From: a virus
Length of the DNA: 64,000 nucleotides
Reading direction: 5' to 3' (one strand)
IMG/VR virus record: IMGVR_UViG_3300031715_000003
Location: 30,225-94,224 of that record
In this document: positions 1 through 64,000 of the stretch, piece after piece
Layout: every line of letters begins with the position of its first letter
Numbering within the stretch: the stretch's first letter is position 1
Program-made: the position numbers and the translations under genes
The notes under the pieces: generated by a model
What the model was told of the DNA's origin: nothing
Databases searched by the model: none
What the model saw: only the letters and a program-made list of their open reading frames with translations

Positions 1-92
1 GGACAGCGCTCCGTCCGTCTTTTTCGTCCTGGTCTCTTCCGTAGGGAGGCCAGATACCGAGCGGCCTCGCTACGTTTTTGCTTTTTCGTCAT
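1..92 (-). CDS. Small basic protein (MTKKQKRSEAARYLASLRKR...), runs off window edge
   Basis: ATG at 92 with AAGGA SD, downstream of promoter at 103-136. Confidence 0.55.
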   Translation of the reverse strand, partial: MTKKQKRSEAARYLASLRKRPGRKRRTERC

Positions 93-102
93 CACGTTCC
101 TT

Positions 103-136
103 AGATAACATATCGCTTTTTTATCCGCTAGTCAAG
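103..136 (-). promoter_or_regulatory. Leftward sigma70-type promoter with shared spacer/operator
   Basis: Minus strand TTGACT-N17-TATGTT; spacer GCGGATAAAAAAGCG identical to promoter at 6102-6138. Confidence 0.7.
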
Positions 137-149
137 ATGGGATACGCTT

Positions 150-374
150 TTATTTTTTGTCCCCGACTGGCGTTTCTGGTTGCCACCATTGGATGCTCTG
201 GATGGAGTCGATCTGAAGTAGTCTCCGGGGATTGGTTCCGTTAAGAGCTTCTGAGATCAGCGTGCCCGCTGCTTCGAGTTCGCTAATGTACGAAATCGCC
301 TTTGCGTCCGATAGCGCATCGAAAGCCAAATAGATTCCGCGCATTTGGTCAACGCAAGTGGTGAAGATTTTCAT
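150..374 (-). CDS. Hypothetical protein
   Basis: MKIFTTCVD start overlaps upstream stop (ATGA). Confidence 0.6.
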   Translation of the reverse strand: MKIFTTCVDQMRGIYLAFDALSDAKAISYISELEAAGTLISEALNGTNPRRLLQIDSIQSIQWWQPETPVGDKK

Positions 375-625
375 TCCGTGCTCTTCTCGGGGAGAACCCT
401 TTCGGATCTCTTGTTCGTGCGGATCTTCTCCAGTGCGGCCATGGCGTATTCGGCACCCGCATGGAAGGCGTCGTTGAGGATATCGGCTTCGTGCTCTGCG
501 TCGTCCAGGGACTCGTAGGACGTGCTCCCGCAGATTCCATCGGGACGGCGCACCATCCATGACTTACCCGCGCCACAATGCTTGCATCCGGGTTTATCCA
601 CAACAACGGTATAGGGCTGTCTCAT
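371..625 (-). CDS. Hypothetical protein with CxxC
   Basis: MRQPYTVVV start coupled to upstream stop; GCKHC. Confidence 0.6.
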   Translation of the reverse strand: MRQPYTVVVDKPGCKHCGAGKSWMVRRPDGICGSTSYESLDDAEHEADILNDAFHAGAEYAMAALEKIRTNKRSERVLPEKSTE

Positions 626-1077
626 TTCATCGGACTCCTCTCCATCTGAATCTCGTTTCGTGCGGCGCAGAGCCGCGTGTACACGGGGAGTTCCGCGCCG
701 TCTCCGGGTTGGTACTCCCCGCAAATCTCCGTGAACAGCGCATCGCTTCCACTCAACCACTCGAGATGCTGGCGAATCTCTTGAAACCGTTCTCCCCAGC
801 TCGAAACAGCGTATTGCAGAACCCCGGTTGTGGGCTTGCGCTGGCGGGGAGAACGGGCCTGACGGACAACGGGCTCCCTCCAGCGCTTGCGCTTGGCATC
901 CCATACGGGCTCGGGGCGGATACTGGGGTCCAGGATGCTGGCCAGCCGCCAATCCGCAGTCCACCACTCGCGCGCCTTCTTGTCCCAACGGAAGCCAGCG
1001 GATTTGACTTGTGCGTTTTGAGACATCGATGCGCACGCCACGTAGCGTTCTCCCCGGTGGATTACGGGAATCATCAC
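622..1077 (-). CDS. Hypothetical protein, DUF5710-like motif
   Basis: QVKSAGFRWDKKAREWW motif; GTGA coupling. Confidence 0.6.
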   Translation of the reverse strand: MMIPVIHRGERYVACASMSQNAQVKSAGFRWDKKAREWWTADWRLASILDPSIRPEPVWDAKRKRWREPVVRQARSPRQRKPTTGVLQYAVSSWGERFQEIRQHLEWLSGSDALFTEICGEYQPGDGAELPVYTRLCAARNEIQMERSPMK

Positions 1078-1715
1078 CCGATTGTCAGGAGTGCGGGATT
1101 CAGTACGCCGCCGCTTTCGTTGGCCTTCTCTCCCTCTGTTCCGATCTGGGTCTTTAAGTTGTGCCAACGACGAAGGGCTTCCCCATGAATCCAACATTTT
1201 GCCAGCATTGCGACAGCGGCCCCGAACATAAATCCGGTGATACCCTCGTCGTCCGCAATGTGCGATGCGTCGTTCGCACAATTCTCCAAAGTGTCGCCGT
1301 TGGAGATTCTCGCTTCCATTAAGCGCGCCCATTTATCGGCGTAGCGAACCACTCCAGATCCGTAAGGATCGGTGTTTTTGGCGACCCAGGAAGCCCATAA
1401 TTCGGGATCGCGCAACGTCAACGTGCCCGGTGCTGTCAATAGCGCTCCTTTTAAAGCGGCATCCTTGCGGCGCTGGTCCTCCTCATACTGGCGCTGTTGC
1501 TCTGCGTATTCCGGCGAAGCCAACCATTTCTGGTGGCGTGTGTCGGACTCAGAGTCGTAAAAATTGACGATCTTGTCCACGGTATCACCGGGCCAAGCTG
1601 TCAGTTCTATATCATTGAATTTAGTGGTGACGGCGCTTTTGGACTCATCCGCAAGCGCGATTATGGCTTCGGCGCATTCGCGTATATGCTGGCCTGCCTT
1701 TGATTCGTAAGTCAT
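1074..1715 (-). CDS. Conserved phage hypothetical protein
   Basis: 213 aa, AAGGAG SD, DPYG...GITGFMFGAAV...CWIHGEALRRWHN. Confidence 0.8.
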   Translation of the reverse strand: MTYESKAGQHIRECAEAIIALADESKSAVTTKFNDIELTAWPGDTVDKIVNFYDSESDTRHQKWLASPEYAEQQRQYEEDQRRKDAALKGALLTAPGTLTLRDPELWASWVAKNTDPYGSGVVRYADKWARLMEARISNGDTLENCANDASHIADDEGITGFMFGAAVAMLAKCWIHGEALRRWHNLKTQIGTEGEKANESGGVLNPALLTIG

Positions 1716-1929
1716 TCAATTCTCCTTTTTTTCTGAGCAAATTCGCTCGCTAGTGGCGTCCCACAGGAGAGCCGTCTCCCCCGAGATTGGTCTCCCCCAA
1801 AGGAACGCCCTAAGCGCGAGAATCAGCCCTACTGTCCTCGCAAGCCTGTTGGCGGGTAGCACACGGCCATGAGCCGGCGCTCCACGCGGCGCCGGATGCG
1901 CCACACGCGGATCTTACGCAATATCCACT

Positions 1930-2343
1930 TCATAGTTTCCCTCCTTTCCGCAGGTTTAGTGCGAATCGAGCGCGCTTGCCGATTGCGCCGGGGAGTTTGG
2001 CCGCGGCGCGAAGTTTTCGTGCGGGGAGTTCGCTTCCGGCCGGAACTCCCAAATCGCGATGAAGCTGGCCCGGCGTCAACTTCGACGAAGCAACCTTGCG
2101 GAGCCACTCGCGCGCTACTTCGGACTCCTCGGAGCCGTCATCGTAACCGACTCGCCTGAAGACGTTCGCGCTTGCGAACCCACCGTACATGCGCGCATTC
2201 CACGCGGTGACTGCGGCCTTGGGTGTGGCCGCCACAATCATGGCGGGGCATCCCGAGCACCTGACTCCACCACAGGTCGCGACGCTGCGGATACGTTTGG
2301 CCTCACTGCCGCAAAACGGACACGGCAGAAGTTTGGTCTTCAT
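1930..2343 (-). CDS. Lar-like (restriction alleviation) Zn finger fused to paralog of small basic late protein
   Basis: LLPCPFCG...CSGC...AVTAWNAR; C-terminus 23/39 aa identical to 18702..18884. Confidence 0.75.
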   Translation of the reverse strand: MKTKLLPCPFCGSEAKRIRSVATCGGVRCSGCPAMIVAATPKAAVTAWNARMYGGFASANVFRRVGYDDGSEESEVAREWLRKVASSKLTPGQLHRDLGVPAGSELPARKLRAAAKLPGAIGKRARFALNLRKGGKL

Positions 2344-2567
2344 CGTTCTACCCTCCTTGCCGTGCGTTCCCGCCGGCGCGCAGCGGCGGCGTTCTCCGCG
2401 CCCAGCTTCCACAGTTGGTCATACGTTGCGGTGTAGGAATGCCTGGTTCCTTTGAGCCTGATGGTGATGTAGGTGGCGGCCAGCTCGATTACGATGGGTC
2501 GTATCTTGCCGCGCTCCCGCACCGATTGCAGCGTTTCGCGTTTGATGGGCTTGAGTGTGGTGGTCAT
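2340..2567 (-). CDS. Hypothetical protein
   Basis: Coupled ORF in operon. Confidence 0.65.
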   Translation of the reverse strand: MTTTLKPIKRETLQSVRERGKIRPIVIELAATYITIRLKGTRHSYTATYDQLWKLGAENAAAARRRERTARRVER

Positions 2568-2908
2568 CGCGCGCGCTCCCGTGGCTTCCAGTGCACGTCA
2601 TAGAACCAGAGCGACATCAGATAGGCGCAAGCAGCTTCCTTATGCTCATGTTGCGGCTGAAACGATCGCGCAATGGCTTGAACGTGGTTGAACGCCTTCA
2701 CTGTGTCGATCCCTACTTTAGGCGTGAACCTGACATCCTCTACTCCAAAGAAAAACATATCACTAAAGAAGCCATTCCAGAGCGTACGGCCGTGCTTGAA
2801 CTCCTCTGGGATGGCTTCGAAGGCAGGCATGAGCGAAAACACATCCGCTGGCCCGAAGGCCATATCCAGCCCGGTTACTTCGGTGGGAGCAGTGAAATCT
2901 GTCGTCAC
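2564..2908 (-). CDS. Conserved phage hypothetical protein
   Basis: DMAFG...RSFQPQHEHKEAACAYLMSLWF; GGAGG SD. Confidence 0.75.
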   Translation of the reverse strand: MTTDFTAPTEVTGLDMAFGPADVFSLMPAFEAIPEEFKHGRTLWNGFFSDMFFFGVEDVRFTPKVGIDTVKAFNHVQAIARSFQPQHEHKEAACAYLMSLWFYDVHWKPRERAR

Positions 2909-3423
2909 TTCGCAACCTCCTGCGGGAGTTCGCTTTCAGCCGATTCCGTTCTCCCCGTCAGCCAGAATTTATTGCCGTCTACAATTGCTTGGCAGATGAT
3001 GCGGAGTCGGTCGCGAGCGGATGCCGGGCGTTCTTCCTCGAATGGCCACGGATATCTCATAGGGCTCCATCCTTCGAAGATCGCCTCGACGCGCGTTCGG
3101 CTTGCTTTGTCTAGTGGTAGACGCGGAAGATAGATGTTGTCCTCAATGTAGAGGTATCCATTGGTGCGGAAATTGAGGTCAATTGCGTCCTCCCGAATGG
3201 CTTGGGCAACGAGAAATGCCCCGAGCGCGCAGACGTGGCACTCCACGCCCGACAATGCGAGCTGCTGAAGGTCGATAGGGCCATCGCCCTCCCATTGCTC
3301 AACCCGCACGTAACTTATTTCCGTGAGTTCGAGTTTTACCGGCCCCTTGTAGTCGTGGTCCAGGTATCGCAGCACGTCGGCTGCAAGCATTTCGATGGTC
3401 AGTGGTTGTTGTTCTTCGGACAT
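2905..3423 (-). CDS. Hypothetical protein
   Basis: Starts after leader element E1; CHVCALG motif. Confidence 0.7.
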   Translation of the reverse strand: MSEEQQPLTIEMLAADVLRYLDHDYKGPVKLELTEISYVRVEQWEGDGPIDLQQLALSGVECHVCALGAFLVAQAIREDAIDLNFRTNGYLYIEDNIYLPRLPLDKASRTRVEAIFEGWSPMRYPWPFEEERPASARDRLRIICQAIVDGNKFWLTGRTESAESELPQEVAK

Positions 3424-3432
3424 CAGTTGTTT

Positions 3433-3501
3433 GAGCCTCCTATTGCTCACCCGAGGGGAGCACGGTCGCGGGTGTGCTCCCCTTCGGCGCGCATCAGGAA
3501 A
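3433..3501 (-). promoter_or_regulatory. Structured 5' leader element E1
   Basis: TTTCCTGATGCGC-hairpin-TGAGCAATAGGAGGCTC before ATG. Confidence 0.8.
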
Positions 3502-3844
3502 CGTCTTTCACAACACGCAAAGCGACATCGTAAAGGCCAGGATTAGCGAAGTCTCCAAGATTGGCCTCGGATGAATGCTTGTTCGTCAGATGCATTCTGG
3601 CTTCCGAGACGTGCGCGTAAACTGCGCCGGAGCCTGGCCCTTCCCGCTCAATAGTCTTATCGCGCTGGTTGACCAGCATGTGAATCCAATACGATCCGTC
3701 GGTGCAGCGCTCAATATCGATCTCCCCGCCAGGGAACTTGACTCGGAAGCTGTCGTGTTCCGGCTTGCGCGGATTGCCCTCCAATTCGACACCAACGACG
3801 CTATCCCCAAAGGATTTGATTCTCAGGTGTTCGCCTGTTTTCAT
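3494..3844 (-). CDS. Hypothetical protein
   Basis: MKTGEHL after leader E2; stop lies inside E1. Confidence 0.7.
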   Translation of the reverse strand: MKTGEHLRIKSFGDSVVGVELEGNPRKPEHDSFRVKFPGGEIDIERCTDGSYWIHMLVNQRDKTIEREGPGSGAVYAHVSEARMHLTNKHSSEANLGDFANPGLYDVALRVVKDVS

Positions 3845-3851
3845 AGTTTGT

Positions 3852-3943
3852 GAGCCTCCTATTGCTCGATGGCCGCCGTCTCCGCGCGGAAAAGATAGGA
3901 GACTTGGGAATCTTGCCCCACGGCGGCCGTCGCGCACCAGGAA
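3852..3943 (-). promoter_or_regulatory. Structured 5' leader element E2
   Basis: TTCCTGGTGCGC-longer hairpin-GAGCAATAGGAGGCTC. Confidence 0.8.
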
Positions 3944-3971
3944 GCTGGCGCGCGCCCGCATTAGCCGGGTT

Positions 3972-4241
3972 TCATGCGATTATCCCGGCGAGTTTGTCGC
4001 GCAAGATGTCCAGGTGCAACTCGAACATCCGAACCGCTTCCTTGCGGGTCTTGAGGAGCCCAGGGCCGAACTTGCTGCGGTAGCTCCAAGTCCAGTGATA
4101 GCGGCCAACCTTGCGGATGGGATAGCCGTCGCTTCCAAAGTGGTCAACGTGCGTCAGGATGAAAGCCTCGTCCTCATCGAGCCGTCCGGCGCTGCGGGTG
4201 ACTAGTCCGCCGTAATCAGTAAAGGATTGGGGGGAGTTCAT
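3972..4241 (-). CDS. Hypothetical protein
   Basis: Coupled ORF, GAGGAG SD. Confidence 0.65.
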   Translation of the reverse strand: MNSPQSFTDYGGLVTRSAGRLDEDEAFILTHVDHFGSDGYPIRKVGRYHWTWSYRSKFGPGLLKTRKEAVRMFELHLDILRDKLAGIIA

Positions 4242-4474
4242 TGTCGGATCTCCTCTGTGCGGACGAAAGGGCCATTACCGAACTCCCTGATGTTGCGGTG
4301 GGCCTCGCACCTATTGGCGCGCGATAGTCCATCGGGTGATGGGATCACGCCCAGGCCGAGCAAGGCTTGGCGGGTACTTTCCGTTCTGGTGGTTATCAGG
4401 ACGTTGGTAGCGGGGTCTCCGCATTCGTGCCCATAGGTTCCGGGAGCGGCGAACTGGCATTTGGGGGAGTTCAT
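4238..4474 (-). CDS. Hypothetical Cys/His protein
   Basis: MNSPKCQ...HECGDPA...RCEAH. Confidence 0.65.
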   Translation of the reverse strand: MNSPKCQFAAPGTYGHECGDPATNVLITTRTESTRQALLGLGVIPSPDGLSRANRCEAHRNIREFGNGPFVRTEEIRQ

Positions 4475-4719
4475 TTCTGGCCCTCTTTCTGCGCCCAAGC
4501 GTTCTTTGCTCCCTTGGTGCTTTTGCTCTTGTAGCAGATGGCGCACGGCTTCAGCTCGTGCTGTTCAGCGTCTTTGCGATCGGCGTGGAGCACGTTCTTG
4601 GTTTTGCTCAGGTGCTCGCACTGAGAAGATGCGTGGTACGTCTTCCCATTGGGCGAGAAGTACACGGTTTCGGCCAGCAGCATCCCCGAAGCCAGAACGA
4701 AAGCGATGAGCTTATTCAT
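4471..4719 (-). CDS. Secreted small protein with Ada-like metal-binding motif
   Basis: Signal peptide; VYFSPNGKTYH...C...KPCAIC. Confidence 0.7.
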   Translation of the reverse strand: MNKLIAFVLASGMLLAETVYFSPNGKTYHASSQCEHLSKTKNVLHADRKDAEQHELKPCAICYKSKSTKGAKNAWAQKEGQK

Positions 4720-4889
4720 TAGCGTGCTCCCCCAATGACCGTCCCCTTAACCAGTGAGGCAATGTCATGGACAACGGACGTGCGCCAAATCCAGGCCAAG
4801 CCGATATTGTCGGTCCATTCATCTCCGTCCTCCCCGCAGCGGTAGTAATGGCCGTCCTCATTGACCACAAGGAAAAGATTGTGTTTCAT
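4719..4889 (-). CDS. Hypothetical 56-aa protein (not in ORF track)
   Basis: MKHNLFLVVNEDG after leader E3. Confidence 0.6.
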   Translation of the reverse strand: MKHNLFLVVNEDGHYYRCGEDGDEWTDNIGLAWIWRTSVVHDIASLVKGTVIGGAR

Positions 4890-4897
4890 GCTATTTT

Positions 4898-4958
4898 GAG
4901 CCTCCTATTGCTCATTGGGGGAGCACGTTAGCGGACTCCCCCAAGGCGCACCAGGAAA
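4898..4958 (-). promoter_or_regulatory. Structured 5' leader element E3
   Basis: TTTCCTGGTGCGC-hairpin-TGAGCAATAGGAGGCTC. Confidence 0.8.
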
Positions 4959-5047
4959 CAGGCTCCGAATCCCCACCGCTCGGAGCAACACGGTTCGCAC
5001 GTTCGCCTGCAGCCCGGAGACATCAGGTGCGAGCGATGTTGGGGTAA

Positions 5048-5335
5048 TCAGGCGCATTGAGCGTAATCCACGCCGCCGAGAGGCGTCATTTTGGCGCTCG
5101 CGCGCATCACGATCTCGCCGTCCTGGTATTCCTCTGCGGTTAGATGGACGACGATGGAGCGCTCACCGGAGTCCGCATAATCATATGAGTCAGCGAAATC
5201 CTCGAGCGCCTCAATGAGCGTGTCGCCCTCGGCCAGATCGTAGTAGTAGCCCATGACTTCATCGGCGATGCGGATCTCGCGCCCGGTGCCGGCTAGTTCG
5301 CTTTTATAGTTGTGCTGGTAAGTTCCGTTTGCCAT
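5048..5335 (-). CDS. Acidic hypothetical protein
   Basis: MANGTYQH, GAGG SD, D/E-rich. Confidence 0.65.
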   Translation of the reverse strand: MANGTYQHNYKSELAGTGREIRIADEVMGYYYDLAEGDTLIEALEDFADSYDYADSGERSIVVHLTAEEYQDGEIVMRASAKMTPLGGVDYAQCA

Positions 5336-5343
5336 ATTTCGCC

Positions 5344-5604
5344 TCAAAGCTGAACCAGAACGCGGTTAACGTCGTTCTCGAACGTGTAGACTTGGTCGCC
5401 GTTCTCCAGACCACCTTTCATGAGCGGTCCAGCCCATCCGAACTTCCGGCAGAGCGCGATGGCGGCTCCATCGTGGGCTTTGTCGGCGCTGTCGAACTGG
5501 CTGACCTTGACGGTGACGCGGTTCTTGGGATGGCCGGTTGTGGCGGAAACCGTTGATGGTTTGGTCACGTCGGCGCCGTGGTATCGGGTAATGATTGCTT
5601 TCAT
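5344..5604 (-). CDS. Conserved phage hypothetical protein
   Basis: MKAIITRYHG...AHDGAAIALCRKFGW; after leader E4. Confidence 0.75.
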   Translation of the reverse strand: MKAIITRYHGADVTKPSTVSATTGHPKNRVTVKVSQFDSADKAHDGAAIALCRKFGWAGPLMKGGLENGDQVYTFENDVNRVLVQL

Positions 5605-5611
5605 TTTGTGC

Positions 5612-5676
5612 GAGCCTCCTATTGCTCAGCCAGGGGAGAAGACCGAAAGCGTTCTCCCCTGAAGCGCACTAGGAAA
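5612..5676 (-). promoter_or_regulatory. Structured 5' leader element E4
   Basis: TTTCCTAGTGCGC-hairpin-TGAGCAATAGGAGGCTC. Confidence 0.8.
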
Positions 5677-6073
5677 CCACAGGGTCGGAGTTGAAGGACC
5701 AGCGCAGCTCGGTCACTTTGCCACGGACAAAACAACGGCCGTCCTGATGGCCTGAACGAGTGGAGCCGCAATTCAGGCATTTTTCCAGTTGCCGATCTCC
5801 CGACATGGCTTCTTGAGCTTCCATAGTCAGAACCAAATGCGTCACTCCAGGCAGTGCGATATCGGCCATTGGGCAGAACACCGAATAGCTGGCGGCGAGT
5901 TTCGTCCACCCGTCCGTTACGCTAGCGGCATCGGTGTATTCCACAAATGCATCCAGCCCATCTAACCGGATTCGCAGTTTCACCTTAAATCCGTTCTGGT
6001 CCGGAAGAATACCGTGGCCTAGCAGCCGTGCGCGACGGCTTGTGCCTTGCTCCACAAATTCCCTCAAGTTCAT
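5669..6073 (-). CDS. Hypothetical protein, first gene of leftward operon
   Basis: AATAGGAG SD in CAGGG/CCCTG hairpin; CLNC...H...C. Confidence 0.7.
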   Translation of the reverse strand: MNLREFVEQGTSRRARLLGHGILPDQNGFKVKLRIRLDGLDAFVEYTDAASVTDGWTKLAASYSVFCPMADIALPGVTHLVLTMEAQEAMSGDRQLEKCLNCGSTRSGHQDGRCFVRGKVTELRWSFNSDPVVS

Positions 6074-6101
6074 TGTTTCCAGGGCTCCTATTTCCCTGTG
6101 G

Positions 6102-6138
6102 AGATAAGATACCGCTTTTTTATCCGCAGTGTCAAGAT
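6102..6138 (-). promoter_or_regulatory. Leftward early promoter
   Basis: TTGACA-N18-TATCTT; near-duplicate of 103-136. Confidence 0.75.
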
Positions 6139-6205
6139 TTATTTTTGTTCTCCCCGCAAGTTTCAGAAAATGCTACCATAAAACCGAAAGCGTTCTCCCC
6201 TTAGT

Positions 6206-6820
6206 ATGTTGGTAGCACCAGAAAACGGGCGCATTCGAGGCAAGCGAGACATCCTCAGCAACCCAGAGCGGAAATTCGCGGATGCCATTGCTCAGGGCAA
6301 ATCGAAAGAGGACGCCCTCGCAGCCGCTGGCTACAGTTCCAAGTGCGGTAAATCCCAAGCCTGGAAACTCCTTTCGCGCAAGCGCGTGATCGACCGCATT
6401 GCGGAAACCAACATCGAAATTGCCCGCCAAGTGGCCGTCTACAGCGCGCGCTCCCTTAGCGAGATCCCAAACTTGGCTGAAGTCACCCTGAATAGAACCC
6501 GTATCGTGTCTTTCCTTGTGGTGGTGGCTCAGGAAGCAAGAAAAGCCGGGCAGTATGCATCAGCGATAACTGGAATGGTTCAAGCGGCTAAAGTTTCTGG
6601 CGCTTATGTTGAGCGAACAGAGCAAGCTGTTGAGTTTCAACTGCTTGAGAAGGCAGCGGCGGGCAACATGAGCGAGTTGACGGATGATCAGGTGGAGCGG
6701 ATGACGCGGGCGCTGGAAGTGATGGCGTGGGGCTCGGATAGAGCACGCATCGAAGCCGAAAGACGGAAACAAGGCATCATAGAAGCCAGCGCGGAAGCCG
6801 TTGAAACGAAAGATAGTTAG
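6206..6820 (+). CDS. terS: Terminase small subunit
   Basis: ERKFADAIAQG...AAAGYS...AWKLL HTH pattern of TerS N-termini; TGcTACCAT extended -10 upstream. Confidence 0.75.
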   Translation: MLVAPENGRIRGKRDILSNPERKFADAIAQGKSKEDALAAAGYSSKCGKSQAWKLLSRKRVIDRIAETNIEIARQVAVYSARSLSEIPNLAEVTLNRTRIVSFLVVVAQEARKAGQYASAITGMVQAAKVSGAYVERTEQAVEFQLLEKAAAGNMSELTDDQVERMTRALEVMAWGSDRARIEAERRKQGIIEASAEAVETKDS

Positions 6821-6864
6821 ATTTCCTACGAACAATTACCTTATTTCCTTGTATAATAGGCTGC

Positions 6865-7191
6865 ATGAGAAGCCATTTGTTACAAGAAACTCTGCCAGAG
6901 ATCAAGAAGCGCGGACGCCCACAGCGTATTGTTCGATGCGACTGTGGCGACCGAATGCCCTCGTTCGAGTTCCAGCACCACTATTCAGGCTGCGATGCGT
7001 TCTGGAAAAAGCACGGCGCCGTGGAGACGGATCAGGATATTTCGGTTCGTTGTTACGTGAAGCACGGAGTCAGCCTGATGAAGTGGTGCGAGGAGAACGT
7101 TGAAGGCTGGTCCAGCGCCTCATGGCAGGAGAAAGAGGAGGTTCTGGAAGCTGAGCACGCGCGGATCGATGAGATTCAGTTCTCGTTGTGA
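6865..7191 (+). CDS. Hypothetical protein
   Basis: TATAAT just upstream; CDC...H...C. Confidence 0.55.
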   Translation: MRSHLLQETLPEIKKRGRPQRIVRCDCGDRMPSFEFQHHYSGCDAFWKKHGAVETDQDISVRCYVKHGVSLMKWCEENVEGWSSASWQEKEEVLEAEHARIDEIQFSL

Positions 7192-7232
7192 GCCGGCTTG
7201 GATCGCGCGGCGGGCCTGGCTTCCGGCTTCGG

Positions 7233-7299
7233 CCCCTCCCTTCCTTCCCGACCACCCCACCCCACAGTACCCTCGCCCCCCCCACCCCCCACCCCCCCC
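7233..7299. repeat. C-tract cluster (G-quadruplex-forming potential on minus strand)
   Basis: Multiple C4-C8 runs in an intergenic gap. Confidence 0.8.
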
Positions 7300-7380
7300 T
7301 TCGATTTAATTCACCGATCAGCACGAAGTTGATTCTGGAAAGAAGGCCACCGGCCTAAGAATCAACGATATAAAATATAG

Positions 7381-7410
7381 TTGACACCGTGCTCAGTGCC
7401 GATGTAAACT
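7381..7410 (+). promoter_or_regulatory. Sigma70 promoter, probably leaderless transcript
   Basis: TTGACA-N18-TAAACT, ATG 7 nt after the -10. Confidence 0.7.
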
Positions 7411-7417
7411 TAACGCA

Positions 7418-7981
7418 ATGGAACGGAAGAGATATTGGGCGCATGTGGATGGAGCGGGGCAAGCGGGTACGGAGTTGATCACTTCAGGGTGGGGCGAATG
7501 GATGCCGGAGGCTGGCGACATCTTCACGATCGATGGAGTCTATGGAGTGAATCCTGATGGCGAAAGCTGGACAGGACGGCTCCAGTATTTTGCGATGCAG
7601 GAAAGTCCGAAGAAACTAGCCACTAATGGTAATGCGGTTTTGACCATCGCGCCCGCGATCATCCCAAGTGGGAAGTTCAGGACGGTAACGAACTCGCCGG
7701 CGAACGGGGCACGGATTCAACCGGTTGATCCTATACTCTTTGGAAGCGACCTCCCTAAGGGGAGAACGGTTTTGAAGACTAAGGAATTGAAGGAGTTAAG
7801 GAAAGCGCTGTCACAACAGCACGGGGCGATGGCCAAGATTGCTAGGTCGCTTGGGATCTCGAGGACGGCTGTATCGTTGGTGCTGAATGGGGTGAGCAAG
7901 AGCGAGAGGGTGTTGAAGGCTTGTAAGGCAGCGGTGAGGGGAGAACGCTTTGGAAACCAAGGTCCGCGGGTGGATAATTAA
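7418..7981 (+). CDS. Coat insertion-domain paralog fused to HTH domain
   Basis: N-half aligns with the phage's own coat (GDI...GVY.VNP...TG.LQ.F...TVTNSPANGA); C-half AKIARSLGISRTAVSLVLNG. Confidence 0.8.
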   Translation: MERKRYWAHVDGAGQAGTELITSGWGEWMPEAGDIFTIDGVYGVNPDGESWTGRLQYFAMQESPKKLATNGNAVLTIAPAIIPSGKFRTVTNSPANGARIQPVDPILFGSDLPKGRTVLKTKELKELRKALSQQHGAMAKIARSLGISRTAVSLVLNGVSKSERVLKACKAAVRGERFGNQGPRVDN

Positions 7982-8501
7982 GAACCGGTCGGATGGAACT
8001 GGATCGGCGAAGTTCAGTGAGTGCGAGCGCTATCGCTACACTCTGACCAGGAGTTTTGCGCCTGGGATAGTGATGCCGCGGCACGTGAACTTCATTATGC
8101 TGAACCCGTCGACCGCCGACCATAACCAGAACGATCCGACGGTGGAGCGGTGCGAGCGCCGGGCACGCGCTTGGAGATTTGACGGGCTGACGGTGACGAA
8201 TCTATTCGCGTGGAGGGCGACCGATCCGTCTGAACTACTCAAAGTGGCGGATCCCGTCGGGCCAGACAACGATTGGAATTTAGTGCACGAGGCCAAAATG
8301 GGAGCTGATTTAGTCGTATGCGGATGGGGCGGAAATAGCCGGTTCACACGCAACAGAGCCATCCATGTCGTTAGTCTCCTGTTGAATGCGGCCGTGCCGC
8401 TGACGTATTTGCGACTGTCGCAGAGGACTGGACAGCCTTGTCATCCTCTTTACTTGCCGTACTCCGAGTTGCCTAAAGTCTGGTGGGACGAGCGCGTCTA
8501 G
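7950..8501 (+). CDS. DUF1643 family protein
   Basis: RYRYTL, MLNPSTAD, DPT, NLFAWRATDP, GPDND, CGWG motifs. Confidence 0.9.
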   Translation: METKVRGWIIKNRSDGTGSAKFSECERYRYTLTRSFAPGIVMPRHVNFIMLNPSTADHNQNDPTVERCERRARAWRFDGLTVTNLFAWRATDPSELLKVADPVGPDNDWNLVHEAKMGADLVVCGWGGNSRFTRNRAIHVVSLLLNAAVPLTYLRLSQRTGQPCHPLYLPYSELPKVWWDERV

Positions 8502-8632
8502 GGAGAACGGATTTGGCGAACAACCGGCTTCATTTCACTTTGCGGCTCATTGGCGCTATTATGGCGGGCGGCATCACGGGAGTGGTGTTGGGCTGGCTGA
8601 CCTATCGAAACTGAGGGGAGAACGATAGCGAA

Positions 8633-9025
8633 ATGATCAAAAAAATGGAACAAGCGGACGGGCAGAGTTGCTGGAATAAGGCTCATGAGGAAGAAATGGT
8701 TTTCGTGCTGCTCGAGCGCGATCTAGCCGCCCCCTATGCGATACGGGAGTGGGCCAAGAAGCGGATAGAACTTGGCAAGAACACCACGGACGATCATCAG
8801 ATCAAAGAGGCGTTGGGCGCCGCGCTCTTCATGGAGAGACGAGATAAATCCGCAGAACTTTTGCCGAACGAGGCAAAACGACATACTTGGGAGTATGTCC
8901 ATATGTCCGACGGACGGCGCGTCAAAAGATGCAGCCTCTGCTGGTGCGCCTACGAGTTTGGATACGACTTGCCCTGTACAGCAAAGCCGAAAGAGCTGCT
9001 TAGGGAGAATGAACCAGGCTGTTGA
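8633..9025 (+). CDS. Conserved phage hypothetical protein
   Basis: VFVLLERDLAAPYAIREWA motif; GAGGGGAG SD. Confidence 0.7.
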   Translation: MIKKMEQADGQSCWNKAHEEEMVFVLLERDLAAPYAIREWAKKRIELGKNTTDDHQIKEALGAALFMERRDKSAELLPNEAKRHTWEYVHMSDGRRVKRCSLCWCAYEFGYDLPCTAKPKELLRENEPGC

Positions 9026-9051
9026 CGTACTCCCCCAAAGAGGCGCATAAT
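9022..9051 (+). promoter_or_regulatory. Promoter with dispersed motif overlapping -35
   Basis: TTGACG-N18-CATAAT; GTACTCCCC at 9027-9035. Confidence 0.6.
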
Positions 9052-9067
9052 CCAATCATCACGGGCC

Positions 9068-9280
9068 ATGACGGAAGAAGAAAAGCGCGCGCTTATTGCT
9101 GAGTTTCTTAAAGCGCTCTCCCCTGATGAGCGTGCACGTGTAGTGTGCGGGGCCAGCGGGGAGAACGCTTCTGAACCCGTTAAAGAAATCCAGAAAATTC
9201 CGGATCCGCGCTACCAATATAGACCACAGATCCCGGCTGACTACACGGTGCCGCCCAAGCCGGCAGGCTGGCTGAAATGA
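9068..9280 (+). CDS. Hypothetical protein
   Basis: ORF after promoter. Confidence 0.55.
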   Translation: MTEEEKRALIAEFLKALSPDERARVVCGASGENASEPVKEIQKIPDPRYQYRPQIPADYTVPPKPAGWLK

Positions 9281-9985
9281 AATGCTGCGACTGCGGTGCC
9301 ATCAACGTTCCGGGCAACCATCTCGGCACAGTACAGCGTTGCCGCCGCTGTCTCGACCGGCTACTGATCCGGACGCTTCGGCCCCACGTTCTTAAATCTC
9401 CGCTGCTGCGAAAATGGAACCAGGAGATTGAGGCAGTTCTGCCAAAACGGCTCTCCCGTGAAGAAAAGGAGGGGAGAGCGATATTGATCATGAAGGCTAG
9501 CAATGGAACCTGAACAAAGACTCCCTGCGATAAACGGGACCAATGCTGGAGAATGGAACCACTCTGAGGTAGAGTACAATGCCTGCCAGAGCACCAATGG
9601 ACCGATGAAGGATTGCCCGTCGTGCGGTGGGACTGGTAAGATTTCAGAAAGCGCACTACCATGAAAAGGCTCTTCTCCATCACCGGATGGGAGTACAAGT
9701 GGATCTTTGAAATTCGGCGTGGACCCTTCCGATCGTTTCACCTCATGATCAGACGTGAACTAAAGAGGTGGCTATGACGGTACTCCTCTCACGTCCTTAT
9801 CGTCCCGCCATGGCTTGTGAAGCGTGTTGCTTCGGGGGGAGTACGCACGCGGTCTGGTGCAGCAAAGCCCAAAGTTTCATGGAGGCGTGGGATGCTGTTA
9901 CGTGGCTCCCTGGATCGCCACGTGCCGCCAGAGAAGCCGCTATGCACCCGGCGTCTCACTCTCCACCGAAAGTGAACTCCCCCCA

Positions 9986-10564
9986 ATGAATACTGAACAG
10001 CAAACTCCAGAAGCCACATGCGATGAAATCGTAGCGGCCGTGTGCGATCTCCCCGAAATACCCAAGATAGGATGGACCGTCGCAATACGGCGGCGACTTC
10101 CATTCGATGCTCTCGGGAAGTGTCCCATGACCCAGCAAATTCCAGTCGTCCTCGAACCAGAACTCTGGGCCAAGGTCATCGCCTGCATCATGATGAATCC
10201 GAAAATCAAAGCTACGGCCAGATGGCTGAATCCTACGTCCGCCTCTAAACATTCGGGCCGAACTCCTCCCGTAACATTGGCCGACGCCATAAATCTAGCG
10301 CGGATGCTCGAGAAGTCTTTCCACGGGTGGCTGGCCGGAGTCTACGGCTCGGTTCTCAATGGGGAGGGCCGCGACGGAGATATCCTATTGACTCCGTGGC
10401 GAGAGGTTGCGATACCGCTGGTAGAGTTCGTGGAGAGCGCCACCAGCATGAAGATGTTGAAATCTGAGGCAGGGTTGATGGCGCACTCATATCTTATGAT
10501 GGATCGGGACGGCAGGATCTTCGACCTTCGCTGGACGTATCCGTACTCTCCGAGGTACCAATGA
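9986..10564 (+). CDS. Hypothetical protein
   Basis: MNTEQQ start overlapping upstream stop. Confidence 0.6.
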   Translation: MNTEQQTPEATCDEIVAAVCDLPEIPKIGWTVAIRRRLPFDALGKCPMTQQIPVVLEPELWAKVIACIMMNPKIKATARWLNPTSASKHSGRTPPVTLADAINLARMLEKSFHGWLAGVYGSVLNGEGRDGDILLTPWREVAIPLVEFVESATSMKMLKSEAGLMAHSYLMMDRDGRIFDLRWTYPYSPRYQ

Positions 10565-10887
10565 GTCCCAAAGAATCAACTCCCCTGATGGAGGCGTGGG
10601 CCAAAGAACTGGCGCGCCAGATGCTGGAGCCACGCGATGGCGACTCTTCCGAATCCGTTCTCCTACGAGTCGCGATCGCGCTCGTACAGGCTCGAGCAAA
10701 AGAAGCGCGGCATCTGGCCGGCGCATTCACCATCAAGAGCACCGACCCACATAATCCCCTCTGGGAATTTCACCGCTCCCTCGCGCGGCACCTAACGGAC
10801 CGCGAGCATCTACTGGAGCAGTTCGCCCTGGACATGGCTGGCTTTAAAGAGGAGACGGCGATCGAACTCCCCGGAATGCTTCAATAA
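10561..10887 (+). CDS. Hypothetical protein
   Basis: ATGA coupling, GAGG SD. Confidence 0.6.
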   Translation: MSPKESTPLMEAWAKELARQMLEPRDGDSSESVLLRVAIALVQARAKEARHLAGAFTIKSTDPHNPLWEFHRSLARHLTDREHLLEQFALDMAGFKEETAIELPGMLQ

Positions 10888-10905
10888 CAGACATAATTTT
10901 CTGCC

Positions 10906-10935
10906 TTGACTTTGTAGGGTATTCCGCCGTAAGAT
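10906..10935 (+). promoter_or_regulatory. Promoter of orphan pentamer-array RNA G
   Basis: TTGACT-N18-TAAGAT directly before array. Confidence 0.7.
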
Positions 10936-11056
10936 GGCCTTGCATCTCTCGTCGGGTCTGCTCCTGGCATGTCATCACGCAGCGCTACACGGCAACGCGA
11001 CGCAACGCAAGGAAATCGCACTGGGGGATAACAAACCAGAAATCGAACTCCCCCAG
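10936..11056 (+). ncRNA. Orphan pentamer-array RNA G (15 units) plus 3' hairpin
   Basis: ggcct tgcat ctctc gtcgg gtctg ctcct ggcat gtcat cacgc agcgc tacac ggcaa cgcga cgcaa cgcaa gg; C at position 3 in all; CTGGGGGA...TCCCCCAG hairpin. Confidence 0.75.
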
Positions 11057-11104
11057 GGCTAAATGGTTCAGTGATTCCGATAAAATGCAAGCAGGGAGAA
11101 CACC

Positions 11105-11272
11105 ATGGCGATCCTATCCTTTATACTTCTGGTTTTCGCATTTGTGCTTTTCGTTCTGGCGGGCTTGGGCCTCCCCAGTCCTCCAGTGCCGCGCGGCAAC
11201 CTGATCGGCTGGGGGCTGGCGTGTTGGGTTCTAGCGGAGATCCTAATGCACACCCCGCCATTGATTCACTGA
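11105..11272 (+). CDS. Small two-TM membrane protein (55 aa, not in ORF track)
   Basis: GGGAG SD; MAILSFILLVFAFVLFVLAG...GWGLACWVLAEIL. Confidence 0.7.
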   Translation: MAILSFILLVFAFVLFVLAGLGLPSPPVPRGNLIGWGLACWVLAEILMHTPPLIH

Positions 11273-11383
11273 ACGAACGGACGCGATACAATAGCGGACA
11301 TCGGGTCGGGCTCCGAAAGGAACCCGAAAATCAAACCCAACAATTTACCCTGTAAAAGGGGAGATCAACAACTGAAGCGGTAG

Positions 11384-11410
11384 AGAGCCGGGGGCGACCT
11401 CGGCTCTTTC
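11384..11410 (+). terminator. Intrinsic terminator-like hairpin
   Basis: AGAGCCGGGG-GCGA-CCTCGGCTCT-TTC. Confidence 0.55.
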
Positions 11411-11485
11411 CGTTATCCCCACCGAAACGTTACAATCTTGTGCATTGCAATCCATAAGATCTTGCGCTACACTTGTCCTTAAAGA

Positions 11486-11707
11486 ATGCCAGAAGATCTG
11501 CCGGTTTTCGACGAACGCGTGGAGTTTCAGGGCACAACATACCTGCGGGAGTTAACATCCGATGCTCTCCGAACTCTCGGCAGGATGGGCAAAGTAGTGA
11601 TCCTTAGAGATGGGACGGAGCGATTGTCTGCCCTCATTCCTTACGATCAATACGTCAAGCTTAATGAGATGGCCTTCGGTAAATCGAAGGAAGTTAAGAG
11701 CCAATGA
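11486..11707 (+). CDS. Phd/YefM-like antitoxin-fold protein
   Basis: TTYLRE...VVILRDG...ALIPYDQY pattern; own promoter TTGCAA...TACACT. Confidence 0.55.
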   Translation: MPEDLPVFDERVEFQGTTYLRELTSDALRTLGRMGKVVILRDGTERLSALIPYDQYVKLNEMAFGKSKEVKSQ

Positions 11708-11738
11708 CCGGTAGAGTCGGGGGAGAAAGAACACAACA

Positions 11739-12518
11739 ATGGAAGTTAAGATAACAGGAAAGCGGCTCGGGAAGCGTGCTCCTCGCTTGGATCCACGCAC
11801 CCCACAGCTTAAGAACTATATCCGAGTTACGCCTCCCATTCCGCCTCCCGAGGTCAGTTGGATCACCAAGGCAACCGCTGCGGAACCATGGCCCATGCTA
11901 GCCAACGACACGCTTGGGGATTGTGTTGAGGCCGCCCAACTCCATATGATCGAGCAGTGGATCTACTACGGATCTGGGACGGTCCAACAGGCCCACAACA
12001 ACGATGCCATCAAGCTATACGAAGCCGAGGGCGGATACGTGCCGGGGGATCCCAATACGGACAACGGAACCGACATGCTGACGGCCCTTAACTATTGGAA
12101 AAACACCGGTGCCAAAATAGGGACCGTAGTTCATAAGATCGCGGGATACGTGAAGGTGGATCCCACCAACGACACCGAAGTCCAGATGGCCATCTGGGTA
12201 TTCGGAAATCTCTTCACCGGGATACAACTGCCTTTGTCGGCCCAAGTCCAGACGTCTTGGACTGTACCGGCCGGCGGACCGTACGGGGATGGGTCACCGG
12301 GGTCGTGGGGGGGGCATTGCGTCCCGATAATGGCCCGCTCTCCCGAAAGCTGCACCTGCATTACGTGGGGTTCGGTACTGAAGATGAGCCACAATTTCTT
12401 CAGCGATTACGTCGACGAGTGCTACGCAGTTCTGGCCCCCGATTGGCTCAATGCCGCTTCCGTATCACCCGGTGGTCTTGATCTGGCGCAACTACAGGCA
12501 GACCTCGCGGCACTTTAG
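11739..12518 (+). CDS. Papain-like cysteine peptidase
   Basis: NDTLGDCV (Cys), GGHCV (His), ITWG. Confidence 0.7.
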   Translation: MEVKITGKRLGKRAPRLDPRTPQLKNYIRVTPPIPPPEVSWITKATAAEPWPMLANDTLGDCVEAAQLHMIEQWIYYGSGTVQQAHNNDAIKLYEAEGGYVPGDPNTDNGTDMLTALNYWKNTGAKIGTVVHKIAGYVKVDPTNDTEVQMAIWVFGNLFTGIQLPLSAQVQTSWTVPAGGPYGDGSPGSWGGHCVPIMARSPESCTCITWGSVLKMSHNFFSDYVDECYAVLAPDWLNAASVSPGGLDLAQLQADLAAL

Positions 12519-12529
12519 GAGAAGCCCAA

Positions 12530-12760
12530 ATGTGGATGACGGATTACATCAGAGAAGTAAAAAAGCAGTTTCGGGATCTGTACGGGTTCAAACCCACAGA
12601 TGACTGCTCGCCGGATGATCCAGTCTACGAAGAGGGGAAGGTCCCGGACGGAGTCTACCCGATGATCATCGAAGGGAAGATGGACTTTTTGGAAATTAAG
12701 TGCGGCAAAATTAACTGCTGCAACGAGAAACCAAAAGGACCGTTGCAGTACGTAGGATAG
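12530..12760 (+). CDS. Hypothetical protein
   Basis: AGGAG SD. Confidence 0.6.
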   Translation: MWMTDYIREVKKQFRDLYGFKPTDDCSPDDPVYEEGKVPDGVYPMIIEGKMDFLEIKCGKINCCNEKPKGPLQYVG

Positions 12761-12764
12761 GCAA

Positions 12765-13868
12765 GTGACTCCTGTCGCCCATCCCAACGTTCATCGCCCA
12801 TGGTCTCAATGGAGCGAAGAGCAGAAACTTCACGTCGCGACCTGCTATTCCAACCCCTTTCGATGGAGGACGCGGCGGGAACTGGCGGACGATTTTCGCC
12901 GGCACATGGAGCAGTCTCCCAACGTCATGCTTCACTTCGGGGAACTCGCTTATGGAGAACGCCCGTTTGAGGTCACGGGAGAAGATCCGCGGGACGTGCA
13001 ACTGCGAACCCACCACGAATTATTCCACAAAGAAAACATCCTCAATGCCGTAATCCGGCGCTTTCCTCCAGACTGGCAATACGGAGCCTGGATCGATGCG
13101 GACTTCCATTTCACACGCCACGATTGGGCCCTTGAGGCAATCCACCAACTCCAGCACTACGATTTCGTTCAGTTGTTCTCAAGCTACTCCGATGTGACCG
13201 GAAGAACTTACGGGCAAGGGCATCTGCCGACGCGCGTCAACACTGGCTTTGCATTCAACTATGTCCAGCGCGGCTGCGCCATGCCGGAGGGATTCCGGGA
13301 TGGTGGCTGGACCATTGCAAAAGAGAAAGGAGAAGGCTACGACGACGTAACCAAGAAATCCTCCATGCTCTCTCCCGGTGGCTGGGGACGGGTTCGGGAT
13401 GGCGTTGGGGCCACGGGCGGAGCTTGGGCGTTTAGGCGGTCCGCGTTCGATACCGTCGGGGGGCTCCTCGACAAATGCATCCTGGGACACGGCGACTGGT
13501 TCATGACGTTCGGGCTGGTGGGACAGACAGCTCCCGATATGCACCATGAGCAGTACACCGATGATTACAGGAATGTGATCGTTAGCTGGCAGCAAAACGC
13601 CGCCCGGCTACACAAGAACATCGGGTACGTGGATTGCTTTGCGGTCCATCATTTCCATGGGTCTAAGATCAAACGCGCCTATTCCCATCGTGATCTGATT
13701 CTTGCACAACACAGGTTCCGCCCATCAACTGATTTGGTTCAGGACTGGCAGGGCATCTATCAACTTTCTCCACACCGGCCAGAATTGCGGGATGCCATTA
13801 GGGCTTACTTCATCAGCCGCAACGAAGACGATCCTAATTTGTACGGCGGGGAAAAGACGCTGGTATGA
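12765..13868 (+). CDS. GT-A fold glycosyltransferase-like protein
   Basis: HKENILN, AWIDAD (DxD), GGAWAFRR, HHFHGS. Confidence 0.7.
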   Translation: MTPVAHPNVHRPWSQWSEEQKLHVATCYSNPFRWRTRRELADDFRRHMEQSPNVMLHFGELAYGERPFEVTGEDPRDVQLRTHHELFHKENILNAVIRRFPPDWQYGAWIDADFHFTRHDWALEAIHQLQHYDFVQLFSSYSDVTGRTYGQGHLPTRVNTGFAFNYVQRGCAMPEGFRDGGWTIAKEKGEGYDDVTKKSSMLSPGGWGRVRDGVGATGGAWAFRRSAFDTVGGLLDKCILGHGDWFMTFGLVGQTAPDMHHEQYTDDYRNVIVSWQQNAARLHKNIGYVDCFAVHHFHGSKIKRAYSHRDLILAQHRFRPSTDLVQDWQGIYQLSPHRPELRDAIRAYFISRNEDDPNLYGGEKTLV

Positions 13869-14138
13869 TCTGGCAAAACTGGGTTGGTCTTGGAATTGAG
13901 GCGGTGTGCGTAATGCTATTCCTCTGGAAAGAGGAAGATGGCGGGAAGCGAATTTTTTCCCTACTGCTGAACATCATTATTGCCGCTATGCTTTTGTGGA
14001 GATGAAGCCAATGGACATACCGGAACGTTGTAAGTTATGCGGCTGCAAACTAACTTTGGTGCAGGAGCATGCGGTAGATTTCGAATGCGGATCCAGATTC
14101 TACCGGGAAACGGGAAACTGGTACCGTGGTACTTCCTC

Positions 14139-14684
14139 ATGAGCCTAAAGTACCGGGAGTCCATCGTCGACCTCCACCAGGAACTCAAGTTCCCCATCGA
14201 GCAACTCAAACTGCAGAAGGATCGCGTCATTATCCGCGACCTCCAGGAAGAAGAAAAAGTCGGCTCGATCTGGATTCCCGAAGTCAGCCGTGACCAGTCG
14301 CGATTGCGCTGGGGCATCGTGGTGGCGGTTGGGCCGGGCGAAACATACATTGAGCGCGTCATTAGCCGCTACACCACGACTCCTGATGGATATCCAGAGA
14401 CCCATAGAATCCCCATCATGTGCAGCAAATGCAGGGGAGGACGCTTTGTGCGGATTCCGCCACGTCAAAGTCAGCAGGGCCTGGAACCGGGAGCCAGCCT
14501 CCCCTGCGAAAAGTGCCGGGGTACCGGTCGTGGGCGTCTTCCCCTGGACGTAAAGGTGGGGGACAAGGTACTGTACGACCGGCGCAGGGAAGCCGAGTTC
14601 TTCTGGCAAGGACAGCGCTACAACATCGTGTACGAGGAACAAGCGATAATAGGAATCTATACGGGGAGTTCGGATGGCGGTTAA
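14139..14684 (+). CDS. groES: GroES-like co-chaperonin with inserted CxxC zinc finger
   Basis: DRVII...GSIWIP...GIVVAVGPG...LDVKVGDKVLY...IIGI. Confidence 0.85.
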   Translation: MSLKYRESIVDLHQELKFPIEQLKLQKDRVIIRDLQEEEKVGSIWIPEVSRDQSRLRWGIVVAVGPGETYIERVISRYTTTPDGYPETHRIPIMCSKCRGGRFVRIPPRQSQQGLEPGASLPCEKCRGTGRGRLPLDVKVGDKVLYDRRREAEFFWQGQRYNIVYEEQAIIGIYTGSSDGG

Positions 14685-14970
14685 AGTTTCCGATGTAGAG
14701 AGCATGAAAGACATGGCTGGAATACCGGTTCATCCGGGAGACCGCGTTCTATGTTTCAATGCCGTCCCTTCAGGCTGGACCATGGATCAAGTCCGCGCTA
14801 AGATCAGAGGGGAATTGGAGCACCCGGGAGTACCTGGCGTGCTATTTGAGAAAAACGGCTTGCTGTACATTCGCCACTCCGATGGAGGAACCACTGGGTG
14901 CGATCCAAGTGATCCAGACTTCGGCGTCCGAGTTTTGACGCCATCAATGGGGAGTACGCATGCCGATTGA
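14674..14970 (+). CDS. Hypothetical protein
   Basis: GGGGAG SD, overlapping operon ORF. Confidence 0.6.
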   Translation: MAVKVSDVESMKDMAGIPVHPGDRVLCFNAVPSGWTMDQVRAKIRGELEHPGVPGVLFEKNGLLYIRHSDGGTTGCDPSDPDFGVRVLTPSMGSTHAD

Positions 14971-15358
14971 TTGGACAGCGCCGCTCGAATTCGCCACCAG
15001 AGAAGATCGGGCCATTTGGCCCAACGTGAAACTGCTCCACACGCTCTCCGGGGATTATCTACCAAGAGTTGTCGTAGCGGCCGATAGCAAAGGTAGGGAT
15101 GCTGTCCTGTTTTTTTCTGAAGACGGAACGGGTGACCGCGGGACTCTGCGCAATGTTCCGGGCAACGCTCTGGGTAGGGCTGCGTTTTTCGGCTACCATA
15201 AACAGCGGCAGCGCGCGTTCGATGATTATAAGATAGCGGTCGATTGGGCTGAAGCCAACCAGAATCTTTGGATCGCCGCAGCCTGGGCCGCCATCAAAGA
15301 ATACGAAAGTTCTGAGGGGAGTTCAGAAGCAGACTCCCCCGCAAAGGAGAAAACATGA
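14960..15358 (+). CDS. Hypothetical protein
   Basis: MPIDWTAPLE start, SD. Confidence 0.65.
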   Translation: MPIDWTAPLEFATREDRAIWPNVKLLHTLSGDYLPRVVVAADSKGRDAVLFFSEDGTGDRGTLRNVPGNALGRAAFFGYHKQRQRAFDDYKIAVDWAEANQNLWIAAAWAAIKEYESSEGSSEADSPAKEKT

Positions 15359-16098
15359 AACACAGACTGTTGGCATCCGCACTCCTCACGGCGTGCATGG
15401 CCTTTGGACAAACCAGCACATGGGTGGGCAGCACTTTGGTAGCTGGTTCAAATTGCTTAATTATGAACGGCGTACCTGCGGGGACATTCGTTTGCGACCC
15501 AGCAGGCAGCATTCCGGCGAAGCCACAAAAGCCACGGCTTCCCAACTTCACCAAGGCGCAACTCCTCGCCTCAGTCCATATAATCCCGGCCGCCAGCATC
15601 GCCGGTCCAGAGTATATGAAGGTGGCGAAAGCGATCTCCCTGAAGTCTGCCGCTACCGACGAATCGCAGATGGGAGAACTGCTCAATCGGCATGGCTTCA
15701 AGATCTTCGACTTCGACAAAGTCGATACCTACCTGTACAACAAGGCGCTACAGCAAAAGGCGGGAACCAGATGGGTTTGGAAGCCGCTCCGCACCCGCGA
15801 CCATGACTGGCTCCAGAATACCGGCCTAACGTATCGGCAATTTGATGGATTTGGATACGTCGATAACGTCAAGTACGTGCATGCGATTCCCGAAAAGACT
15901 CTTGATAAAATAGCCTGCCTGATTGACGAGATGCCCGAAGCCCTTTTTCTGGTGAGCGATTACGAAGTCATCAAGCCCGATCCATTCCTCGCCGTGACGA
16001 CTGCCGATATGCTAGAAGCCCATCGGCTATTCATCATCGACATGTGGGATGAGCCGGGCTTCGGGGAGAACGCTCCCAGTATCGTGGCTAGCAGGTGA
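15355..16098 (+). CDS. Secreted hypothetical protein
   Basis: Signal peptide ending AFG-Q; PDPFL...IDMWDEPGF. Confidence 0.75.
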   Translation: MKHRLLASALLTACMAFGQTSTWVGSTLVAGSNCLIMNGVPAGTFVCDPAGSIPAKPQKPRLPNFTKAQLLASVHIIPAASIAGPEYMKVAKAISLKSAATDESQMGELLNRHGFKIFDFDKVDTYLYNKALQQKAGTRWVWKPLRTRDHDWLQNTGLTYRQFDGFGYVDNVKYVHAIPEKTLDKIACLIDEMPEALFLVSDYEVIKPDPFLAVTTADMLEAHRLFIIDMWDEPGFGENAPSIVASR

Positions 16099-16102
16099 CG
16101 CA

Positions 16103-16435
16103 ATGGAGCCAACTAACTATTCCGGAGTAGGGTTGCAGCCGCAATATGTTGGGCCGGGAGCTTCGCTTGGTCAGCAAGTCAACAACGCTACCGCTCAGCC
16201 GGTCGAGCCGAACCTAGCCAAAAAGTTGGAAGAGGCCCAGGGATACCTTATGCAACTCCACGACATTCTTGGAAGCATCGAGGAATCGCTACAGGGGCCG
16301 CAACCCAACAAGAATGGCACGGCTGGTTCCACTGTTGATCGCGTTCTTTCAATCAACGAGCGCGCGGCCATCATCTCGAAACTTGCGGCCAACGCCGTCG
16401 GCTGGGCCGGCACCATCAAAGCGAAGCTATCATAA
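16103..16435 (+). CDS. Hypothetical helical protein
   Basis: ORF follows upstream stop. Confidence 0.6.
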   Translation: MEPTNYSGVGLQPQYVGPGASLGQQVNNATAQPVEPNLAKKLEEAQGYLMQLHDILGSIEESLQGPQPNKNGTAGSTVDRVLSINERAAIISKLAANAVGWAGTIKAKLS

Positions 16436-16609
16436 GCGTTCTCCCCCGATGATGCCCCACCTCCTCATTGCTGTCGGCGCGTTTTACTGCGGATTCCTCT
16501 GTGCGGTCGCGGAGGTATATCGCCGTGAGCGCACAAAGCACGGGTGGGAGGAACTGGAGCGCTGGCGCCGCAAATACATCCTCGGTCCAGGAGGGGTCGG
16601 AGAACGTCC

Positions 16610-16909
16610 ATGATCGCGCGCTTCGTACTTATATTTCTGCTGGCGTGGGGCGCAATGGCGTGGCAGGATCGTCCTATCCCGGACTATCCAGGGGACGACA
16701 ATCCCCAACACAATGGCCAACCGATGTGGTGCCAAGCGCGTGACGAGAACGGTCACAAGAAGAACTGCGGCGTGTGCGACATGCACTGCAGCCAGGATGG
16801 AACGCCTATCGAGTCTAACAAATGCCGGGTATATTGTCGGCATGGGGCCTGCCGCTGTCATCGTCCGTGCATCACCAGCACTCCCAAGGGGGAGCACGGT
16901 CGCAGTTAA
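16610..16909 (+). CDS. Secreted Cys-rich small protein
   Basis: Signal peptide, 9 Cys in C-terminal half. Confidence 0.65.
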   Translation: MIARFVLIFLLAWGAMAWQDRPIPDYPGDDNPQHNGQPMWCQARDENGHKKNCGVCDMHCSQDGTPIESNKCRVYCRHGACRCHRPCITSTPKGEHGRS

Positions 16910-16910
16910 T

Positions 16911-17114
16911 ATGCAAACCATGACGCGTGCAGAATGGGACATTTTAGCTGTAGCGACGGACGCCTTTGACGACAAGTTGAAAGCCAAACGTTGGCTAGAT
17001 CAGCCGAGCATTGAACTCGGTAATAAGCGCCCCATAGACATGGTCAACACCGTGGCGGGATACCGCGCGGTGGCGCATGTGCTCAACAACATCAAGTGGG
17101 GTATCCCTGCCTGA
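16911..17114 (+). CDS. Xre/MbcA/ParS antitoxin C-terminal domain (DUF2384-like), orphan
   Basis: AFDD...AKRWLDQP...LGNKRPIDM...G...V..VL..I.WG. Confidence 0.8.
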   Translation: MQTMTRAEWDILAVATDAFDDKLKAKRWLDQPSIELGNKRPIDMVNTVAGYRAVAHVLNNIKWGIPA

Positions 17115-17677
17115 TGCGGGCGCACGACGTCTTCCACCAAAACGATGGAGAGGTCACCAAGCAGTACTACGCCGACCTCTGCAAGTTAGGACCATTGGGG
17201 GAGATCGCCGTAGCGTTGTTCCGCGCGCAGAAGCGCTCCAGCCGGGCGAAGGATTACCGGCGCGGCCGTTTCAGGAGAGCGGCCTACGATGTGAAGTCCT
17301 GGAGCATGCAACAACTCTGCGGTCTGCTGGCCCTGCACGGCGGGGAGTTCAGATGGGGCTGGAAAGAAGATCCCGATGTACTGTTCGGACAAGACGCTTC
17401 GTTCGTGCTATACGTCGATCTCCCCCAAGGATTCGGCCAAGTCTCATTTCACTCTCCCAGCCGCATGGATGGTCCAGAGTACGTGGGCGAGTGGGACGGC
17501 CATAAAGGGATGAGCGAGGAGCGCATCATTGCGTTCTGCGATTGGGTAGAAAATGGCGTGTGGGCTACCCCCGTAAAGTTGAGCGTGCCGGAGATACAGG
17601 AGCAGTATAATCAGCACCTGTCGGTGATGATCGAAACCCAGATGTCACTTCTGGAATTGAGGACCTCCGATGAATGA
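17114..17677 (+). CDS. Conserved hypothetical protein
   Basis: LFRAQKRSSRAK...VLYVDLP...QVSFH...WDG. Confidence 0.7.
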   Translation: MRAHDVFHQNDGEVTKQYYADLCKLGPLGEIAVALFRAQKRSSRAKDYRRGRFRRAAYDVKSWSMQQLCGLLALHGGEFRWGWKEDPDVLFGQDASFVLYVDLPQGFGQVSFHSPSRMDGPEYVGEWDGHKGMSEERIIAFCDWVENGVWATPVKLSVPEIQEQYNQHLSVMIETQMSLLELRTSDE

Positions 17678-18071
17678 TCCCCGCACCCGTGCTCAACGAT
17701 GCTCCGATGCCGTAGCCCGGTTCTGCGGTTCGTGGTCCTTCATCATCGTCTTCACCGTGATCGTTCTCCTCTGGATCGGCGTCAACACCCTATGGCTGAT
17801 ATTTCGTGCGGTCTTCGACCCATATCCATTCATCGCCCTGAACCTGTTCCTCACTATCATTAGCACCTTCCAGGGACCGCTCATCATGATGAGCCAGAAC
17901 CGGCAGGCAGAGCGCGAGCACGAGGCCACGCTGAAAATTTTAGAGGAGATTCATAACGCTCTGTACAGCCTTCCGCCGAGCGTTGAACGTGCGGACGTTC
18001 TCTACGGAGGACACCTTCAGGATCATCCGTCATTGCGAGCGTCCTCCCCCTCTGATAACCTGAAGCCATAA
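17670..18071 (+). CDS. DUF1003 membrane protein
   Basis: GSWSFI...FDPYPFIALNL...PLIMMSQNRQ. Confidence 0.9.
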   Translation: MNDPRTRAQRCSDAVARFCGSWSFIIVFTVIVLLWIGVNTLWLIFRAVFDPYPFIALNLFLTIISTFQGPLIMMSQNRQAEREHEATLKILEEIHNALYSLPPSVERADVLYGGHLQDHPSLRASSPSDNLKP

Positions 18072-18102
18072 ACGCCACCACGAAAGTTGGAGGAATTGTT
18101 TT

Positions 18103-18186
18103 ATGGCCGAAAAATGGATAGCGGGTGCGATTAAACACGGCAGCAGTGGTTTCGGGTGCGTGAAATTTCCACGCCAGAAGCGATGA
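18103..18186 (+). pseudogene. Stranded 5' remnant of small basic protein gene
   Basis: GGAGGA SD + MAEKWIAGAIKH, then disrupted by endonuclease gene; intact copy begins MAEKWIQKANIKK. Confidence 0.7.
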
Positions 18187-18658
18187 GTAGCGTGCGGAAT
18201 CGGCCATGAAATCCTGGTTTGTATCCGAGTTGCTTACCGATGCAGCGCAGGCTGTGGCCCGCGCGGTAAAGTTCCTGGATACGCGGGAGCAGTTTCTCCC
18301 CGACAGTAGGACGATTAATCCATTCCATTATCTGCTTCAACCTAGCTGCCTTTTCTGGAGCCATGAACCCAACCTTTTCTGCGTAGATCCTAATGCTGTC
18401 TGCCCTGCAGATGTGCAGTGTCCGGCAGGGCTTACGGTTTCTTCTCCGTCTGATGGACCATTCGGAAAATTCGATGCCGAGCATCGCCAGGTATTCCTGG
18501 CATGTATCCATGAGGAGCGCATCAGTGTTGGTCACCGTAAGGTAGTAGGCCGTGTGCTTGCGTCCACTGGATTCCTTTCGAAAAGAAACCGAACCTTCGC
18601 CGTCAAAGAACCCGCGAAGCCAACCGGCCATGAAGTCTTTGGATACTTTTCGCAACAT
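18131..18658 (-). CDS. Free-standing LAGLIDADG homing endonuclease with C-terminal HTH
   Basis: WLRGFFDGEGSV motif; antisense to flanking operon. Confidence 0.9.
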   Translation of the reverse strand: MLRKVSKDFMAGWLRGFFDGEGSVSFRKESSGRKHTAYYLTVTNTDALLMDTCQEYLAMLGIEFSEWSIRRRRNRKPCRTLHICRADSIRIYAEKVGFMAPEKAARLKQIMEWINRPTVGEKLLPRIQELYRAGHSLRCIGKQLGYKPGFHGRFRTLLIASGVEISRTRNHCCRV

Positions 18659-18701
18659 GCCTTATATAGTAGCACTTGTAATCCAACTAAAGGAGTAGAA
18701 A

Positions 18702-18884
18702 ATGGCTGAAAAATGGATTCAGAAGGCCAACATCAAAAAGGGCGCCCTTCACCGGCAACTTGGAGTCCCGCAGGGAGAAAAGATCCCAGCCAAGAAACTA
18801 GCTGCCGCCGCAAAGAAGGGCGGCACACTTGGGCACCGGGCGAGGCTGGCCCAGACGCTCAAGGGTATGGCGAACCAAAAGTAG
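18702..18884 (+). CDS. Small basic phage protein
   Basis: KWIQ...GALHRQLGVPQGEKIPAKKL...RARLAQTL; AAGGAG SD. Confidence 0.8.
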   Translation: MAEKWIQKANIKKGALHRQLGVPQGEKIPAKKLAAAAKKGGTLGHRARLAQTLKGMANQK

Positions 18885-19114
18885 TGGCGAGCGAACTCCC
18901 CATCTGCAAGACCTGCGGAGCATCGCTTGATGGATGCCCTGTGGTCATTACTGAGGGGAACACGTTCCACAGATTCTGGACGGACTGCCGCAGAACCAAT
19001 GAACGTCTGAGGACCAGCGCAGCCGATCTCCTCGAAGAGAACCAGCAGTTGCGCGGACTCCTAAAGGCAGCGATAAAAACCGCAGAAGACAATGACCGCC
19101 GCAGGAAGCGATAG
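18884..19114 (+). CDS. Hypothetical Zn-finger/coiled-coil protein
   Basis: GTG overlapping stop; CKTC...FH...C. Confidence 0.55.
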   Translation: MASELPICKTCGASLDGCPVVITEGNTFHRFWTDCRRTNERLRTSAADLLEENQQLRGLLKAAIKTAEDNDRRRKR

Positions 19115-20682
19115 TGGCAGCCCTCAACCAAGAATCCGTAGAGAAGAGCGCGAGCGCATTCCAAGCGGAACTAGCGCGGCGCCGGGAATCTCGCCCTGAG
19201 AACCTCACCCGCTTCAAGGAAGACCCACTGGGCTTTATCCGGTGGGATTTCCCATGGGGGAGACCTGGGCCGCTCGAACGGTTCGAAGGCCCCGACGTAT
19301 GGCAGGTGGACTTCCTCACGGAACTGGGGGAACTCATTCGGAAGCGCGAGTTCGACGGAGTCAACTCTGTTGCGCCCATCAGGATGACGCGCACTGCTGG
19401 CAAGGGCGTGGGGAAGTCGGTAATGGCCGCCTTCCTCACCAGTTTCCTTTTGAAGTGTTGGAAACTCTCCAAGGGGACCGTCACGGCCAACACCTACGTC
19501 CAACTTGAAACCAAGACGTGGGCGACCATCAGCCAGTGGCTCAGAATGTCGCGATCGTCCTCCCCCTTTGAAATTCGCGACTCCGGCGTCTACCACAGAG
19601 TGGAGCGCAAGGCGTGGTCTTGCACTCCCCAGACATCGGACGAAAAGAACAAGGAAGCGTTCGCCGGCCAGCACGCCGCCACCTCAGTACAGTACTACAT
19701 TTTTGATGAGTCCTCGGCCATAGCCGATACCATCTTCAAGGAAGCCGAGCGCGGACTTGTGGATGGTATGCCCATGATATTCGTGTTTGGGAACCCGACC
19801 AAATCCACCGGTACGTTCTTCCGTATCAATTTCGGAGACGAGAAGGAACGATGGAACCACGGCATCATCGATTCCCGAACCTGTAAGATTCCCAACAAAC
19901 AGGAACTCGAAGACACCATCAGGCTGGCCCCGGGCGGGGAGGACGATGACGACGTCCGCGTCTATATCCGCGGACTTCCGCCATTGTCGAACCCATCGAT
20001 GCAGGTCATCGATCCTCAGCGAGTCTACGACGCGCAGAAACGGACTCCCGAAGTCCTGGATGACGAACCGCTAGTGGCGGGCGTCGACCTGTCGCGCGGC
20101 GGCGGCGACCCGGCCGTCGTCCGCTTCCGCCGTGGCAATGACGCGCGTAGCATTGCGCCTCGAAAGCTTTCTCCCCAGGAGACGCGCGATTCCATGCAGG
20201 TGGTAGGGTACTTGTCTGATTTGGCGAAGCATTCCTTTGGGGGGAGGAAGGTGGCGGCGTTCTTTATTGACGGGGGCTCCATGGGCGGCCCCATCATTGA
20301 TCGTCTGCACCAGCTCGGGCTGAATCAATTCATCGAAGTGCAGTTCGGAGGCGGAGCCCCGCAGCCGGATCGCTACGCAAACATGCGGGCCTGGATGTGG
20401 TTTCAATTGGCTGAGGCGCTGGGGAGTCGGCTCGCGATTGACAAGGACCCCGTTCTGGAATTGGACTTGACGTCAGTGGCACCAGGCAGGCGCGACAAAA
20501 AGAACCGATTTGTTTTGGAATCGAAGGAATCTATGAAAGCGCGGGGATTGGCCTCCCCCAATGACGGTGATGCGCTGGCCCTCACTTACGCGCGGACGGT
20601 AGGACCGCAGCGCCCAGAGCGCATTCCACCGAAAAGGAACTACAACATCAAGCCCGAGGCTGGTTCCTGGATGGGGCTATAA
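19114..20682 (+). CDS. terL: Terminase large subunit
   Basis: Walker A AGKGVGKS, Walker B YIFDES, FGNPT, nuclease GVDLSRGGGD and SPNDGDALAL. Confidence 0.95.
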   Translation: MAALNQESVEKSASAFQAELARRRESRPENLTRFKEDPLGFIRWDFPWGRPGPLERFEGPDVWQVDFLTELGELIRKREFDGVNSVAPIRMTRTAGKGVGKSVMAAFLTSFLLKCWKLSKGTVTANTYVQLETKTWATISQWLRMSRSSSPFEIRDSGVYHRVERKAWSCTPQTSDEKNKEAFAGQHAATSVQYYIFDESSAIADTIFKEAERGLVDGMPMIFVFGNPTKSTGTFFRINFGDEKERWNHGIIDSRTCKIPNKQELEDTIRLAPGGEDDDDVRVYIRGLPPLSNPSMQVIDPQRVYDAQKRTPEVLDDEPLVAGVDLSRGGGDPAVVRFRRGNDARSIAPRKLSPQETRDSMQVVGYLSDLAKHSFGGRKVAAFFIDGGSMGGPIIDRLHQLGLNQFIEVQFGGGAPQPDRYANMRAWMWFQLAEALGSRLAIDKDPVLELDLTSVAPGRRDKKNRFVLESKESMKARGLASPNDGDALALTYARTVGPQRPERIPPKRNYNIKPEAGSWMGL

Positions 20683-20723
20683 TGATGGACGGGTTAAGCA
20701 TTAGAGCTTCCTATCAATCGACT

Positions 20724-20762
20724 TGGGGGGAGTACGGCGACAGACGTTCTCCCCCCGTTTTT
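20724..20762. terminator. Hairpin built from two copies of the dispersed motif; ends terL and RNA H
   Basis: GGGGGGAGTACG...CGTTCTCCCCCC-GTTTTT. Confidence 0.6.
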
Positions 20763-20844
20763 CCTTGCGTTGCGATGCTATGCGCCGACGAGATTTGCGG
20801 AGACGAGATACGCCAGGCTCCGACGAGCGCCGACATGCCGTGAC
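20763..20844 (-). ncRNA. Orphan pentamer-array RNA H (16 units)
   Basis: gtcac ggcat gtcgg cgctc gtcgg agcct ggcgt atctc gtctc cgcaa atctc gtcgg cgcat agcat cgcaa cgcaa gg; TGgTATAGT extended -10 at 20854-20862. Confidence 0.75.
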
Positions 20845-20896
20845 TTCCTTACGACTATACCAAGATTATGGTATCTTCTGAAGCAGGAGATTCCTG

Positions 20897-21172
20897 ATGA
20901 CGAGTGCCAGCGGCAAGAGGCCCACACGGCCTGAAAAACGCAAAGTGCTTCACTTCCATGGAGAGCCAGCGCAAAACGGTTTTCTCATTCATCACAGATT
21001 GGAGCCCCGGAAAATTCCACGCGCTGGCGGAGGGAGTATGCCGGCAATGGATGACGTGGATCCGAAACCCTATATGGCCACCGACAAGCAGTCCGCGCTC
21101 GATCACATCAGCGGATTGATGGATCAAATGGGGCCGTCCGATCAGAGTCCGGACCAAGCCGTCGCAGGGTGA
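20897..21172 (+). CDS. Hypothetical protein
   Basis: AGGAG SD. Confidence 0.65.
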   Translation: MTSASGKRPTRPEKRKVLHFHGEPAQNGFLIHHRLEPRKIPRAGGGSMPAMDDVDPKPYMATDKQSALDHISGLMDQMGPSDQSPDQAVAG

Positions 21173-21396
21173 AATTCCCGCTGACCATGACCCGCATCGA
21201 TCCAGTATTGCTCCTGCTCTTCCTCGGGATGCTGGTCTTCACCGGGTTGTTGCTCCTCATCTCTAAGTGGAGTCCCAACGATGGCCAGACCTTCCAGGTA
21301 ATTTCCGGCTTGCTCACCGCCTTCTCTGGCGCATTCTTTCTCCGCATCAAGCCCAAAACCGAAGATAAGACACCACCGGAACCGCCGGGGCAGTAG
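21169..21396 (+). CDS. Two-TM membrane protein, holin-like
   Basis: Two hydrophobic helices, charged C-tail. Confidence 0.5.
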   Translation: MKFPLTMTRIDPVLLLLFLGMLVFTGLLLLISKWSPNDGQTFQVISGLLTAFSGAFFLRIKPKTEDKTPPEPPGQ

Positions 21397-21408
21397 AATA
21401 GAGGGAGC

Positions 21409-21846
21409 ATGAACGGTCTCCTCTGTCCTCGATGCGAAAAGCCGCTCTCGAAGCATCATGAGGGGGAGTGCCCTCGCCACCACGTCAGTCGGCGCTTCTT
21501 TTTGGGATTTTTGGGAACCGCATTTGGAGCCGCAGCGGCCGCAAGCGTTCTCCCCAATGTAGAACTAGATGCGCCCCAAGGCGACGGGATACTCGTAACG
21601 GCAACGCCCAAGATTCACTCTGGTGCCACCATCACGGCTGAGCATTGGGGAAATTGGTACTGGATGGGGACGTCCTCAGATCCGCGCGCTAGGGCGATGT
21701 GCGAGGACGCCAAGCAGATTGCCGCCCGTCGCCACCGCTCCGTAATCGTGAGGAACAATGGTCAGGTGGTATGCCATGTGGACTTCGACAAAAATGGGAA
21801 GATGGTGGTGACGGAATATCCCACCGAAGGAGATCGGCTTTTGTGA
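21409..21846 (+). CDS. Hypothetical protein with Zn knuckle and twin-arginine motif
   Basis: CPRC...H...C then SRRFFLG + Ala-rich h-region. Confidence 0.6.
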   Translation: MNGLLCPRCEKPLSKHHEGECPRHHVSRRFFLGFLGTAFGAAAAASVLPNVELDAPQGDGILVTATPKIHSGATITAEHWGNWYWMGTSSDPRARAMCEDAKQIAARRHRSVIVRNNGQVVCHVDFDKNGKMVVTEYPTEGDRLL

Positions 21847-22099
21847 AAGCGACGTTCGTTATCGAAGTGGACAACATCTCGGTTGGCGCGATCCCACAAC
21901 TTCAGCGCTACCTAGAGCGTCAGGTGGAACTGATCAGTTGGCCGGGAGGTCCATCCGGAAGTGTGCGGCGCTGCGAACGTGCTGCCTACAAGTTGGCGGA
22001 AATGTGCTCTGGCGCAGATATGGCGAACCAGACTCAGGGGGCATGCTTGGCACCTGGCCAGAGTCTTGAGGAGTTCTGCGACCTCTACGGGAGGTTTGC

Positions 22100-22396
22100 A
22101 TGATAACGCGAAGAGGACTGATTGCGGCAATCGCGGCGGTGTTTCTGCCGAGCCGCAAGCGTACTCCCCCAAATACGCTGTACTGGCGAAAGCCTATCCT
22201 GGTCCCCGTTACCCACGGCGACTGGCCATGGCTACAGCCGGTTTCAGAGCCAGAACTGGAGACTGAATCTGTCTGCCTTCTCACAAACCGCGCCATCGTC
22301 GGAGAAATGCTCGATGTCCTTCATCGGGACATAGTGATAGCCAAAAAGGTAAATCGCAGGTACGAACAGAGATTAGGAGCATCATGGCCAAGTTAA
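22100..22396 (+). CDS. Twin-arginine leader plus coat N-terminal fragment
   Basis: TRRGLIAA; 16/29 aa identical to coat residues 6-34; GGAGG SD. Confidence 0.7.
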   Translation: MITRRGLIAAIAAVFLPSRKRTPPNTLYWRKPILVPVTHGDWPWLQPVSEPELETESVCLLTNRAIVGEMLDVLHRDIVIAKKVNRRYEQRLGASWPS

Positions 22397-22614
22397 GCAG
22401 CAAGCCATCCGAGGGTACGATTGAATCTCCCCCCACAGCGCAGCGCCGGGCCGCGTTCAACACGGAGATGGGAATCCAGAACCGGCGAGTCACGGGGGTG
22501 ACACGGAATCTCTTGCGCGCCTACCAGCAGTCGCCCGGGAGGTTCCTACCCAAGACCAAGGCCCTGGACGTGCTGGCCAATATGCGGAAGCCCGGCGAGA
22601 AGGGGGCGGTATGA
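22384..22614 (+). CDS. Small basic hypothetical protein
   Basis: AGGAG SD. Confidence 0.6.
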   Translation: MAKLSSKPSEGTIESPPTAQRRAAFNTEMGIQNRRVTGVTRNLLRAYQQSPGRFLPKTKALDVLANMRKPGEKGAV

Positions 22615-23260
22615 GGCTTGTCGGCCTGTACGTGCGCGCGCATCGTACTGACAGAATCATGCTTAATCCGACAGGGCGAGGTCTCTACCGTCAGTTCCGC
22701 ATCGGGTCGAACCAGAACATCGATTGGTTTGAACGTCGCCATCCCAAGGCATTCGTTTTCCCTGACAGGTGGCACTGGAGGGGAGCACGCTCTTGAAGCA
22801 CAAGGAGTTGTACTTGCATTCACACCGATGGGTGAAGCATTCTGGGAGTAGAACGCACTCCTATTGGGTATCGCCGCACAACGGCAAGATTTACATCAGG
22901 GCGTTCGCGGTCCAGATCCAACGTGGTTACGACAAGAGGGCCATTTGTGAATCGCTCAAAAAAGAAGCAATGAAACAAAAATCGGCGCCACCGTGTGCGG
23001 CGCAAACAGAACCGCCAAAAGATGTGTCTGCCCCAGCGGCCGAAGGGGCGACTCTAGCGTGACGTGCCGCAAAACGGCGATATCGTTCTCATTAGGCAAT
23101 CGATAGGGGGCAAGACCCACTACTTCATGATCGATAACGTGAGCCCCGAGCGATATGATCGCACCGCCATCCAGGAGGAGGACGGAATCGCTAGGCTTGC
23201 CGTGCAGCACGCTTCTACAATTTCCGCCGACGTGATGGAGGAAGAAAGCAGGCTCCCCTA

Positions 23261-23524
23261 GTGGAACAACAACTCCCGCGATACCGCTGCCACAAAGAAG
23301 TGCGGTCCTTCAAGATCGACCAGATCAATCCTGGGAGACTGGACGGCCAAGGCCCTGGTGCCACACTCGTCTCGTTGACGATTCCATTGTCCATTTCCGT
23401 TGGAGAAGAGTATCTCCACAAGCATGACCCTGAGCCGGGTGGATATTACGTCCGGTACGCTGACGGATACGAATCGTTCTCCCCATGCGCTGCATTTGAG
23501 GAAGGCTATACGCTGATATCCTGA
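23261..23524 (+). CDS. Conserved phage protein (YRCHK...GGYYVRYADGYESFSP...FEEGY family)
   Basis: Recognisable motif set. Confidence 0.75.
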   Translation: MEQQLPRYRCHKEVRSFKIDQINPGRLDGQGPGATLVSLTIPLSISVGEEYLHKHDPEPGGYYVRYADGYESFSPCAAFEEGYTLIS

Positions 23525-23721
23525 TGCCAGAATTCCTCGAGCAAAAACTTCGCTCCGAATACGCCGCCAAAGGGAAGAAGGGGAGAGCGCTCGACGCGGT
23601 GGTATACGGCACTCTGAACACCATCGGGGCGATGAGGGGCAATAAAATTACAAAAAAAGGGCGAGCCATGGAGCGCAAGCACGAGCGTGATACCATTTCC
23701 TCTATGGCCAATCGAAAATGA
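23524..23721 (+). CDS. Small basic conserved phage protein
   Basis: MPEFLEQKLRSEY...YGTLNTIGAMRGNKITKKG. Confidence 0.7.
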   Translation: MPEFLEQKLRSEYAAKGKKGRALDAVVYGTLNTIGAMRGNKITKKGRAMERKHERDTISSMANRK

Positions 23722-24805
23722 CACCAGCGAACCAACTGCAAGGAATCCCGGAAGGCGTGGAGGTCATCGACTACTTGCCAGCCAGCTCCGATGATTTCGA
23801 ACTCCTCCGCTTCTTCGATGACCCCATCATCATCAAGGGAGGGCGCCCGCACGCTTCGATCTCGATCCGGGTTAAGCCAGCGCAAGGCTATTGCTTCATC
23901 GAGGGGAAACTCCTCCAGCAGGCCGATATCAGGGCGCTCGGCACGACGACGCTGCAAACATATTCGGCCACGAAGGTTCTCCCTCCGACCGTCATTATGG
24001 CAACCATCAAGTTTTCGGTGGAGAACGCTATCGATCAGGCAGCGGTGGAGCAGGCGCTGGAAGGGTTGCGCCAAGTGCGGGGATTCAATTCGTTGGAGAA
24101 GGCATGAATATGGCAGAACTAAATCCGATTACTGACGTAGAACGTTATATCGACGCCAAACTTCAAGAAGGATTGACGGCGCTGGAAATCAAGATCAAGA
24201 TTGCGATCGCCGTGGAGGATGCGCGCATCGCGCTAGCCCGTGCCCTTCAACTCGATGATGATCCGAAGAACAAAGCCAACTACAGCGCGGCACTGACGGC
24301 TCTGGGGGAATAGTGGACTTCGAGCGATATCTCCTTAAAGCCCTCGGTGGTGCCGATGATGGATTGCTCTCCCTGAGGGTGGAACCGCTGGAAGACGGAT
24401 CTGGCCACTACGTTTACGTGGACCCACTGGGCGATAAGGAAGTCTTTATGCTGAAAGGCAACGAGCTGGTCCCATTCGGATTTTTCGATCCCGCCGAAAG
24501 ACCAAAAGCGTTCTCCCCCGATGAGTCACCGCTTCAAACGTCCTAAGCAGTTCCTCAATCAGGGAACTCCCCTGGCGAGACTGCGGAAGCACGTAGAGCA
24601 GATCCAGACTCAGGAGCAGTTCGACGCCTTCCTGGAAAAGCTCAGACCTGATATTCGTGCCGCCGGACTCCCCATGATCGAATCCTGGCTAAAGTTTGCT
24701 CCTCGAAACCTTGCTACCAAGGCCAACGCATCACGCGCTGCCGAGTTAGCCGTTAGCGAGGGGGAGTACGCTGTAGAAATTGAGACCGGGCCTTTATTCT
24801 CCTAA
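23718..24805 (+). CDS. Run of four coupled hypothetical ORFs (23718-24107, 24104-24313, 24313-24546, 24521-24805)
   Basis: Overlapping start/stop codons. Confidence 0.55.
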
Positions 24806-25183
24806 GGCGGCCCACCACGGCAAACAATCGCCCTAGATTGGTATGCTTGTGTCCGATGTGCCAGCCTCCGCACTCCTCGCATTCGTAAGGAGTCATCCCG
24901 CCGTACCCCTTTTTGGTCATAGCGCGGCAAGCGTTCGATGCGGTTTCCCGATGCCGGTACCGAACCTTTCCCGTGGCTTCGCACGTCATCTCTCCCCTGC
25001 TGGGCCCTCCCGGCGCACTTTCCATTTTAGACCAGTTCTCCCCCAACATTTGCATTTCAAAACATTTCTGCTGTATAGTGTGAATCAGCGGGGACTTCCC
25101 CGCCAATAAGAGAAGAACACCGCACCTGACCCGTCGTGATGACGGTGATGGTCGACCCCGGAAGTTTCGGGGGGAGTTCATAG

Positions 25184-27418
25184 ATGGATCCAAACTCCGT
25201 CACGGCGATGTCGCCGGCGCAGGTCCATTCGTGGCCTGTGCCGATGAATCCCCAATCCTATTCGGGCCAAATTTTTACCGACGCCGACGCCGAAGACGCG
25301 TTCCTCAAAGAAGCGCTGGAGCGTTTCAAAACCGCCGAAGACGCCGAACGCAAGCTCCGCGAAGAGATGGAGGAAGACCATCGCTTTGCCTGCGGAACCC
25401 AGTGGCCCCAAACCATCCAAGCACAGCGCCATGCCCAGGATCGACCCACCCTCTCGATCAACCGCGTCCCTGAATTCGTCTCCCACGCCGTAAATAACCT
25501 TCGTCAGAACCGGCCGATGATCAAGATCGTCCCAGTGGGGGACGGTGCCACCACCGACATCGCCAACCTTCGGCAGGGGCTGGTCCGCCACATCCAGCAG
25601 AAATCCAAGGCGGAGACAGTTTTTGACGAAACGGCCCACATGATGTTCGAAATGGGGTTGTCGTGGATCCGCGTGGTGGCCGATTGGGCCAATCCTGAAT
25701 CTTTCGATCAGGAACTCTTTATCCGCTGGATCCGCAATCCCTTTACGGTCTACTGGGACCCGTTCTGCACGCAGCCGGACTGGTCCGACATGAAGTGGCT
25801 CTTCATCATCGAGGACCTTACCAAAGCGGAATTCCAGACACGCTTTGGGGAAGACGCACTAGCGATGAGTTGGCCCACCACGGAAAGCGGAAACTCCACT
25901 CCCTCGTGGTTCCCGGAGGGCAAGATTCGGATTGCCGAGTACTTCCGGGTCAAGATCGTGGAGGACAAGCTCTGCCAGCTTGAGGACAAGACCACGCGGC
26001 TATTCTCGGAACTCCCCAAAGGCATGTATTTCGTGGCCGAGGTAGAGAACGGCAAACCCGGCGAACTCGGACTTTTTGAAGAAGAGACGAAAGCGTATGT
26101 CGGCAAAGCTCGCGAGACCAATGTACCAGAGGTCTGGCACTACCTGATGAGCGCCCGCAAGGTGCTGTCGAAGACGAGGTGGTTAGGGTCGCGCATTCCC
26201 GTTCTCCCCTGCATTGGACACCAGACGGAATTTGAAGGCGAACTCAGCGTGGAGGGCATGGTGCGGTGGGCACGGGAACCGCAGCGCATGTACAACTACA
26301 TGTACTCCTCCTTTGTGGAAGCGGTGGCGCTTACGCCCAAGGCGCCGTTCATCGCGGAGGTGGATCAGATCCCGGATGGCAATGCAGAAGAGTGGGAGAA
26401 GGCGAACCAAAAGCCGGTTGCCGTCCTGCGATACAAGGCCAGGTCAGAAGGCGGCCAACTTCTTCCTCCCCCCATGCGGCAACCCGCCACTCCCGATATC
26501 GCGGCGTTTAGCGCCGGGCTGCAGATGTCGGATGCCAACCTCAAAGCCGTCTTCCGAATCTACGATGCTTCGCTTGGACAGCGGGGCCCCCAGGAGTCTG
26601 GGCTTGCGATCAATGCCCGCAAGGTGGAGTCCGATACCGGGATTTTCAACTGGGGCGATAACTTCCTGAGGTGCCTCCACAACGTCGGCTGGGTCCTGAA
26701 TGAACTCCTACCGTTCTACTACAACAGCCCGGGGAAGGTGATCCGCATCCTCCAGGATGATGACTCCCGCAAGGAAGTCGTAATGAACCAAGCATTCCTC
26801 GAACAGGGACAGAAAAGGATTTACGATCTCGAACAACAGGGGGAGTACGGAGTAGATATTTCGACCGGGCCATCCGTCCAGACGCTGCGGCAGGAGAAGG
26901 TCAAGGGCATGATCGAGTTTTTCCAACTGTACCCTGCAGGTCTCCAAGCCTGCGCCCATGTCCTGGTAAAAGAATTCGATTTCCCTGGAGCGGAGAAGAT
27001 TTCGGCGCAACTCGAGAAGCTTCTCCCACCGGCCCTGCAGACGCCCGATCCGGACTCCCCGCCTGATCCCAATCAACTTCAATCGCAGATCGGGATACTG
27101 ACGCAGCAGAACCAGCAACTATTGGCGGCCCTCAAGGAAGCGAGCGACAAATTCAACCTCGAAGCCATGAAGCAGTTGCACGCCGATTGGCGCAACCAGC
27201 AGACCCAGGAAGTGCAATTGGCACTGGGGCTGAGCCGCACGGGCTCCGAGGAAATCAAGTTTTTATTCGACCGGATGTTCAGCGAGATGGAGCAACTGCG
27301 CCAGCAAGTGGCGGCAGGCTCTCCGGGAACTCCGGCGACGCCGGGAGTGAACTCCCCTCCGGCGACTCCGACTTTACCTCCAACGGCGGGAGGGCAGACG
27401 CCGTCCGTGGGTCCCTGA
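25184..27418 (+). CDS. Portal protein, P22 gp1-like
   Basis: QWP...RPTLSINR...EPQRMYNY...PKAPF...ESGLAINAR...ISTGPS. Confidence 0.93.
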   Translation: MDPNSVTAMSPAQVHSWPVPMNPQSYSGQIFTDADAEDAFLKEALERFKTAEDAERKLREEMEEDHRFACGTQWPQTIQAQRHAQDRPTLSINRVPEFVSHAVNNLRQNRPMIKIVPVGDGATTDIANLRQGLVRHIQQKSKAETVFDETAHMMFEMGLSWIRVVADWANPESFDQELFIRWIRNPFTVYWDPFCTQPDWSDMKWLFIIEDLTKAEFQTRFGEDALAMSWPTTESGNSTPSWFPEGKIRIAEYFRVKIVEDKLCQLEDKTTRLFSELPKGMYFVAEVENGKPGELGLFEEETKAYVGKARETNVPEVWHYLMSARKVLSKTRWLGSRIPVLPCIGHQTEFEGELSVEGMVRWAREPQRMYNYMYSSFVEAVALTPKAPFIAEVDQIPDGNAEEWEKANQKPVAVLRYKARSEGGQLLPPPMRQPATPDIAAFSAGLQMSDANLKAVFRIYDASLGQRGPQESGLAINARKVESDTGIFNWGDNFLRCLHNVGWVLNELLPFYYNSPGKVIRILQDDDSRKEVVMNQAFLEQGQKRIYDLEQQGEYGVDISTGPSVQTLRQEKVKGMIEFFQLYPAGLQACAHVLVKEFDFPGAEKISAQLEKLLPPALQTPDPDSPPDPNQLQSQIGILTQQNQQLLAALKEASDKFNLEAMKQLHADWRNQQTQEVQLALGLSRTGSEEIKFLFDRMFSEMEQLRQQVAAGSPGTPATPGVNSPPATPTLPPTAGGQTPSVGP

Positions 27419-27440
27419 GGGATCCGCAGAAAAGAGAACT

Positions 27441-28706
27441 ATGGCAATCAGAATGGACTCGAACACTCAAGAGGATTTTCAGCAGGTCATCAAGCACTAC
27501 GGGTTGGAAAACCTACCCGAAGCGCAGGCGGCTTCCGAAGAGACTCCAGTGTCGGAACCACCCTCCGAATCCAAGGAAGAGCCTGGCGGGGAACCCGCTG
27601 GGGAGCCCAAGGATAAAAGCGCGGCCCCTCCGGAGGAGGTCAAAACAGAAACAACGCAGGAGGCTCCTCCTGTAGGGGAAACCGAAGACGAAAAGAAGAG
27701 AAAGAGTGGATGGGCCCGCAAGGTCGAGAAACTAACGGCCCAAGTAGATGCGATTCGTGAGCAACTAGAGAGCGAACGCGGCAACTCCCGTGGCCTCCAG
27801 GAACGCCTGGAGGAAGCGGAGCGACGACTTGCGGATGCGACGGGATCAGAACCGGAGCCTGAGGTAGAACAGGGCCCGGTTCGTCCCAAGCGTCCCAAGA
27901 CGCCGACCCTGGCAGAGCACGACGGCGATTACGAGAAGTGGAGTGCGGCTATGGTGCAGCACGATGTCCTCCTCGACAAATACGAGGAGGAGATGGAGCA
28001 GTACCGCACGCAAGTCACGGAACGGGCGATCGCTGAAAATAGTGCCAGGGCCGAACAACAACTCCGGGAAAACGAAATTGTCCGCAGTTTCGTGGATCGC
28101 CGGGATGCCGGAAAGAAGATTCTGGCCGAATCCTTGGATTCCGAGGAAGTCTCATGGGCCGAACTATTCGGGGATGGCAACGGCAATCCCGGGATTGTCC
28201 GCGACAGCTTCATGGACGCTCCTGCCGACAATCCGCAAGGTGGTGCGGCGGCGGCCAGGGACTGGATCAATCGCAAATCCAAGAATCCGGCTCTTTTGCT
28301 CTATCACTTCGGTCTTGATTCCATACACAGCGGCGCGGAGAACCAGCGCTTCCGCGATATGGATGCCTTCGATCAAATCGTCGAACTCAAGGCGCTAGAT
28401 GAGCGTTTGGGAGCGGAAATTGCGGCCAAGAAAAACGGCCGCACTGAAGCAGCCCCACCGCCAAGACAAGAGCGTACTCCCCAGCAGGAACCTCCCGCAA
28501 GAACACAACCACGTCCCGCCCACAGGGTACCGGAACCTCCGATCCCAACCGTCGGTGGCCACTCCATACGAGCGACCGCCGATTCAACGGCTCAACTGGC
28601 CAGACTCTACGAGGAAGGCCGTAAGACCGGGGATATGAGTGCCTACCGGCAAGCGCGGGAACAGCAGAGAGCTGCTGAAGTCGCGGCGGGGAGGATACGC
28701 CCTTAA
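27441..28706 (+). CDS. Scaffolding protein
   Basis: Acidic coiled coil between portal and coat; PEPPIPTVGG and DMSAYRQAR C-terminus. Confidence 0.85.
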   Translation: MAIRMDSNTQEDFQQVIKHYGLENLPEAQAASEETPVSEPPSESKEEPGGEPAGEPKDKSAAPPEEVKTETTQEAPPVGETEDEKKRKSGWARKVEKLTAQVDAIREQLESERGNSRGLQERLEEAERRLADATGSEPEPEVEQGPVRPKRPKTPTLAEHDGDYEKWSAAMVQHDVLLDKYEEEMEQYRTQVTERAIAENSARAEQQLRENEIVRSFVDRRDAGKKILAESLDSEEVSWAELFGDGNGNPGIVRDSFMDAPADNPQGGAAAARDWINRKSKNPALLLYHFGLDSIHSGAENQRFRDMDAFDQIVELKALDERLGAEIAAKKNGRTEAAPPPRQERTPQQEPPARTQPRPAHRVPEPPIPTVGGHSIRATADSTAQLARLYEEGRKTGDMSAYRQAREQQRAAEVAAGRIRP

Positions 28707-28732
28707 GATCCCGGCCGGGAGAACAAAACCGA

Positions 28733-29983
28733 GTGGCTAATTCATTTCTCACCATCGGCATGGTCACATACGAAATGCTGATGGTGCTTCACAACCTTGT
28801 GGTGGCGGCCAAGAAAGCGAACCGCAACTACGAGAAACAATTCGCGCGAGTGGGCGCCAAGATCGGACAACAGGTCCAGATCCGCAAGCCCCCGCTCTAC
28901 ACCGTCACGGATGGTCCTACGTTTGTCGCGCAGGATTACGCCGAAACCAGCGTCCCCTTGACGCTCAACAAGCACAAACAGGTGGGCGTTGAGTTCCTCA
29001 ATGATGACCTCGTGCTCAGCATGGACGATTTCCGTGGTAGATTCCTCGAGCCCGCCATCGTTCCCCTTGCGAACATTGTCGACACCGACATCATGTCGCT
29101 CTACACCATGGCTTGGGAATTCACCGGCACCCCCGGCGTCACCCCGGCCCAAGACCTGCCGTTCCTAGACGCCAAAACCCTGATAACGGCCAATGCCGCC
29201 GGCGGAAGAATGTGGCCCATGATCGTCAGTTTGACCACTGACGCTCGCCTGTCCAGCGGCCTGGCTGGACGCTTCAACCCCCAAAAGGACATCTCGGGTC
29301 TGTACCTTGAAGGTTCGATGGGGCCCGCTCTGGGATGGGACTTCTACAAGACTCAGAACGTCCAGATCTTCACCACCGGAGCATGGTCGGCCAGCGTCCC
29401 TGCGACCGGCATCACGGTGAATCTCGCCGGACAAACCGGTTCCACCATCAACGTGACTGGGGCGACCGCTGGTGTCAACAACATCGGTCTCCTCGGCGAT
29501 ATCGTCCAGTTCGCTGGTGTCTACAAGGTCAACCCCGTAACGTACCTCAACACCGGGTTGCTCCAAAACTTCGTCCTCACGGCCAACGTAAATTCGGACG
29601 GCGGTGGCAACATCGCGCTCCCCATCAGCCCCCCGATCATCATCGTGGGCAAGGGCCAGACCGTAACGAACTCCCCGGCCAATGGCGCGCAGGTGCTGGT
29701 GTGGGGGAATCAGAACGTCGCGCAGGTGGCCAGCGTCACCTCCGCTCAGTGCATGGGATGGGCCTCGGAAGCCGTCACCATGGCGATGGCCGATCTCAAG
29801 GTCTTCGGTGAAGGCGAGGGCGTAAAGTGCACCCGCATGGCCGACGACGATCTCGGGATGAGCGTGCTGTATACACGCGGAGTGGACATTCGCGAATTCT
29901 CCGAGATTTCGCGCATGGACATCCTCTACGGCATGACCATGCCTCGTCCGGAACACGCCGTCAGGGTGGCGGCGATGTCGTAA
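28733..29983 (+). CDS. Major capsid protein, P22 gp5-like
   Basis: AKIGQQVQIRKP, LSMDDF, RMDILYG...RPE; insertion domain about aa 226-325. Confidence 0.93.
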   Translation: MANSFLTIGMVTYEMLMVLHNLVVAAKKANRNYEKQFARVGAKIGQQVQIRKPPLYTVTDGPTFVAQDYAETSVPLTLNKHKQVGVEFLNDDLVLSMDDFRGRFLEPAIVPLANIVDTDIMSLYTMAWEFTGTPGVTPAQDLPFLDAKTLITANAAGGRMWPMIVSLTTDARLSSGLAGRFNPQKDISGLYLEGSMGPALGWDFYKTQNVQIFTTGAWSASVPATGITVNLAGQTGSTINVTGATAGVNNIGLLGDIVQFAGVYKVNPVTYLNTGLLQNFVLTANVNSDGGGNIALPISPPIIIVGKGQTVTNSPANGAQVLVWGNQNVAQVASVTSAQCMGWASEAVTMAMADLKVFGEGEGVKCTRMADDDLGMSVLYTRGVDIREFSEISRMDILYGMTMPRPEHAVRVAAMS

Positions 29984-30016
29984 GGGGGAGCGTACTCCCA
30001 AAGGAGAACCATAACC

Positions 30017-30886
30017 ATGAAAACCTTTAGACTGATCGCTCTCTTGTCTCTGGCCAGCGCCATTGGCTCTGCCCAATTGAACGTGACATCGACCACGCTC
30101 GCGGCTGCCGTTACGTCGGCCAGTTGTCCGGCGGCTGGCTGCACCGTGACGCTTACCAGCGCCACTGGTGTCGTGGCCCAAGGTCCCAACAACCAAATCA
30201 ATACCGTGCTCTACGTGGATCGCGAACTGATGTGGGTCACCAACTTCATCAGCGGCACCACTTACGGAGTGCAACGCGGCAAAAACCAAACGCGCCCGTG
30301 GACTCACTCCAGTGGCGCGACCGTCTACCTCGGACCTCCCACCAACAACTTCCTCGCTAACAATGGGACTTCGGCGGAGACTTGGGGGAGTTGCGTGGCG
30401 ACCAACGAATACAGTCTCCCCAAGATCTATGTCACAACCGGAGACATCTTCCAGTGCTACAACGGTGCGAATGGAGGGAATTGGTTCTTGGTCGGGAGTG
30501 GCACCGGGGTGACGGTAGGGAAGTCTCTTTCGGCCTTCTGCACCGGAACGGTCGGTAGCGCCGAGACTGAATTCCTCAACGACGCGGCCTGCTCTGGAGC
30601 CACCGCAAACCTCGCGAAAAACGTAGTCGTAACCGGTGGAACGCTGGCAAACCTTAGGGTTTACAGCACTGCGGTCGCCGTCGGAGGAACCAACAAGGAC
30701 GTGATGACCGTTTTCAAGAACGGCAGCGCCACCACCATCACCTGTACGATTGCGGCTTCGGCCGCGACGTGCTCTGACTCGGGTCATTCCGTCATGACGG
30801 TACCGGGTGACGTCATATCGTTCCAATTCGTGACCGCCACTTCCGATACCGCCGCCAATATGGTGGCCTCAGTCGGTCTGTACTGA
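30017..30886 (+). CDS. Putative capsid decoration protein with Sec signal peptide
   Basis: MKTFRLIALLSLASAIGSA-Q; TTLAAAVT, VDRELM, VQRG; Cys pairs. Confidence 0.75.
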   Translation: MKTFRLIALLSLASAIGSAQLNVTSTTLAAAVTSASCPAAGCTVTLTSATGVVAQGPNNQINTVLYVDRELMWVTNFISGTTYGVQRGKNQTRPWTHSSGATVYLGPPTNNFLANNGTSAETWGSCVATNEYSLPKIYVTTGDIFQCYNGANGGNWFLVGSGTGVTVGKSLSAFCTGTVGSAETEFLNDAACSGATANLAKNVVVTGGTLANLRVYSTAVAVGGTNKDVMTVFKNGSATTITCTIAASAATCSDSGHSVMTVPGDVISFQFVTATSDTAANMVASVGLY

Positions 30887-30898
30887 CACACAAGGGGA

Positions 30899-30932
30899 CA
30901 GGGGGAAGACGCTTTCGAGCGTTCTCCCCCTG
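30899..30932 (+). terminator. Hairpin containing dispersed motif
   Basis: CAGGGGGAA...TTCTCCCCCTG; similar to E4 inner stem. Confidence 0.45.
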
Positions 30933-30945
30933 AAGGGCCAAATAA

Positions 30946-31380
30946 ATGAAAATGCTGATGCGAATCTGGTGCGGTGCGTTGCTGGCCTTCATGTTATTTG
31001 TAGTGGGGGTATCGGCCGAGCCGCAGCAGGGCAGGATCATCACCATCACGGCGGGAACGGCCATCAGGCTGATTCTTAACCCCACCACCGTCAAGCCGGT
31101 GCTGGCCAACTCCATGCTGATCCAGGTGCAGCATGCAGGAAGTGGCCTCGTTTATGTCCTCAACGCCAACCCGCAGCAAACATGCGCCCTGGGGAATGCT
31201 ACGACGACGGAGGTGGCGGAACTGGCCCCAGCTACATCGACAGAGCCCGGGGGATCATTCACGTTCCCTAGCAATGGGTCGGCAACCACCGGTTCCAGCG
31301 GGTTCGATGTCCGGTACTGGTGCGTCGATGGATCCAACAGCGGCGACACCGTGATTGTGTCGTGGGATGTAAGGAATTGA
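30946..31380 (+). CDS. Putative virion accessory protein with signal peptide
   Basis: Hydrophobic leader ending VSA; beta-rich. Confidence 0.7.
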   Translation: MKMLMRIWCGALLAFMLFVVGVSAEPQQGRIITITAGTAIRLILNPTTVKPVLANSMLIQVQHAGSGLVYVLNANPQQTCALGNATTTEVAELAPATSTEPGGSFTFPSNGSATTGSSGFDVRYWCVDGSNSGDTVIVSWDVRN

Positions 31381-31393
31381 GAGGAGAACGTTC

Positions 31394-31669
31394 ATGAAAA
31401 CAGGCAAGACGGCCCAGGATTATCGGGAGACGGGCTGGAAGAAGCAGCCCAAGCCGCCCGAAAAGAGGCTGCCAGATCCCGGGAGCGAATTCCCCAAGCA
31501 TGTCGTGTGCTTCGACGGAGCGAAGCGGACGGTTAACTCCGCGGAGGAGGAAGCACAGTGTACCAGAGCTGCGGAGGTTGAACCACTGCCAGCGGAAGAG
31601 AAGAAAGAGGAGTCGGCGGCCGCGCCGGAGCCACCCAAGGAGGAAACTCCGACGGAGCATGCGGCCTAG
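31394..31669 (+). CDS. Hypothetical head-region protein
   Basis: EFPKHV...VNSAEEE motif. Confidence 0.7.
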   Translation: MKTGKTAQDYRETGWKKQPKPPEKRLPDPGSEFPKHVVCFDGAKRTVNSAEEEAQCTRAAEVEPLPAEEKKEESAAAPEPPKEETPTEHAA

Positions 31670-31681
31670 CTGTTTCTGGGT

Positions 31682-32050
31682 ATGGCCGAGGAACTTCGTC
31701 CGCTGACATACGCGGAGCGCAAGCGCGAAGAGCGACGAGAGAAATGGGAGTTTGCTTTCGGCAAGGAACGGACAATGCCATTAAGGGAAAATGCCACGCC
31801 ACAGGAAGTCCATGAATACCCCAAGTGGGTTACGGACCGCCAGACTGGACTCCGCATCATCGTCCACAGCCGCGAGGAGGAGGAGAGGCGCGCGGAGGCT
31901 CCTTCTCCTTTTCCTCCCTCAAATGAGGCGCCAAAACAGGAAGCGGCCAAAACCGAACTCCCCCAGAAGAAGCGCCGGGGAGCACCGTTCCCGTTCCGCA
32001 CCAATGCTGGATATGAAGAAATGAAACGAGCGCAGGACGCGGCCCAGTGA
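31682..32050 (+). CDS. Hypothetical head-region protein (paralog of previous)
   Basis: EYPKWV...VHSREEE motif. Confidence 0.7.
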   Translation: MAEELRPLTYAERKREERREKWEFAFGKERTMPLRENATPQEVHEYPKWVTDRQTGLRIIVHSREEEERRAEAPSPFPPSNEAPKQEAAKTELPQKKRRGAPFPFRTNAGYEEMKRAQDAAQ

Positions 32051-32805
32051 GCATCACGTTCATACAGCTAGCGTCCGATGCCTTGAGCGATATCAAGCAA
32101 CTCGGTATCGGCCAAAGCCCCAGTCCGGAGCAAATTACGCAGGCGTTAAATTACGCCAACCGGATGCTCGGTAAGTGGAGCACGCAGCGGCTGTTCCTCT
32201 ACACCGTTGCCAAGTTACCGTTCGCCGCGACAGCCAACGTCCAGGACTACACCATCGGGCCGTCCGGTGCTACCTTTACCGCTGTGCGACCGACATTCGT
32301 GGAAGCCGCCCAGGTGACGCCACCGGGGAGTTCCCTCTACCTTCCGCTGAGCATCCTGGACATAACCAAATGGGGAGCCATCAGGGATAAGGGCGCTACG
32401 TGTAGCGCGTCAGGCGTTCCACAGGACGTCTGGATTGAGTACGCCTATCCAAACCTCGGATTCCATCTGTGGACCATTCCGTCCAACGCCTGCACCATCT
32501 ACCTGTCGGCATGGCAACCCCTGCCACAATTCGTAACGGCCTTTGACGTTTTGAGCTTTCCGCTTGGGTATGAGGAAGCCATACAGAAAAATCTTGCCGT
32601 AGAATTAAGTCCGGCGTATGACATGCCCGTGGACCCTACTCTTGCGGCCCTAGCGATGGACGGAATGGCGAAAATACAAGCCGTCAACCAGCAGAGCCTC
32701 GGTGGTGCGCTAGGCGATAGTCAACTCCTCACGGCCCCGAATCTTGCGAATCCAAATCCCACGGCGACAGCGGCCCCGCCGCCGGGCTCCCCCCAGAGGC
32801 AATAG
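32047..32805 (+). CDS. Head-tail adaptor, P22 gp4-like, copy 1
   Basis: AL..I..LG.GQSPS...ALNYANRML..W; FPLGYEEAIQKNLAVEL. Confidence 0.8.
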   Translation: MSITFIQLASDALSDIKQLGIGQSPSPEQITQALNYANRMLGKWSTQRLFLYTVAKLPFAATANVQDYTIGPSGATFTAVRPTFVEAAQVTPPGSSLYLPLSILDITKWGAIRDKGATCSASGVPQDVWIEYAYPNLGFHLWTIPSNACTIYLSAWQPLPQFVTAFDVLSFPLGYEEAIQKNLAVELSPAYDMPVDPTLAALAMDGMAKIQAVNQQSLGGALGDSQLLTAPNLANPNPTATAAPPPGSPQRQ

Positions 32806-32808
32806 CAC

Positions 32809-33624
32809 ATGGGGAACTACATCAGCCCTAGCGTCATCAGTCCCTCAAGCTACACTGTCACGGCTTGGACGCTACAGGACATGATCACGCAGGCCATGCG
32901 GATGGCCCACGCGCTGAAGATGCCAGGGCAAGGCGCCAGCCCCAGCGAACTTCAGGAGGGGCTGGACGTTTGCAACCATATGGTAGACGGCTGGAAGCTG
33001 GAAAACCTCCTGATCCCGTTCTTCATCCGGACAGTTGTTTTGCTACAGACCAACCAGAAGACCTACGGCGTCGGGCCCGGTCAGGACTGGGACATCGAAC
33101 GACCAGAGAAGATCCACTACGCCAGCTTCCTGATCAATCCGAGCACCAGCACGGAATGCGAAATCCCCATGGAAGTGGTGCTGACGTATCAGGAGTTCGC
33201 CGCCATCGTGGCGAAGAACGTTACGGCATCCATCCCGCTGGCTATCTATTACCAGAACACTCTCCCCTATGGGACGGCGCAACTGTGGCCGGTCCCGAGC
33301 GCCACCACGACCCAAGTAGCGCTATACACGCAGTGGGCTCTCCAGGAATTCAATACGGTGGACGACAATCTCGTGACGCCCAAGGGATTCCGCGAGATGA
33401 TCATGTACAACCTGGCGGTTCGGGTACGGCAACGCGCCAGCGAGACCAGAGTATTGGCGGTCCCGATGGACCCCACGGTTTACCAGATGGCGCTTGAGAC
33501 GAAACAGCGGGTGAAAAATCAGTTCATCAAGCCCATATACGTCGGGTCCGATCCGGCAGCGATCGGACGCCGGCAGGGCAGGTGGTACGGGGGCATGGCG
33601 CAAGCTTGGACGCCGTACAGTTAA
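32809..33624 (+). CDS. Head-tail adaptor, P22 gp4-like, copy 2
   Basis: GQGASPSELQEGLDVCNHMVDGW; PKGFREMIMYNLAVRV. Confidence 0.75.
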   Translation: MGNYISPSVISPSSYTVTAWTLQDMITQAMRMAHALKMPGQGASPSELQEGLDVCNHMVDGWKLENLLIPFFIRTVVLLQTNQKTYGVGPGQDWDIERPEKIHYASFLINPSTSTECEIPMEVVLTYQEFAAIVAKNVTASIPLAIYYQNTLPYGTAQLWPVPSATTTQVALYTQWALQEFNTVDDNLVTPKGFREMIMYNLAVRVRQRASETRVLAVPMDPTVYQMALETKQRVKNQFIKPIYVGSDPAAIGRRQGRWYGGMAQAWTPYS

Positions 33625-33635
33625 GAAAGGAACCT

Positions 33636-33884
33636 ATGGCTTGGATAGCGGTAGAGGCGGGTCGGCTCATCAACACGGAATTCCTCTCGAACGTGGAGTT
33701 CAACCATCGTCTGAAGCACGGGCACTGCATGTCGGCTGGCGTGGTCATTGCGAGCGATAGCCGGATGGCCTACGACTACTTCTGGCCGCTCTTTCAGAAG
33801 ACCATCGCCGAACAACAGGCAGCGTCCGAACAACAGGTGGCGGCCGAAAAACAGGTAGCAGAAGAGAAGGCCAAGGGGGCCTAA
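33636..33884 (+). CDS. Hypothetical protein
   Basis: AAGGA SD; MAWIAVEAGRLINTE. Confidence 0.6.
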   Translation: MAWIAVEAGRLINTEFLSNVEFNHRLKHGHCMSAGVVIASDSRMAYDYFWPLFQKTIAEQQAASEQQVAAEKQVAEEKAKGA

Positions 33885-33887
33885 CGA

Positions 33888-35402
33888 ATGGCGCAGTGGC
33901 CGGGATTCTGCGGGCCGTCCTACAAACTGGAGTCCCCCAACGGTTCTCCCGACGAGACCATCAACTTCTACACCGAGACGCTCGAGCGTGGACCACGCCA
34001 GGGACAAACTCGGCTACGCCAGATCCCCGGTCTATCGATACTGCCCGGCTTCGTGACGGAGAGCACCAACGGATTCCCTGCGGGCCCTATCCAAGCGCTG
34101 TATGCCAGCGCTGGTGGAGCACGACTCTTCGCCGTAGCGGGTGGTGGAGTCTTCGAGGTCTTTCAGCCGCCGGCCAATCCTCCCTATACGTTGCTCGGAA
34201 ATGTGGGGCTGGCGACCAATCCCGCCACGATGGCGGCCAACGGATTCCAGTTGGCGATCGCCAGCGGCGGCCAACTCTACATCACTAATCTTGGGACCAC
34301 AGGTCCGGGCGTCATCCCCGTGGTCGACACTACGGGGCAGGAAGTGGTGGCGACGGCCGTGAACGTCATTGATCAGTATTTCGTCATCAGCCAGCCCAAC
34401 ACCAAGATCGTGCAGATTTCGAATCTCGCTCCCAATGGAGGCATTTGGGATCCTGCCGATGAGGCGGAAAAGGAAGGCTACGCCGACAATATCCAGCGGG
34501 TGTGGGTCGACGCTCCGGGGGGAGAACTACTCTACCTACACGGCACCGACACGATGGAAATCTGGCAGGACACTGGCGGATTATTCCCGTTCCAGAGGAT
34601 TTCCGGATGCGTCTTCCCCGTGGGCTGCGATTCCGCTTGGTCGATCGCCGGCATCAATGGACTCCACTTCTGGCTGTGGCGAGGCCAGATTTGGGTGACG
34701 CAGGGGACGATGGCTCCGGTGGTCGTGAGCGACTGGGGAGTAGAACAGCAGATCAAGCAGTACAGTTGGAACGACTGGCTGAACGCGGAAGGCTTCAGCT
34801 ACCTGCAGGGCCATCACGTCTTCTACGTCATCTCCTTCCCGTTCATTGGGGAAACGTGGTGCCTGGACTTCACCGAAAAGGCGTGGCATAGGCGGCTGTA
34901 CTGGCAGAACGGAGTATGGACCCGCTACCGGCCGAGGGTTTACGCCAATGCTTTCGGACTCGACATCGTGGGAGATTACGCAACCAACATGCTGTACGTG
35001 CTGGACCCCACGGTAGCGACCGACGCCACGGTGAACGGCGTGACGGCTCCCCTGCGGCGCGAGCGCATCGCTCCCTATTTGACCAGCGGGATGACGAATG
35101 TGCGGCATAATCGTATGACGCTCGACATGGATACAGGTGTGGGGCTGCAGGTTCCGGTGGGGCACGTAGGGCAGAATCCACAGTGCCAGATGCGCTACTC
35201 CAAGGACCGAGGCAAGAACTGGAGCCTGTGGCGGCAAGACAGTATCGGGGCGGCAGGCTTGGATCAAACGCGCGTCTTCTGGCCGCAGATGGGGAGTTCA
35301 CGGATCGGCTTGACCGTGGACCTCGTCATTACAGATCCCGTCATCACCTCGATCAACGCTGCCTACATCGATGAGAATCCGGGGACGTGGCCACGCCCAT
35401 AA
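33888..35402 (+). CDS. Tail hub / packaged DNA stabilization protein, P22 gp10-like
   Basis: GFCGPSY...INFY; YLQGHHVFYVISFP...WH.R; DMDTGVG...MRYSKDRG. Confidence 0.9.
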   Translation: MAQWPGFCGPSYKLESPNGSPDETINFYTETLERGPRQGQTRLRQIPGLSILPGFVTESTNGFPAGPIQALYASAGGARLFAVAGGGVFEVFQPPANPPYTLLGNVGLATNPATMAANGFQLAIASGGQLYITNLGTTGPGVIPVVDTTGQEVVATAVNVIDQYFVISQPNTKIVQISNLAPNGGIWDPADEAEKEGYADNIQRVWVDAPGGELLYLHGTDTMEIWQDTGGLFPFQRISGCVFPVGCDSAWSIAGINGLHFWLWRGQIWVTQGTMAPVVVSDWGVEQQIKQYSWNDWLNAEGFSYLQGHHVFYVISFPFIGETWCLDFTEKAWHRRLYWQNGVWTRYRPRVYANAFGLDIVGDYATNMLYVLDPTVATDATVNGVTAPLRRERIAPYLTSGMTNVRHNRMTLDMDTGVGLQVPVGHVGQNPQCQMRYSKDRGKNWSLWRQDSIGAAGLDQTRVFWPQMGSSRIGLTVDLVITDPVITSINAAYIDENPGTWPRP

Positions 35403-35880
35403 TGGTGGATATGCGGAAATTCATTATCAAGCAACTGTTGAAGATCCTGAATAGCCAATGGTTCAACCAAAGCCCCTGCCGCTATGGATTCATCGGAAAC
35501 GTTGATGCCTTTTCCTACGAAAATCTTATGTATGAGGAAAAGGGTCGGCCGGGCATAACAGTAAAGACAATTCTCGCGGAAGCCGATGCTTTTCGGTCAT
35601 GCCCCATGAGGAAGGCAGGCGTGACCGTCATCGAGGATGGGGTCGCGCGCGAGGCCGACATCTGGGACCTCCACGAACTACGCAATATGGGAGTCGAACG
35701 AAAATGATCGGACAAGAGGAAGAAGACCGTATTCCCCGCGATCCCGATTATTACACCGATGACGAGATTGACGAACTGCTTTTGAAGGCCCACGCTCTGG
35801 GTTATTCGCTTGATCCCGGTAGCGAACTGGAGGAATTGACGATTCGCCAACTTGAAGTGCTGGTAATGAGGATTCAGTAA
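35402..35880 (+). CDS. Two small inserted hypothetical ORFs (35402-35707, 35704-35880)
   Basis: Coupled ORFs. Confidence 0.5.
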
Positions 35881-37556
35881 TGGGTGCCGGACCAATCCTC
35901 AGCGCCTACACGTTGCGCGCACCGTACTCCCCCACGCCAATCGTGGACCCTTCAACGGGTGTCGCCACGCCCCAGATGGACCTCTGGCTGCGAAACATCC
36001 AGCCCACTCTCCAGCAACTCTCGGGAGTCAGCGCCATTCAGTACGGTGTCCGAGGAAATGGAAAAGCTGACGACACCGCTGCAATCCAGGCCACCATCAA
36101 CCAAGTGGCGGCTAACGGTGGGGGTGTAGCGCTGCTGCCGGTCGGCACATTCAATATCGGGACCGTCACGTTTCCATCGGGCGACATCCCCATCACGCTG
36201 GCGGGCCAGGGGCCGGCGAGCATTATCTTGCGAGGCAAGCAAACCGGAGCCGGCCAGGGACTCCTCGACATCAGCGGTTCGAACGTCACGTTCCAGGACT
36301 TCCTGATCGACGGTGCCACCACGATGCCGCAGGGGCTGCATTACAACCAGGACTTTTTGGGCGTTGGCGGTAACGATCCAATGGCGTCCTCCCTCACGCA
36401 AAACACCTCCATCTGGGTCCACAGCAATGTCAGCGGGTTCCGCATGGACCGAGTGACGATTCAGCACACGGGGGGATATTCAGTTCTGCTAGATGCACGG
36501 TCCGGAACGATAGAACTGGTCGATATCGTGCAGTGTTGGTTCCAAAACAACCGGCCGTTCCTATTCGGCACCATCGGCAACCCCGCGATTTACGGATCGT
36601 GGGGAGGCGGCATTCTGGCTCATGGAGCCGGGCAGACTGCTGGATCGGGAGTGGTCCAAACCCTCCTGGTGGCGCTCTGCCAGTTCCAACGCAACACGGG
36701 CAATTGCCTGTGGAGCCATCTCTACGGGCTGAATGAACTGCATCAAAACTTTCGTTTCATCGGCAATCACTTTCTGGATTGCGGGCTGGACGGAATAGAA
36801 TTCGGGGGGGTTGACGGCGGATCCGCCAGCGCCAATGTCTTCAGGCGTGTGGGCTACATCTGCCTGGACGACACTTCACAATCGACTCCCCGATGGGACC
36901 CGGTCGCACCCGCCACCGCCATAGATTCGAGTGGGGTCGTCAAGGCCGTTGCGCTCACGGGGAACTCGTTCACATCGGTGAACGGCGGCGCGATGGATCT
37001 AGACGGCCATGGCCAGAGCGCCATTGTGGGGAATGTCGTGCGGGTGCCGTATTTTGGTGAGCCAGAATATGATGAAGACCAGATTCCACTGACTGGTCCG
37101 ACCAACAGCGGATCGGCCAGCTATGGCGTCAACATGAACAACACGAGCCAGACCGCTGAGGGTGCTGCAAATGTCGAAATCGTGGGGAATTCGTTCATCA
37201 ACTTGGCGGGCGGATCGATTCGCCTCTATGCGGCGCGGTTCTGTGCGGCTAAGGCCAACCTGATCGTGTCGCCGGATGCGCCTGCGAATCCGCCCGTAGC
37301 GCTCGGACCCGTGGGGCCGAATCCCAATCAGCGATGCCACGATAACCGCGTTGCCCACAACGACGTCAGCTACGCCCCAGCTTCGTCGGAGCCAGTGGTG
37401 TTCGAGGACGACACCATTTCGATGTTCATGTCGACCGAGAAGAATTATGTGTTCGGCAACCAGCCGATAACGCCATCGGGGTCCAACGCCTTCGAGTTTC
37501 AGCCAAGTTCGCATTCGGGAAGCCCCACTTACGCTCAAACCGTGTGGTTCCCATGA
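35880..37556 (+). CDS. Tailspike/needle with pectate-lyase-like beta-helix
   Basis: PIVDPSTG...W N-terminus; YGVRGNGKADDTAAIQ; parallel beta-helix repeats; no signal peptide. Confidence 0.8.
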   Translation: MGAGPILSAYTLRAPYSPTPIVDPSTGVATPQMDLWLRNIQPTLQQLSGVSAIQYGVRGNGKADDTAAIQATINQVAANGGGVALLPVGTFNIGTVTFPSGDIPITLAGQGPASIILRGKQTGAGQGLLDISGSNVTFQDFLIDGATTMPQGLHYNQDFLGVGGNDPMASSLTQNTSIWVHSNVSGFRMDRVTIQHTGGYSVLLDARSGTIELVDIVQCWFQNNRPFLFGTIGNPAIYGSWGGGILAHGAGQTAGSGVVQTLLVALCQFQRNTGNCLWSHLYGLNELHQNFRFIGNHFLDCGLDGIEFGGVDGGSASANVFRRVGYICLDDTSQSTPRWDPVAPATAIDSSGVVKAVALTGNSFTSVNGGAMDLDGHGQSAIVGNVVRVPYFGEPEYDEDQIPLTGPTNSGSASYGVNMNNTSQTAEGAANVEIVGNSFINLAGGSIRLYAARFCAAKANLIVSPDAPANPPVALGPVGPNPNQRCHDNRVAHNDVSYAPASSEPVVFEDDTISMFMSTEKNYVFGNQPITPSGSNAFEFQPSSHSGSPTYAQTVWFP

Positions 37557-37593
37557 AAATGATCTACACTTCAATTAAAGGAGAAATTCCAGA

Positions 37594-38145
37594 ATGACCC
37601 GTCAATTCCGGGCCGCGCTCATCGGCGTTGCCCTCATTGCTTTCTTCGCGGTGGTGGCGCACTACGCCCCGCACGTGGCCGCGCAGTCTGCCCCGTCCTT
37701 CAGCAACACCGGCTCGTTCGCGGCGGTAACGACGCGCGTCTGCAGCGATGTCGCTAACGTTGGCTCGCAATACACCCAAACCGTGAACGGCGGCTTGAGC
37801 TACCTCTGTCTGGAAACCGGAAACCCCGCCACGCTTGGAACGGCAGCATTCCAGTGGCTTCCATTTGTGGGGCAACAGGGTTACATTACGGGGGAGAACG
37901 GTGCCAACAACGCGATCGCCACCCCGGTGGGCGTGGGGCCGGCGCTCTCGCCCGGCACTATCCTCTACATTCTGCTGGCGCACTCCCTACAGGCTGGTGC
38001 CGACACGCTGGCGTACCAAGGCGGAACCGCGACCGCGATCAAGAGTCACCGCAACACGGCCAACAACATTGGAACGGCTTACGCCACGGGCGGCGTTATC
38101 CAATTGGAGTGGGACGGAACGCAGTTCGAGGATATGTCGCAATAA
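37594..38145 (+). CDS. Signal-peptide virion accessory protein
   Basis: Leader ending VAA-Q; C-domain paralogous to 56369-57118. Confidence 0.7.
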   Translation: MTRQFRAALIGVALIAFFAVVAHYAPHVAAQSAPSFSNTGSFAAVTTRVCSDVANVGSQYTQTVNGGLSYLCLETGNPATLGTAAFQWLPFVGQQGYITGENGANNAIATPVGVGPALSPGTILYILLAHSLQAGADTLAYQGGTATAIKSHRNTANNIGTAYATGGVIQLEWDGTQFEDMSQ

Positions 38146-38147
38146 AC

Positions 38148-38720
38148 ATGGGCGTTGCCATCGTATCTCCATTCCCGCTCGCCCATGCCGATTTTCTGTT
38201 TCGATGGCTGAAGCAGCAACCACAGTGGAATTTTGATGACCATTCGTTTATCCACGCGGAGGAGAACGTTCGTAGTTGCCTTTACAAACGGGTGTCCAAT
38301 GGGGAAATCACATGGGAAGCCACTTCGGACGGCCAACCCGTGGGATTTATAGGGGCGAACGCGATCAATCATCATGTGGCTACACTTAGGGGGATTTGTT
38401 TTGATGAATGCGTCCACGGAACAGGAATTCCCCGTACCGCCATGCTAATGGCCCTAGACGTACTATTTGAGTTCAGTACAATTCATCGCGTGGAGGCCAC
38501 CTACTTCTCCGACAACGCCAGAGTGCGGCGTTTCCTCCGCAAGTTCGGATTCCGCATCGAAGGGACGTTGCGCCAGAGAGCCATCCGTGATGGTCATTCC
38601 CTCGATATGGAGATAGTGGGGCTACTGGCCGATGATTTTCAGAATTGCCGCGAACGACTTCGACAGAGCCTTGGTGAAGCTCATCTTGACGCATCCGAGG
38701 CTGTACCGACATCTGCATGA
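38148..38720 (+). CDS. GNAT acetyltransferase (RimJ/RimL-like)
   Basis: VHGTG...IHRVEA...DN...KFGFRIEG.LR. Confidence 0.8.
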   Translation: MGVAIVSPFPLAHADFLFRWLKQQPQWNFDDHSFIHAEENVRSCLYKRVSNGEITWEATSDGQPVGFIGANAINHHVATLRGICFDECVHGTGIPRTAMLMALDVLFEFSTIHRVEATYFSDNARVRRFLRKFGFRIEGTLRQRAIRDGHSLDMEIVGLLADDFQNCRERLRQSLGEAHLDASEAVPTSA

Positions 38721-39105
38721 CGACGATGCTCCAGACCGCGAAACGTTCTCCCCTCCGCAGGCTCCCGGACTCTTATCCTATGTGCTGGTCATCGATGAAG
38801 GAGAGCCAATAGGTGTGCTGATCGTATCGCATCATAGCCGCTATCTGTGGGAACTCCACATGGCCTTTCTTCCACTCGCATGGGGAGAACGCGCGGAGCG
38901 CGCAGGCCGCGAGTTCATCGAATGGGTCTGGAGCAAGACGAAATGCGTGCGGCTATTCGGCAACATCGTGCGGTCGAATCGGCTTTCGTTGCGGTTCGCG
39001 AAGCAAGCGGGGATGATGGAATTCGCAGTGCAGCCGCGCTGTTTCATGAAGCATGGGAGACTACAGGACATCGTGATGGTCGCGATTCAGCGACCGGGAG
39101 CGTAG
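38632..39105 (+). CDS. GNAT-fold protein (DUF2824-like tail-region acetyltransferase)
   Basis: WELHMAFLPLAWG...NRLSLRFAKQAG. Confidence 0.8.
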   Translation: MIFRIAANDFDRALVKLILTHPRLYRHLHDDDAPDRETFSPPQAPGLLSYVLVIDEGEPIGVLIVSHHSRYLWELHMAFLPLAWGERAERAGREFIEWVWSKTKCVRLFGNIVRSNRLSLRFAKQAGMMEFAVQPRCFMKHGRLQDIVMVAIQRPGA

Positions 39106-39106
39106 A

Positions 39107-40093
39107 GTGCCGTTTGCCGCTATAGCCGGGATCGGTGGGGCCACTAGCCTCCTGGGCGGAATCTTCGGCAGCAAGTCTGCCAAAAACGCCGCCAATGTGC
39201 TGCAGCAAGGCGCGGTTGGTGCCGGCAACCTCGTCACCAACGCGGCCAACACGGTCCAGCAGAACATCGGCGGTAACGTGGTGGCGGGGCAGAATCTGCT
39301 GAGCGGCGCCAACGCGGCGGGCCAGGGGCAGATCGCGCAAGGCGTAGCGGGCGCGCAGCAAACGCTCTCCCCCTATGTCCAGACGGGCAGTACCGTTCTC
39401 CCCACTATTCAGGCGCTGGCCAATCAGGTAGGGACCAATCGATTCAGTTTCGACCCCAACAATCTGGCCAACAACCCCGGCTACCAGTTCACCCTACAGC
39501 AAGGTCAGCAAGCCATCCAGAGGGCGGCTGCGTCCCAGGGGAACCTATTCTCTGGCGGAACACTGAAATCGCTAGCCAACTACACGACGGGCGCGGCCAA
39601 CCAGTTCGAAGGCCAGATGTACAATCAGGCGCTCTCAACGTTCCAGCAAAACCAGCAGAACGCGCTGAACCAGATCTCCACACTTCAGCAATTGGCTAAT
39701 CAGGGGCTGACGGCCAGCGGACAAGCCGCGAACCTTGGGTACCAGGGCGGTCTTGCGGGGGCGAACCTCGGCTATCAGGCTGGATCGGGAGCCGCTAATC
39801 TCGGGATGCAAGGCGCGCTGGCAGGCGGGCAGGTAGGGCTGGAAGGCGCGTCGGCGGCGGCGAATTATCTGACGCAGGCGGCCAACGCTAAGGCGGCGGG
39901 CATCACTGGCCAAACCAATGCATGGCTCCAGGGAGTCCAGGGAATCGGGAATGCGATCGGCGGCGGGCTGTTGGGCGGATACTACGGGAATTCGCTGGGC
40001 AGCATGGCCAACATCAACCCAAACATCGGGACCGGTATTGCCCCCGGCATGGTCTACAACACAACCGGAGGCGTGCAGTACCCGGGGTATTAA
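39107..40093 (+). CDS. DNA ejection protein, P22 gp7-like
   Basis: G/A/Q-rich; PGYQFTLQQGQQAIQRAAASQGNLFSGGTLK. Confidence 0.85.
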   Translation: MPFAAIAGIGGATSLLGGIFGSKSAKNAANVLQQGAVGAGNLVTNAANTVQQNIGGNVVAGQNLLSGANAAGQGQIAQGVAGAQQTLSPYVQTGSTVLPTIQALANQVGTNRFSFDPNNLANNPGYQFTLQQGQQAIQRAAASQGNLFSGGTLKSLANYTTGAANQFEGQMYNQALSTFQQNQQNALNQISTLQQLANQGLTASGQAANLGYQGGLAGANLGYQAGSGAANLGMQGALAGGQVGLEGASAAANYLTQAANAKAAGITGQTNAWLQGVQGIGNAIGGGLLGGYYGNSLGSMANINPNIGTGIAPGMVYNTTGGVQYPGY

Positions 40094-40113
40094 TATAGTA
40101 CGAGGCGTGAAAC

Positions 40114-40950
40114 ATGAGTCGTGATTTTGTTCGTAGGGCAATAGAATATATGTCGGATGAGGAATTGGAGAGGGTTGAGGGCGTTCTCTGCAATCCACTG
40201 CCGCGAGTCCCAAATCCTCCCCCTGCCACGGCGGCAGTGAAACGCATGGCGAGTAAGCTATACAATCCGCTGGAACATAGCGTCGTTCAGGCTTTCCTGA
40301 AGGCCGATGCTTGCAATCGTTTTGAGGTTGAGCGGTGCGGCTTCGTCTGTGCCCTCCTAGAATCTATCGTTAATCGCCTTAAAACCGCTTATTGGAACGT
40401 GAAGCAGGAGAAATTCGAGAATCGTGAGGACCGGCAGTTTTTGGAGATTCCAAGTTTTGAGTATCGCCGCTATTTCTGGGATGAATGTGACTGCGGTGCC
40501 GAGTCCCCGGTCCATGCAAAAGATTGCCGCCAAATCGCAGAGCATTCGGAATGGAACCGCCGACGTTTGGATGCCATCAGCGATCCACAGAAACTTGATG
40601 GGATGTCCGAGGAGGAAGTCAAAAAGTTAAGTTTCTGGGAAATCTTGCAGATGTCCGGCAGGGCCATTCACTTTGAGCGTAGCCCAGCGTGGGAAAAGAA
40701 GAATCCTCGCCCTCCCTGTACTTGCGGAGCCACCAAAGCATGGAAGCCACGCGACGAGCACCTGGAGACCTGCAGTCCAGGACTACCAAATATGCGGTTC
40801 GGCCCAGTCATCATCAATTGGTACAAATACCTCGGGCGCGGAACCTCCACCAACGTAGACTGGGATGAGGCTCAGTGGCGCGAGTGGTTCGATTCCGTCA
40901 TCCGCGCCATAGAAGAATGGGAAAGGCCAGCACTGGAACGCCTGCCCTGA
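40114..40950 (+). CDS. Inserted hypothetical protein (moron)
   Basis: CDCG, CTCG, INWYKYLGRG; interrupts ejection genes. Confidence 0.7.
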   Translation: MSRDFVRRAIEYMSDEELERVEGVLCNPLPRVPNPPPATAAVKRMASKLYNPLEHSVVQAFLKADACNRFEVERCGFVCALLESIVNRLKTAYWNVKQEKFENREDRQFLEIPSFEYRRYFWDECDCGAESPVHAKDCRQIAEHSEWNRRRLDAISDPQKLDGMSEEEVKKLSFWEILQMSGRAIHFERSPAWEKKNPRPPCTCGATKAWKPRDEHLETCSPGLPNMRFGPVIINWYKYLGRGTSTNVDWDEAQWREWFDSVIRAIEEWERPALERLP

Positions 40951-42569
40951 TGCCCATCGACCCCAATCTCGCCTTGATGACGTACAGTCCAGGTACGCAA
41001 GTGCCCTCCCCCTATGCACAGGCCACCCAAGCCCTGAACCTGCAGAGCCTAGCGAATCAACAGGCGATCAACCGGCAGGTCCAACAGGAGAACGCACTAA
41101 AGATTCAGGCGATGCAGCGCCAGCAACAGGACAGCCAAGCACTGGGGAGTGCGCTCCAGAAATACACCACGTTCGATCCCGATGGCAAGCCAAAAGTGGA
41201 CTGGGGCTCAGCCTACAATGAAGCGGTTCCACAGATGTCGCTTCAGGGCGCGCAGGCAGCGCAACAAGAGCATTTGGAGATGCAGCGGTCGGCACTCGCT
41301 ATGGAGCAGACCAAGCGTCAGAGCCTGTTGATGAACAATCAACTAATCGGGCAGGCGCTGTCCGCCGTGATGCAGGCGCCGGACGATCAGAAGGACGATG
41401 TCTACCAGCAGAAGATGACGGCGCTCAAGGGAGCGGGCATCGACACGTCCGGGTTCCCGCAGCAGCGTCCCAATGATGCCCTATTGAACGCGTATGCCGC
41501 GGGCGTCGGGTACACCGGCCAGATTCTTTCGGACGCGGATCGAAAGGCGCTCGAAGCGCAGCGCAAGTCCAAGGCGCAACTTCAGCAGACCCAAGAACAG
41601 AATCAACTGGCGGAAGAAGAAGCGAAACAACGACAGAGGATGAAGGCGGATGCAGCGACAGGCTACTTGGCCGTGGAGGCCGCTCCACCGGAACAACAAC
41701 AGGCCATGCACCAGCAATGGCTGGCGAATCTTCCGGACAAAATTAAGGCGGATTATGCGCCGTTCCAAACGTTCTCCCCGCAGAACGCCCAAGCCATCCA
41801 CAGAATGGCGCTGACGCCCGCGCAACTCATCCAGCAACAGAAGGAAGAGGAGCAGGAGCGCAAGGATCAGGCCAAGGAGAACAAGACACAGACGCCCAGA
41901 ACCGCCGACGAGGCCCTCGCGCTCGCCTCCGCAGCGACTGACCCAGCGGAAGCCGCTAGGCTCAAGGCGCTGGCGAACGATATGGTAGCGGCGCGGATCC
42001 GGGAGACCACCGCGACGCAGGGGGCGATCGAGGATCGTACTAGGATGCGGCAGGAACAAGATGACGCTGGTGCGTTCCGCAACATTCAGAAATCGGAGCA
42101 GCAGCAGTGGGACTTGGCTCAGTCGCTTGGTGACACCACCAAGATCCAGAACGGCGATAAATTCGTGGATCCACGCGATCCTAAAAAGACCCCGCAGGTC
42201 ATGACCGACGGCTTGCGGCAGCAACTTAACTCGGCTGTTGTGGACGCTCAAAACGAAGCCCGCAACCTGATGCACCAGAAGGGGCAGATATTTGATAAGT
42301 GGGGCAGGGTTCCGGGGAGTGTAGCGGGCGTTATGGGTAAACCGCCGACCCCCGCTTCGGGCGCGCCCGCAACAGCGTCTACGCCAGCACCCGCAGGCCC
42401 AAAATTGTCACCAGCACCAGCGTTCTCCCCCAAGTGGAAACAGAGAAACGATGTTCCTTCTGTCTACGCTTCCCAGATTCCGGAAGGGCAGATGGCGTCT
42501 GTTAATACTCCGGCAGGGAGCATCATGCTGGCGAAAAAGAACGGTAAGATGTACGAAGTAACGCAGTGA
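40950..42569 (+). CDS. DNA ejection protein, P22 gp20-like
   Basis: MPIDPNLAL start; Q/A-rich helical; position. Confidence 0.75.
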   Translation: MPIDPNLALMTYSPGTQVPSPYAQATQALNLQSLANQQAINRQVQQENALKIQAMQRQQQDSQALGSALQKYTTFDPDGKPKVDWGSAYNEAVPQMSLQGAQAAQQEHLEMQRSALAMEQTKRQSLLMNNQLIGQALSAVMQAPDDQKDDVYQQKMTALKGAGIDTSGFPQQRPNDALLNAYAAGVGYTGQILSDADRKALEAQRKSKAQLQQTQEQNQLAEEEAKQRQRMKADAATGYLAVEAAPPEQQQAMHQQWLANLPDKIKADYAPFQTFSPQNAQAIHRMALTPAQLIQQQKEEEQERKDQAKENKTQTPRTADEALALASAATDPAEAARLKALANDMVAARIRETTATQGAIEDRTRMRQEQDDAGAFRNIQKSEQQQWDLAQSLGDTTKIQNGDKFVDPRDPKKTPQVMTDGLRQQLNSAVVDAQNEARNLMHQKGQIFDKWGRVPGSVAGVMGKPPTPASGAPATASTPAPAGPKLSPAPAFSPKWKQRNDVPSVYASQIPEGQMASVNTPAGSIMLAKKNGKMYEVTQ

Positions 42570-42578
42570 TAGTAACCG

Positions 42579-42770
42579 ATGAGGAAGCACATGACCACTA
42601 AGATATCTGCTCGGCCTAAACCACACAAGAGCGTTGAGAAGAGCATTAATTTGGCATTCGATATCATCGCCACGATCAGGAAGTCAGGAGCAATGCAGGC
42701 GGTGGCGCTCAGCGCGCTTCGTGCGGCGATAGCGCACATCGAGCAGATTATGGGAGGTGAGCGAGTTTAG
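42579..42770 (+). CDS. Small hypothetical protein
   Basis: GAGGA SD before internal ATG. Confidence 0.5.
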   Translation: MRKHMTTKISARPKPHKSVEKSINLAFDIIATIRKSGAMQAVALSALRAAIAHIEQIMGGERV

Positions 42771-42814
42771 CTGACTTTAGGGTAAACGTAGCGCATCTGA
42801 CAAAATGGCAGAGC

Positions 42815-43126
42815 ATGGAAACCACGTCCGTCAGTTCCAAAAAATTCAGAAAGATCCTGTATGGCCGAGCGCGGTGCGCGCGCGTCGGTATAGAGGTTAA
42901 TTCTGACCATACCCTTAATATCCATACGGTTCTAGCCGACGAACTGGACCTCTGGCGCGGTGGGCTAAGTTTCCATGGATCCAGCTTTTTTCGGCGGAGG
43001 TGCCTCGACGTTGAGTTCGTCGGTGGCATTGAATTCAAGAGAGATTGGTGCCTGATCCTGGAAAACATCAGCGGCCACAATGCCGAGGTCGATTACGACG
43101 TCTACGAAAGAGTAAAGTATACCTAG
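42815..43126 (+). CDS. Hypothetical protein
   Basis: Abuts next gene. Confidence 0.5.
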   Translation: METTSVSSKKFRKILYGRARCARVGIEVNSDHTLNIHTVLADELDLWRGGLSFHGSSFFRRRCLDVEFVGGIEFKRDWCLILENISGHNAEVDYDVYERVKYT

Positions 43127-46100
43127 ATGGCCGACGCCGACACCCAAGGATGGTCGTGGGGGACAGCCGCACCACCACCGCAGGGCTCCCCTACGGAAGG
43201 ATGGTCATGGGGGACCTCGGCTCCTGAGCCGCCGACTCAGCCTCCAGCCACTAGGACAGTAAGACGGTTCGGACAGCCGCCGCAGCAAGTGCCAATTGGG
43301 CAACCAGCACCAGAAGATCAGGCACCCGCCGGTCCACCATTGAAGGCATGGAACTGGGATGTGATTCGGGCCTATCCCACGGTCATCGGCAGCATGGTGA
43401 ACTCTCTGCTGCAGACTCCCGTAATCCCCAAAGTCGCCATCTCGGCACCGACTACCGCTGAAGCCCTACAGGCCGCGTCCCGCGCACCTGGCGCGCCCGC
43501 TATTCTGCAACATCCCATCGTGCAGCGCGGTCTGGACATTGCGGCTGGCGCATCGCGGTGGGCGTTGGAGTTTGGCCGCCAGATGACGGCTCCCGCCAAC
43601 ATCGGGATGATGTTCGGCACCGAAGGCGTGGGACTCCTGCCGGGAGCGCTCTCCAAGATAAGCCAGTACCTGCCGCGCGCCATCTCAGGAGTGTTCAGTT
43701 GGCAGATGCTCAAGGGAGCCTATGATCAGGTCCCAGCGGTCAAGCAAGCGATCGACAAGGGAGATTACGCTGGTGCCGCATCCACCATCACGAGTATCGG
43801 ACTTCAGGGGCTGATGGGGGCGGCCGGTGCGCTCCATTTGGCATTCGATACCACGGGGAGATTCGCGCGATCGCTTGAGGAGCACAATGCCAACGCGGAA
43901 GTTGCGCTGCAAAAGGAAGCTCAGCAGCAAACTCCCGTGGGCCAAGGGGAGGGCACTCCAGTAGAGGGGCTGAACCGCCCAATGTCGGTCCGGACCGCCA
44001 CGCTTGGCCCCGATGGTTCTCCCTCAAGCTACGACGTAATCGATCCCGATACGGGAGAAGTGCTACATGAAGGGGATTACCCATCCGTAGCCAATTTCAT
44101 AAGGCAGTACCAAGCGCAGTCGATAGAAGGCGATATCGATAAGGCGGCAGAGCAAGGCTGGAGCTTTCCAGAAGAGCCGCCATCGTCACCAGAAGCACCC
44201 GCCCCTCCGGGAGAGGAGGTGATCCCTCAGGCACAAGCGGCAGGGGCGGGACCACAACAGGAGGTTCCCAGTGTCAGTGTGGGTGAAGGTCGAGGGGCTG
44301 AACAGCCAGCAACGGTGGGAGGAGGCGAAGCAGGAGTTGAAGGGGGCGCACCTGGAGGTGAACCACCCGTACCTGTACGGGGAGTTCCGCCACAGGGACC
44401 AAGCGGACTTGGCAGTGCTCAGCCTCAATCTGCTGCCGGGGGTACGGGCGAGCGTGCTGGAGCAGTGGCGGGATCTACCGGATCTGCGGAAGATGTAGTG
44501 ACGGGCGAAACCGACCTCCCCCTGGATACTCAAGGGGAACGTGACGCCAAGACCGATGCGAAGAAGGTTGCGGACGTCGACGAGGTCAACACCAGCCCGA
44601 AGCAACGCGGAGAGCAAACTGGTGCAGCGGTAGGGGAAGTCGCTGGTGTCAAACCACAACCTGACGAAGCACTTGCTCCGTGGAATCTGGGGCCAGAGAT
44701 TCAGGGGAGGCCGCAAACAGAGGTCAAGGCCCTGATGGACGACTACATCGTGAAGCGTCCTGATGAGGCCCCTCCTGGAGGGGAATCGTTCAACGATTTC
44801 AGCCAGCGATTCATCGGCGGCATCCAGCAGCAGATGGCGGATTACCAACCCGGACAGAAAATCCTCAACATCACGCACTCGATTGGAATCCACACGGCGC
44901 TGGCATGGAGCGAAAACGGTTCTCCCCAGGATAGATCGATCGACAATCAAGCGATGCTGGACCGGACCCACATGGACCCCGGATCGTTGTGGCGAATGAA
45001 TCCCAAAACGGGGGTCATGACGGAAGCAAAGAACGATGCCAAGCCGGGGATCTACTTTCAGCGGCACGCCGATACTGCATGGGACAATCTGAAGCCGGGG
45101 GAGGCCGTTCCTAACGCGGCAGATGCTGGAGCACCAAATCCAGAAGTAGCGCAGGAACCGCCCGCTACGCTTCCGGGGAAGGAGGAGGTTTCCTCAGTTA
45201 CGGCCCCTGTTCCCTCAGTTACGGCAGCAGTTCTCTCAGTACCTCCCCAAGAGCGTCCTCCCCTGCCCGACAGGATCATGTCAGCAATGCGGGCCCTGGA
45301 GCCGACGCCGGGAGTTCCAGTTTCGATGGAGCGGCTGCGTGCGGCACTCCCCGATGTTGGCAAGCCGGATTTCGATAGCGCGATGCTGCAATTGCGGCAG
45401 AACCAGCAAATCTACCTGCACCCGCATGACAGCCCAATGCGTCTTCCCCCAGAACAGCGCGCAACATTGGTGCCGAGCGCGGGTACGAACCCCAACAACT
45501 TGGATGAGCACTATGTTGCGGCAAGCGAAAGGGGGAGTACGCCAGCGGCAGCGGCGGGAAGAACTTCCATTGGGAGGACGACTCCCGCAAAAGGAACCCC
45601 GGAACGCGAGCAGATCGAATCTGAGTACGACCGTCTGCGGAAGGCCATCGACGAACAAACCCCAATAGTGGAGGGTCTTCAAGCCAAATACGATAAAGCC
45701 GGATACGGGACAAAAACGCGCGAGGCGGCGGGAAGGAAATTGGAGGTCGCCAAGGATAAGCTGGATGGTCTATATGCGGAACTAAATCCGATAACGAAGC
45801 GCTCCTACCGCGCCATGTTGGAGGATGCCGTGGAGTCCGATAACCCAATCCTCCGTCAAGCCGCAGGACTTAAGCTCGACGAGGAACTGGGAAGACGAAC
45901 CGGCGACAGATACAGCACGGTTGAAAAAACGCTAACCACTGAACTGGAGCCAATCGCCAGGGCGGCAGCAGTGAGAGTTGAGGACGGACGCGCCTATCTT
46001 TCTCCGCAACAGGAAGAGCAGGCGATCCGCAATGCTGCGGTATCAACCGCCAGGAATTATCTCAGTTTCCCGCTGACTGCTGAAGAGGACATCCCCAAGA

Positions 46101-49100
46101 GAATGGAGGGCCACGTTAGAGGAGAGCGACTCCAGATATTTCGAAACGAAGCACAGGAAGAGATTTCGGCTATCGACAATTTGATCCGAGAGGAAGGTCT
46201 CCAGCGATCGCGCGTTCCCAACGTGCGGGACATGTACGACTTTGAACAGATCAGCAAGGCCGTGGAGAACGAGCGCAAGGTCCTCGCAGACCGACAGGAA
46301 GAAAAGCGACTCATAGAAGAGCAGGATAAAGCGGCGTCCATCAGTCTCGCCGAGAGGCTGGAGCCGATTGGCGACTTGAAGCCAACCGCCAGAACCAAGG
46401 GGATCTGGAACGGAAATGTCATCCTGGGCAACAGTCCATTCGTCACCGATGGCACCATGATGATGCCGATCAGCGCCGTTCAGGGTCCTAAATCCATGGC
46501 CGGTCTTCCTCGAAAGGCTTCCGCATTGGCTGAAGCGGCTAAGACTCCCAGCGCTACGCCGGAGCAAGCGACGACCATTTGGGAAAGGTCCACCGGCGCA
46601 GATTTAAAGCCAGTTCAATTCCTCGGGGCGGACAGGAGTAACAAGACGGTAGGGAGCAAGATGCCAGCGTTCTTCGTGAATGCTGATGGCAACATTGTCA
46701 CCGTGGATGCCAACAAACTGGCATTTATAAAAAGCGCAATAGGGGCCGATGACATCAAGGCGTCCACGACATCCACGCGCGCGGCATCTCCGCTTGTTCT
46801 CTTCAGGGACGGCAAGCCATCCGCCCTACTAATGCCCTGGAAGAATCCAGCGATCACCCCAGATTTAGCGATCGCCAGAAGCGGACCAGCAGCAGATAAA
46901 ATTCCTGCTGGCTTGACTCCCGAAAAAGCAGGTGAGCGCGGTGCCGTCGCCATCACGCCGCCGAACGTGCGGGCCGCACTACAGACCGCTGGCTCGCCCG
47001 CAGCGCAGATGCAGCAATTCCTGGGAGCTCGCAACAATGCCGCCCGTGCCCTCCTCTCGACATTGAATGCGACCGGCATCGACAGCCGACTGGGGGAGAA
47101 GATCCGGACCTTCACCACGGGAGAACGGGATTACCGCGTAGCCGAAACCAATCAACTGCGAGATGTGCTACGGCAGCAACTCCCCGATCCACTCGACCAG
47201 GAAGCCTTGACGCTGCTGCGCGACTTCAAGAATCGGCCCAATGAACTCGCGGAGTTTCGCAACGGAACGCATCCCGAATTCCAAGCGCTCTCCCCCCAGC
47301 AACAACAAGTAGCGTCCCAAAAGATCATGCAGATGCGACCCGTGATCGACAGGGTGCTAAATCCCTCGCCAGCACTCCTGGCGGCTGACCAGGAACTCAC
47401 CAACTACTTCCGTGCCCATCTGGCGGAAGGGAAACAACTGGGTTTCCTGGACTCGAGCATCCCGGACGAGGAGTACATCACGCACGTGTTTGCGCCAGAT
47501 CAGAGAACGGCAGGATCCTGGATCGGGAGACTTTCGCGCGGGCGCCTCGGACCGCGAAAGTTCCGATACAACCTTCAGCGCTCCTACCCGACCGTTTTGC
47601 ATGCGGTACTCCACGGCGTCGAACCCAAGACGATCAACGCGCTGGACGCGCTGGGCGTCTATGGCGAGAAGTACGCCACCACCGCTGCCTACCACTTCCT
47701 CACGACGCTGCTGCGCAGCACGGCAACCGGAAAGTGGGGGACGCAGCCGATGCAACGCGCCGGCCAGATCCCGGCCGATTGGGTTCCGCTGGCACCCGAT
47801 CAGCCACTGTTCCAGCAAAAGGTGCCGTACCTGGATCAGGCCGGGGAGGCGAGGCTGGCATCGCGCTCCCTATATGTGCCGCCCGATGTGGCCAAGGCGA
47901 TGCACGCCATCACGGACCCCAATTTCATGGAGCGGTATGCGTGGTGGCAAAACGTTCGGCAGGCTCAACAGGTTGTCAAGATCGTTGAGTTGGGATTCTC
48001 TATATTTCACATGAAGGCGCTGGCGTTGAGCGCACAGGCCAATATGGGACCCGGGGCAGCCGCTGCTGCCCTTGTGGCCGATAAGGATAGTCAAGACTTC
48101 TTGGATGCCGAGAAGGCTTGGATGAGATTTGGGTTGACGACTCCCATTACTGGGAAGACGATTGAGATCTACAAGGCGCTACGGCCCACGTCTCTTCCGA
48201 CCGTCGGGGAAAAGATTCGGAACCTTCCCGGCATTAAGCAGGCAGACAAAGCCGCTGCGGCAATCTCCCACTTCACCTTTGGTGTCATGCAGCGCAAACT
48301 AAAGGTGATCGACGCCTCACTCAAATTCGCAGCCTGGTCCGATTCGCATCCCAACGCAACGGATAAAGAGACCGCAGAAGCGATGCGCCTGATCGCGAAG
48401 GAAATCAATGCCGTGTATGGCGGCCTCCATTGGGAGAACATGGGCGTGGGGAGAACGATAGTGGAGCTGTCGCGAGCGATATTTCTGGCCCCAGACTGGT
48501 TCTACTCCGACCTGGCGACGTGGAAATACGCTCTCCAGAAGGGTTTAACCGGCGATGCCGCGCGAGTCTACATGCTGTGGGGTGCCGTTTCGGCGCTGTT
48601 AGGAACAGCGGCTCTGAGTTGGCTCTGGTCCAGGAAGCTTTCGAAAGACCCCACGCGCGTTATTCTCGGGAAGGACCGCGAGGGCCACGACGTGGATGAC
48701 AATCTGTTCTTCGTGGGTGCCATTGGAGACTTATCAACGCTGATTCACAACGTCGCTAGGTATGGGGCGCTTGTGGGGACAGCCCGCACGTTCGCATCCA
48801 AGTTTGGGCCCGTCACCAAAACCGCCGTGGCGCTCTCCAGCAATAAAAGCGCGCGTGGTGGCAGCGACATCATCCCCAGAACCATCAGCAAGAGCGTCTA
48901 TACCGGCCAGCCGTTGCCGAGAACTGGTCCGCGCGGTGGCCGGTCGCGTCCTCCCACATGGGGCGAGAAGAACGTGCTCGGGGCAGAGGAAGCGGCCGGC
49001 AACACTCTCCCTGTACCATTTACCGTGACGACGATTGCGAAGATGCTGGCCAATCCCAAGGAGCACTACCGACTGAGCCAGTACTTCGAAGCGCTCATCA

Positions 49101-49132
49101 GCGGGCGTCAGCCACGGGCGGTGAATCAATGA
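43127..49132 (+). CDS. Giant ejection/polyvalent protein (gp16 position) with permuted histidine-phosphatase domain
   Basis: 2001 aa; TSP..R, GGES, ITHS and IYFQRHAD motifs; FLAPDW C-terminal region. Confidence 0.8.
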   Translation: MADADTQGWSWGTAAPPPQGSPTEGWSWGTSAPEPPTQPPATRTVRRFGQPPQQVPIGQPAPEDQAPAGPPLKAWNWDVIRAYPTVIGSMVNSLLQTPVIPKVAISAPTTAEALQAASRAPGAPAILQHPIVQRGLDIAAGASRWALEFGRQMTAPANIGMMFGTEGVGLLPGALSKISQYLPRAISGVFSWQMLKGAYDQVPAVKQAIDKGDYAGAASTITSIGLQGLMGAAGALHLAFDTTGRFARSLEEHNANAEVALQKEAQQQTPVGQGEGTPVEGLNRPMSVRTATLGPDGSPSSYDVIDPDTGEVLHEGDYPSVANFIRQYQAQSIEGDIDKAAEQGWSFPEEPPSSPEAPAPPGEEVIPQAQAAGAGPQQEVPSVSVGEGRGAEQPATVGGGEAGVEGGAPGGEPPVPVRGVPPQGPSGLGSAQPQSAAGGTGERAGAVAGSTGSAEDVVTGETDLPLDTQGERDAKTDAKKVADVDEVNTSPKQRGEQTGAAVGEVAGVKPQPDEALAPWNLGPEIQGRPQTEVKALMDDYIVKRPDEAPPGGESFNDFSQRFIGGIQQQMADYQPGQKILNITHSIGIHTALAWSENGSPQDRSIDNQAMLDRTHMDPGSLWRMNPKTGVMTEAKNDAKPGIYFQRHADTAWDNLKPGEAVPNAADAGAPNPEVAQEPPATLPGKEEVSSVTAPVPSVTAAVLSVPPQERPPLPDRIMSAMRALEPTPGVPVSMERLRAALPDVGKPDFDSAMLQLRQNQQIYLHPHDSPMRLPPEQRATLVPSAGTNPNNLDEHYVAASERGSTPAAAAGRTSIGRTTPAKGTPEREQIESEYDRLRKAIDEQTPIVEGLQAKYDKAGYGTKTREAAGRKLEVAKDKLDGLYAELNPITKRSYRAMLEDAVESDNPILRQAAGLKLDEELGRRTGDRYSTVEKTLTTELEPIARAAAVRVEDGRAYLSPQQEEQAIRNAAVSTARNYLSFPLTAEEDIPKRMEGHVRGERLQIFRNEAQEEISAIDNLIREEGLQRSRVPNVRDMYDFEQISKAVENERKVLADRQEEKRLIEEQDKAASISLAERLEPIGDLKPTARTKGIWNGNVILGNSPFVTDGTMMMPISAVQGPKSMAGLPRKASALAEAAKTPSATPEQATTIWERSTGADLKPVQFLGADRSNKTVGSKMPAFFVNADGNIVTVDANKLAFIKSAIGADDIKASTTSTRAASPLVLFRDGKPSALLMPWKNPAITPDLAIARSGPAADKIPAGLTPEKAGERGAVAITPPNVRAALQTAGSPAAQMQQFLGARNNAARALLSTLNATGIDSRLGEKIRTFTTGERDYRVAETNQLRDVLRQQLPDPLDQEALTLLRDFKNRPNELAEFRNGTHPEFQALSPQQQQVASQKIMQMRPVIDRVLNPSPALLAADQELTNYFRAHLAEGKQLGFLDSSIPDEEYITHVFAPDQRTAGSWIGRLSRGRLGPRKFRYNLQRSYPTVLHAVLHGVEPKTINALDALGVYGEKYATTAAYHFLTTLLRSTATGKWGTQPMQRAGQIPADWVPLAPDQPLFQQKVPYLDQAGEARLASRSLYVPPDVAKAMHAITDPNFMERYAWWQNVRQAQQVVKIVELGFSIFHMKALALSAQANMGPGAAAAALVADKDSQDFLDAEKAWMRFGLTTPITGKTIEIYKALRPTSLPTVGEKIRNLPGIKQADKAAAAISHFTFGVMQRKLKVIDASLKFAAWSDSHPNATDKETAEAMRLIAKEINAVYGGLHWENMGVGRTIVELSRAIFLAPDWFYSDLATWKYALQKGLTGDAARVYMLWGAVSALLGTAALSWLWSRKLSKDPTRVILGKDREGHDVDDNLFFVGAIGDLSTLIHNVARYGALVGTARTFASKFGPVTKTAVALSSNKSARGGSDIIPRTISKSVYTGQPLPRTGPRGGRSRPPTWGEKNVLGAEEAAGNTLPVPFTVTTIAKMLANPKEHYRLSQYFEALISGRQPRAVNQ

Positions 49133-49282
49133 GCCACCTCTGTGGAAAAACGTGCTGGCAATGCGGCAAGCCCATCAAGTACGGGGACTACTGTCTAAAG
49201 TGTTCTCCCCAGTGGCTCCTGATTGTGCTGGCGATTCTGGTGATACTGTTATGGTGGGCCACAAAATAGAAAAGGAGGCTAA

Positions 49283-49552
49283 ATGCCAAAGATCGAAAGC
49301 GAAGACGTGACCGTGCTCTGTATGGTAGTGAGAAAGCCGTTTCAGCCGGGCACGAAGATAACGGTTGAGGGAGCGGACGGGGAGGATCTGCGAGTCGCGC
49401 ACATACTCCTAGATATCCCGAAGCGGGGGCTGGAGGAGTGGTCAGACAAAGCATTTATGCAGGTTTGCGGCTCTGGATTGGTCCCGCTGTACGATTACCT
49501 GCGTGTAACACCCGGCATTTTCAAGGAAGGACCGTTGGTACCGGCCCCGTAA
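49283..49552 (+). CDS. Hypothetical protein
   Basis: AGGAGG SD. Confidence 0.65.
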   Translation: MPKIESEDVTVLCMVVRKPFQPGTKITVEGADGEDLRVAHILLDIPKRGLEEWSDKAFMQVCGSGLVPLYDYLRVTPGIFKEGPLVPAP

Positions 49553-49696
49553 GTTCTATGCAGGTAACGAAATGATGAGAATATGCCGCAAGTGTGAGCG
49601 GATCATTCGGGGAGATGATATCTTCCACCGATGCGCTCCCCTCTGGCTGTGGCCTGTCATCTTACTCATGGCCCTCCCCATCGCGGCGTTCGTCTT

Positions 49697-50137
49697 ATGC
49701 ACACTGGGAAAATAACGAAGACGGCGGGCTGCTATTTGGAAATCGCTGGGTCCTCGTACACATGCCAGCAGTGCGCTTTCTTTCGCCCCAAGGCCGACTG
49801 CCTCCTGTTCCCTCCCAACGAAAAGGTCAACGGCCCGAGCGGCGGTTGCAATTATTGGGTTCCCCAGCCGACGAAAGCGGTGGTGGTTCCAGAGATCCGA
49901 ACTCTCAACAAATCGACGCTTGGGTACAGCGAAAATCTCCACGGTTTCACCTGCGGAAGATGCTTACATTTCTCACCGCGGAGGCGGATGTGCGAGCGCG
50001 TCAGCGGCTCGATCGCGGCGGGCGGTTGCTGCAATTTATGGCAACGAGACCAACAGCGCGGTAGCCTCACGGATGCGGAGCTAAAAGCCCACCTCGCTTC
50101 TCCGCGGCATACGCTCGTGCAGATCGCGCACTCCTAA
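49697..50137 (+). CDS. Tandem HiPIP-like Cys-motif protein
   Basis: Two copies of Y...CxxCxxF...C...GGCxxW. Confidence 0.6.
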   Translation: MHTGKITKTAGCYLEIAGSSYTCQQCAFFRPKADCLLFPPNEKVNGPSGGCNYWVPQPTKAVVVPEIRTLNKSTLGYSENLHGFTCGRCLHFSPRRRMCERVSGSIAAGGCCNLWQRDQQRGSLTDAELKAHLASPRHTLVQIAHS

Positions 50138-50147
50138 ATAAAACTCC

Positions 50148-50184
50148 TTGACTTAACCGTAACGCCGTGTTACCGTAGAACGGT
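50148..50184 (+). promoter_or_regulatory. Promoter and operator of the Cas7-like module
   Basis: TTGACT-N17-TACCGT; ACCGT-AGA-ACGGT palindrome over -10 and start; leaderless ATG at 50185. Confidence 0.65.
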
Positions 50185-50313
50185 ATGAAGGTGAAGGCCA
50201 GTACGGTCAAGGTTAAACTGGACGGGATAAAGTGCGGACACTGTGGGCATGCCTGGAAACCGCGCACAGAAAGTGGCGCGAAGAAGTGCCCACGATGCCA
50301 GCACAAGCTTTGA
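50185..50313 (+). CDS. 42-aa zinc-ribbon protein (not in ORF track)
   Basis: KCGHCGHAWKPR...KKCPRCQ. Confidence 0.75.
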   Translation: MKVKASTVKVKLDGIKCGHCGHAWKPRTESGAKKCPRCQHKL

Positions 50314-50314
50314 G

Positions 50315-50404
50315 GGCGACGCAACGCGTGTCAACGCGCTACAATGCGCGGCGGCTCACGTCTGCGTAAGGCGAGTCTGGTCTGCTCCCGGCATCGCAAC
50401 GTAA
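50315..50404 (+). ncRNA. Pentamer array A (18 units)
   Basis: ggcga cgcaa cgcgt gtcaa ... ggcat cgcaa cgtaa then AGGAG SD; pyrimidine at position 3 in all, C in 16. Confidence 0.8.
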
Positions 50405-50416
50405 AGGAGAAATGGA

Positions 50417-50980
50417 ATGATTTCGGCAAAATGCCATCTTGAATCGATTTCGCAGTACTCCCAGAGCAAAGCTCATCGAGTTCCGCGCAATCAAAATGAA
50501 TCTTATGACCAATGGGAAGAGCGGACGTGGCGCGAACGCCTGCATGTGTCCGAGGATGGCCACATTTTTATTCCTCCCACTGCCATCAAAAACGCGCTCT
50601 CGGAGGCGGCTCAGTACCTCTCGATGAAGATTCCGGGGAAGCGCAACGCCACCTACACCAAGCGCTTCGTCTCGGGGGTTCTGGTGGCCGATCCCATAAC
50701 GCTGCCGATCACGGTCGATGAGGTCAAGTGCGAATGGCTTTTCCTGCCGGCCGATGGGAAGCGCGGTTCTGGAACGCGCGTCAACAAATGCCTGCCCCTG
50801 ATTGATCGGTGGTCGGGCGATGTACAGGTATTCATTCTGGACGACGAGATCAGCAAGGAGGTCTTCGAGAAGCACATGGATGTTGCGGGATCCTTGATCG
50901 GAGTTGGCCGGTTCCGCCCCTCGAAGAATGGATACTACGGTCGGTTCAAAGCTACCGTTAGGTCCTGGGAGTCGCAGTGA
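50417..50980 (+). CDS. Stand-alone Cas7/RAMP-like protein
   Basis: N-terminal strand CHLESISQY, FIPPTAIKNALSEAA (cf. RAMP IPgSslKGalR), C-terminal Gly loop GSLIGVGRFRPSKNGYYGRF; AAGGAG SD. Confidence 0.7.
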   Translation: MISAKCHLESISQYSQSKAHRVPRNQNESYDQWEERTWRERLHVSEDGHIFIPPTAIKNALSEAAQYLSMKIPGKRNATYTKRFVSGVLVADPITLPITVDEVKCEWLFLPADGKRGSGTRVNKCLPLIDRWSGDVQVFILDDEISKEVFEKHMDVAGSLIGVGRFRPSKNGYYGRFKATVRSWESQ

Positions 50981-50986
50981 AATGAT

Positions 50987-51134
50987 CTCGCGGCACGTCT
51001 TGGCGAGTCGCCTTCTGGCCAGTCCAGGCGCATCATGCTCTCGTCGTGGCCTGTCACCGCCTGTCGCTCAGCTAGGCACGTCTTGTCATGGCAGGTCTGT
51101 TCGCGTCTAGTCTTGGCACCGCATCGCATCTCAA
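50987..51134 (+). ncRNA. Pentamer array B (about 29 units, two phase slips)
   Basis: ggcac gtctt ggcga gtcgc ... ggcac cgcat cgcat ctcaa GGAG. Confidence 0.8.
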
Positions 51135-51144
51135 GGAGAATAAA

Positions 51145-51348
51145 ATGGCAAAGGAATCTAAGATATCCAAACTCATCGAGGAACTAGCAGAAGAAATGGC
51201 AGAGGATCTGGTGAAGAGTTTGACGATGGAGTTTAAAAAGATTTCGCCGGGAGCGAACAGGCTGGCAAATGGAAAGCGTAGGAGCACGCCAGAGGCTTCT
51301 GGCCCAAAGAAACCTGGTTGGAGCATAAGGGGTACGAAGAGGAAATGA
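51145..51348 (+). CDS. 67-aa hypothetical protein in Cas7-like module
   Basis: AAGGAGAATAAAATG; acidic helix plus basic tail. Confidence 0.7.
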   Translation: MAKESKISKLIEELAEEMAEDLVKSLTMEFKKISPGANRLANGKRRSTPEASGPKKPGWSIRGTKRK

Positions 51349-51349
51349 T

Positions 51350-51439
51350 TTCATGGCTCGTCCGGGCCCGGCATGGCAACGCTTGTCCTGGCAGGACTCG
51401 GCTCGTCTAGTCGTATCGTGGTATGGCACGGCATCGCAA
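51350..51439 (+). ncRNA. Pentamer array C (18 units)
   Basis: ttcat ggctc gtccg ggccc ggcat ggcaa cgctt gtcct ggcag gactc ggctc gtcta gtcgt atcgt ggtat ggcac ggcat cgcaa. Confidence 0.85.
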
Positions 51440-51449
51440 GGAGAATAAA

Positions 51450-51971
51450 ATGGCAGTAGAAACTAAAAACGGTAAAGATCCAAAGCGTCCTATTGGTACG
51501 ATCTCGATCGACACACGGGTCGTTTACGATCGTCTCAAGGCGACGCAGATCGGGGAGACCGTACTGTATGCCGATTTGACCAAGCTAATCGGTCGCGATA
51601 TCCGCGGCGTGGCTTCATGGGTACTCCAGAGCGCACGGCGCAAAGCCCTGCACGACGATCAACTGGTGTTCGGATCGGTTCGCAACGAGGGAGTACGGCG
51701 TCTGGCAGACACGGAGATCGTCGACACCGGGCACGACGCCATCACTCAGATCCACAGGCGGTCGGTTCGGTCCCTCAGGAAGCTGGCCTCAGTCCAGGAT
51801 TTCAGCGCTCTCCCCCCGCAAGATAAAGTGCGACACAATGCCTACGCTTCGCTGCTCTCCATATCGGCGCATGCCACCCGGGATAAGCAGGTCAAGAAGA
51901 TCGAACAAGCAGTGGAAAAGTCTCAGGCAGCTCTGGCGGTCCAGAGGACGCTGGACGCGCTCAAGGAATAA
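51450..51971 (+). CDS. Basic 173-aa protein, winged-helix-like N-terminus, partner of Cas7-like gene
   Basis: GETVLYADLTKLIGRD...SARR...SVRNEGVRRL; same 16-nt RBS as 51145. Confidence 0.75.
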   Translation: MAVETKNGKDPKRPIGTISIDTRVVYDRLKATQIGETVLYADLTKLIGRDIRGVASWVLQSARRKALHDDQLVFGSVRNEGVRRLADTEIVDTGHDAITQIHRRSVRSLRKLASVQDFSALPPQDKVRHNAYASLLSISAHATRDKQVKKIEQAVEKSQAALAVQRTLDALKE

Positions 51972-51974
51972 CAT

Positions 51975-52149
51975 GGCTCGTCGTGGCGAGTCTTCGCCTA
52001 GCAGGTCTTGTCATGACGAATCACCGCACGTCCATGCGAGTCCAGTCCGCGCTCCTCGATGCATATCGTGGCGATTCGTGGCGGCTCCTAGCATCGCCTG
52101 TCGGTGCACGGCATCTCCCGGCGAGTCCTGTCCCGGCAACGCAACGCAA
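51975..52149 (+). ncRNA. Pentamer array D (35 units)
   Basis: C at position 3 in 35/35 units; GTC 10, GGC 7, CGC 6; ends ggcaa cgcaa cgcaa gg. Confidence 0.85.
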
Positions 52150-52177
52150 GGTATTAATGTGGTCTTTTATAACGTTC

Positions 52178-52277
52178 TTCTCGGCGTGTCTGGTCAGAGC
52201 ACGGCAGGTCTGCGCCCGGCATTGCTCGTCTGCGCGCCACGTGGCGTATCAACTCCGCTCTAAGCGCGGCATCGCAA
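52178..52277 (+). ncRNA. Pentamer array E (20 units)
   Basis: C at position 3 in 20/20; ends ggcat cgcaa gg; AT-rich linkers both sides. Confidence 0.85.
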
Positions 52278-52322
52278 GGTTCTTTATCTCCCCAAAACTA
52301 CAGTAAAATGGTCTACATATTC

Positions 52323-52399
52323 AGCGTGGCGCTGGGCCCGTCATGGCTTAGCGAGACAACGCAAGGCTGGTCTGGTCTCGGCAACGCCGGGCAACGCAT
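52323..52399 (+). ncRNA. Pentamer array F (2 + 13 units)
   Basis: ggccc gtcat ggctt agcga gacaa cgcaa ggctg gtctg gtctc ggcaa cgccg ggcaa cgcat. Confidence 0.75.
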
Positions 52400-52516
52400 C
52401 GGATTTAAACGAAGACTGGCATTTATGTTGTAGAATCGTAGTCGTAAGCGTAAGGCCAAAGGTAGGGGAAGCGTCGTGAGACGCACTCCCCGCCATCCCG
52501 CAAGGGAGGAGGCACG

Positions 52517-54943
52517 TTGAGGAGAGCACTAACCATCATTGCGCTCCTGCTGGGTGCGGCAGTGCACGCCGCCGCCCAGTACGGCCTCGCGCCAGCCTTT
52601 GATCAACAATTTTTCAGCAACACCGGCTTGCCGCTCATCGGCGGCCAAATCTACACCTGCTACGCCGGAACCTCCTGCCCCGGCAATCCGCTGGCCAGCT
52701 ATACCGATTCCACCGGCGCAGTCCAGAACTCCAATCCCGTGGTCCTCGATGGATTCGGCCGCGCCTCCATCTGGCTAACGTGCAGTCTCGCGTACAAGCT
52801 CGTTCTTCAAGATGCCATGGGGAATACGCTCGTCACCTCCGACAACCAAACTTGCGGATCCGGTGGTGGCGGAGGCGGTGGAACCAACTACTGGACTCTG
52901 TCGGGGAGCACGATCTACAACAACAACGGTGGTGGCACGGAACCTCCGGGCGGCGCAGGCAACGTTCAGGTAGGGGCGGATTTCATCGCGGGCGGAAACC
53001 TGTGGGCCGGACAATCGCTCCGGATTGCCTCCAGTACCGCGCCTAACCACTTCATATTGCGGGCCAACAGCGGCATGGCTAGTGATGTGACGTGGCGGTG
53101 GGCCCAGCAGGACGCTATGGGGTGCTTGGCCAGCGACGGAATGGGCAACCTCAGCTTTCAGGCGTGCGGGGCAGGCTTGACCCCTGGAGGCTCAAATGGA
53201 AACGTGCAGTTCAACAGCAACGGGTATTTTGGGGGGAATTCCAACTTCAACTGGAACAATACGAGCCAACTCCTTACTGTCGTTGCGCAGACCAGTAGCG
53301 TAGCGGGGATTGCGGTTGGAACCGGCTACGTCCAGGCCGATGCGGGATTCCTAGCCACGCCGTCTACAGCGACGCAATACGATGTGGTCAACGCTCCTGG
53401 CGGCGGGATGTACGCGCTGTCGTTTACGGCCGCCAATTACATCCAAAGCGGCTTCGGAGCAACTAACCCGACAATGACGCCCGGCGACTCACCGCATCCC
53501 GGCGCACTCTATTGGAACACGACCTCTGGGGCGGAGCAGGTCTTCAATGGAACTGCATGGGTGTCGCTAGGGGGCGGTAGCGGATCCGCTGGAGGCTCCA
53601 ACACCGATGTGCAATTCAACAGTTCTGGAGCCCTCGGGGGAAGTGGAAATTTCACATGGAACAACGGTAGTCGGCTCCTCACCGTAACGTCGGCATCCTC
53701 TGGCGTGGCGGGGATCGCGGTCGGAACTGGCTACATTCAGGCGGATGCGGGCTTCCTTGCGACGCCCGGAACCGCCATGGCCTATGATTCGATTCAAGCC
53801 CCTGGCGGTGGATTCTATGGGAAATCCTTCACGGCCCTGAATTATATCCAGACTGGAAACGGCACTGCCATTCCGACGCTTACCTCTGGAGATAGCCCGA
53901 ACGCAGGGTGGATGTACTACAACACGACGAACGCGTGCGAGGAACTCTATAGCGGGACCGCATGGAGTTGTCTGGGGATGGCTGGCTCCAGTTCCCCGGG
54001 GGCTCCCAACAGTTCCGTGCAGTTCAATAACTCTGGTGCCTTAGGAGGTTCGGCCAACCTGATGTGGAACAACGGCAGCCAACTCCTGACCGTTACGGCA
54101 GCGTCTTCCTCAGTCGCTGGAATCGCGGTTGCTACCGGATTTGTTCAGGCAGATGAAGGATTTATCGCAACCTCCGGAACGGGCACCCAGTACAACGTCA
54201 TTCAGGCTCCTGGCGGAGGAATGGCCGCGAAGTCTTTCACGGCCGCGAACTACATCCAGACGGGGAGCGGCACCGTAAACCCCACCGCCACCACGGGCGA
54301 TACCTTCAACCCGGGCGCGCTTTACTACAATACAGCGAACGCCTGCGAAACCCTCTACAACGGGTCGGCTTGGGCCTGCATAGGGGGAGGATCAGGGGGA
54401 GGGCCATTCCCGTCGACATACTTTATCCCCGCAGCCAACTGCGTAACCGGGGCTCCTGGGTCTGGATGGTCGATAAGCTCCGGAGGATCGGCTTCCTGCA
54501 GGTCTGGTGTCCATAATGTAGGCGGCTACATCGCCATCAGCGATACGTCCTCAACGTTTGCCAGTTTTCAAGTAGAGATCCCGCTTGATTGGGACACGGG
54601 AGTCAACCCCTACATTCGGTTCCAGCTCGCTTCGACCGATACGGCGAGCGGCCACACCATCATCCCGCAGATTCAGGTCGCCTGCTACAAGGGAGACGGG
54701 ACCACTACGGATGATGTAGTCGCGAACGCAGCGCACTCCTCGAGCACCGTTACCCTGAACGGGAACGCGAACGCATTCTGGGCGACTTCCAACGTACAGA
54801 TGAACTCCACCGATGTTACGGGTTGTGTCGGTGGCTCCCTCATGCAGGTCACGGTCGGTCGCGCTACCGACACGGCGACCAGCGCGGAATTCTACGGCGC
54901 CACCATTACGTTCCCGCGATCGATCATGGTGCAACCGGACTGA
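52517..54943 (+). CDS. Tail fibre/spike with virion-attachment domain, three internal repeats and Sec signal peptide
   Basis: Leader ending AAA-Q; QFF..TG.PL.GG.IYT..AGT...PLASYTD.TG...SNPVVLD..GRASIWL; 3 x GGSN..VQFN...GIAV.TG..QAD.GF. Confidence 0.85.
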   Translation: MRRALTIIALLLGAAVHAAAQYGLAPAFDQQFFSNTGLPLIGGQIYTCYAGTSCPGNPLASYTDSTGAVQNSNPVVLDGFGRASIWLTCSLAYKLVLQDAMGNTLVTSDNQTCGSGGGGGGGTNYWTLSGSTIYNNNGGGTEPPGGAGNVQVGADFIAGGNLWAGQSLRIASSTAPNHFILRANSGMASDVTWRWAQQDAMGCLASDGMGNLSFQACGAGLTPGGSNGNVQFNSNGYFGGNSNFNWNNTSQLLTVVAQTSSVAGIAVGTGYVQADAGFLATPSTATQYDVVNAPGGGMYALSFTAANYIQSGFGATNPTMTPGDSPHPGALYWNTTSGAEQVFNGTAWVSLGGGSGSAGGSNTDVQFNSSGALGGSGNFTWNNGSRLLTVTSASSGVAGIAVGTGYIQADAGFLATPGTAMAYDSIQAPGGGFYGKSFTALNYIQTGNGTAIPTLTSGDSPNAGWMYYNTTNACEELYSGTAWSCLGMAGSSSPGAPNSSVQFNNSGALGGSANLMWNNGSQLLTVTAASSSVAGIAVATGFVQADEGFIATSGTGTQYNVIQAPGGGMAAKSFTAANYIQTGSGTVNPTATTGDTFNPGALYYNTANACETLYNGSAWACIGGGSGGGPFPSTYFIPAANCVTGAPGSGWSISSGGSASCRSGVHNVGGYIAISDTSSTFASFQVEIPLDWDTGVNPYIRFQLASTDTASGHTIIPQIQVACYKGDGTTTDDVVANAAHSSSTVTLNGNANAFWATSNVQMNSTDVTGCVGGSLMQVTVGRATDTATSAEFYGATITFPRSIMVQPD

Positions 54944-55986
54944 TGCAGATGAGGAGATCCATTACCCTAGCGTTGGCAGTTGGGCTTGCGGCCTACGCCC
55001 AGTACGTCCCTGTCCCATTTACCACCACCAGTTGTCTGGCGATCTCCCCGCCTGGCCCTGGCTGCGGGACCGGAACCAACACTATATTCCTGACATCCGC
55101 CAGCGGCACCTGGACGGTTCCGACCTGCTGGAACAATTCCAACAACTCGATTGAGGGAATTGGAGGAGGAGGAGGAGGTAATGGCGGTGGCTCTCCCGGC
55201 GTAGCGGGCGGAGGAGGAGGTGGGGAGTACGCCAAAGTCGTCAACCTCGCGCTCACGATAGGAGCCTCCATTCCCTACACGGTGGGGGCAGGAGGTGCCG
55301 GGGGAAACTCTGCCGGCAGCAACGGGGCCAACGGAGGCGCGACGTCTTTCAACACTACGACCCTCGTGGCACACGGCGGGGGCGGCGCCACCTCGTCTGC
55401 AGCGGGAGCAGGAGGAACTGGCGGCACCGGAACCACACTGCATAACGGCGGCTCCGGGGGAACAGCCGGGACCCACAGCGCTTTCTCCGGCGGCGGAGGC
55501 GCGGGCGGACCCAACGGTACGGGAGCGACAGGTGGCCCCTCCAATACTGTCGCCGTAGAAGCTGGAGCTGGCGGTGGAGGCGGTTCGGGAGGAGGGATGG
55601 CCGGCGGCGCTCCGTCCGCGAATAATGGAGGGGCTGGTGGTGCCAACTTCTCTGGAAGTGTGGCAGGTGGGGCTGGAGAGACCAGCGGCGGAGCGGCTGG
55701 AAACGGAGGGGGCGACGTCAACGGGGCCTCTGGGGGCGGTGGAGGCGGAGCCACATTTCTGATGCCTGGCAAGGGAGGATCTGGAAGAGAATGGGGCGCG
55801 GCCGGATCAGGCGGTGGCGGAGGCGGCGGCGGCGGAGCCAATTTCTTCGGGTCAGCCACTGGCGGCTCTGGCGGGTGTTTCGGCGGCGGAGGCGGATCCG
55901 GTTCATACGATAACGTGGACGGGGTTATGCCCGCCCCGGGAGGACCAGGCGCGCCTGGTTTGCTCGTAATAAAGTACACGAATTAG
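54943..55986 (+). CDS. Glycine-rich tail-associated protein with signal peptide
   Basis: Leader ending AYA-Q; GTWTVP...IGGGGGG...YTVGAGG...GLLVIKY. Confidence 0.8.
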   Translation: MQMRRSITLALAVGLAAYAQYVPVPFTTTSCLAISPPGPGCGTGTNTIFLTSASGTWTVPTCWNNSNNSIEGIGGGGGGNGGGSPGVAGGGGGGEYAKVVNLALTIGASIPYTVGAGGAGGNSAGSNGANGGATSFNTTTLVAHGGGGATSSAAGAGGTGGTGTTLHNGGSGGTAGTHSAFSGGGGAGGPNGTGATGGPSNTVAVEAGAGGGGGSGGGMAGGAPSANNGGAGGANFSGSVAGGAGETSGGAAGNGGGDVNGASGGGGGGATFLMPGKGGSGREWGAAGSGGGGGGGGGANFFGSATGGSGGCFGGGGGSGSYDNVDGVMPAPGGPGAPGLLVIKYTN

Positions 55987-55997
55987 AAGGAGAAAAG

Positions 55998-56366
55998 TTG
56001 AAACAGTTATTGTTCGTTTTGATGGCCGTGGCGGGATTCTCCCAGGAGTCTGGGGAGACCGCTCCAAAGCCAGAGGCCAAAAAGGAATACCTACTGACCA
56101 AAGAGGAATCGCTAACGGTGAAGCTCGATATCGCGCAGATCCAACTCCTCAATGAGAAATACAAGATTGATGACTACAACAAGGAAATAAAGCCCTGGAG
56201 CGCGGAACAGGAAGATGTCATCACGAAAGCCTGCATGAAGGTAGGGGTCGCCAAGGATAAGATCCGGAGCGACTGTGGGGTCTCGTTGGGGGCGAAGGAT
56301 CAGGCCGGAAACGAACTCCCCGCGAAGGTGTGGAAGATCGAGAAGGTGACGGCTCCGGCCAAATAA
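55998..56366 (+). CDS. Secreted helical protein (possible fibre chaperone)
   Basis: Leader ending GFS-Q; one Cys pair. Confidence 0.7.
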   Translation: MKQLLFVLMAVAGFSQESGETAPKPEAKKEYLLTKEESLTVKLDIAQIQLLNEKYKIDDYNKEIKPWSAEQEDVITKACMKVGVAKDKIRSDCGVSLGAKDQAGNELPAKVWKIEKVTAPAK

Positions 56367-56368
56367 AT

Positions 56369-57118
56369 ATGCGGTGGATCGCTGCAATTTGTCTGACTGG
56401 CGGCCTTGGGGCGCAATCCCTCACGACCGTAACCGACACCATCACCTGGGCCAACGGCGTGATGCCGAACGGCTACGCAACGATCCGTTGGCAACGATTC
56501 CTCAATGCTTCGAAACAGGTGGTGGCACCTAATTCCGTCGGCCTCGTTGTCCCGGTCACGAGTGGGGCCTTTAGCGTGCTGTTGACACCGACCGACACGG
56601 CAGTCCCGGTGGGGAGTTGCTATTCGGTAGCGTACTCCCTGAATGGAACCAACTATACCCGCACCTGGAATGTCCCTACCACTACGAACCAGGTCGGGTT
56701 GAGCGTTGTGGAGAGCGATACGCCCTGCACTCCCCAAACGGCCGCCGCGGTGGCGCTCTCGCAGTTGACCAACTCAGGCGCCAAGACCGGACAGGTCATC
56801 GCCTGGAACGGTGCATATTGGGCCCCGGCGCTCGGTAGCGGAAACTACGTCGGCACGGAGACTGGCACCAATAACGCATGGGCCATAGCGTTGACCGATG
56901 CCTCGGGGAATGCCGTCTCGCTGGTGGCCGGACTCGAGGTATGCGTGCAGTCGACCCACACGCTTCAGGCTGGGGCCAATACGCTGTCGTTCAACGGCAC
57001 GGCCAAGAACATCAAGAGCCACCTCAACAGCGGGAACAACATTGCGACCGCGCACTCGGGGCCGGGAATCGGATGCTTCATGTACGACGGAACGGGCTGG
57101 GAGGATTTAAGTGAATAA
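56369..57118 (+). CDS. Signal-peptide tail/virion accessory protein
   Basis: Leader ending LGA-Q; GAFSVLLTPT; GAKTGQVIAWNG; C-domain shared with 37594. Confidence 0.75.
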   Translation: MRWIAAICLTGGLGAQSLTTVTDTITWANGVMPNGYATIRWQRFLNASKQVVAPNSVGLVVPVTSGAFSVLLTPTDTAVPVGSCYSVAYSLNGTNYTRTWNVPTTTNQVGLSVVESDTPCTPQTAAAVALSQLTNSGAKTGQVIAWNGAYWAPALGSGNYVGTETGTNNAWAIALTDASGNAVSLVAGLEVCVQSTHTLQAGANTLSFNGTAKNIKSHLNSGNNIATAHSGPGIGCFMYDGTGWEDLSE

Positions 57119-60100
57119 AACATATACGGCGCTGCTGCTTCTGGCGGCCGGCTCCTACGGACAGGTCATCAACAATGGAGGAGGCGGGGGGGGAGGCGGA
57201 ACTCCCTTTATACCGGGTGGCCAAAATGGTGGCGTCTACCAGAATGTGGGGGGGAATCCTCAGGCAACCGCTACAGGAGGTGCCGGAACTCTCTGTTTCG
57301 TTGAAACTAATGGTGGAATACCGACGTGGGGTTCGTGCTCCGGCTCAGCCGCCACGGCGTGGAGTTCCCTCACGAATCCCTCCGCCAACGAAGCGCTAAA
57401 TATGGGGACCAACACCACCACCTTTACGCTCGGGACAGGCACGGGAACCAATAGCGGCTTCCTCTTCCAGGACACGACTGGCAATACGGGGACCGGCCCC
57501 GTTCTTCAGGTCGCAACTATTGGGACATCCACGATGTTGCCTGTTCAGATCACGGCCAAGGGAACGGCCAATGGCATCAACATGACGGCCGCAGGGCTCC
57601 TCCAAGCGATCGGCACTGGCGGCATCAACGCCACCCAAATCGCCGGCGCCGCACTCGGAACCACGACAGCCACCTCCGGCAACCTACTGATCGGCTCCGG
57701 TTCGCAATGGGTGACAGAACCACTCTCCCAGGACTGCACACTCTCCAGCGCGGGAGTCATTACGTGCCTCAAGACCAACGGAACGCTATTCACCGGAGCC
57801 GCAACGATGTCGCTCCCGGTATCGGTAGCCAACGGAGGGACGGGCGTCTCTACGCTGCCAGGCACCAGTGGTCAGTGCCTCATCAATAACTCGGGAGCGT
57901 TTGGAGCAGTGGCGTGCGGTGGCCTCACGCTTCAGACCAATGGGACCAACAACTCCAGCCAGACGACGCTCAACATACAGAACGGCACGGCAGCAAACGG
58001 CGTGAACGTCATGTTCAGTAATCCGAGTGCAGGCAACGTTAAGCCAGCGGTATTATTCACCAACAGTTTGAGCAGTTCATCAATCCTGGCTACGGATTCC
58101 AGCGGAAATGTCTCTACGCCAGCCAGTCCGGCCTGCAGCACTTATTTTTCGGGATGCAGCGGCGGAGGCGGCATCACTCAGTTGACGAGCGATGTTACGG
58201 CAGGTCCAGGAAGTGGATCTCAGGCCGCAACGATTCAGCCAGGTGTCGTTACGCTCGCGAAGATGGCTAATCTCACGGCCAACAGCATCATCGGGAACAA
58301 CAACGGATCTCCCGCCACGCCTATCGCGTTAACGGAGACGCAGGTCACGGCCATGTTGAATCCCTTCAGCAGCAGCCTCAAGGGTGTTGCCCCGGCATCC
58401 GGCGGAGGTACGACAAACTTCTTGCGCGCGGACGGGACGTGGGCGACCCCTCCAGGTGGAGGATCGGGCTGCAATCCCTCGGGCGGTGCCGGGGTTGTTC
58501 AGGCGTCCAACGGAAGCGGTGCGTGCCAGAACACCAGCATTACCGACAACGGGACTACGGTCAGCACGACAGAACCTATTAGCGCTGGTGGGACTATTAC
58601 GGCAGGCGGCTCAGGAGCGGGCGCTTTCGTTTTCCCCCAAGGGACCACGCAATCGGCCGCGAGCGGAACGTTTGTATTGCAAGCCCCACCAACGATCACG
58701 ACGCCCTATGAGTTGACGAGTTTCACAGCGCCGGGAACGGGATTACAATTTTGGACCAACACTAGCGGCAATATGCAAGCATCGTTGGTTACCTCAAGCG
58801 CAGCATGCTCGACATACTTCACGGGCTGTAGTGGAAGCACTGGAGTCTCCTCACTGAATACCTTGACTGGTGCGCTCACTATCGCGGCTGGTACCAATAT
58901 CACGGTCACGCCTTCCGGGGGCAATACCTTGACGATCGCGGCAGCAGGTAGCGGAGGAAGCGGCCTAATCAACACCGTAGCGACGGACTTCAGTATGACG
59001 GTTACCAGCGGAACGGTCCTAACGATGAGCGCCGGCACTTACGGCATCGGCTACGCGCAATACACCACTTTCGGGAGTACGACGTATACCCTATACCAGC
59101 GCACAATTTCCACAATTTCCTCAGCCACGCAAGCCGTCCTCACGCTGTCCTCGGCCCTTGCCAACTCTATCGCTGTCGGGGACACCTACTACGTGAGCGG
59201 GGCCACAGGGAGTGGATGCACGGGGCTGAATGGGCTCCAGACCGTGGTGAACATCGGCGGGGGCGGAACCCTCATCACCATCAACTACAACTCGATGGGC
59301 TGCACCTATGGAGCTTCCAGCGCGACATTCGGTGCGAATCCAGGCGCATCAGGAACTGGATACATCTACGGCGATAAGCTGGGCAACCTCACCATTATGA
59401 TGCCTGCAAGCGCCGGGATTTTAGTGAGCCCATCTGCTGGAATCTCGATCCAATCGGCCACTCCTGGATTCGCCGCCGGTAGTTGGCCAATCTCTCAATT
59501 CACGCTGAACAGCACGGGAAATGGCAATTGGGCGACCGCAGTCGATAAGCGCGTCTTTGCGGAAACCACCGCCCTCATCGCGTCCACCGGAATGCTGCTG
59601 AATGAAGCGGGCGGAGTCTGGACCGTAGGGATAGACCCGAGCGTAGTGCCGGAATTGGGTGCGGGCAACATTTGGACCGGATCAAGCGATTGCAGCGGAT
59701 GTGTCTATGCGGCCCCAATGCCGGTACTAGCGAGCGCTCCTGTGGCTTGTGTGGTGGGGCAGTATTACTTCAACACCGTAACCACTACGGGAAATTCCTG
59801 TATAGCAGCTAATACGTGGGGTGCGTCTCTTACAGAAAGCGCCGCTCCTATCGTCTTATCAAATAGTAGTGCGACGTCTGCCGTCACGCTGGCGACCTCT
59901 TCGATAGCTAGTGGAGACTATCTCATCACCTATGGGTTAGACCTTCATACACCCTGCACGACAGGAACTGGGCAGTTGTATCTCTCTATTGCATACGGTT
60001 CTAATGCCGCGCGAACGATCAAAACAGGAGACTGGGCATTGACGGCGACGCAGGGCGCTTCGGTACCGTTTAGTGGAGTCCTGCCTATTCATGTGGTAAC

Positions 60101-60212
60101 TGGGACAGCCGTAACCATTACTCCGACTCTAGATGCTACCGCTCCTAATGCCGGAGCTTGTACGACTGGTACGGCGACGTGGGATGGAAAGATCTGGATG
60201 GTGGGGAGCTAA
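57111..60212 (+). CDS. Long tail fibre/adhesin-like protein with signal peptide
   Basis: Leader ending SYG-Q; LPVSVANGGTG, VTLAKMAN, FLRADGTW, VSSLNTLTGA fibre motifs; many Cys. Confidence 0.85.
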   Translation: MNKTYTALLLLAAGSYGQVINNGGGGGGGGTPFIPGGQNGGVYQNVGGNPQATATGGAGTLCFVETNGGIPTWGSCSGSAATAWSSLTNPSANEALNMGTNTTTFTLGTGTGTNSGFLFQDTTGNTGTGPVLQVATIGTSTMLPVQITAKGTANGINMTAAGLLQAIGTGGINATQIAGAALGTTTATSGNLLIGSGSQWVTEPLSQDCTLSSAGVITCLKTNGTLFTGAATMSLPVSVANGGTGVSTLPGTSGQCLINNSGAFGAVACGGLTLQTNGTNNSSQTTLNIQNGTAANGVNVMFSNPSAGNVKPAVLFTNSLSSSSILATDSSGNVSTPASPACSTYFSGCSGGGGITQLTSDVTAGPGSGSQAATIQPGVVTLAKMANLTANSIIGNNNGSPATPIALTETQVTAMLNPFSSSLKGVAPASGGGTTNFLRADGTWATPPGGGSGCNPSGGAGVVQASNGSGACQNTSITDNGTTVSTTEPISAGGTITAGGSGAGAFVFPQGTTQSAASGTFVLQAPPTITTPYELTSFTAPGTGLQFWTNTSGNMQASLVTSSAACSTYFTGCSGSTGVSSLNTLTGALTIAAGTNITVTPSGGNTLTIAAAGSGGSGLINTVATDFSMTVTSGTVLTMSAGTYGIGYAQYTTFGSTTYTLYQRTISTISSATQAVLTLSSALANSIAVGDTYYVSGATGSGCTGLNGLQTVVNIGGGGTLITINYNSMGCTYGASSATFGANPGASGTGYIYGDKLGNLTIMMPASAGILVSPSAGISIQSATPGFAAGSWPISQFTLNSTGNGNWATAVDKRVFAETTALIASTGMLLNEAGGVWTVGIDPSVVPELGAGNIWTGSSDCSGCVYAAPMPVLASAPVACVVGQYYFNTVTTTGNSCIAANTWGASLTESAAPIVLSNSSATSAVTLATSSIASGDYLITYGLDLHTPCTTGTGQLYLSIAYGSNAARTIKTGDWALTATQGASVPFSGVLPIHVVTGTAVTITPTLDATAPNAGACTTGTATWDGKIWMVGS

Positions 60213-60215
60213 ATC

Positions 60216-61343
60216 ATGAAACTACTATTCGTTGTTGCACTTTACCCCGTGTTCCTGTTGGGTCAGAATGCCGCTTCTGGAACAGCTATGGGAAGCCCGA
60301 GCGGTACCGGGGCAGCTAATTTACATCTTACCAATATCGTAGACACGGCTATTACACAGCCGCTAATAACTGCCCCTGACCTTAGTAGCCTGTGGGTGGC
60401 AAACGGTGGGATTATAACCGGGGCTAGTGGCACAAACAGGCTTGTAGTCCAGAACTCCTCTTTAGACGCTTCCGGTATGAGCGCACCAGGAGTAACGCAG
60501 TTCGTTGGAACAATTGTTAATTCCACGTCACCTGACCCTAATGGTTATTGGGGACTTTATGCAGAGACATTGATTCCCACCACGAGCACCGTTAATTATA
60601 CTGGGTCAGATTATCTAGCACTCTATGGAGAATTCGATCACTTCGGAACCGGAAACGTGAGTAACGGAGTGGGTGTGGATGCGGAGTCATATGTAGAGGC
60701 TGGAGGAACCGCTACTAGCTTAGTAGGTCTTGAAGCGTTTTCTGGCAATTATGGAACTGGTCTAGTTACAGAGGCGGATGCTGTATACGCTGCCGTAAAC
60801 GGACCAGGCCCAATTACTACCGGTATAGGCGTGCACATAGACGCACCTGTAGCCGGTGGGGCTCCAGTGAATCTGGTGGGTTTACAGATTGAGAATCAAA
60901 CATCCGGGACGGGTACTAATTTTGCAATCAAGACAGGACTCGGAAAGGTACAATTCGGAGATGCGTTAGCGGTAACCGGTGCTTTCACGGTCGGAGCAGG
61001 GGCACCTCTTCCACCATGCGCGGACGCTGGAGGATCTCACCTGAACTGGACTAGCACAGGCGGTTTCGCGTGCGGAATAACCGTGGGCAGCAACCCGAAG
61101 GGCACGCTTTCGTGGGATTTTGGAGCGCTAAACGATGGGTCATGCAACAGCAAGACCTTGCCGTTGGGAGGAGCCTCATTAGGAGACCCGATCACCCCGG
61201 GATTTCCGGCAATTGCTTTCGCGGGTGCGATGACAATGTTTGTGAGCGCTATAGATACGGTGCAAGTAACGGTCTGCAATTTCTCTGGAAGTACTTCGGC
61301 CGATCCTGGAATATTAGCATTTATCGCAGAGGATACAAAATGA
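60216..61343 (+). CDS. Signal-peptide fibre-like protein
   Basis: Leader ending LLG-Q; beta-solenoid-like; WDFGAL...GASLGD...VSAIDTVQV. Confidence 0.75.
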   Translation: MKLLFVVALYPVFLLGQNAASGTAMGSPSGTGAANLHLTNIVDTAITQPLITAPDLSSLWVANGGIITGASGTNRLVVQNSSLDASGMSAPGVTQFVGTIVNSTSPDPNGYWGLYAETLIPTTSTVNYTGSDYLALYGEFDHFGTGNVSNGVGVDAESYVEAGGTATSLVGLEAFSGNYGTGLVTEADAVYAAVNGPGPITTGIGVHIDAPVAGGAPVNLVGLQIENQTSGTGTNFAIKTGLGKVQFGDALAVTGAFTVGAGAPLPPCADAGGSHLNWTSTGGFACGITVGSNPKGTLSWDFGALNDGSCNSKTLPLGGASLGDPITPGFPAIAFAGAMTMFVSAIDTVQVTVCNFSGSTSADPGILAFIAEDTK

Positions 61344-62938
61344 AGTCGTTAGTCATATTATTTACTTGTACCTGGTGTTGCTGTGCTCAGATACCAACTC
61401 TTGGCCTCAAGGTGCAATATGATGGCGTCACAGTAGGGAGTGGGGCGCTGACGGATCTTTCTGGTAATGGAAATAACTGCACCCTAACTGGCACAACACA
61501 GGTGGCGCAGGGAACCACCTTCAACGGCACAAGTGATATTTGCCAGTACACACCTGTTCTATCTGGGAATACTGACTTCACGATGCTTATTATAATGACT
61601 GGCTCCAATAATAATATCGTGTGGGAAGAAGCCGATTCCGCTAACGCTAATCACGCGCGCATGGGGCCTCAAGGAAACATTTCTGAATTGGTTGGTAGTG
61701 GAGGGTCTGCTGCTGTGCCGAACAACTTTTTGGCGCACTATGTGAATGGCGAATACCACGGCTATATCTTCCAGAGAGCCGGACGAAGCCTAAAATCGGG
61801 AAACATAGAGTCACCTTACTCCGTAACGTTGGACCTTGGAGGTAACCCGACTTTCACGGCTACCTGCGCCACCATTGGAGCACAGGGTTTTGGTGCTGGA
61901 TGCACAAGCCACAATGTCTACTGGGCGGGAACGATGGCTTATTTTCTTCTCTACGCGCGCGCTCTGTCCTTGAGCGAGATTCAGGCGGCTTATACGGCGA
62001 TTCAGGCAGCGGTTGTATCGCGACCGGTATTTATTCAGGATTATCACGCGTCCTTCCCTGTAACTGGCACGGTATATCAGAGACAGGGAGTGATGATTGA
62101 ATCTGGTCAACCGATAGAACCTACTATCGTTTGGGACTACACGGCTAATATCTGCAAAATGTGGATGTCAAGTGGAAGTAACATCGCATACTCAACATCT
62201 CCGGACTGTAAGAGCGCCTGGGCGACACCTACAACAGTGCTCAACGGTTATGGGGCCTCTTACGTTATACGTGTTGATTCTACGCATTATAAGATGTCAG
62301 CCCTGAACCGGTCCACTCTTGTAATAGACACCCTTACTTCATCGGACGGCCTAACCTGGACAGTATTAACCGCTGGCGCGATTCCTTTAGGTAGCTCAGG
62401 AGCGTGGGACAGCAATACAGTATATAACAGCGCGTGGTTGCGAGTTGACGCAACGCATTCGTATATGATCTATGAGGCTAAGGGGCCTTTAGGGATATTT
62501 CAATGCGGTGGCGCTACCTCGTCAGATGATGGAGCGTCTTGGACAAAAGTATCGGCCAACCCAATCATAGGTATCGGAGGAAATTGCAGCTATCCAATGC
62601 TATGGCAGTCACCTTCAGGACATTGGTATATGTGGGGTGGTCCGAATATATCAGGAGCATCGGGGAATGGCATGACTCGCTGGGATGCCTCCTCATTCAA
62701 TTCATTTTGGACGCCTATGCCGATGCCTCAATTTTTAGGGACTGCGCCGGATGAAGCGGTAGGATCATCAGGGCAAGCAGCCGACGTGATGCTAATGGGA
62801 GGTCCTACCGGAAATCAGACGTACTTATTCTATTCAGCGGTAATCTCGGGCGTTCAAGCCATAAAGTTGGCAATCGCCCAGATGCCTATGTCTCAATTAG
62901 TTCTTACCTCAGAAGGAGCAACATCCAGTGTTCCGTAA
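61340..62938 (+). CDS. Secreted LamG/ConA-like plus beta-propeller glycosidase-like protein
   Basis: Leader ending CCA-Q; DLSGNGN, YARALSLSEI; Asp-box-like SSDGLTW, SSDDGASW. Confidence 0.75.
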   Translation: MKSLVILFTCTWCCCAQIPTLGLKVQYDGVTVGSGALTDLSGNGNNCTLTGTTQVAQGTTFNGTSDICQYTPVLSGNTDFTMLIIMTGSNNNIVWEEADSANANHARMGPQGNISELVGSGGSAAVPNNFLAHYVNGEYHGYIFQRAGRSLKSGNIESPYSVTLDLGGNPTFTATCATIGAQGFGAGCTSHNVYWAGTMAYFLLYARALSLSEIQAAYTAIQAAVVSRPVFIQDYHASFPVTGTVYQRQGVMIESGQPIEPTIVWDYTANICKMWMSSGSNIAYSTSPDCKSAWATPTTVLNGYGASYVIRVDSTHYKMSALNRSTLVIDTLTSSDGLTWTVLTAGAIPLGSSGAWDSNTVYNSAWLRVDATHSYMIYEAKGPLGIFQCGGATSSDDGASWTKVSANPIIGIGGNCSYPMLWQSPSGHWYMWGGPNISGASGNGMTRWDASSFNSFWTPMPMPQFLGTAPDEAVGSSGQAADVMLMGGPTGNQTYLFYSAVISGVQAIKLAIAQMPMSQLVLTSEGATSSVP

Positions 62939-63377
62939 GCTTCTTTATGCGTTTCTTGCATTTCCTCTATTGGCTCAACCGCCCACTATTCGTGGGACGC
63001 TCGGCAGCGGATACGTGTTGCTCGGAAAACTGGTGTCCGCAAATCTAAACGTCACTACCGATCAGGCCATCACGGTCACTATTCCAGGAGGAGCAAGCAA
63101 GTACCAAGTGCAGAGCGTCACAATTACGAATGCCTCGACATCGTTGGGCGCGGGCCTCGCGGTGGGGGCGATATACACGGCGGCCTCCAAGGGCGGAACT
63201 GCGCTGTATTCAGCGGCTACAGTCTACACGAGCCTAACGGCAGCGACCGCGATTTATAACCCGGCCATCACAATAGCCACGTCCGCCAATGCGACAACGC
63301 TCTACTTCTCGCTCACGACGGCGAATGGATCGGCGGCCACTGCGGATGTGTACGTGTTCGGAACTCCTTTGCCATGA
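62928..63377 (+). CDS. Signal-peptide virion accessory protein
   Basis: Leader ending LLA-Q; ANLNVTTDQAI...LYFSLTTA...ATADVYVFG. Confidence 0.75.
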   Translation: MFRKLLYAFLAFPLLAQPPTIRGTLGSGYVLLGKLVSANLNVTTDQAITVTIPGGASKYQVQSVTITNASTSLGAGLAVGAIYTAASKGGTALYSAATVYTSLTAATAIYNPAITIATSANATTLYFSLTTANGSAATADVYVFGTPLP

Positions 63378-63987
63378 GAAATACAAAACTGAAGGTCATC
63401 TCGTTATTGATACTCGTTGCATTTCCGACTACGGCTAAACGAAGCGGCGGCGGCAATCCAACGCCGTGCTCGCCGTGCGTGCTCTCACTGGTCGCGAAAG
63501 ACTGGGAGCTGTCCACCTGGGTCTCCTCAGTGCCGACAATCCCCGTGAAGGACACCTCAACTGGCGCGTTGGAGTTCTCGTTCCCGCAGGCGTCTACAAA
63601 CACTTGGGCTGCGTATCTAACCTATTACACGGCCAAGCCCTACGACATCAGCGCCAATCATACGCTCTCGACTACGGTACAAGTTGACGTAACGGGTTCG
63701 CCGACATTCAACTACATGAGCGAAAGCTTCAACACCTGCGTGGTTCCGGCAAGCGCACGCCCGATGATCTGGGGCGCTGGCACGACGGCTCTTCCCGATG
63801 GCCGGTGGTGGTCGGATAACGTGGTCTATACGATAGTGCCCGGCACGGACACTCTAACGGTATCGCTCGACCCGAACATAAATTCGTGGTCCAACTCGAA
63901 TGGACAGATAGCAACCGAGGATGCCGATACGCTGGCGGCGTTTCAAGCGGCGCTCAAGAGCACGCAGTACTTGGCGCTGACATTCGG
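63374..63987 (+). CDS. Secreted carbohydrate-binding-like protein, truncated at contig end
   Basis: Open frame from ATGA overlap; MRNTKLKVISLLILVAFPTTA leader. Confidence 0.6.
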
Positions 63988-64000
63988 AGATCGGAAGAGC
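63988..64000 (+). other. Illumina adapter remnant
   Basis: Exact AGATCGGAAGAGC at the terminus. Confidence 0.95.

Follow-up and report, generated by a model that had tools for sequence, protein, structure and literature searches.

Why would a soil phage carry one asymmetric 17-base word about 150 times in a genome of 94 kb, on both strands and mostly within genes? We investigated this question in a window, the whole stretch of 64,000 nt that was analysed, and in the complete phage genome.

Definition and abundance of the word

The preliminary description of this DNA took a 9-nt element as the unit and reported about 31 exact copies (about 20 on the plus strand and 11 on the minus strand) against an expectation below 1, along with about 80 copies of the degenerate form GWNCTCCCC against about 7 expected. 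These counts proved accurate: the window has exactly 31 copies of GTTCTCCCC (20 plus, 11 minus), as against 0.84 ± 0.87 (maximum 3) in its dinucleotide shuffles, and 85 copies of GWNCTCCCC, as against 6.4 ± 2.5. The unit itself had to be revised, with the real one being an asymmetric word of about 17 nt with the consensus GGGGAG-WW-CG-c-T-y-k-c-G-R, the top-scoring copies of which read GGGGAGAACGCTTTCGG. This consensus encloses a 10-nt core, and the word has an information content of about 16 bits, which equals that of an 8-mer.

At a matrix threshold of at least 12 bits, we obtained 153 sites across the 94-kb genome, spread over about 75 kb, with 112 of them in the window. This corresponds to about 2 words per kb by the matrix, with 1.4 core copies per kb. 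The sites are denser in the early and middle genes (12–19 per 5 kb) than in the late genes (6–7 per 5 kb), and 30 of the 85 GWNCTCCCC copies fall in the first 11.4 kb, in line with the initial impression that density peaks in the first 11 kb. From the first motif copy at 389, the word occupies a single domain:

389..56640 in the window, no strand: motif-rich domain (in the whole genome extending over 12,098 to 86,864), holding 111 of the 112 matrix sites of the window

Enrichment against null models

We then compared these numbers with null models that preserve coding content. First, in a synonymous-codon shuffle within genes, the coding sequences of the core retained 2.6 ± 1.1 exact 9-mers against 26 observed and 12.2 ± 2.5 matrix matches against 97 observed. 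Second, GGGGAGnnCG occurs 89 times in coding sequence against 3.6 expected from a codon-preserving shuffle with the motif's own codons taken out of the pool, an enrichment of about 25-fold. Third, the top 10-mer, for which a third-order Markov model predicts 0.63 copies, occurs 34 times (z = 42). In each of three genome sections, copies in either orientation exceed expectation 5.5- to 11-fold. The preliminary description had named loss of the signal under a higher-order or codon-preserving null as its refutation; the signal survives both. Thus, as had been proposed, the motif is selected, and the word is maintained by selection on the DNA itself rather than on protein.

An origin in codon usage, in a common peptide or in an assembly chimera has next to no probability in light of these results. 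The word does have preferred coding frames, the commonest being sense frame 0 (G-E-N/F/Y) and antisense V/E-L-P; however, all three frames on both strands are used, the two best-scoring copies are intergenic, and the codon-preserving shuffle leaves the excess in place.

The near-cognate words are also graded. Variants with one mismatch at position 0, 1, 5, 8 or 9 exceed expectation 1.7- to 3.9-fold, while those mismatched at the central G-G-A are at or below it. Since enrichment thus grades around an indispensable central GGA, the word behaves like a protein recognition site. Our leading explanation, which we hold tentatively, is that the word constitutes the sites of a phage-encoded DNA-binding protein acting genome-wide.

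Orientation, gene context and spacing

The intragenic copies are evenly split, with 87 sense and 87 antisense, and the matrix sites nearly so, with 74 sense and 79 antisense. The downstream consensus is the same in the sense and antisense intragenic subsets (C at +8 in 74–77%, G at +9 in 59–62%, T at +11 in 48–58% and G at +15 in 52%). Equal numbers together with a shared flanking consensus indicate that duplex DNA, and not mRNA, is read. The earlier proposal of a selected protein-binding site therefore stands as to selection and recognition-like behaviour (graded near-cognates, essential GGA), but not in its stoperator-like form, for which the even orientation of the intragenic copies is wrong.

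As the preliminary description had noted, copies also lie in coding sequence: 85% of the GGGGAG hexamers of the core are intragenic. Its further statement that they are frequent at gene ends and starts applies to a minority, with 47 matrix sites (31%) within 30 nt of a gene boundary against 25 ± 4.6 expected, a 1.9-fold excess, but 69% farther away. The spacing of the copies is random (coefficient of variation 1.04) and their flanks are not conserved; given this spacing, they form neither a phased array nor a mobile element.

Ribosome-binding copies and hairpins

An alternative is that the word acts in RNA, with sense copies serving as Shine-Dalgarno sequences and antisense copies (CUCCCC) as their anti-Shine-Dalgarno partners, or as hairpin arms by which transcripts would be terminated or stabilised, or translation gated. 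Part of the evidence is of the kind expected from this: of the 74 sense sites, 22 have an ORF start 4–13 nt downstream, and GGGGAG occurs at −22 to −4 of 13 of the 139 genes, including a run of early genes:

7756..9176, plus strand: four sense ribosome-binding copies of early rightward genes (7759, 7938, 8615, 9158), each after a stop codon; repeat D2

There are also 15 inverted motif pairs that fold at −9 to −25 kcal/mol, several right after genes, which bears out the earlier observation of the motif in hairpin stems. Among them are:

3455..3482, no strand: inverted pair, hairpin with a 10-bp stem, in an early intergenic cassette; repeat D1, with sister hairpins at 4918-4941 and 5633-5659
20727..20754, no strand: inverted pair, forming a hairpin immediately after terL, with a T-run behind it
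30902..30929, no strand: inverted pair, 13-bp hairpin with a TTCG loop and no U-tract, 3' of a 289-aa gene (30017-30886)

We presume, from its position only, that the 289-aa gene is the coat gene. The combination of hairpin and U-tract that defines an intrinsic terminator is not general to these pairs, with a T-run at 20727-20754 and none at 30902-30929 or in the early cassettes; terminator-like matches in 1–12 kb number 9 against 12.4 in shuffles and hence are not in excess. We also considered and rejected a mini-hairpin within the extended consensus (GGGAG, loop WWCG, CUYKC), as its invariant 5' arm permits no covariation and the antisense copies would be left unexplained.

Both uses are real but minor. 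The Shine-Dalgarno position (sense, 4–13 nt before a start) fits about 13–22 sites, not the site family overall, and the antisense background at ORF starts is already 9 of 79. Taken together with the boundary excess and the 15 pairs, function in RNA accounts for at most about 25–30% of the sites. Most sites lie more than 30 nt from any boundary, and those internal to the portal gene, terL and the gene for a 2001-aa protein have no hairpin partner within 60 nt. Moreover, sense and antisense copies in coding sequence are equally numerous and share one extended consensus, which a strand-specific RNA function cannot produce. As a general explanation the RNA-level signal is largely refuted, and we regard it as very improbable.

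The motif-free tail-fibre block

The last GWNCTCCCC copy is at 56313-56321, in agreement with the preliminary description, which found none after 56.4 kb, and the sole matrix match beyond is weak:

56700..64000 plus genome 1-12,098, no strand: motif-free tail-fibre block, about 19.5 kb in total, with one weak 14.8-bit match at 58621

This block, which includes a 1000-aa protein with beta-helix/Ig features, makes up both ends of the linear contig, so that the motif-free zone extends across the ends of the record. Such a location might suggest the chimeric assembly mentioned above; however, two false joins would be needed, and yet gene order is smooth from the tail genes into the fibre genes. 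With motif sites masked, the tetranucleotide usage of the block correlates with that of the core at 0.35–0.45, as against 0.83–0.94 among core chunks. The block is thus compositionally foreign and fits a swapped module. The earlier suggestion that absence of the word marks a recently swapped module is upheld as regards foreign composition but not as regards "recently": a search for homologs of the fibre proteins returned short domain matches (6–23% coverage) and no near-identical donor, which leaves composition as the ground for a recent swap. Under a genome-wide reader, the tail-fibre block would be a recent entry that has yet to acquire the word.

Possible cost to the encoded proteins

Copies within conserved genes offer a view of what the word may cost:

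19936..19945, plus strand: terL copy, S278D; Ser in 24/24 homologs, whereas Asp here supplies G at +9
20167..20176, minus strand: terL copy; L-S-P-Q here against a homolog majority of I-P-G-E
26200..26209, minus strand: portal copy, I341L; P-V-L-P here, with the third residue I in 18/19 homologs
26840..26849, plus strand: portal copy, K/R/N554E; G-E-Y here, with K, R or N in place of E in 19/19 homologs

Pooled over motif codons, residues conserved in homologs but different here are over-represented (odds ratio 2.7, p = 0.03), while pooled residues unique to this phage at motif codons are not significantly so (8/35 against 178/1225, p = 0.13). Copies thus apparently sometimes override conserved residues in terL and portal, albeit by a modest statistic.

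Occurrence outside this phage

The preliminary description had proposed looking for the same enrichment in related phages. It is missing from the three distant relatives compared (G406, G407 and G408; 36–50% portal identity), which have 0–1 copies in 29–88 kb and no word with z above about 10, as against 42 in this phage. That the word is private to its lineage would be expected if reader and sites form a lineage-specific pair. Further relatives were sought by several routes: INPHARED phages had no blastn match to a 6.2-kb query, IMG/VR yielded one distant locus only when searched with terL, and no prophage relative turned up among reference genomes in a search with a portal profile. Relatives of about 90 kb at 45–54% portal identity are present in Logan/ENA. 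Over-represented words in the loci of four distant relatives (L021, L022, L023 and L028) were set aside, as they proved to be repeats in tandem within coding sequence, one family of local repeats or a palindrome rather than dispersed words of this sort. Of the listed sequencing runs, a single one, of soil DNA, contained a small fraction of the words, and none was of RNA. This soil run comprises about 200 short contigs rather than reads, mostly 90–95% alike; the differences reported fell outside the motif sites.

These distributions bear on two further explanations. One is that the word is a host-derived signature or the product of molecular drive, i.e., an uptake-sequence-like or HIP1-like host word picked up via a shared repair or recombination bias or via host recombination, and functionless in the phage. 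Its anatomy is indeed close to that of DNA uptake sequences, such as the Neisseria DUS and the Haemophilus USS. Against this, the 17-mer gave only 74 single matches in 185,579 species genomes, scattered over all phyla and counted once per stretch, where about 70 are expected by chance; it gave 66 single matches in JGI metagenomes and 3 in IMG/VR. The loci around these outside matches have 0.08 core copies per kb as against 1.4 in the phage, and the depletion of one-mismatch variants expected from a conversion drive is not seen. We give this explanation only a small chance; a host outside these collections may still carry the word.

The other is a Chi-like signal, by which a translocating nuclease-helicase (a host RecBCD/AddAB-type enzyme or a phage exonuclease) would be switched from degradation to recombination, with dense two-way copies protecting the randomly located ends of a headful, permuted genome and aiding circularisation. 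Several features are compatible with it: the word is asymmetric, unoriented with respect to genes and present in both coding and non-coding DNA; its information is that of an 8-mer; the P22-like portal is compatible with headful packaging; the phage codes for two exonuclease-like proteins; and Chi is over-represented in some phages (PMC3784561). However, known sites have 5–8 nt, about 0.2 copies per kb and, in phages and hosts, an observed/expected ratio of about 2.3, as against about 2 per kb and about 25-fold here. Host-like genomes should also be enriched, whereas the 17-mer is at chance in the collections searched and, in 401 Acidobacteriota, the 10-mer does not exceed about 10 per Mb, with G157, G029 and G054 of this sweep being unremarkable and bearing on none of our conclusions. 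Five other soil-phylum genomes show no enrichment of the word either. Further, the 19.5-kb motif-free block would stay unprotected. On balance, we consider a Chi-like role unlikely.

Early divergent region and candidate readers

The two best-scoring copies flank the divergent early promoter region; the features of this region and of the genes next to it are:

5643..5659, minus strand: best copy (25.2 bits, GGGGAGAACGCTTTCGG), repeat D5, forming a hairpin with 5633-5640, downstream of the first leftward gene
6106..6135, minus strand: leftward sigma-70-type promoter, TTGACA-N18-TATCTT; repeat D3, with a second copy at 107-135
6139..6155, minus strand: copy adjoining the leftward promoter (6147), directly upstream of the A-tract and −35
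6184..6200, minus strand: second-best copy (25.1 bits; 6192), repeat D5, with its plus-strand end 5 nt before the small-terminase ATG at 6206
6206..6820, plus strand: putative gene for the small terminase (TerS), first of the rightward genes and 12 kb away from terL; PHROG terS families at 2.4e-8 and 1.2e-6
7445..7981, plus strand: putative HTH protein; HTH_8 at E = 0.0015, below the Pfam cut-off, and PHROG "HTH DNA binding protein" at 3.6e-5

The placement of copies 6147 and 6192 in this region, and of copy 9027 over a −35, agrees with the preliminary description: 6147 abuts the leftward −35, 6192 ends just before the ATG, and 9027 overlaps a predicted TTGACG at 9022.

Two of the proteins encoded here are candidate readers. 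The putative TerS lies directly downstream of one of the two best sites, and it may read the motif. Terminase_2 is present in 28 of its 30 nearest Atlas clusters, with Pfam Terminase_2 itself sub-threshold (E = 0.019), and a search beside terL found no second TerS, leaving this as the only recognisable small-terminase gene. The HTH protein (7418 in the preliminary description, which had proposed it as a binder) is likewise a candidate, with the HTH assignment itself weak. The two assignments range from weak to moderate.

The phage also codes for a DnaB helicase, a DUF1376 primosomal/initiator-like protein, HNH endonucleases and TnpB, as well as the exonuclease-like proteins. Pfam or PHROG scans of about 70 proteins revealed no recognisable repressor, integrase, ParA/B or partition gene. 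A tRNA search for clues to the host found none, and an Rfam scan of the whole genome at the gathering threshold gave 0 matches. The word as a guide or TAM target of the phage TnpB was set aside as having a low probability: there is no full-word copy at a guide-like position downstream of tnpB, Rfam has nothing, and the conservation profile is not guide-like.

This gene content is relevant to the possibility of a replication or nicking word, at which either one strand would be nicked by a phage enzyme, as happens in T5, phiKMV-like and tf/LUZ24-like phages, or synthesis would be started by a primase or primosome. The asymmetry of the word and its presence on both strands would suit such an activity, as would the helicase, the DUF1376 protein and the HNH endonucleases, with no polymerase or primase recognisable among the scanned proteins. 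However, known nick motifs occur from a few to tens of times in a genome, often on one strand, and primase words have about 3 nt; a genome with about 150 nicks would fall to pieces when denatured. We find a role of this kind improbable.

Returning to a phage-encoded reader, we infer all three of its elements, namely a protein reader, its phage origin and the purpose of its binding. The reader is most likely phage-encoded, and a host factor could equally serve. A sequence-specific protein would recognise the word on duplex DNA throughout the resident phage genome and would cover about 1.5 helical turns; with its strict GGA in GGGGAG, its CG after two further bases and its weaker T/G-rich tail, the asymmetric site suits a monomer or a two-headed protein. 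Selection on the DNA would have placed a site about every 500 bp, in genes as well as spacers and in both orientations. Later, some copies would have been co-opted, those in sense before start codons as ribosome-binding sites and inverted pairs as hairpin arms. The binding might mark "self" DNA to be packaged or protected, silence or compact the whole genome, or control early transcription.

A more specific proposal is that the word is the recognition element of the small terminase or another reader of "self" DNA, placed genome-wide instead of at one pac site and marking any resident stretch for packaging or protection. It would have spread by a DUS-like drive in which carriers are preferentially packaged or spared, with the new fibre block still unmarked. 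We rate this version as distinctly unlikely. If a phage protein does read the word, it would constitute a hitherto undescribed type of "self" mark or control layer spanning the genome, and whether the word is present or missing would date module exchange within the genome.

Comparison with known systems

To our knowledge, dispersed words read by proteins in phages are known only as stoperators, Chi and nick motifs, all sparser or oriented, and we know of no phage DNA-binding system with about 150 unoriented, mostly intragenic sites. Here, such a word is written about 150 times in one genome, is private to its lineage, is missing from a foreign-looking module and sometimes apparently costs conserved residues.

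Stoperators are predominantly oriented with transcription and number 20–30 per genome (PMC6550527). The sites of Cluster A mycobacteriophages are read by a monomeric phage protein with two DNA-reading domains (L5 gp71, Bxb1 gp69; PMC6550527, PMC9283540). Like these sites (about 13–17 bp), the word is asymmetric, dispersed over the genome and lineage-specific, with some copies in promoters and most not. Unlike the 20–30 oriented stoperators of a genome of about 50 kb, its approximately 150 copies are evenly split and 85% intragenic, at about four times the density. The stoperator system also comprises a cognate immunity repressor, in a temperate genome with an integrase or parABS. Further, relatives in the stoperator system have related but distinct site sets, whereas the distant relatives of this phage are without a dense motif.

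Phage Chi, an 8-mer that the host has too, occurs about 0.2 times per kb at an observed/expected ratio of about 2.3 and is over-represented where RecBCD inhibitors are lacking (PMC3784561). Like Chi, the word is asymmetric, present in coding sequence, selected for abundance and, as we infer here, read on DNA regardless of genes. Unlike Chi, it spans about 17 nt, including a 10-nt core, occurs about twice per kb and exceeds expectation about 25-fold in coding sequence, so that density and enrichment are about ten times those reported for phage Chi, and the bacterial genomes searched show no enrichment.

The SAS/ESAS elements of Cluster K mycobacteriophages occur at gene starts only, on the sense strand, in about 10–20 copies. 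The word resembles them in containing a ribosome-binding site before some starts, with inverted repeats near (copies 7759, 7938, 8615 and 9158, and a separate GAGCAATAGGAGGCTC cassette); in contrast to SAS/ESAS, use at gene starts explains a small part of the sites.

DNA uptake sequences (the DUS of Neisseria and the USS of Pasteurellaceae) are words of competent bacteria that accumulate through biased uptake. They have a core of 9–10 nt with a weaker flank, occur about once per kb in both orientations and mostly in genes with an occasional amino-acid cost, form terminator-like hairpins as inverted pairs and are scarce in recently acquired DNA. The present word differs in being phage-borne and, with the 17-mer at chance in genome, metagenome and viral collections, does not look like the word of a competent host; an analogue of "uptake" in capsid packaging would be only a hypothesis. 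Yet it shares with DUS and USS the core and flank, the density, the two orientations, the genic bias, the inverted pairs and the absence from a foreign block.

The word and its enrichment

Our recount of the 9-mer GTTCTCCCC in the window agrees with the copy numbers of the preliminary description: 31 exact copies (20 plus, 11 minus) were found against 0.84 expected, together with 85 copies of GWNCTCCCC against 6.4 expected. Genome-wide, there are 42 exact copies of the 9-mer. Alignment of every GGGGAG revealed a longer unit, hereinafter the word, formed by GGGGAG, two A/T-rich positions, CG and c-T-y-k-c-G-R, with GGGGAGAACGCTTTCGG as the sequence of the best copies. An iterated weight matrix recovers 153 sites at a threshold of at least 12 bits, 112 of them within the window.

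The possibility, raised in the preliminary description, that the excess would vanish under a codon-preserving or higher-order null was not borne out. First, in the coding sequence of the motif-rich core (genome 12,098-86,864), shuffling synonymous codons within each gene gave 2.6 ± 1.1 exact 9-mers against 26 observed, and 12.2 ± 2.5 matrix matches against 97 observed. Second, with the motif's own codons removed from the shuffle pool, 3.6 copies of GGGGAGnnCG are expected and 89 are observed. Third, under a third-order Markov model the top 10-mer occurs 34 times against 0.63 expected (z = 42). Thus, the enrichment stands, and the chance that it is an artefact is negligible. The word is real, strongly selected and private to this lineage.

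One-mismatch variants are 1.7- to 3.9-fold enriched at positions 0, 1, 5, 8 and 9, and those at the central G-G-A are at or below expectation—a graded profile consistent with a recognition site whose centre is indispensable. The strong depletion of near-cognates expected from a conversion-type drive is absent from these counts, which speaks against such a drive.

Genome organization and gene content

The window is the final 64 kb of a 94,224-bp IMG/VR viral record (98% complete by CheckV), with a coding share of 93% when small same-strand ORFs are added to the gene map. In genome coordinates, the genes of a crude map lie on the plus strand from 1 to 8.5 kb, on the minus strand from 8.6 to 36.3 kb and on the plus strand from 36.4 kb to the end. 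By blastn, a 6.2-kb query from this phage matched no deposited phage (INPHARED); its portal relatives show 45-54% identity and are carried on ~90-kb contigs, and the nearest named one derives from a Bryobacteraceae assembly.

Recognizable features of the phage (window coordinates unless stated otherwise)
103-128 and 6102-6127: duplicated leftward promoter region, 92% identical over 26 nt, 6 kb apart
1074-1715 and 1930-2412, minus: Tad4 Thoeris inhibitor domain (2e-31) and Lar-like restriction alleviation domain (1e-8)
3417-3448, 3836-3867, 4882-4913, 5596-5627 and 6065-6096: early intergenic cassette, five copies, minus-strand sequence GAGCAATAGGAGGCTC
6206-6820: small terminase (TerS), first gene of the rightward operon
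14085-14684, 7950-8501 and 17670-18071: Cpn10/GroES-like domain (1e-11), DUF1643 (2e-36) and DUF1003 (1.6e-25) proteins
19114-20682: large terminase (terL)
L009:13738-14841 (genome coordinates), minus, outside the window: TnpB/IS605 OrfB gene (OrfB_IS605 3e-22; Cas12f1-like TNB 2.5e-18; HTH_OrfB)
L010:2773-4293 (genome 17773-19293), minus, outside the window: DUF5131 (phage Gp37/Gp68 family) protein
Further recognizable genes: P22-like portal (PF16510), DnaB helicase, DUF1376 primosomal-like protein, two exonuclease-like proteins

The only recognizable small terminase gene sits 12 kb upstream of terL rather than adjoining it. The anti-defence genes (Tad4, Lar-like) belong to the early leftward operon, and the Cpn10/GroES-like, DUF1643 and DUF1003 genes are among the middle genes. 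The TnpB gene is part of the early region; no neighbouring TnpA was recognized, and no omega-RNA or guide was identified. An inserted HNH endonuclease domain divides the DUF5131 protein into two matched stretches. The duplication of the promoter region suggests two leftward early promoters of like design. The GAGCAATAGGAGGCTC cassette lies directly upstream of start codons, frequently with a motif hairpin and GTTTCCTGGTGCGC ahead of it, and is similar to the start-associated sequences known from Cluster K mycobacteriophages.

Orientation and placement of the sites

Sites run with or against transcription and use all three frames. On a refined gene map, genes contain 174 of the motif-rich core's 205 GGGGAG hexamers, evenly split into 87 sense and 87 antisense copies with identical downstream consensus. 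Each orientation is 5.5- to 11-fold over the codon shuffle in all three genome sections (left early, right early/middle, late). A strand-specific RNA function cannot account for this pattern. Reading takes place on duplex DNA, or on either strand alike. Distances between sites are near exponential (CV 1.04) and the flanks are unrelated; thus, the sites are neither a phased array nor inserted mobile units.

Certain copies do occupy positions suited to a role in RNA. Of the 74 sense sites, 22 are followed 4-13 nt later by the start of an ORF (antisense background, 9 of 79), and 13 of 139 genes have GGGGAG within -22 to -4 of the start. In four early rightward genes (family D2), a stop codon plus the word constitutes the ribosome-binding site. 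Further, 15 inverted pairs of the word fold as hairpins: three within the repeated early intergenic cassette, beside a canonical AGGAGG site (family D1), one after terL and another after a 289-aa gene (30017-30886) presumed from its position to encode the coat protein. A role in RNA is very improbable as the explanation of all sites together. The preliminary description had placed copies at gene ends, gene starts and in hairpins; this holds for a minority, with 47 sites no more than 30 nt from gene boundaries against 25 ± 4.6 expected (1.9-fold enriched), but not for the 69% that lie deeper inside genes.

Cost to the encoded proteins

In the portal, P-V-L-P (encoded as CGTTCTCCCC) stands in place of the P-L-I-P of homologs (I in 18 of 19), and G-E-Y (encoded as GGGGAGTACG) in place of their G-(K/R/N)-Y. 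In terL, an Asp supplies the G at +9 at a position where Ser is invariant in 24 homologs, and L-S-P-Q replaces the I-P-G-E of the homolog majority. Residues conserved in homologs but different here fall at 7 of 35 motif codons, compared with 105 of 1225 at other codons (odds ratio 2.7, p = 0.03), a modest excess for a protein of roughly 55% identity. For residues found in this phage only, motif codons show no significant excess (p = 0.13). Thus, most copies are absorbed by codon choice or tolerant positions, and a few override conservation.

A motif-free, compositionally foreign block

The matrix scan found no sites in genome 1-12,098 and, beyond window 56,640, only one weak site at 58,621; in these blocks the codon-shuffle expectation and the observed count are both about zero. 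With motif sites masked, the 87-94 kb and 0-5.5 kb chunks show a tetranucleotide correlation with the core of 0.35-0.45; core chunks score 0.83-0.94, and the 5.6-12 kb chunk is intermediate. The differing words are general (TATA, GTTA, AATA versus AAAA, TCGA, GAAG), not motif fragments. This foreign usage supports the earlier suggestion that absence of the word marks a swapped module. Among the products of the block are a 1448-aa protein, a fibre-like protein of 1033 aa and a beta-helix/Ig protein of 1000 aa. A homolog search with the fibre protein recovered no near-identical donor, its homologs sharing short domains only.

Distribution in relatives and potential hosts

GGGGAGnnCG has 0 copies in a 22-kb locus of the closest retrievable relative (50% portal identity), and GGGGAGWWCG has 0-1 copies in relatives (complete 87.8-kb, complete 54.8-kb and partial 28.9-kb); under the same Markov null, no word in them exceeds z ~10. 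The preliminary description had proposed looking for like enrichment in related phages; these relatives lack it, and the dense word is confined to this lineage rather than shared across the family.

Two distant relatives have repeats of their own. In L028 (IMGVR_UViG_3300040801_000894), the palindrome CCTCGAGG occurs 10 times in 12 kb, spread through the locus (20 counted over both strands against 1.5 expected). L023:508-2750 (IMGVR_UViG_3300031801_000033) has seven same-strand ~24-nt units (…CGTTACCTCAGGTGGAGTTATCGT…) within 2.3 kb, which suggest a local family of iteron-like or regulatory repeats.

With one match listed per stretch, a search of 185,579 species genomes gave 74 single matches to the 17-mer consensus, scattered across all phyla and close to the ~70 that chance would give. 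There are 66 single matches in JGI metagenomes and 3 in IMG/VR, and the loci around the database matches are not motif-rich. Acidobacteriota were surveyed because of the Bryobacteraceae origin of the nearest named portal relative: among 401 genomes (three of them unpublished, on which no claim is built), the richest contains GGGGAGAACG ~54 times in 5.7 Mb; the 94-kb phage has 34 copies. The near-chance count of the 17-mer in these collections speaks against a host signature, which is unlikely; taken together, host signature and drive are improbable. Nor did the genomes searched show the host-side enrichment that would favour a Chi-like, nuclease-taming signal.

A 2019 soil metagenome run (X1) contains ~200 short contigs, most of them with 90-95% identity to the window (window 1-20000); hence, close relatives of the phage live in soil. 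In this run, depth spikes to a very high level at window 6671-7337, apparently through an unrelated repeat or a match to low-complexity sequence.

A putative reader of the word

We propose that a sequence-specific protein reads the word on duplex DNA along the whole resident genome, at sites that selection maintains. Tentatively, the leading reading is that this protein is phage-encoded. The first leftward gene and the divergent promoter region are bracketed by the two highest-scoring copies, of 25.2 and 25.1 bits; one of these ends 5 nt before the ATG of TerS, 12 kb from terL, and a further copy abuts the -35 of a leftward promoter. Because its normal task is distinguishing phage DNA from other DNA, TerS (6206-6820) is a natural candidate for the reader; an HTH protein (7445-7981) is another. 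That the word instead serves in nicking or priming seems doubtful.

Comparison with known systems

Like stoperators, the word is asymmetric, dispersed and lineage-specific. There are 20-30 stoperators per genome, aligned with the direction of transcription (PMC6550527). The word lacks this defining orientation bias, with 87 sense and 87 antisense copies in genes, so the stoperator-like reading of the preliminary description is not supported. The Chi word of phages is also that of the host, present at ~0.2 per kb with an observed/expected ratio of ~2.3 (PMC3784561). Both density and enrichment are ~10x higher here, and a Chi-like role is unlikely. In its anatomy, the word is closest to bacterial DNA uptake sequences; however, these belong to competent bacteria and the word is in a phage. 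We file it as a set of dispersed putative protein-recognition sites of a new variety, outside the stoperator and Chi families.

Follow-up and report, generated by a model that had tools for sequence, protein, structure and literature searches.

The stretch of DNA analysed here (the window, 64 kb in length) comprises bases 30225-94224 of a 94,224-bp IMG/VR virus record, an uncultured phage judged 98% complete. Genes left of approximately 6.1 kb point leftward, and from position 6206 on all genes point rightward; this rightward part contains the genes for the terminase large subunit (at 19114, +), the portal (at 25184, +), a scaffold candidate (27441-28706), and a P22-type coat protein (28733-29983, +; 416 aa; PF11651 E 6.5e-22, phrog_283 7e-62), with tail genes next. 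The subject of this study is the open reading frame (ORF) at 7418-7981 (+), the first gene past a 226-bp spacer, which is intact, begins with ATG, and specifies 187 aa laid out as a copy of the coat's insertion domain (I-domain), a linker, and a probable helix-turn-helix (HTH) unit. Its end overlaps by 32 nt with a DUF1643 gene (7950-8501, +; PF07799 E 2e-36) that starts with TTG, and no possible start other than TTG 7950 precedes the conserved N-terminus of DUF1643. The window contains no large repeats, a search of Rfam gave no credible match, and a second 187-aa ORF, at 50417, is unrelated to the one at 7418-7981.

Several features of the surrounding gene order may be recorded here in their own right. 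The early-region gene at 6206-6820 (+) encodes a 204-aa protein whose N-terminus resembles a small terminase HTH (phrog_641 2.4e-8, Terminase_2 0.019), and it sits 13 kb away from the large terminase gene at 19114. Homologues of the DUF1643 protein (40-55% identity) are common in IMG/VR phages, where we found 44 loci with neighbourhoods that always differ. Directly after the coat gene, in the usual position of a decoration protein, the product of 30017-30886 (+) starts with a Sec-type signal-like leader (MKTFRLIALLSLASAIGSAQ), an unexpected feature in a virion protein, given that assembly takes place in the cytoplasm.

The spacer ahead of the ORF includes a C-rich tract (approximately 7236-7305; runs of 4-8 C), and just 5' of the promoter described below lies a perfect 9-bp inverted repeat (7328-7366, +), with arms GTTGATTCT and AGAATCAAC 21 nt apart and an inner GGCC-ACC-GGCC palindrome. 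This repeat occurs once, with 0 occurrences expected by chance, and the rest of the window shows no enrichment of its half-site (17 matches against 11.8 ± 3.5 expected). The inverted repeat could be an operator or a hairpin, and together the tract and the repeat may form a putative terminator-like or operator element; given its place beside the promoter, the repeat would also be the obvious candidate target of the HTH.

A sigma-70-type promoter, TTGACA-18-TAAACT, occupies 7381-7410 (+) with 10/12 matches and ranks best of 8 promoter-like sites in the surrounding 4 kb (5500-9500), where 2.0 are expected. Its -10 element ends at 7410, 7 nt before ATG 7418, with no Shine-Dalgarno (SD) sequence between; by comparison, most confident genes of this phage carry a GGAG(A)-type SD. 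A stop codon lies 11 codons upstream of ATG 7418, and no in-frame start codon falls between the two. Because the -10 element ends so close to the ATG and an SD is absent, the mRNA of the ORF is predicted to be leaderless or nearly so, its start being placed by promoter geometry. This agrees with the first-pass annotation, made from the sequence of the window by inspection, which had assigned the ORF a strong promoter of leaderless type.

The same annotation had aligned the N-terminal half of the ORF with the phage's own coat, and this correspondence is borne out in both sequence and fold. The I-domain unit (7418-7771, +; residues 1-118) is a free-standing and diverged copy of the I-domain of P22-type coats. 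In a BLASTP comparison, residues 10-100 match coat residues 229-321 (nt approximately 29417-29695) with 39/94 identities (41%) and an E-value of 2e-13. Searching 1.84 billion cluster representatives exhaustively with phmmer yielded 329 hits, nearly all of them coats of approximately 400 aa that match at coat residues ~225-320. When modelled by AlphaFold2 from a 129-sequence alignment (mean pLDDT 79 for the whole ORF), residues 10-100 form a beta-barrel with pLDDT >90; the barrel is six-stranded, spans residues ~8-102, and is followed by a disordered linker at 110-117. A model built from the single sequence was set aside (pLDDT 44).

Superposition of the modelled barrel by VIA places it among solved I-domains, with rmsd values of 1.8-2.6 Å over 87-101 residues overall. 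The P22 coat (8i1v_B, chain range from 224) gives Z 12.6 at 1.9 Å over 93 residues, CUS-3 (8skg, residues 225-340) Z 11.9 at 27% identity, and Sf6 (7sp4) Z 10.6 at 2.6 Å over 101 residues, followed by the isolated I-domains 6mnt (Z 9.2, 2.6 Å, 94 residues) and 2m5s (Z 8.9, 2.1 Å, 87 residues); the next tier below the solved I-domains is the T5 Dit protein, at Z ~8. Foldseek likewise returned 6mnt as its top hit, and a profile of the small relatives discussed below finds 6mnt at E 4.8e-8 and residues 258-337 of 8skg at E 2.3e-7. A search of BFVD retrieved coats, three UniParc entries of ~126-132 aa (the size of I-domain constructs), and Dit-like proteins, while the ESM Atlas held no usable match. 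Sequence and fold thus both identify the N-terminal half of the ORF as an I-domain. Since the ORF starts 9 residues before the domain and lacks the HK97 part, we class this half as a homologue of the I-domain and not as a coat protein.

One might suppose that only the HTH half is a gene, and that the I-domain stretch is a decaying captured coat fragment now serving as a 5' untranslated leader. Such an arrangement would account for an ATG at 7418 that lacks an SD, for a strong SD ahead of the internal TTG at 7772 (see below), and for a fusion found nowhere else. Nevertheless, we regard it as very improbable. All 118 codons of 7418-7771 are open in frame 0, with 5 stops in frame +1 and 5 in frame +2. 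Only frame 0 has gene-like codon usage, at +0.24 log-odds per codon (confident genes 0.35 ± 0.14), and the off-frames never exceed -0.08. The near-invariant residues of the family (Q15, G17, P46, P79, and P94) are kept, the fold is modelled with the high confidence given above, and the promoter is placed so that transcription would begin at the ATG, an arrangement shared with known leaderless genes. Against the coat gene, identity by codon position is 0.54/0.62/0.39, with 43% of residues identical, and similarity at the DNA level is confined to one 68-nt patch. Since third (synonymous) positions are saturated while the protein has been kept, the stretch represents an old paralogue and not a recent copy of the coat gene. 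By these sequence measures, the I-domain half is coding and old, conserved at the protein level, and not a decaying copy.

Downstream of the linker, the HTH unit (7772-7981, +; residues 119-187, 69 aa) has its own SD and a TTG start at 7772. The best family scores all fall short of curated thresholds: HTH_8 (PF02954) reaches 21.0 bits against a cut-off of 22, and TIGR04111 reaches 23.5 bits against a cut-off of 34 (E 3.9e-5; profile positions 3-42 aligned with residues 7-46 of the 69-aa unit), while phrog_925, a family without a cut-off, matches at E 3.9e-5 (profile positions 4-47 aligned with residues 122-165 of the long ORF). AlphaFold2 places helices at 121-145, 149-156, and 162-173 with pLDDT 55-75, and the fold-search lists for the ORF are filled by the I-domain. 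The HTH half found no match among shorter proteins and only matches at E 0.2-0.3 among GenBank phages. Residues ~120-175 are probably an HTH, one that scores below every curated family cut-off, in keeping with the HTH that the first-pass annotation placed in frame after the I-domain. Most likely this unit is a small early transcription regulator that would bind DNA.

The manner in which the two halves are joined proves central to the interpretation of the locus. At the junction (7759-7774, +; GGGGAGAACGG-TTTT-GAAG), an SD of the form GGGGAG(AAC), with GGGGAG at 7759-7764, precedes by 7 nt an in-frame TTG (7772-7774) that is codon 119, and a run of four T spans 7770-7773. The internal SD and TTG noted in the first-pass annotation are thus present, and the same layout, GGGGAGAACG-(2-3 nt)-TTG, recurs at the DUF1643 start at 7950. 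We accordingly predict that the 69-aa HTH is probably made separately as well, by initiation at TTG 7772. If the T-run were one base shorter, the I-domain frame would end ...GRTV-TGA after 118 aa, with the TGA overlapping the TTG in a TTGA stop/start overlap; if it were one base longer, the I-domain frame would stop after 121 aa. Both the three-T and the five-T variants hence give two genes, and the four-T version alone fuses the halves. Programmed frameshifting or slippage at the run was judged unlikely, by inference, since four Ts make too short a run and a canonical heptamer is missing.

The position of the junction coincides with the natural ends of both units. Stand-alone relatives of the I-domain end at the point that corresponds to the linker of our protein (...FGNVLPKS* in P0149, ...PPPKGL* in P0161, and ...ARLHPLDAGGANLSA* in P0045), where the present ORF reads on as ...LPKGRTV|L119 (...ARIQPVDPILFGSDLPKGRTV-L119). 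Residues 1-118 fit the stand-alone family in length and end point, and they have no stop codon of their own in the assembled sequence. In the same manner, small HTH families, aligned over their whole length, begin at approximately residue 122, that is, from their own N-termini.

The GGGGAGAAC motif, one copy of which lies at the junction (7759), has 31 copies in the 64 kb (11 on the + strand, 20 on the - strand), where by our own estimate ~0.5 copies would be expected for a random 9-mer; examples are 7759, 7938, 8615, and 9158 (+) and 5659, 20754, and 30929 (-). Some copies are SD-like sites ahead of start codons. We rejected the motif as a plain ribosome binding site, as it is found on both strands and some copies are antisense to late genes or inside hairpins (GGGGAGAACGCTTTCGGTCTTCTCCCC at 5659-).

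To what extent the I-domain half has a history separate from that of the coat can be judged from its relatives. Among the phmmer hits and the results of a profile search we found rare stand-alone I-domain mini-proteins, about 14 clusters in all, most of them from short contigs. Complete, M-initiated members with little beyond the domain are P0073, P0089, P0094, P0137, P0149, P0045, and P0161, and others (P0007, P0160, P0063, P0096, P0106, P0053, and P0108) carry a twin-arginine-type leader in front. The leader of P0063 scores 27 bits with TIGR01409, above the cut-off of 16.7, those of the others being sub-threshold or unmatched, and no Pfam family is matched by any stand-alone relative. The ORF at 7418-7981 lacks a twin-arginine leader (S/T-R-R-x-F-L), starting with MERKRYW (MERKRYWAHVDG); as it has no such leader, and an HTH at its other end instead, its product should stay cytoplasmic. 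Two of the leader-bearing proteins, P0096 and P0106 (from metagenome contigs), combine a Tat leader and an I-domain with the coat's extreme C-terminal strand (...EFACRIVG and ...ELTCRVLG), and thereby look like "mini-coats" without the whole HK97 body.

The genomic setting of one stand-alone gene is seen in contig Ga0182016_10062263 (positions 305-2809), where a P0089-cluster I-domain gene of 115 aa closes a set of four small genes with the same orientation, in the order HNH-like, VWA-like (…VLVCDDSGSMSD…), zinc-ribbon-like, and I-domain. The start of the I-domain gene overlaps the preceding stop, the gene is not behind a coat N-terminus, and it recurs as six near-identical variants. This was the one true stand-alone locus in a metagenome scan with P0153, which otherwise returned six coats. 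Further searches added little to the family: a profile of the stand-alones gained only two new members; scans of IMG/VR with the ORF itself, its upstream neighbour, P0094, and P0007 recovered no relatives; and a clade-specific pattern applied to IMG/VR gave, among its best 80 loci, coats in every case and no stand-alone (72 are at least 350 aa, and the six shorter than 300 aa are coats cut by contig ends). In GenBank phages the N-terminal half was matched by coats only.

We built a careful maximum-likelihood tree from 82 domain segments and 101 columns. In this tree the I-domain half groups with P0089, P0007, and P0073 (UFBoot 97, SH-aLRT 86), seven stand-alones form a clade at 83/89, and the phage's own coat falls among other coats. 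Branches of the stand-alones are long (0.7-2.3, compared with ~0.2-0.6), and their clustering with the I-domain half may partly reflect long-branch attraction. Forcing the I-domain half and its own coat together costs 64.7 lnL and is not rejected by the AU test (p 0.155). A "quick" tree and the topology tests based on it were discarded, as the constrained tree came out 66 lnL better, indicating a badly searched tree. On the careful tree, then, the I-domain half groups with the rare stand-alone mini-proteins and not with its own coat, a placement to be read with the long branches and the p-AU of 0.155 in mind.

Each half of the ORF can thus be recognized as a small unit that elsewhere exists separately, and the combination of the two appears to be confined to this phage. 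No second protein with both halves was found in the 1.84 billion cluster representatives, IMG/VR, or GenBank phages, so that the search for the same fusion in other phages proposed in the first-pass annotation came back empty. A search for homologues of near-equal length recovered, besides the ORF, a single coat fragment; synteny anchored on DUF1643 (44 loci) revealed no HTH or I-domain nearby, and synteny anchored on the upstream neighbour no comparable arrangement. That annotation had anticipated that a fusion both unique and degenerate would tell against it: the fusion is indeed unique, but it is not degenerate.

The account that we lean toward, with confidence only slightly above the midpoint, is that 7418-7981 is a real, intact early gene formed by a lineage-specific and probably recent fusion of two small-gene units that are separate elsewhere, and that it probably yields a 187-aa and a 69-aa product. 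We call the fusion lineage-specific and probably recent because the four-T run alone joins the frames, and one T fewer or more restores two genes. A rival account is that the join may be an artefact, an extra T at 7770-7773 having merged two real genes (an I-domain gene of ~118 aa and a 69-aa HTH gene with a TTGA overlap) in the assembled sequence. Removal of one T yields exactly a canonical 4-nt stop/start overlap together with an I-domain of family-typical length, the stand-alone relatives stop at the junction, the HTH unit comes with an SD and start of its own, and the fusion is absent from all other proteins searched. On the other hand, four-base homopolymers are rarely mis-assembled from short reads, and two contigs, which may derive from the same reads, carry the identical 187-aa protein. 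We therefore favour a real fusion, given the shortness of the homopolymer and the record of the protein on two contigs, and we consider the artefact unlikely while still giving it real weight. With its 187-aa frame uninterrupted as assembled and recorded identically on two contigs, the fused protein could be real and possibly functional. Even so, a real fusion through the T-run says nothing on selection, and nothing shows that the joining of the halves is a selected design.

The possibility of such a design nevertheless merits consideration: the I-domain would bind coat or procapsids and thereby gate or localise the HTH, with the 69-aa HTH as a possible competitor, coupling assembly to transcription or DNA handling. 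The frame is intact, the promoter is strong, both halves are modelled as folded domains joined by a flexible linker, and pairs of long and short in-frame isoforms are a known regulatory device. Furthermore, I-domains are established to make inter-subunit contacts in P22-type capsids (Rizzo et al. 2014, cited in PMC7602432). Speaking against it, no second example emerged from any of the collections searched, the close I-domain relatives have no HTH (and some bear export-type twin-arginine leaders, unfit for a cytoplasmic, DNA-linked role), and the gene is early whereas the coat is late. Nothing beyond the open frame supports a capsid-sensing regulator in particular, and we think a selected fusion of this kind decidedly unlikely. 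The first-pass annotation had read the ORF as a regulator that senses or joins capsid assembly, as a tether of DNA to procapsids, or as a decoy for capsid-sensing host immunity; as explanations of the fusion, all of these are weakened, because the fusion is unique among the 1.84 billion representatives, because a single base separates it from a two-gene layout, and because the relatives of the I-domain are stand-alone small genes without an HTH.

Taking up again the lineage-specific fusion that we prefer, expression of the locus might proceed as follows. Host RNA polymerase would start at the strong promoter to give a leaderless mRNA, from which initiation at ATG 7418 would produce the 187-aa protein with I-domain, linker, and HTH, and initiation at the internal SD and TTG would produce the 69-aa HTH alone. 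The most likely role of the HTH would be that of a small early regulator of transcription. The I-domain piece, like its stand-alone relatives, would most likely be a soluble mimic of an exposed coat surface domain, that is, a protein-binding module, and would probably bind something that normally contacts that domain, which could be the phage's own coat, a sensor of the host, or the coat of a rival phage.

A more specific proposal for the function of the I-domain unit, fused or not, is that it serves as an early mimic of the coat domain that blocks host capsid sensors or poisons the assembly of rival P22-like phages. This concerns function and is compatible with a lineage-specific fusion. It would be in keeping with the early promoter and with the long branches of a fast-evolving stand-alone family, and the 41% identity to the phage's own coat would limit self-interference. 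The same phage also has a second coat-piece gene (22100-22396, +; 98 aa), in whose product a twin-arginine-like leader (MITRRGLIAAIAAVFLPS) stands ahead of a coat N-arm copy (50% identity between residues 60-94 and coat residues 5-42, E 7e-7); the coat gene, this gene, and the ORF at 7418-7981 are exactly the three coat-like places in the phage record. However, the ORF matches none of the PADLOC models, a mimic might trigger a sensor instead of blocking it, and the twin-arginine leaders of the relatives point to the envelope and not to cytoplasmic sensors. We also found no paper on free-standing I-domains or capsid-fragment decoys in a body of literature that lacked the two main I-domain papers. 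On balance we treat an anti-defence or competition role as a minority possibility.

Whatever the role of the fused protein, free-standing I-domain genes do occur in intact form, some with export-type leaders and some without, and one of them is here joined to a probable DNA-binding unit. They offer a handle on the origin of the I-domain (were stand-alone genes its donors, or are they derived from the coat?) and on the purpose of separate "capsid-piece" mini-genes in uncultured phages. Should the fusion be functional, it would be a first case of a capsid module used to build a regulator, and should it be a selected design, the phage would have a transcription factor whose activity reports on capsid assembly. 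An accidental fusion would instead provide a snapshot of a one-base change at a stop/start overlap creating a two-domain protein.

Comparison with known systems helps to place both halves of the ORF. In P22-like coats the I-domain is a folding nucleus and capsid stabiliser, and in P22 gp5 it covers residues ~223-345 (PDB 2M5S, 5UU5, 8I1V); other I-domain structures are those of CUS-3 (6MNT, 8SKG) and Sf6 (6MPO, 5L35), and the Pfam family of these coats is PF11651. The N-terminal half of the ORF shares their six-stranded beta-barrel fold, and its sequence homology to them is clear. To our knowledge, descriptions of the I-domain of P22-like coats all concern an insertion within the coat protein, and we know of no account of its origin. 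In contrast to these described cases, which are insertions in the A-domain of an HK97-fold coat, the I-domain is here the N-terminal unit of a separate early gene; it is also shorter than that of P22 (~95 versus 123 residues, about 28 fewer) and is followed by an HTH.

Residues 119-187 align almost from the first profile position with TIGR04111 (the BcepMu gp16 family), phrog_925, and the Fis-type HTH_8, and they resemble small phage HTH proteins in size (69 aa, compared with profiles of 55-67 aa) and in having three helices with a turn and recognition helix (…IARSLGISRTAVSLVLNG…). Unlike these small stand-alone families, the unit scores below cut-off, has no close relatives, and is also the C-terminus of a longer protein. 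With regard to expression, the predicted start resembles that of lambda cI, whose transcript from PRM is a leaderless phage regulator mRNA: the -10 element ends 7 nt before the ATG, with no SD. In-frame nested genes with an internal start are likewise familiar from Tn5 Tnp/Inh, T7 gene 4A/4B, and lambda S107/S105. In those cases the arrangement is conserved among relatives, whereas that of 7418-7981 is unique; as in those cases, an internal SD and in-frame start are predicted to give a long and a short product that share a C-terminus.

What the first reader, a model, noticed from the sequence alone, without database searches (positions are those of the whole stretch)
10906..11056. Orphan guide-like RNA gene G, 39 kb from the Cas7-like module
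Seen: TTGACT-N18-TAAGAT promoter, immediately followed by 15 in-phase pentamers with C at position 3 and the same CGCAACGCAAGG end as array D, then a CTGGGGGA/TCCCCCAG hairpin. No credible ORF. Inference: an independent trans-acting guide cassette, showing the arrays are RNA genes rather than microsatellites or UTR filler. Reverse-complement decode: TT TT TC TT GT GC GC AT AT AG CA CC GA AT AG.
Basis: partly seen in the sequence, partly recalled or inferred. Interest (0 to 1): 0.82.

Follow-up and report, generated by a model that had tools for sequence, protein, structure and literature searches.

The report
Stand-alone VIPR guide-RNA gene
This short five-base repeat is most likely a stand-alone guide-RNA gene for the phage's own VIPR system, a CRISPR-like DNA-silencing system first published in 2026. 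It is a further example of a known kind, and its target could not be found.

Summary
At 10906-11056 there is a sigma-70-like promoter and 15 in-phase pentamers with C at position 3 (G or T at position 2 in 13 of 15). The array ends in CGCAACGCAAGG, which also closes array D and the antisense array H. An 8-bp G/C hairpin follows.

The same phage encodes a small Cas7-fold protein (50417-50980) that matches SUSP1 Vipr (profile E 6e-10). Relatives of that protein in about 40 other contigs are flanked by xxC-NN arrays ending in CAAGG. A model built only from those foreign arrays finds G as the third-best hit in the window (E about 8e-4).

G is therefore a vrRNA gene of a VIPR system (bioRxiv 2026.04.26.720920). 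It lies 39 kb from vipr. Its scaffold is relaxed to S-K-C, its guide is unique, and no start codon follows its handle. The hairpin belongs to a phage-wide family and is not a VIPR-specific tail.

No target was found in the phage itself, in relatives, or in the IMG/VR, metagenome and reference-genome collections. The "guide beside its recoded target" pattern was not supported here. Expression could not be tested.

This scan has noted stand-alone VIPR guides before, on other DNA.

The parts
10906..10935 (+). Sigma-70-like promoter, TTGACT-18-TAAGAT. The predicted start is near 10942, inside pentamer 2.
   Evidence: 9 of 12 consensus matches. CCTTGACTT occurs exactly twice in the window, here and at 50146 at the head of the VIPR locus.
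10936..11010 (+). vrRNA repeat tract of 15 pentamers, scaffold S-K-C plus variable NN. The guide dinucleotides are CT AT TC GG TG CT AT AT GC GC AC AA GA AA AA.
   Evidence: The position profile equals that of arrays A-F. The guide is not a copy of any other array.
11001..11012 (+). Conserved 3' handle CGCAACGCAAGG, which overlaps the last two pentamers.
   Evidence: three exact copies: G, D, H. Relatives' arrays end in CAAGG. The handle pattern recovers 15 Vipr-bearing loci among 46 IMG/VR hits. Model R1 hits 10967-11014 at E 8e-4.
11021..11056 (+). 8-bp G/C hairpin (CTGGGGGA, 20-nt loop, TCCCCCAG) with no U-tract. Probably a 3' end-protecting or terminating stem.
   Evidence: The 3' arm carries the dispersed motif GAACTCCCC (93 copies of G[AT][AT]CTCCCC in the genome). 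The hairpin family is enriched in the genome.
50417..50980 (+). vipr gene. It encodes a small Cas7-fold RAMP protein, the presumed partner of RNA G.
   Evidence: SUSP1 Vipr (PDB 36pp): E 0.015 with the single sequence and 6e-10 with a 20-sequence profile. phrog_4652 at 1e-11. AlphaFold model with pLDDT 91, best folds type VII Cas7 and Csm3.
50315..52399 (+). VIPR locus arrays A-F (10, 14, 14, 36, 20 and 14 pentamers), interleaved with vipr, a 67-aa ORF and the accessory gene.
20724..20862 (-). Sister cassette H: promoter, 16 pentamers, the same handle, and a GGGGGGAG/CTCCCCCC hairpin.
   Evidence: Model R1 gives E 0.15.

Best explanation
G is a stand-alone (distal) vrRNA gene of this phage's own VIPR system.

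Shown by the sequence: a promoter-like site, then 15 pentamers of the form [S][K]C-NN, then the handle CGCAACGCAAGG shared with the arrays at the vipr locus, then a G/C hairpin. No start codon follows the handle.

Inferred by homology with the SUSP1 system: host RNA polymerase makes an RNA of roughly 70 nt (to the handle) to 115 nt (to the hairpin). One Vipr protomer binds each pentamer. The protomers sequester the scaffold bases and present the two variable bases. The filament then reads double-stranded DNA as NN-x-NN-x, skipping one base per unit, which suits a coding sequence with the skips on wobble positions. It stays bound and blocks transcription of a gene in a competing mobile element or in the host. 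About 9-12 of the 15 dinucleotides are likely to be true guide. The last two or three (AA) belong to the conserved handle, and the first one or two may lie upstream of the transcription start.
For: 1. Protein partner. Gene 50417-50980 matches SUSP1 Vipr (36pp) at E 6e-10 with a clade profile. It folds as a Cas7-type RAMP: pLDDT 91, Foldseek E 2e-7 to type VII Cas7.

2. Grammar. G's position profile is the same as that of the 108 pentamers flanking vipr: C 100% at position 3, G/T at position 2, G/C-rich position 1, variable positions 4-5.

3. Handle. CGCAACGCAAGG is shared with D and H. In 25 or more foreign loci retrieved by Vipr protein alone, arrays end in CAAGG. In the other direction, a DNA pattern made of the handle plus period-5 C's retrieved 15 Vipr-bearing loci among 46 hits.

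4. Independent model. R1 was built from 11 vipr-adjacent array ends of other genomes. It ranks G third in the 64-kb window at E 8e-4, and 12 of its 13 hits lie in pentamer arrays.

5. Autonomy. G has its own promoter-like site, a unique guide and no start codon after the handle, whereas in-locus handles double as the Shine-Dalgarno of the next gene.

6. Self-avoidance. There is no match above control anywhere in the phage's own 94 kb (19 of 30, equal to the control mean).

7. Published mechanism and the existence of orphan vrRNAs: bioRxiv 10.64898/2026.04.26.720920.720927 and 2026.10.15.759431.
Against: No target was found in any collection.

The promoter is only a 9-of-12 consensus match. The upstream operon has no terminator, so G could also be read through as part of a longer RNA.

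The scaffold departs from the published GGY. Position 1 is not conserved, and two units have A at position 2 (CAC, TAC), which is rare (6%) in the in-locus arrays.

No sister phage was available to show that the cassette is conserved. In four relatives' contigs, arrays occur only at the vipr locus.

The hairpin is a generic element of this phage.
Confidence: 0.75

Rival explanations
1. G is a Vipr-binding RNA without a DNA target of its own. It could be a decoy or titrator that tunes how much Vipr is free for the other guides, or a decaying copy of an array unit that is no longer used.
For: No target was found in any search. Two off-consensus scaffold units (CAC, TAC) are present. There is no evidence of conservation in relatives.
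Against: All 15 units keep the invariant C. The handle is intact and the promoter-like site is present. Missing targets are expected for an uncultured phage whose host and rivals are not in the collections. The published work also left some guides unassigned.
Confidence: 0.1
2. G is a cis-acting leader. Its promoter drives the downstream small membrane-protein gene (11105-11272) and later genes. The array and hairpin would then be a Vipr-binding or structural element that regulates that mRNA, as the in-locus arrays sit directly on the ribosome-binding sites of vipr and its neighbours.
For: The hairpin has no U-tract and no terminator is predicted, so read-through into 11105 is plausible. In the VIPR locus and in relatives the handle CGCAAGG is itself the Shine-Dalgarno of the next gene.
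Against: In G the handle is 90 nt from the next start codon, which has its own GGGAGA Shine-Dalgarno. The sister cassette H has the same build but faces no gene at all. Cis and trans roles are not mutually exclusive.
Confidence: 0.1
3. G is a chance periodicity or a microsatellite with no RNA function.
For: One of 200 shuffles reached a run of 15 period-5 C's.
Against: The window holds eight such arrays, all on the sense strand of their context. They share the position-2 bias and the handle, and they are linked to a Vipr gene here and in about 40 other contigs.
Confidence: 0.01

Closest known systems
VIPR systems: Vipr RAMP protein plus vrRNA. The type II system of Escherichia phage SUSP1 is the characterised example (bioRxiv 10.64898/2026.04.26.720920 and .720927; PDB 36pp).
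   Same: A small Cas7-like protein is encoded in a phage. The guide RNAs are built of 9-16 five-base units, each with a fixed trinucleotide ending in a pyrimidine and two hypervariable bases, followed by a conserved 3' end. The arrays flank vipr and an accessory gene.
   Different: The scaffold is relaxed from GGY to S-K-C, with only the C invariant. The G-loop reads GVGRFRP where SUSP1 has GVGDWRP. The residue that reads G1 in SUSP1 (D177) is replaced, which fits the loss of G1 conservation. The 3' end is a short handle (CGCAAGG) rather than a 40-nt pseudoknot tail. Vipr identity to SUSP1 is detectable only by profile. G lies 39 kb from the locus.
Solo (orphan) vrRNAs of F5 satellites and of VIPR-null SUSP1-family phages (bioRxiv 10.64898/2026.10.15.759431).
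   Same: A single vrRNA gene stands alone, away from vipr and vap, and keeps the family's repeat grammar and 3' end.
   Different: The published solos sit in elements that lack vipr and borrow another element's protein. G sits in a phage that has a complete VIPR locus, so it is an extra, dispersed guide of the phage's own system. No REP-like decoy, vipr or vrRNA target was found for G.
CRISPR crRNA with a Cas7 backbone (class 1).
   Same: A RAMP-fold protein polymerises on a guide RNA and flips out bases periodically (fold match).
   Different: There is no repeat-spacer array, no cas genes and no Rfam CRISPR repeat. The period is 5 nt with only 2 bases read per unit, where class 1 reads 5 of every 6.

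Membership tests
VIPR vrRNA | Tandem 5-nt units (published range 9-16), each with a fixed trinucleotide ending in a pyrimidine and two hypervariable bases. | tested here: met
   G has 15 units with C at position 3 in all 15 and G/T at position 2 in 13. Positions 4-5 are variable. The deviation is that position 1 is not G. The discovery paper lists related consensus forms such as YNNNG.
VIPR vrRNA | A Vipr (minimal RAMP) protein is available in the same element. | tested here: met
   Gene 50417-50980: profile E 6e-10 to SUSP1 Vipr 36pp and a Cas7-type fold at pLDDT 91.
VIPR vrRNA | The conserved 3' end is shared with the other vrRNAs of the same system or clade. | tested here: met
   CGCAACGCAAGG is shared with D and H. 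The CAAGG end is clade-wide. Model R1, built from foreign arrays, hits G at E 8e-4. No pseudoknot tail as in SUSP1 was found.
VIPR vrRNA | Expressed as a discrete small RNA of about 100 nt that co-purifies with Vipr. | not testable with these tools
Only a promoter-like site and a 3' hairpin speak for it.
VIPR vrRNA | A natural target matches the NN dinucleotides under the 1-nt skip rule. | tested here: inconclusive
   The best matches are at control level. Own genome: 19 of 30. Relatives' VIPR loci: 20 of 30. IMG/VR with three 8-unit seeds: at most 23 of 30. Metagenomes with a 10-unit seed: two hits, as many as chance predicts. Reference genomes: none.
Solo vrRNA in the sense of the October 2026 preprint | Encoded in an element that lacks vipr and vap. 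| tested here: not met
   The same 94-kb genome carries vipr and six in-locus arrays. G is a dispersed guide of a VIPR-positive phage.
CRISPR array / crRNA | Direct repeats of 25-40 nt separated by unique spacers, with cas genes. | tested here: not met
   The sequence shows only 5-nt units. There is no Rfam match at gathering or E<=1 thresholds.

The most novel reading that the evidence does not exclude
G and H may not be weapons against rival phages. They could be guides transcribed by host polymerase from dispersed sigma-70 promoters, outside the VIPR locus that sits among the tail genes. They would then direct Vipr to the host chromosome or to the phage's own timing circuit, making VIPR a programmable regulator of the infection programme. 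The short handle plus a generic phage hairpin would make such cassettes easy to spawn anywhere in the genome.
Probability: 0.1. Interest if true: 0.6.

Novelty: new member of a known kind. Interest (0 to 1): 0.3.

Why it matters
The finding adds a documented case of a VIPR-positive phage that keeps extra guide genes far from the vipr locus, each with its own promoter. It comes from a clade whose scaffold is relaxed to S-K-C and whose 3' end is a 7-12 nt handle. This is useful for building vrRNA callers that do not depend on GGY or on proximity to vipr. It also raises the question of whether dispersed guides are expressed at different times from the locus. It does not change what is known about how VIPR works.

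Tried and rejected
My first reading, before I found the literature, was a TRAP-like ring protein binding periodic sites in 5' leaders, with G as a sponge RNA. I dropped it once the VIPR papers and the Vipr homology were in hand.

Searches for known families or near relatives:
- Rfam found nothing, for the whole window at gathering threshold and for 10850-11150 at E<=1.
- blastn of 10500-11500 against cultured phages found nothing.

Self-targeting and skip rules. Skips of 0, 1 and 2 give only control-level matches in the own genome. Skip 3 merely finds the array itself.

Target searches for G:
- Loci of relatives and whole contigs of five relatives with up to 3 mismatches gave nothing.
- IMG/VR seeds over units 1-8, 6-13 and 8-15 gave 9, 14 and 42 hits. 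None extended beyond chance.
- A metagenome seed over units 3-12 gave 2 hits. One lies in codon register in a FabZ-like gene (L034, 23 of 30) and one is out of register (L035). That is about the number chance predicts.
- A reference-genome seed over units 4-13 gave 0 hits.
- One seed for H in IMG/VR gave 0 hits.

The 'guide beside its recoded target' lead came from earlier notes of this scan.
- The best local match is 19 of 30 at 12135, in gene 11739-12518 and in codon register.
- However, 54 of 500 shuffled guides do as well, and six homologues match worse at that site (13-15 of 30).
- A peptide-like resemblance at 10166 in gene 9824-10564 (17 of 30) could not be followed up, because that protein has no homologue in IMG/VR or in the 5.8-billion-protein collection.

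Synteny. Homologues of 11739 and 12765 exist in six IMG/VR contigs, but in a different order and without G's immediate neighbours. Presence or absence at this locus is therefore untestable.

Host. It could not be inferred. Vipr relatives occur in MAGs of many phyla, and the terminase is at most 42% identical to any cultured phage.

Promoter similarity between G and the head of the VIPR locus. They share CCTTGACTT and CCGTA, but the spacing differs by 4 nt, so I treat this as weak.

RNA fold of G as a whole is not unusual (z -1.75). H gives z -0.23.

Full report
**What is there**

Reading 10600-11400 shows gene 10561-10887 ending at TAA, followed 19 nt later by TTGACT (10906-10911). An 18-nt spacer and TAAGAT (10930-10935) follow. 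Directly after that come fifteen pentamers, each with C at its third base (10936-11010). The tract ends in CGCAACGCAAGG (11001-11012).

Nine bases on, CTGGGGGA (11021-11028) and TCCCCCAG (11049-11056) form an 8-bp stem around a 20-nt loop. The next gene is a 55-aa hydrophobic protein that starts at 11105 behind its own GGGAGA ribosome-binding site.

The consensus scan finds the promoter at 9 of 12 matches, and finds no intrinsic terminator.

**Is it more than chance?**

A scan for period-5 C runs finds eight long arrays in the window:
- G, with 15 units.
- H, on the minus strand at 20765-20844, with 16 units.
- Six between 50315 and 52399, with 10, 14, 14, 36, 20 and 14 units.

Everything else in the window stops at 9. 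Runs of 15 are expected about 7e-4 times per window, and 1 of 200 shuffles reached 15. The run alone is therefore already unlikely.

The shared features settle it. Position 2 is G or T in 13 of 15 units of G, against 95% in the 108 in-locus units. Position 1 is G/C-rich. Positions 4-5 are close to uniform. The 12-mer handle occurs exactly three times in the window, at the ends of G, D and H.

**What family it belongs to**

I checked this in the papers and in the sequence.

The discovery preprint (10.64898/2026.04.26.720920) describes phage-borne loci with these parts:
- a minimal RAMP protein, Vipr;
- an accessory gene;
- vrRNAs of about 100 nt made of 9-16 GGY-NN units followed by a conserved 3' tail.

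The NN bases read double-stranded DNA with one base skipped per unit, and binding silences transcription. The structural preprint (.720927) shows one protomer per unit. G1 is read by H17 and D177, G2 by R138 and W178, and Y3 sits in a pocket that includes R179.

Here, the protein of 50417-50980 hits SUSP1 Vipr (PDB 36pp) at E 0.015 alone. A profile of 20 clade members raises that to 6e-10. It also hits phrog_4652 at 1e-11. Its AlphaFold model (pLDDT 91) matches type VII Cas7, Csm3 and Cmr subunits.

In the alignment to SUSP1 the G-loop reads GVGRFRP against GVGDWRP. The Y3 arginine is kept, the G2-stacking aromatic is conservatively replaced, and the G1-reading aspartate is lost. This fits an array grammar in which only the C, and partly the second base, are fixed. 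That last step is my inference.

**Link between the array grammar and Vipr across genomes**

Vipr relatives were retrieved by protein alone: four from IMG/VR and 21 from reference MAGs of many phyla. They are flanked by xxC-NN arrays with GGC, CGC, CTC or GAC scaffolds, and in several of these loci the arrays end in CAAGG.

In the other direction, I searched IMG/VR with a DNA pattern of four period-5 C's plus G's handle. It returned 46 loci, 15 of which carry a Vipr homologue (39-49% identical) in the flanks.

I then built a sequence model (R1) from 11 array ends of loci found by protein only, with none from this phage. Searched over the whole window on both strands without filters, it gives 13 hits, of which 12 lie in pentamer arrays. 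G (10967-11014) ranks third at E about 8e-4, and H scores 0.15. The tool warns that these E-values are rough.

**What is particular about G**

- In the VIPR locus, and in most relatives, the handle CGCAAGG runs into AAGGAG and a start codon 6-8 nt later, so each array sits on the ribosome-binding site of the next gene. G and H have no start codon after the handle. They have a promoter-like site at the 5' end and a G/C hairpin at the 3' end.
- G's fifteen dinucleotides are not a copy of any other array's. The best overlap is 57% over 7 units.
- The hairpin is not a VIPR-specific tail. Its 3' arm carries GAACTCCCC, one of 93 copies of G[AT][AT]CTCCCC in the 94-kb genome. Stems of the GGGAG/CTCCC type with 7 or more pairs occur 20 times, against 1-6 in shuffles. 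I read it as a generic element of this phage that ends or protects RNAs and was reused here. That is inference.
- The last two or three units (AA dinucleotides) are part of the conserved end shared by G, H and D, so they probably do not guide. The predicted transcription start (about 10942) falls in unit 2. That leaves roughly 9-12 informative units.

**Target search**

I applied the published rule (NN-x-NN, both strands) with shuffled-guide controls. Results for G were as follows.

| Searched | Result |
|---|---|
| Phage's own 94 kb | 19 of 30, equal to the control mean |
| Relatives' VIPR loci | 20 of 30 against a control maximum of 20 |
| IMG/VR, three exact 8-unit seeds | 65 hits, none extending beyond chance (maximum 23 of 30) |
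| Metagenome collection, 10-unit seed | 2 hits, about the number expected by chance |
| Reference genomes, 10-unit seed | none |

One of the two metagenome hits is in codon register in a FabZ-like gene of a fatty-acid-type cluster (L034). I record it but do not claim it.

Earlier notes of this scan on other genomes report lone VIPR guides sitting next to a gene whose rival alleles they spell, so I tested that lead for G. The best local match (19 of 30 at 12135, in codon register in gene 11739-12518) is reached by 54 of 500 shuffled guides. Six homologues of that gene match worse at the same codons. A second site, in gene 9824-10564, could not be followed because that protein has no detectable homologue. 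The pattern is therefore not supported for G with the data available.

As a check on the rule itself, array C's best matches fall in the accessory gene, both in this phage and in three relatives.

**What could not be done**

- No sister phage is available. G's immediate neighbours are ORFans, and more distant homologues are not syntenic, so conservation of the cassette is unknown.
- In four relatives' contigs, arrays occur only at the vipr locus. Three of those contigs are fragments (25-27% complete); the fourth is 89% complete.
- The host is unknown.

**Verdict**

G is very probably a dispersed guide-RNA gene of the phage's own VIPR system.

The system, its gapped code and orphan guides have been in the literature since 2026, and this scan has already met lone VIPR guides on other DNA. 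What is modestly new here:
- the guide's location in a VIPR-positive phage, 39 kb from vipr, with its own promoter;
- the relaxed S-K-C scaffold;
- the very short handle.

I rate it a new member of a known kind, with low to moderate interest.

Noticed in passing
whole genome; e.g. window 685-720, 2024-2050, 4915-4944, 5631-5661, 15316-15339, 20725-20756: The motif G[AT][AT]CTCCCC occurs 93 times in 94 kb. GGGAG/CTCCC inverted repeats with stems of 7 or more pairs occur 20 times against 1-6 in shuffles, mostly in the early region. The hairpins of both G and H use it. Its function is unknown; it may be an RNA end or stability element, or a protein-binding site.
   Followed up: partly
window 50417-50980 and loci L001-L054 (alignment A2): The Vipr G-loop residue aligned to SUSP1 D177 tracks the scaffold triplet of the neighbouring arrays. 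GxGRFRP goes with GGC/CGC arrays. GIG[F/V]FRP goes with GAC arrays (L040, L041, L043, L045). T at that site goes with CTC, GAC or CGC. The samples are few and not independent.
   Followed up: partly
window 50395-50420, 51125-51148, 51430-51453: The vrRNA handle CGCAAGG runs into AAGGAG and an ATG 6-8 nt later, so each in-locus array ends on the ribosome-binding site of vipr, of a 67-aa ORF (51145-51348) and of the accessory gene (51450-51971). Relatives show the same arrangement. This suggests coupling between guide maturation or Vipr binding and translation of the locus genes.
   Followed up: no
window 50185-50313: A 42-aa ORF with two CxxC pairs (zinc-ribbon-like) lies between the promoter-like site at 50146 and array A. 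It has no family match and was not examined further.
   Followed up: no
window 7231-7304: A long C-rich tract (CCCCA/CCCCCC runs of about 70 nt) lies in an intergenic stretch.
   Followed up: no
L034:659-702 (metagenome contig Ga0315287_10288891): Ten consecutive guide units of G match a FabZ-like dehydratase gene in codon register (peptide TSGWLIIAATK), within an ACP-dehydratase-ketosynthase cluster. The match is 23 of 30 overall. The number of such hits equals the chance expectation, so no claim is made.
   Followed up: partly
window 51350-51419 versus L038, L041, L050: Array C's best 1-nt-skip matches (20-21 of 28) fall on the minus strand downstream of vipr in three relatives. Its best match in the own genome falls in the accessory gene at about 51560-51600. 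This is consistent with a guide aimed at rival accessory genes.
   Followed up: partly

Follow-up and report, generated by a model that had tools for sequence, protein, structure and literature searches.

A predicted solo vrRNA gene behind the terL gene of a phage that carries its own VIPR system

Behind the large terminase gene (terL) of this phage, on the strand opposite to the late genes, lies a tract of five-nucleotide units, here called H, which we read from its sequence, with a probability of about four in five, as a stand-alone (solo) vrRNA gene that gives the phage's own VIPR system one more guide. VIPR is a CRISPR-like gene silencer that was first described in 2026; its systems are phage-borne and consist of a minimal RAMP protein (Vipr), accessory genes, and vrRNAs (bioRxiv 10.64898/2026.04.26.720920). 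In a vrRNA, 9–16 units pair a constant GGY, "or a related consensus" such as YNNNG, with a variable NN and lead into an invariant tail; targets are read two bases on and one skipped, without self-targeting (bioRxiv 10.64898/2026.04.26.720920). Solo vrRNAs were reported in October 2026 from F5 satellites and vipr-null SUSP1-like phages, with vipr genes, rival vrRNAs, satellites, and host REP elements as their targets (bioRxiv 10.64898/2026.10.15.759431). VIPR and solo vrRNAs are therefore already published, and H, read in this way, is a further example of them. What is particular here is a G-K-C clade with a changed G-loop, the antisense placement of the guide against the terL terminator, and an intact vipr locus in the same phage.

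Coordinates below are those of the window, the whole stretch of 64,000 nucleotides that was analysed. H and its flanks comprise the following features:

20854–20882, minus strand: promoter-like site of H (putative function), with TTCAGA (20882–20877), a spacer of 17 nt, and the extended -10 TGgTATAGT (20862–20854)
20780–20844, minus strand: guide part of the predicted vrRNA H, 13 pentamers N-K-C-NN
20763–20779, minus strand: conserved 3' end of H, AGCAT CGCAA CGCAA GG, still in pentamer register
20725–20756, both strands: hairpin with G6AG / CTC6 arms, 11/12 arm pairs

The pentamer tract runs from 20844 to 20765 on the minus strand as 16 in-phase units N-K-C-N-N, every one of which has C at position 3 and G or T at position 2. 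The original prediction had described 16 in-phase pentamers with C at position 3 throughout behind the extended -10 TGgTATAGT, and all of these elements are present. It had also listed the variable dinucleotides; the list is exact, but its last three entries (AT AA AA) belong to the 3' end that the tracts of this phage share, and the guide consists of the first 13 (AC AT GG TC GG CT GT TC TC AA TC GG AT). In a promoter scan of 20400–21300, the site upstream of H was the only sigma-70-like site, and a transcription start near 20848–20846 is predicted from it. The longest period-5 K-C run is 16 in H, as against a maximum of 9 in 200 shuffles of the window, a comparison with shuffled controls that the original prediction had named as a refuting test and that H passes clearly, and as against 7 in 534 kb from 80 TerL-related phages. 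A census of same-base runs at periods 3–7 in the window gave long runs only for C at period 5, and these form seven tracts on the plus strand (10938–11008 and six within 50317–52397) and a single one, H, on the minus strand. An Rfam search of the whole window and three related loci returned no family at gathering score, and blastn of the terL-H region against deposited phages returned no match.

H is one of eight N-K-C-NN tracts in the window, six of which flank the 187-aa ORF at 50417–50980, and all eight end in GCAW-CGCAA-(CGCAA)-GG or close to it, in register. The 12-mer CGCAACGCAAGG occurs three times in the 94-kb genome, solely at the ends of tracts G, D, and H, and the other tracts end in close variants of it. 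Taken over the 139 units of the phage, the entropies of positions 1–5 are 1.67, 1.24, 0, 1.91, and 1.97 bits: position 1 is G-biased, position 2 is G or T, position 3 is an invariant C, and positions 4 and 5 are near random. A fixed position 3 beside hypervariable positions 4 and 5 matches the published logic, in which a constant triplet alternates with NN, and the polarity of tail and scaffold makes the minus strand the sense strand of H. Because its scaffold and 3' motif match those of the arrays that flank the Vipr gene, and because it has a promoter-like site of its own, as in published vrRNA anatomy, H is best read as a solo vrRNA, and the core of the original prediction, a guide-like RNA gene, is thereby upheld at the level of sequence. 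Three further 8-unit tracts in the genome lack the tail and were taken as chance. Among viral contigs, a pattern search with six K-C units plus the tail, and nothing else, retrieved seven contigs full of such arrays, tail included.

A second solo cassette lies in the window at some distance from the vipr locus:

10906–11056, plus strand: solo cassette G, with a promoter, 15 pentamers, a tail as in H, and a hairpin

That G and H have the same architecture had been predicted, and promoter, pentamers, tail, and hairpin are indeed found in both. What they have in common is the scaffold register, the tail, and the hairpin arms only; their promoters and guides are unrelated, and the H guide is a copy of no other guide of the phage.

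Three of the tracts beside vipr, at 50317–50420, 51067–51148, and 51352–51453, run straight into gene starts. Their common end, CGCAAGGAG, also serves vipr, ORF 51145–51348, and ORF 51450–51971 as Shine-Dalgarno sequence, which places these guides within the 5' leaders of genes of the system itself; contigs L006 and L007 show this arrangement as well. In L008 (IMGVR_UViG_3300044960_000368), the minus strand carries a long array at 1380–3960 with about 13 CGC/NN guides, and behind every guide stands a conserved element of ~75 nt that starts with the hairpin GGCCAGCCCC-GCGA-GGGGCTGGC. This element gave no Rfam family at gathering score, hammerhead included, and it may be an undescribed processing element.

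The protein that H would need is encoded 29.6 kb away:

50417–50980, plus strand: vipr, 187 aa, a Cas7-like RAMP protein, predicted to act on H in trans as its binding partner

Searched against solved structures, the protein of ORF 50417–50980 has SUSP1 Vipr (PDB 36pp) as its sole match, at E 0.015 as a single sequence, and a profile of six clade proteins reaches SUSP1 Vipr at E 3e-6, with nothing else significant. Five of the seven array contigs encode a homologue directly beside the arrays (42–52% identity, E 1e-45 to 8e-68); as the seven loci were retrieved by RNA pattern alone, this co-occurrence of protein and RNA is independent of annotation. The predicted structure of the 187-aa protein (pLDDT 89, pTM 0.83) matches, at E about 5e-7, Cas7-type backbone subunits (Cas7/Csm3) from CRISPR complexes of types VII and III, in a structure library that is older than the deposition of Vipr. 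In the published structure, one Vipr protomer binds each unit, G1 is read by H17 and D177, G2 by R138 and W178, and Y3 lies in a pocket with R179 (bioRxiv 10.64898/2026.04.26.720927). The G-loop (residues about 162–168) reads G[IV]GRFRP in all six clade proteins as against GVGDWRP in SUSP1 Vipr, which means that D177 and W178 of SUSP1 are replaced by R and F in the clade while R179 is kept. This change would fit a scaffold relaxed from GGY to N-K-C. After array C, the 173-aa ORF at 51450–51971 has homologues beside vipr in L006 (36%, E 2e-31) and L008 (33%, E 1e-9) and matches no Pfam or PHROG family, and it is a candidate accessory (vap-like) gene of the clade.

H itself lies between terL and the next late gene, on the opposite strand to both:

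19114–20682, plus strand: terL (large terminase), PHROG 2, E 9e-26, with homologues; transcribed towards H
20897–21172, plus strand: next late gene, 91 aa, 40% identity to L010 6070–6354

In L010, the closest relative among viral contigs (TerL 59% identical), the next gene, the homologue of the one at 20897–21172, begins 38 bp past the terL stop. This phage has 214 bp in the same place, taken up exactly by hairpin, tract, and promoter, and an H-like tract was found in none of 80 TerL-relative loci. H is therefore a lineage-specific insertion. The Shine-Dalgarno sequence of the gene at 20897–21172 (GGAG, about 20885–20888) abuts the -35 of H, and the plus strand shows no promoter-like site between the terL terminator and this gene (20757–20896); expression of the late genes downstream may require terminator read-through, and their transcription may collide with that of H. 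The TerL gene of L010 (3504–6032) encodes 842 aa as against 522 aa here, and a protein of the same length as the L010 TerL, P0004, has a Hint-type (PF13403) domain, which suggests an intein in the relative's terL that is absent from this phage.

The hairpin that follows the tract had been predicted to close the RNA gene. It is present and folds on both strands (-22.9 kcal/mol on the plus and -21.4 kcal/mol on the minus strand), although it spans 20756–20725 and does not include 20724. Its plus strand continues into a T-run at 20758–20762 (GTTTTT), and because of this T-run we read it primarily as the intrinsic terminator of terL, which the predicted H transcript would meet head-on. On the minus strand it begins 6 nt (AAAAAC) past the predicted end of the vrRNA and has no U-run in the direction of H. 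A vrRNA of this system can do without such a hairpin, which is missing from the arrays adjoining vipr.

The original prediction had further held that guide cassettes are acquired or moved as units and that G and H are both closed by a hairpin containing a genome-wide motif, GWNCTCCCC. The hairpin arms of H are inverted copies of this motif, and G and H both end in hairpins built from it. The motif occurs in 113 copies in the 94-kb genome (61 on the plus and 52 on the minus strand), as against about 9 expected, and 77% of the copies lie inside genes, in either orientation, which makes it a feature of the whole genome and not a mark of the cassettes. Its extended consensus is A-G-C-G-T-T-C-T-C-C-C-C. 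Only ten pairs of copies form hairpins, and a T-run is found only at the one after terL. The claim of a closing hairpin thus stands as far as the structure itself is concerned, but its T-run belongs to terL and its motif is not cassette-specific. As to movement in units, the way H fills a 214-bp gap that measures 38 bp in L010 agrees with acquisition, but a common mobile unit is not supported, given that G and H share no more than scaffold, tail, and hairpin arms. We consider it improbable that cassettes of promoter, guide, tail, and hairpin such as G and H enter the genome at or through the dispersed motif; if they did, this would be a route to gain or relocate guides without Cas1/Cas2-like machinery.

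What H might silence was sought with its guide. Since the last three units belong to the shared 3' end, the first 13 dinucleotides were used, joined with one wildcard as in the published method, in which a natural target is called at matches in at least 80% of the read NN positions with shuffled-guide nulls. The 1-nt skip was assumed to hold for the G-K-C clade; its sole internal support is a near-match of array C (20/28, reached by 2/100 shuffles). Reading pentamer position 1 as a third base was tried on that near-match, where it matched at 5/13 and so found no support.

A self-target scan of the 94-kb genome with skips of 0–3 was null, the best matches at skip 1 (21/32 with 16 units, 17/26 with 13 units) lying inside the shuffled-guide null, and this agrees with the published absence of self-targeting in VIPR. 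Exact scans with 12 or 13 units found no match in viral, metagenome, or genome contigs; the large collections were searched by exact sub-patterns only, a procedure that would miss targets with scattered mismatches. Relaxed scans gave one match among viral contigs with 9-unit sub-windows, and one each in metagenomes and genomes with the central 10 units, where about one match is expected by chance in the genome collection (596 billion bases, two strands, 20 fixed bases). The three score 19/26, 23/26, and 22/26, of which 9–10 core units were fixed by the search itself, and their remaining positions match at 1/8, 3/6, and 2/6.

None of the three makes a convincing target. The first, a portal gene in L009 (19/26, spelling IPDFDDTSP, wobble-aligned), was rejected: it matches in 9/13 units, its lineage is AT-rich, and in the three relatives known for it those 9 units are retained and no others match. 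The site lies within a conserved block at which this phage's own portal differs. The second, an IclR regulator in L090 (23/26), has its skipped bases off the wobble positions and is at chance level, as is the third, a chromosomal gene in L091 (22/26), a Verrucomicrobia MAG without a TerL or Vipr relative. None of these matches falls within a mobile element that might plausibly belong to a rival, and their number is about that of chance. A search with H and G in the seven same-clade VIPR loci, for a rival vipr or vrRNA as target, was null, and the G guide found no match in viral contigs. The idea that H spells a nearby gene as rivals carry it was also tried on the 80 TerL-relative loci, where the best match, in the acidic N-terminus of a scaffolding gene, scores 19/26, a value that 11/60 shuffles reach, and the idea was rejected.

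This outcome bears on the other ways in which H can be read. The best of them, which we regard as unlikely, is that H loads Vipr without a specific target, either as a decoy or buffer that titrates Vipr or tunes how much of it is free, or as a counter-measure against a same-clade Vipr carried by a rival. Satellite solo vrRNAs do redirect or compete for Vipr (cf. SUSP1 VIPR), and no target of H was found in any collection scanned. However, the databases are incomplete, and failure to find a target in them counts for little; even the published decoys require genuine target sites in multiple copies, of which none was seen for H; and this phage encodes its own Vipr, with H carrying the exact tail of that system.

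We think it less likely still that H was once copied or captured as an array unit and has since decayed or fallen silent, so that the phage neither expresses nor uses it any longer. The same null target search could be taken in its favour, as could the missing U-run past the hairpin in the direction of H, but the scaffold is perfect in 16/16 units at both constrained positions, whereas position 2 deviates in 8/139 units (in the main arrays), and the tail is intact behind a good extended -10 promoter at the right distance. That the tract is no RNA gene at all, and is instead a small protein gene or else a signal in the DNA where terL ends, is scarcely credible: a plus-strand ORF (20682–20843, 53 aa) and a minus-strand ORF (20836–20714, 40 aa, AAGGA 9 nt before the ATG) are both open and the hairpin is a plus-strand terminator, but a period of 5 is incompatible with coding, neither ORF has a Pfam or PHROG match, the 53-aa ORF has no counterpart in L010, and this scaffold and tail recur in seven further tracts that stand in other contexts and frames.

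With H as a solo vrRNA gene, the likely course of events can be outlined from the published system. Without depending on the vipr operon, host RNA polymerase would start at the extended -10 near 20847 of the minus strand and yield a transcript of ~85–125 nt with the 13 guide pentamers, GCAT-CGCAA-CGCAA-GG, and perhaps the hairpin; a vrRNA is expected to be a small RNA of ~100 nt that co-purifies with Vipr. One Vipr protomer would then bind each pentamer, with the G-K-C triplet buried and the two variable bases exposed, and the resulting filament would recognise double-stranded DNA by reading NN-x-NN-x (two read, one skipped) and block transcription at the target, as shown for SUSP1 VIPR. As its target, a gene carried by some competing phage or other mobile element not represented in the searched collections would be most likely. 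The hairpin may serve to keep the convergent H and terL transcripts out of each other's genes, being by its sequence an efficient terminator only for terL.

Like the published solo vrRNAs, H consists of a 5-nt repeat tract with the tail of its system, away from vipr and vap, with Vipr presumed to act in trans. The published phage solos sit at the site of a vipr-vap deletion, and satellite solos occur without any vipr; in contrast, the phage of H keeps an intact vipr, and H lies antisense in the late (packaging) module with its own promoter-like site. The system as a whole resembles the Type II VIPR of Escherichia phage SUSP1 in its small Cas7-like RAMP protein with a conserved G-loop, in its guides of 9–16 pentamers with two variable bases and a common 3' end, and in the absence of self-targeting. 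It differs in its scaffold, G-K-C here and GGY in SUSP1, and in its 3' end, which is a short in-register motif without the ~40-nt pseudoknot tail and with no conserved structured tail after it; the two Vipr proteins are so dissimilar that a pairwise match is confined to the C-terminal half. With class 1 CRISPR-Cas, the crRNA on its Cas7 backbone, it would share the protein fold (from the predicted model), one protomer per fixed step of the guide, and bases flipped out at regular intervals. Unlike class 1 CRISPR-Cas, it has no repeat-spacer array, no adaptation genes noted beside its arrays, and a non-contiguous code, and it is phage-borne.

The picture of what VIPR is remains unchanged by H. 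Nearly all functional work on VIPR has been done on one E. coli phage, and a divergent G-K-C clade is added here, in which the co-variation of protein and RNA (D to R and W to F in the protein, GGY to G-K-C in the scaffold) can be used to test how scaffold specificity is set. While published solo vrRNAs are found on satellites and on phages that have lost vipr, the reading of H preferred here would describe a VIPR-positive phage with separately promoted guides scattered among its structural genes, one of them placed back to back with the terminator of terL.
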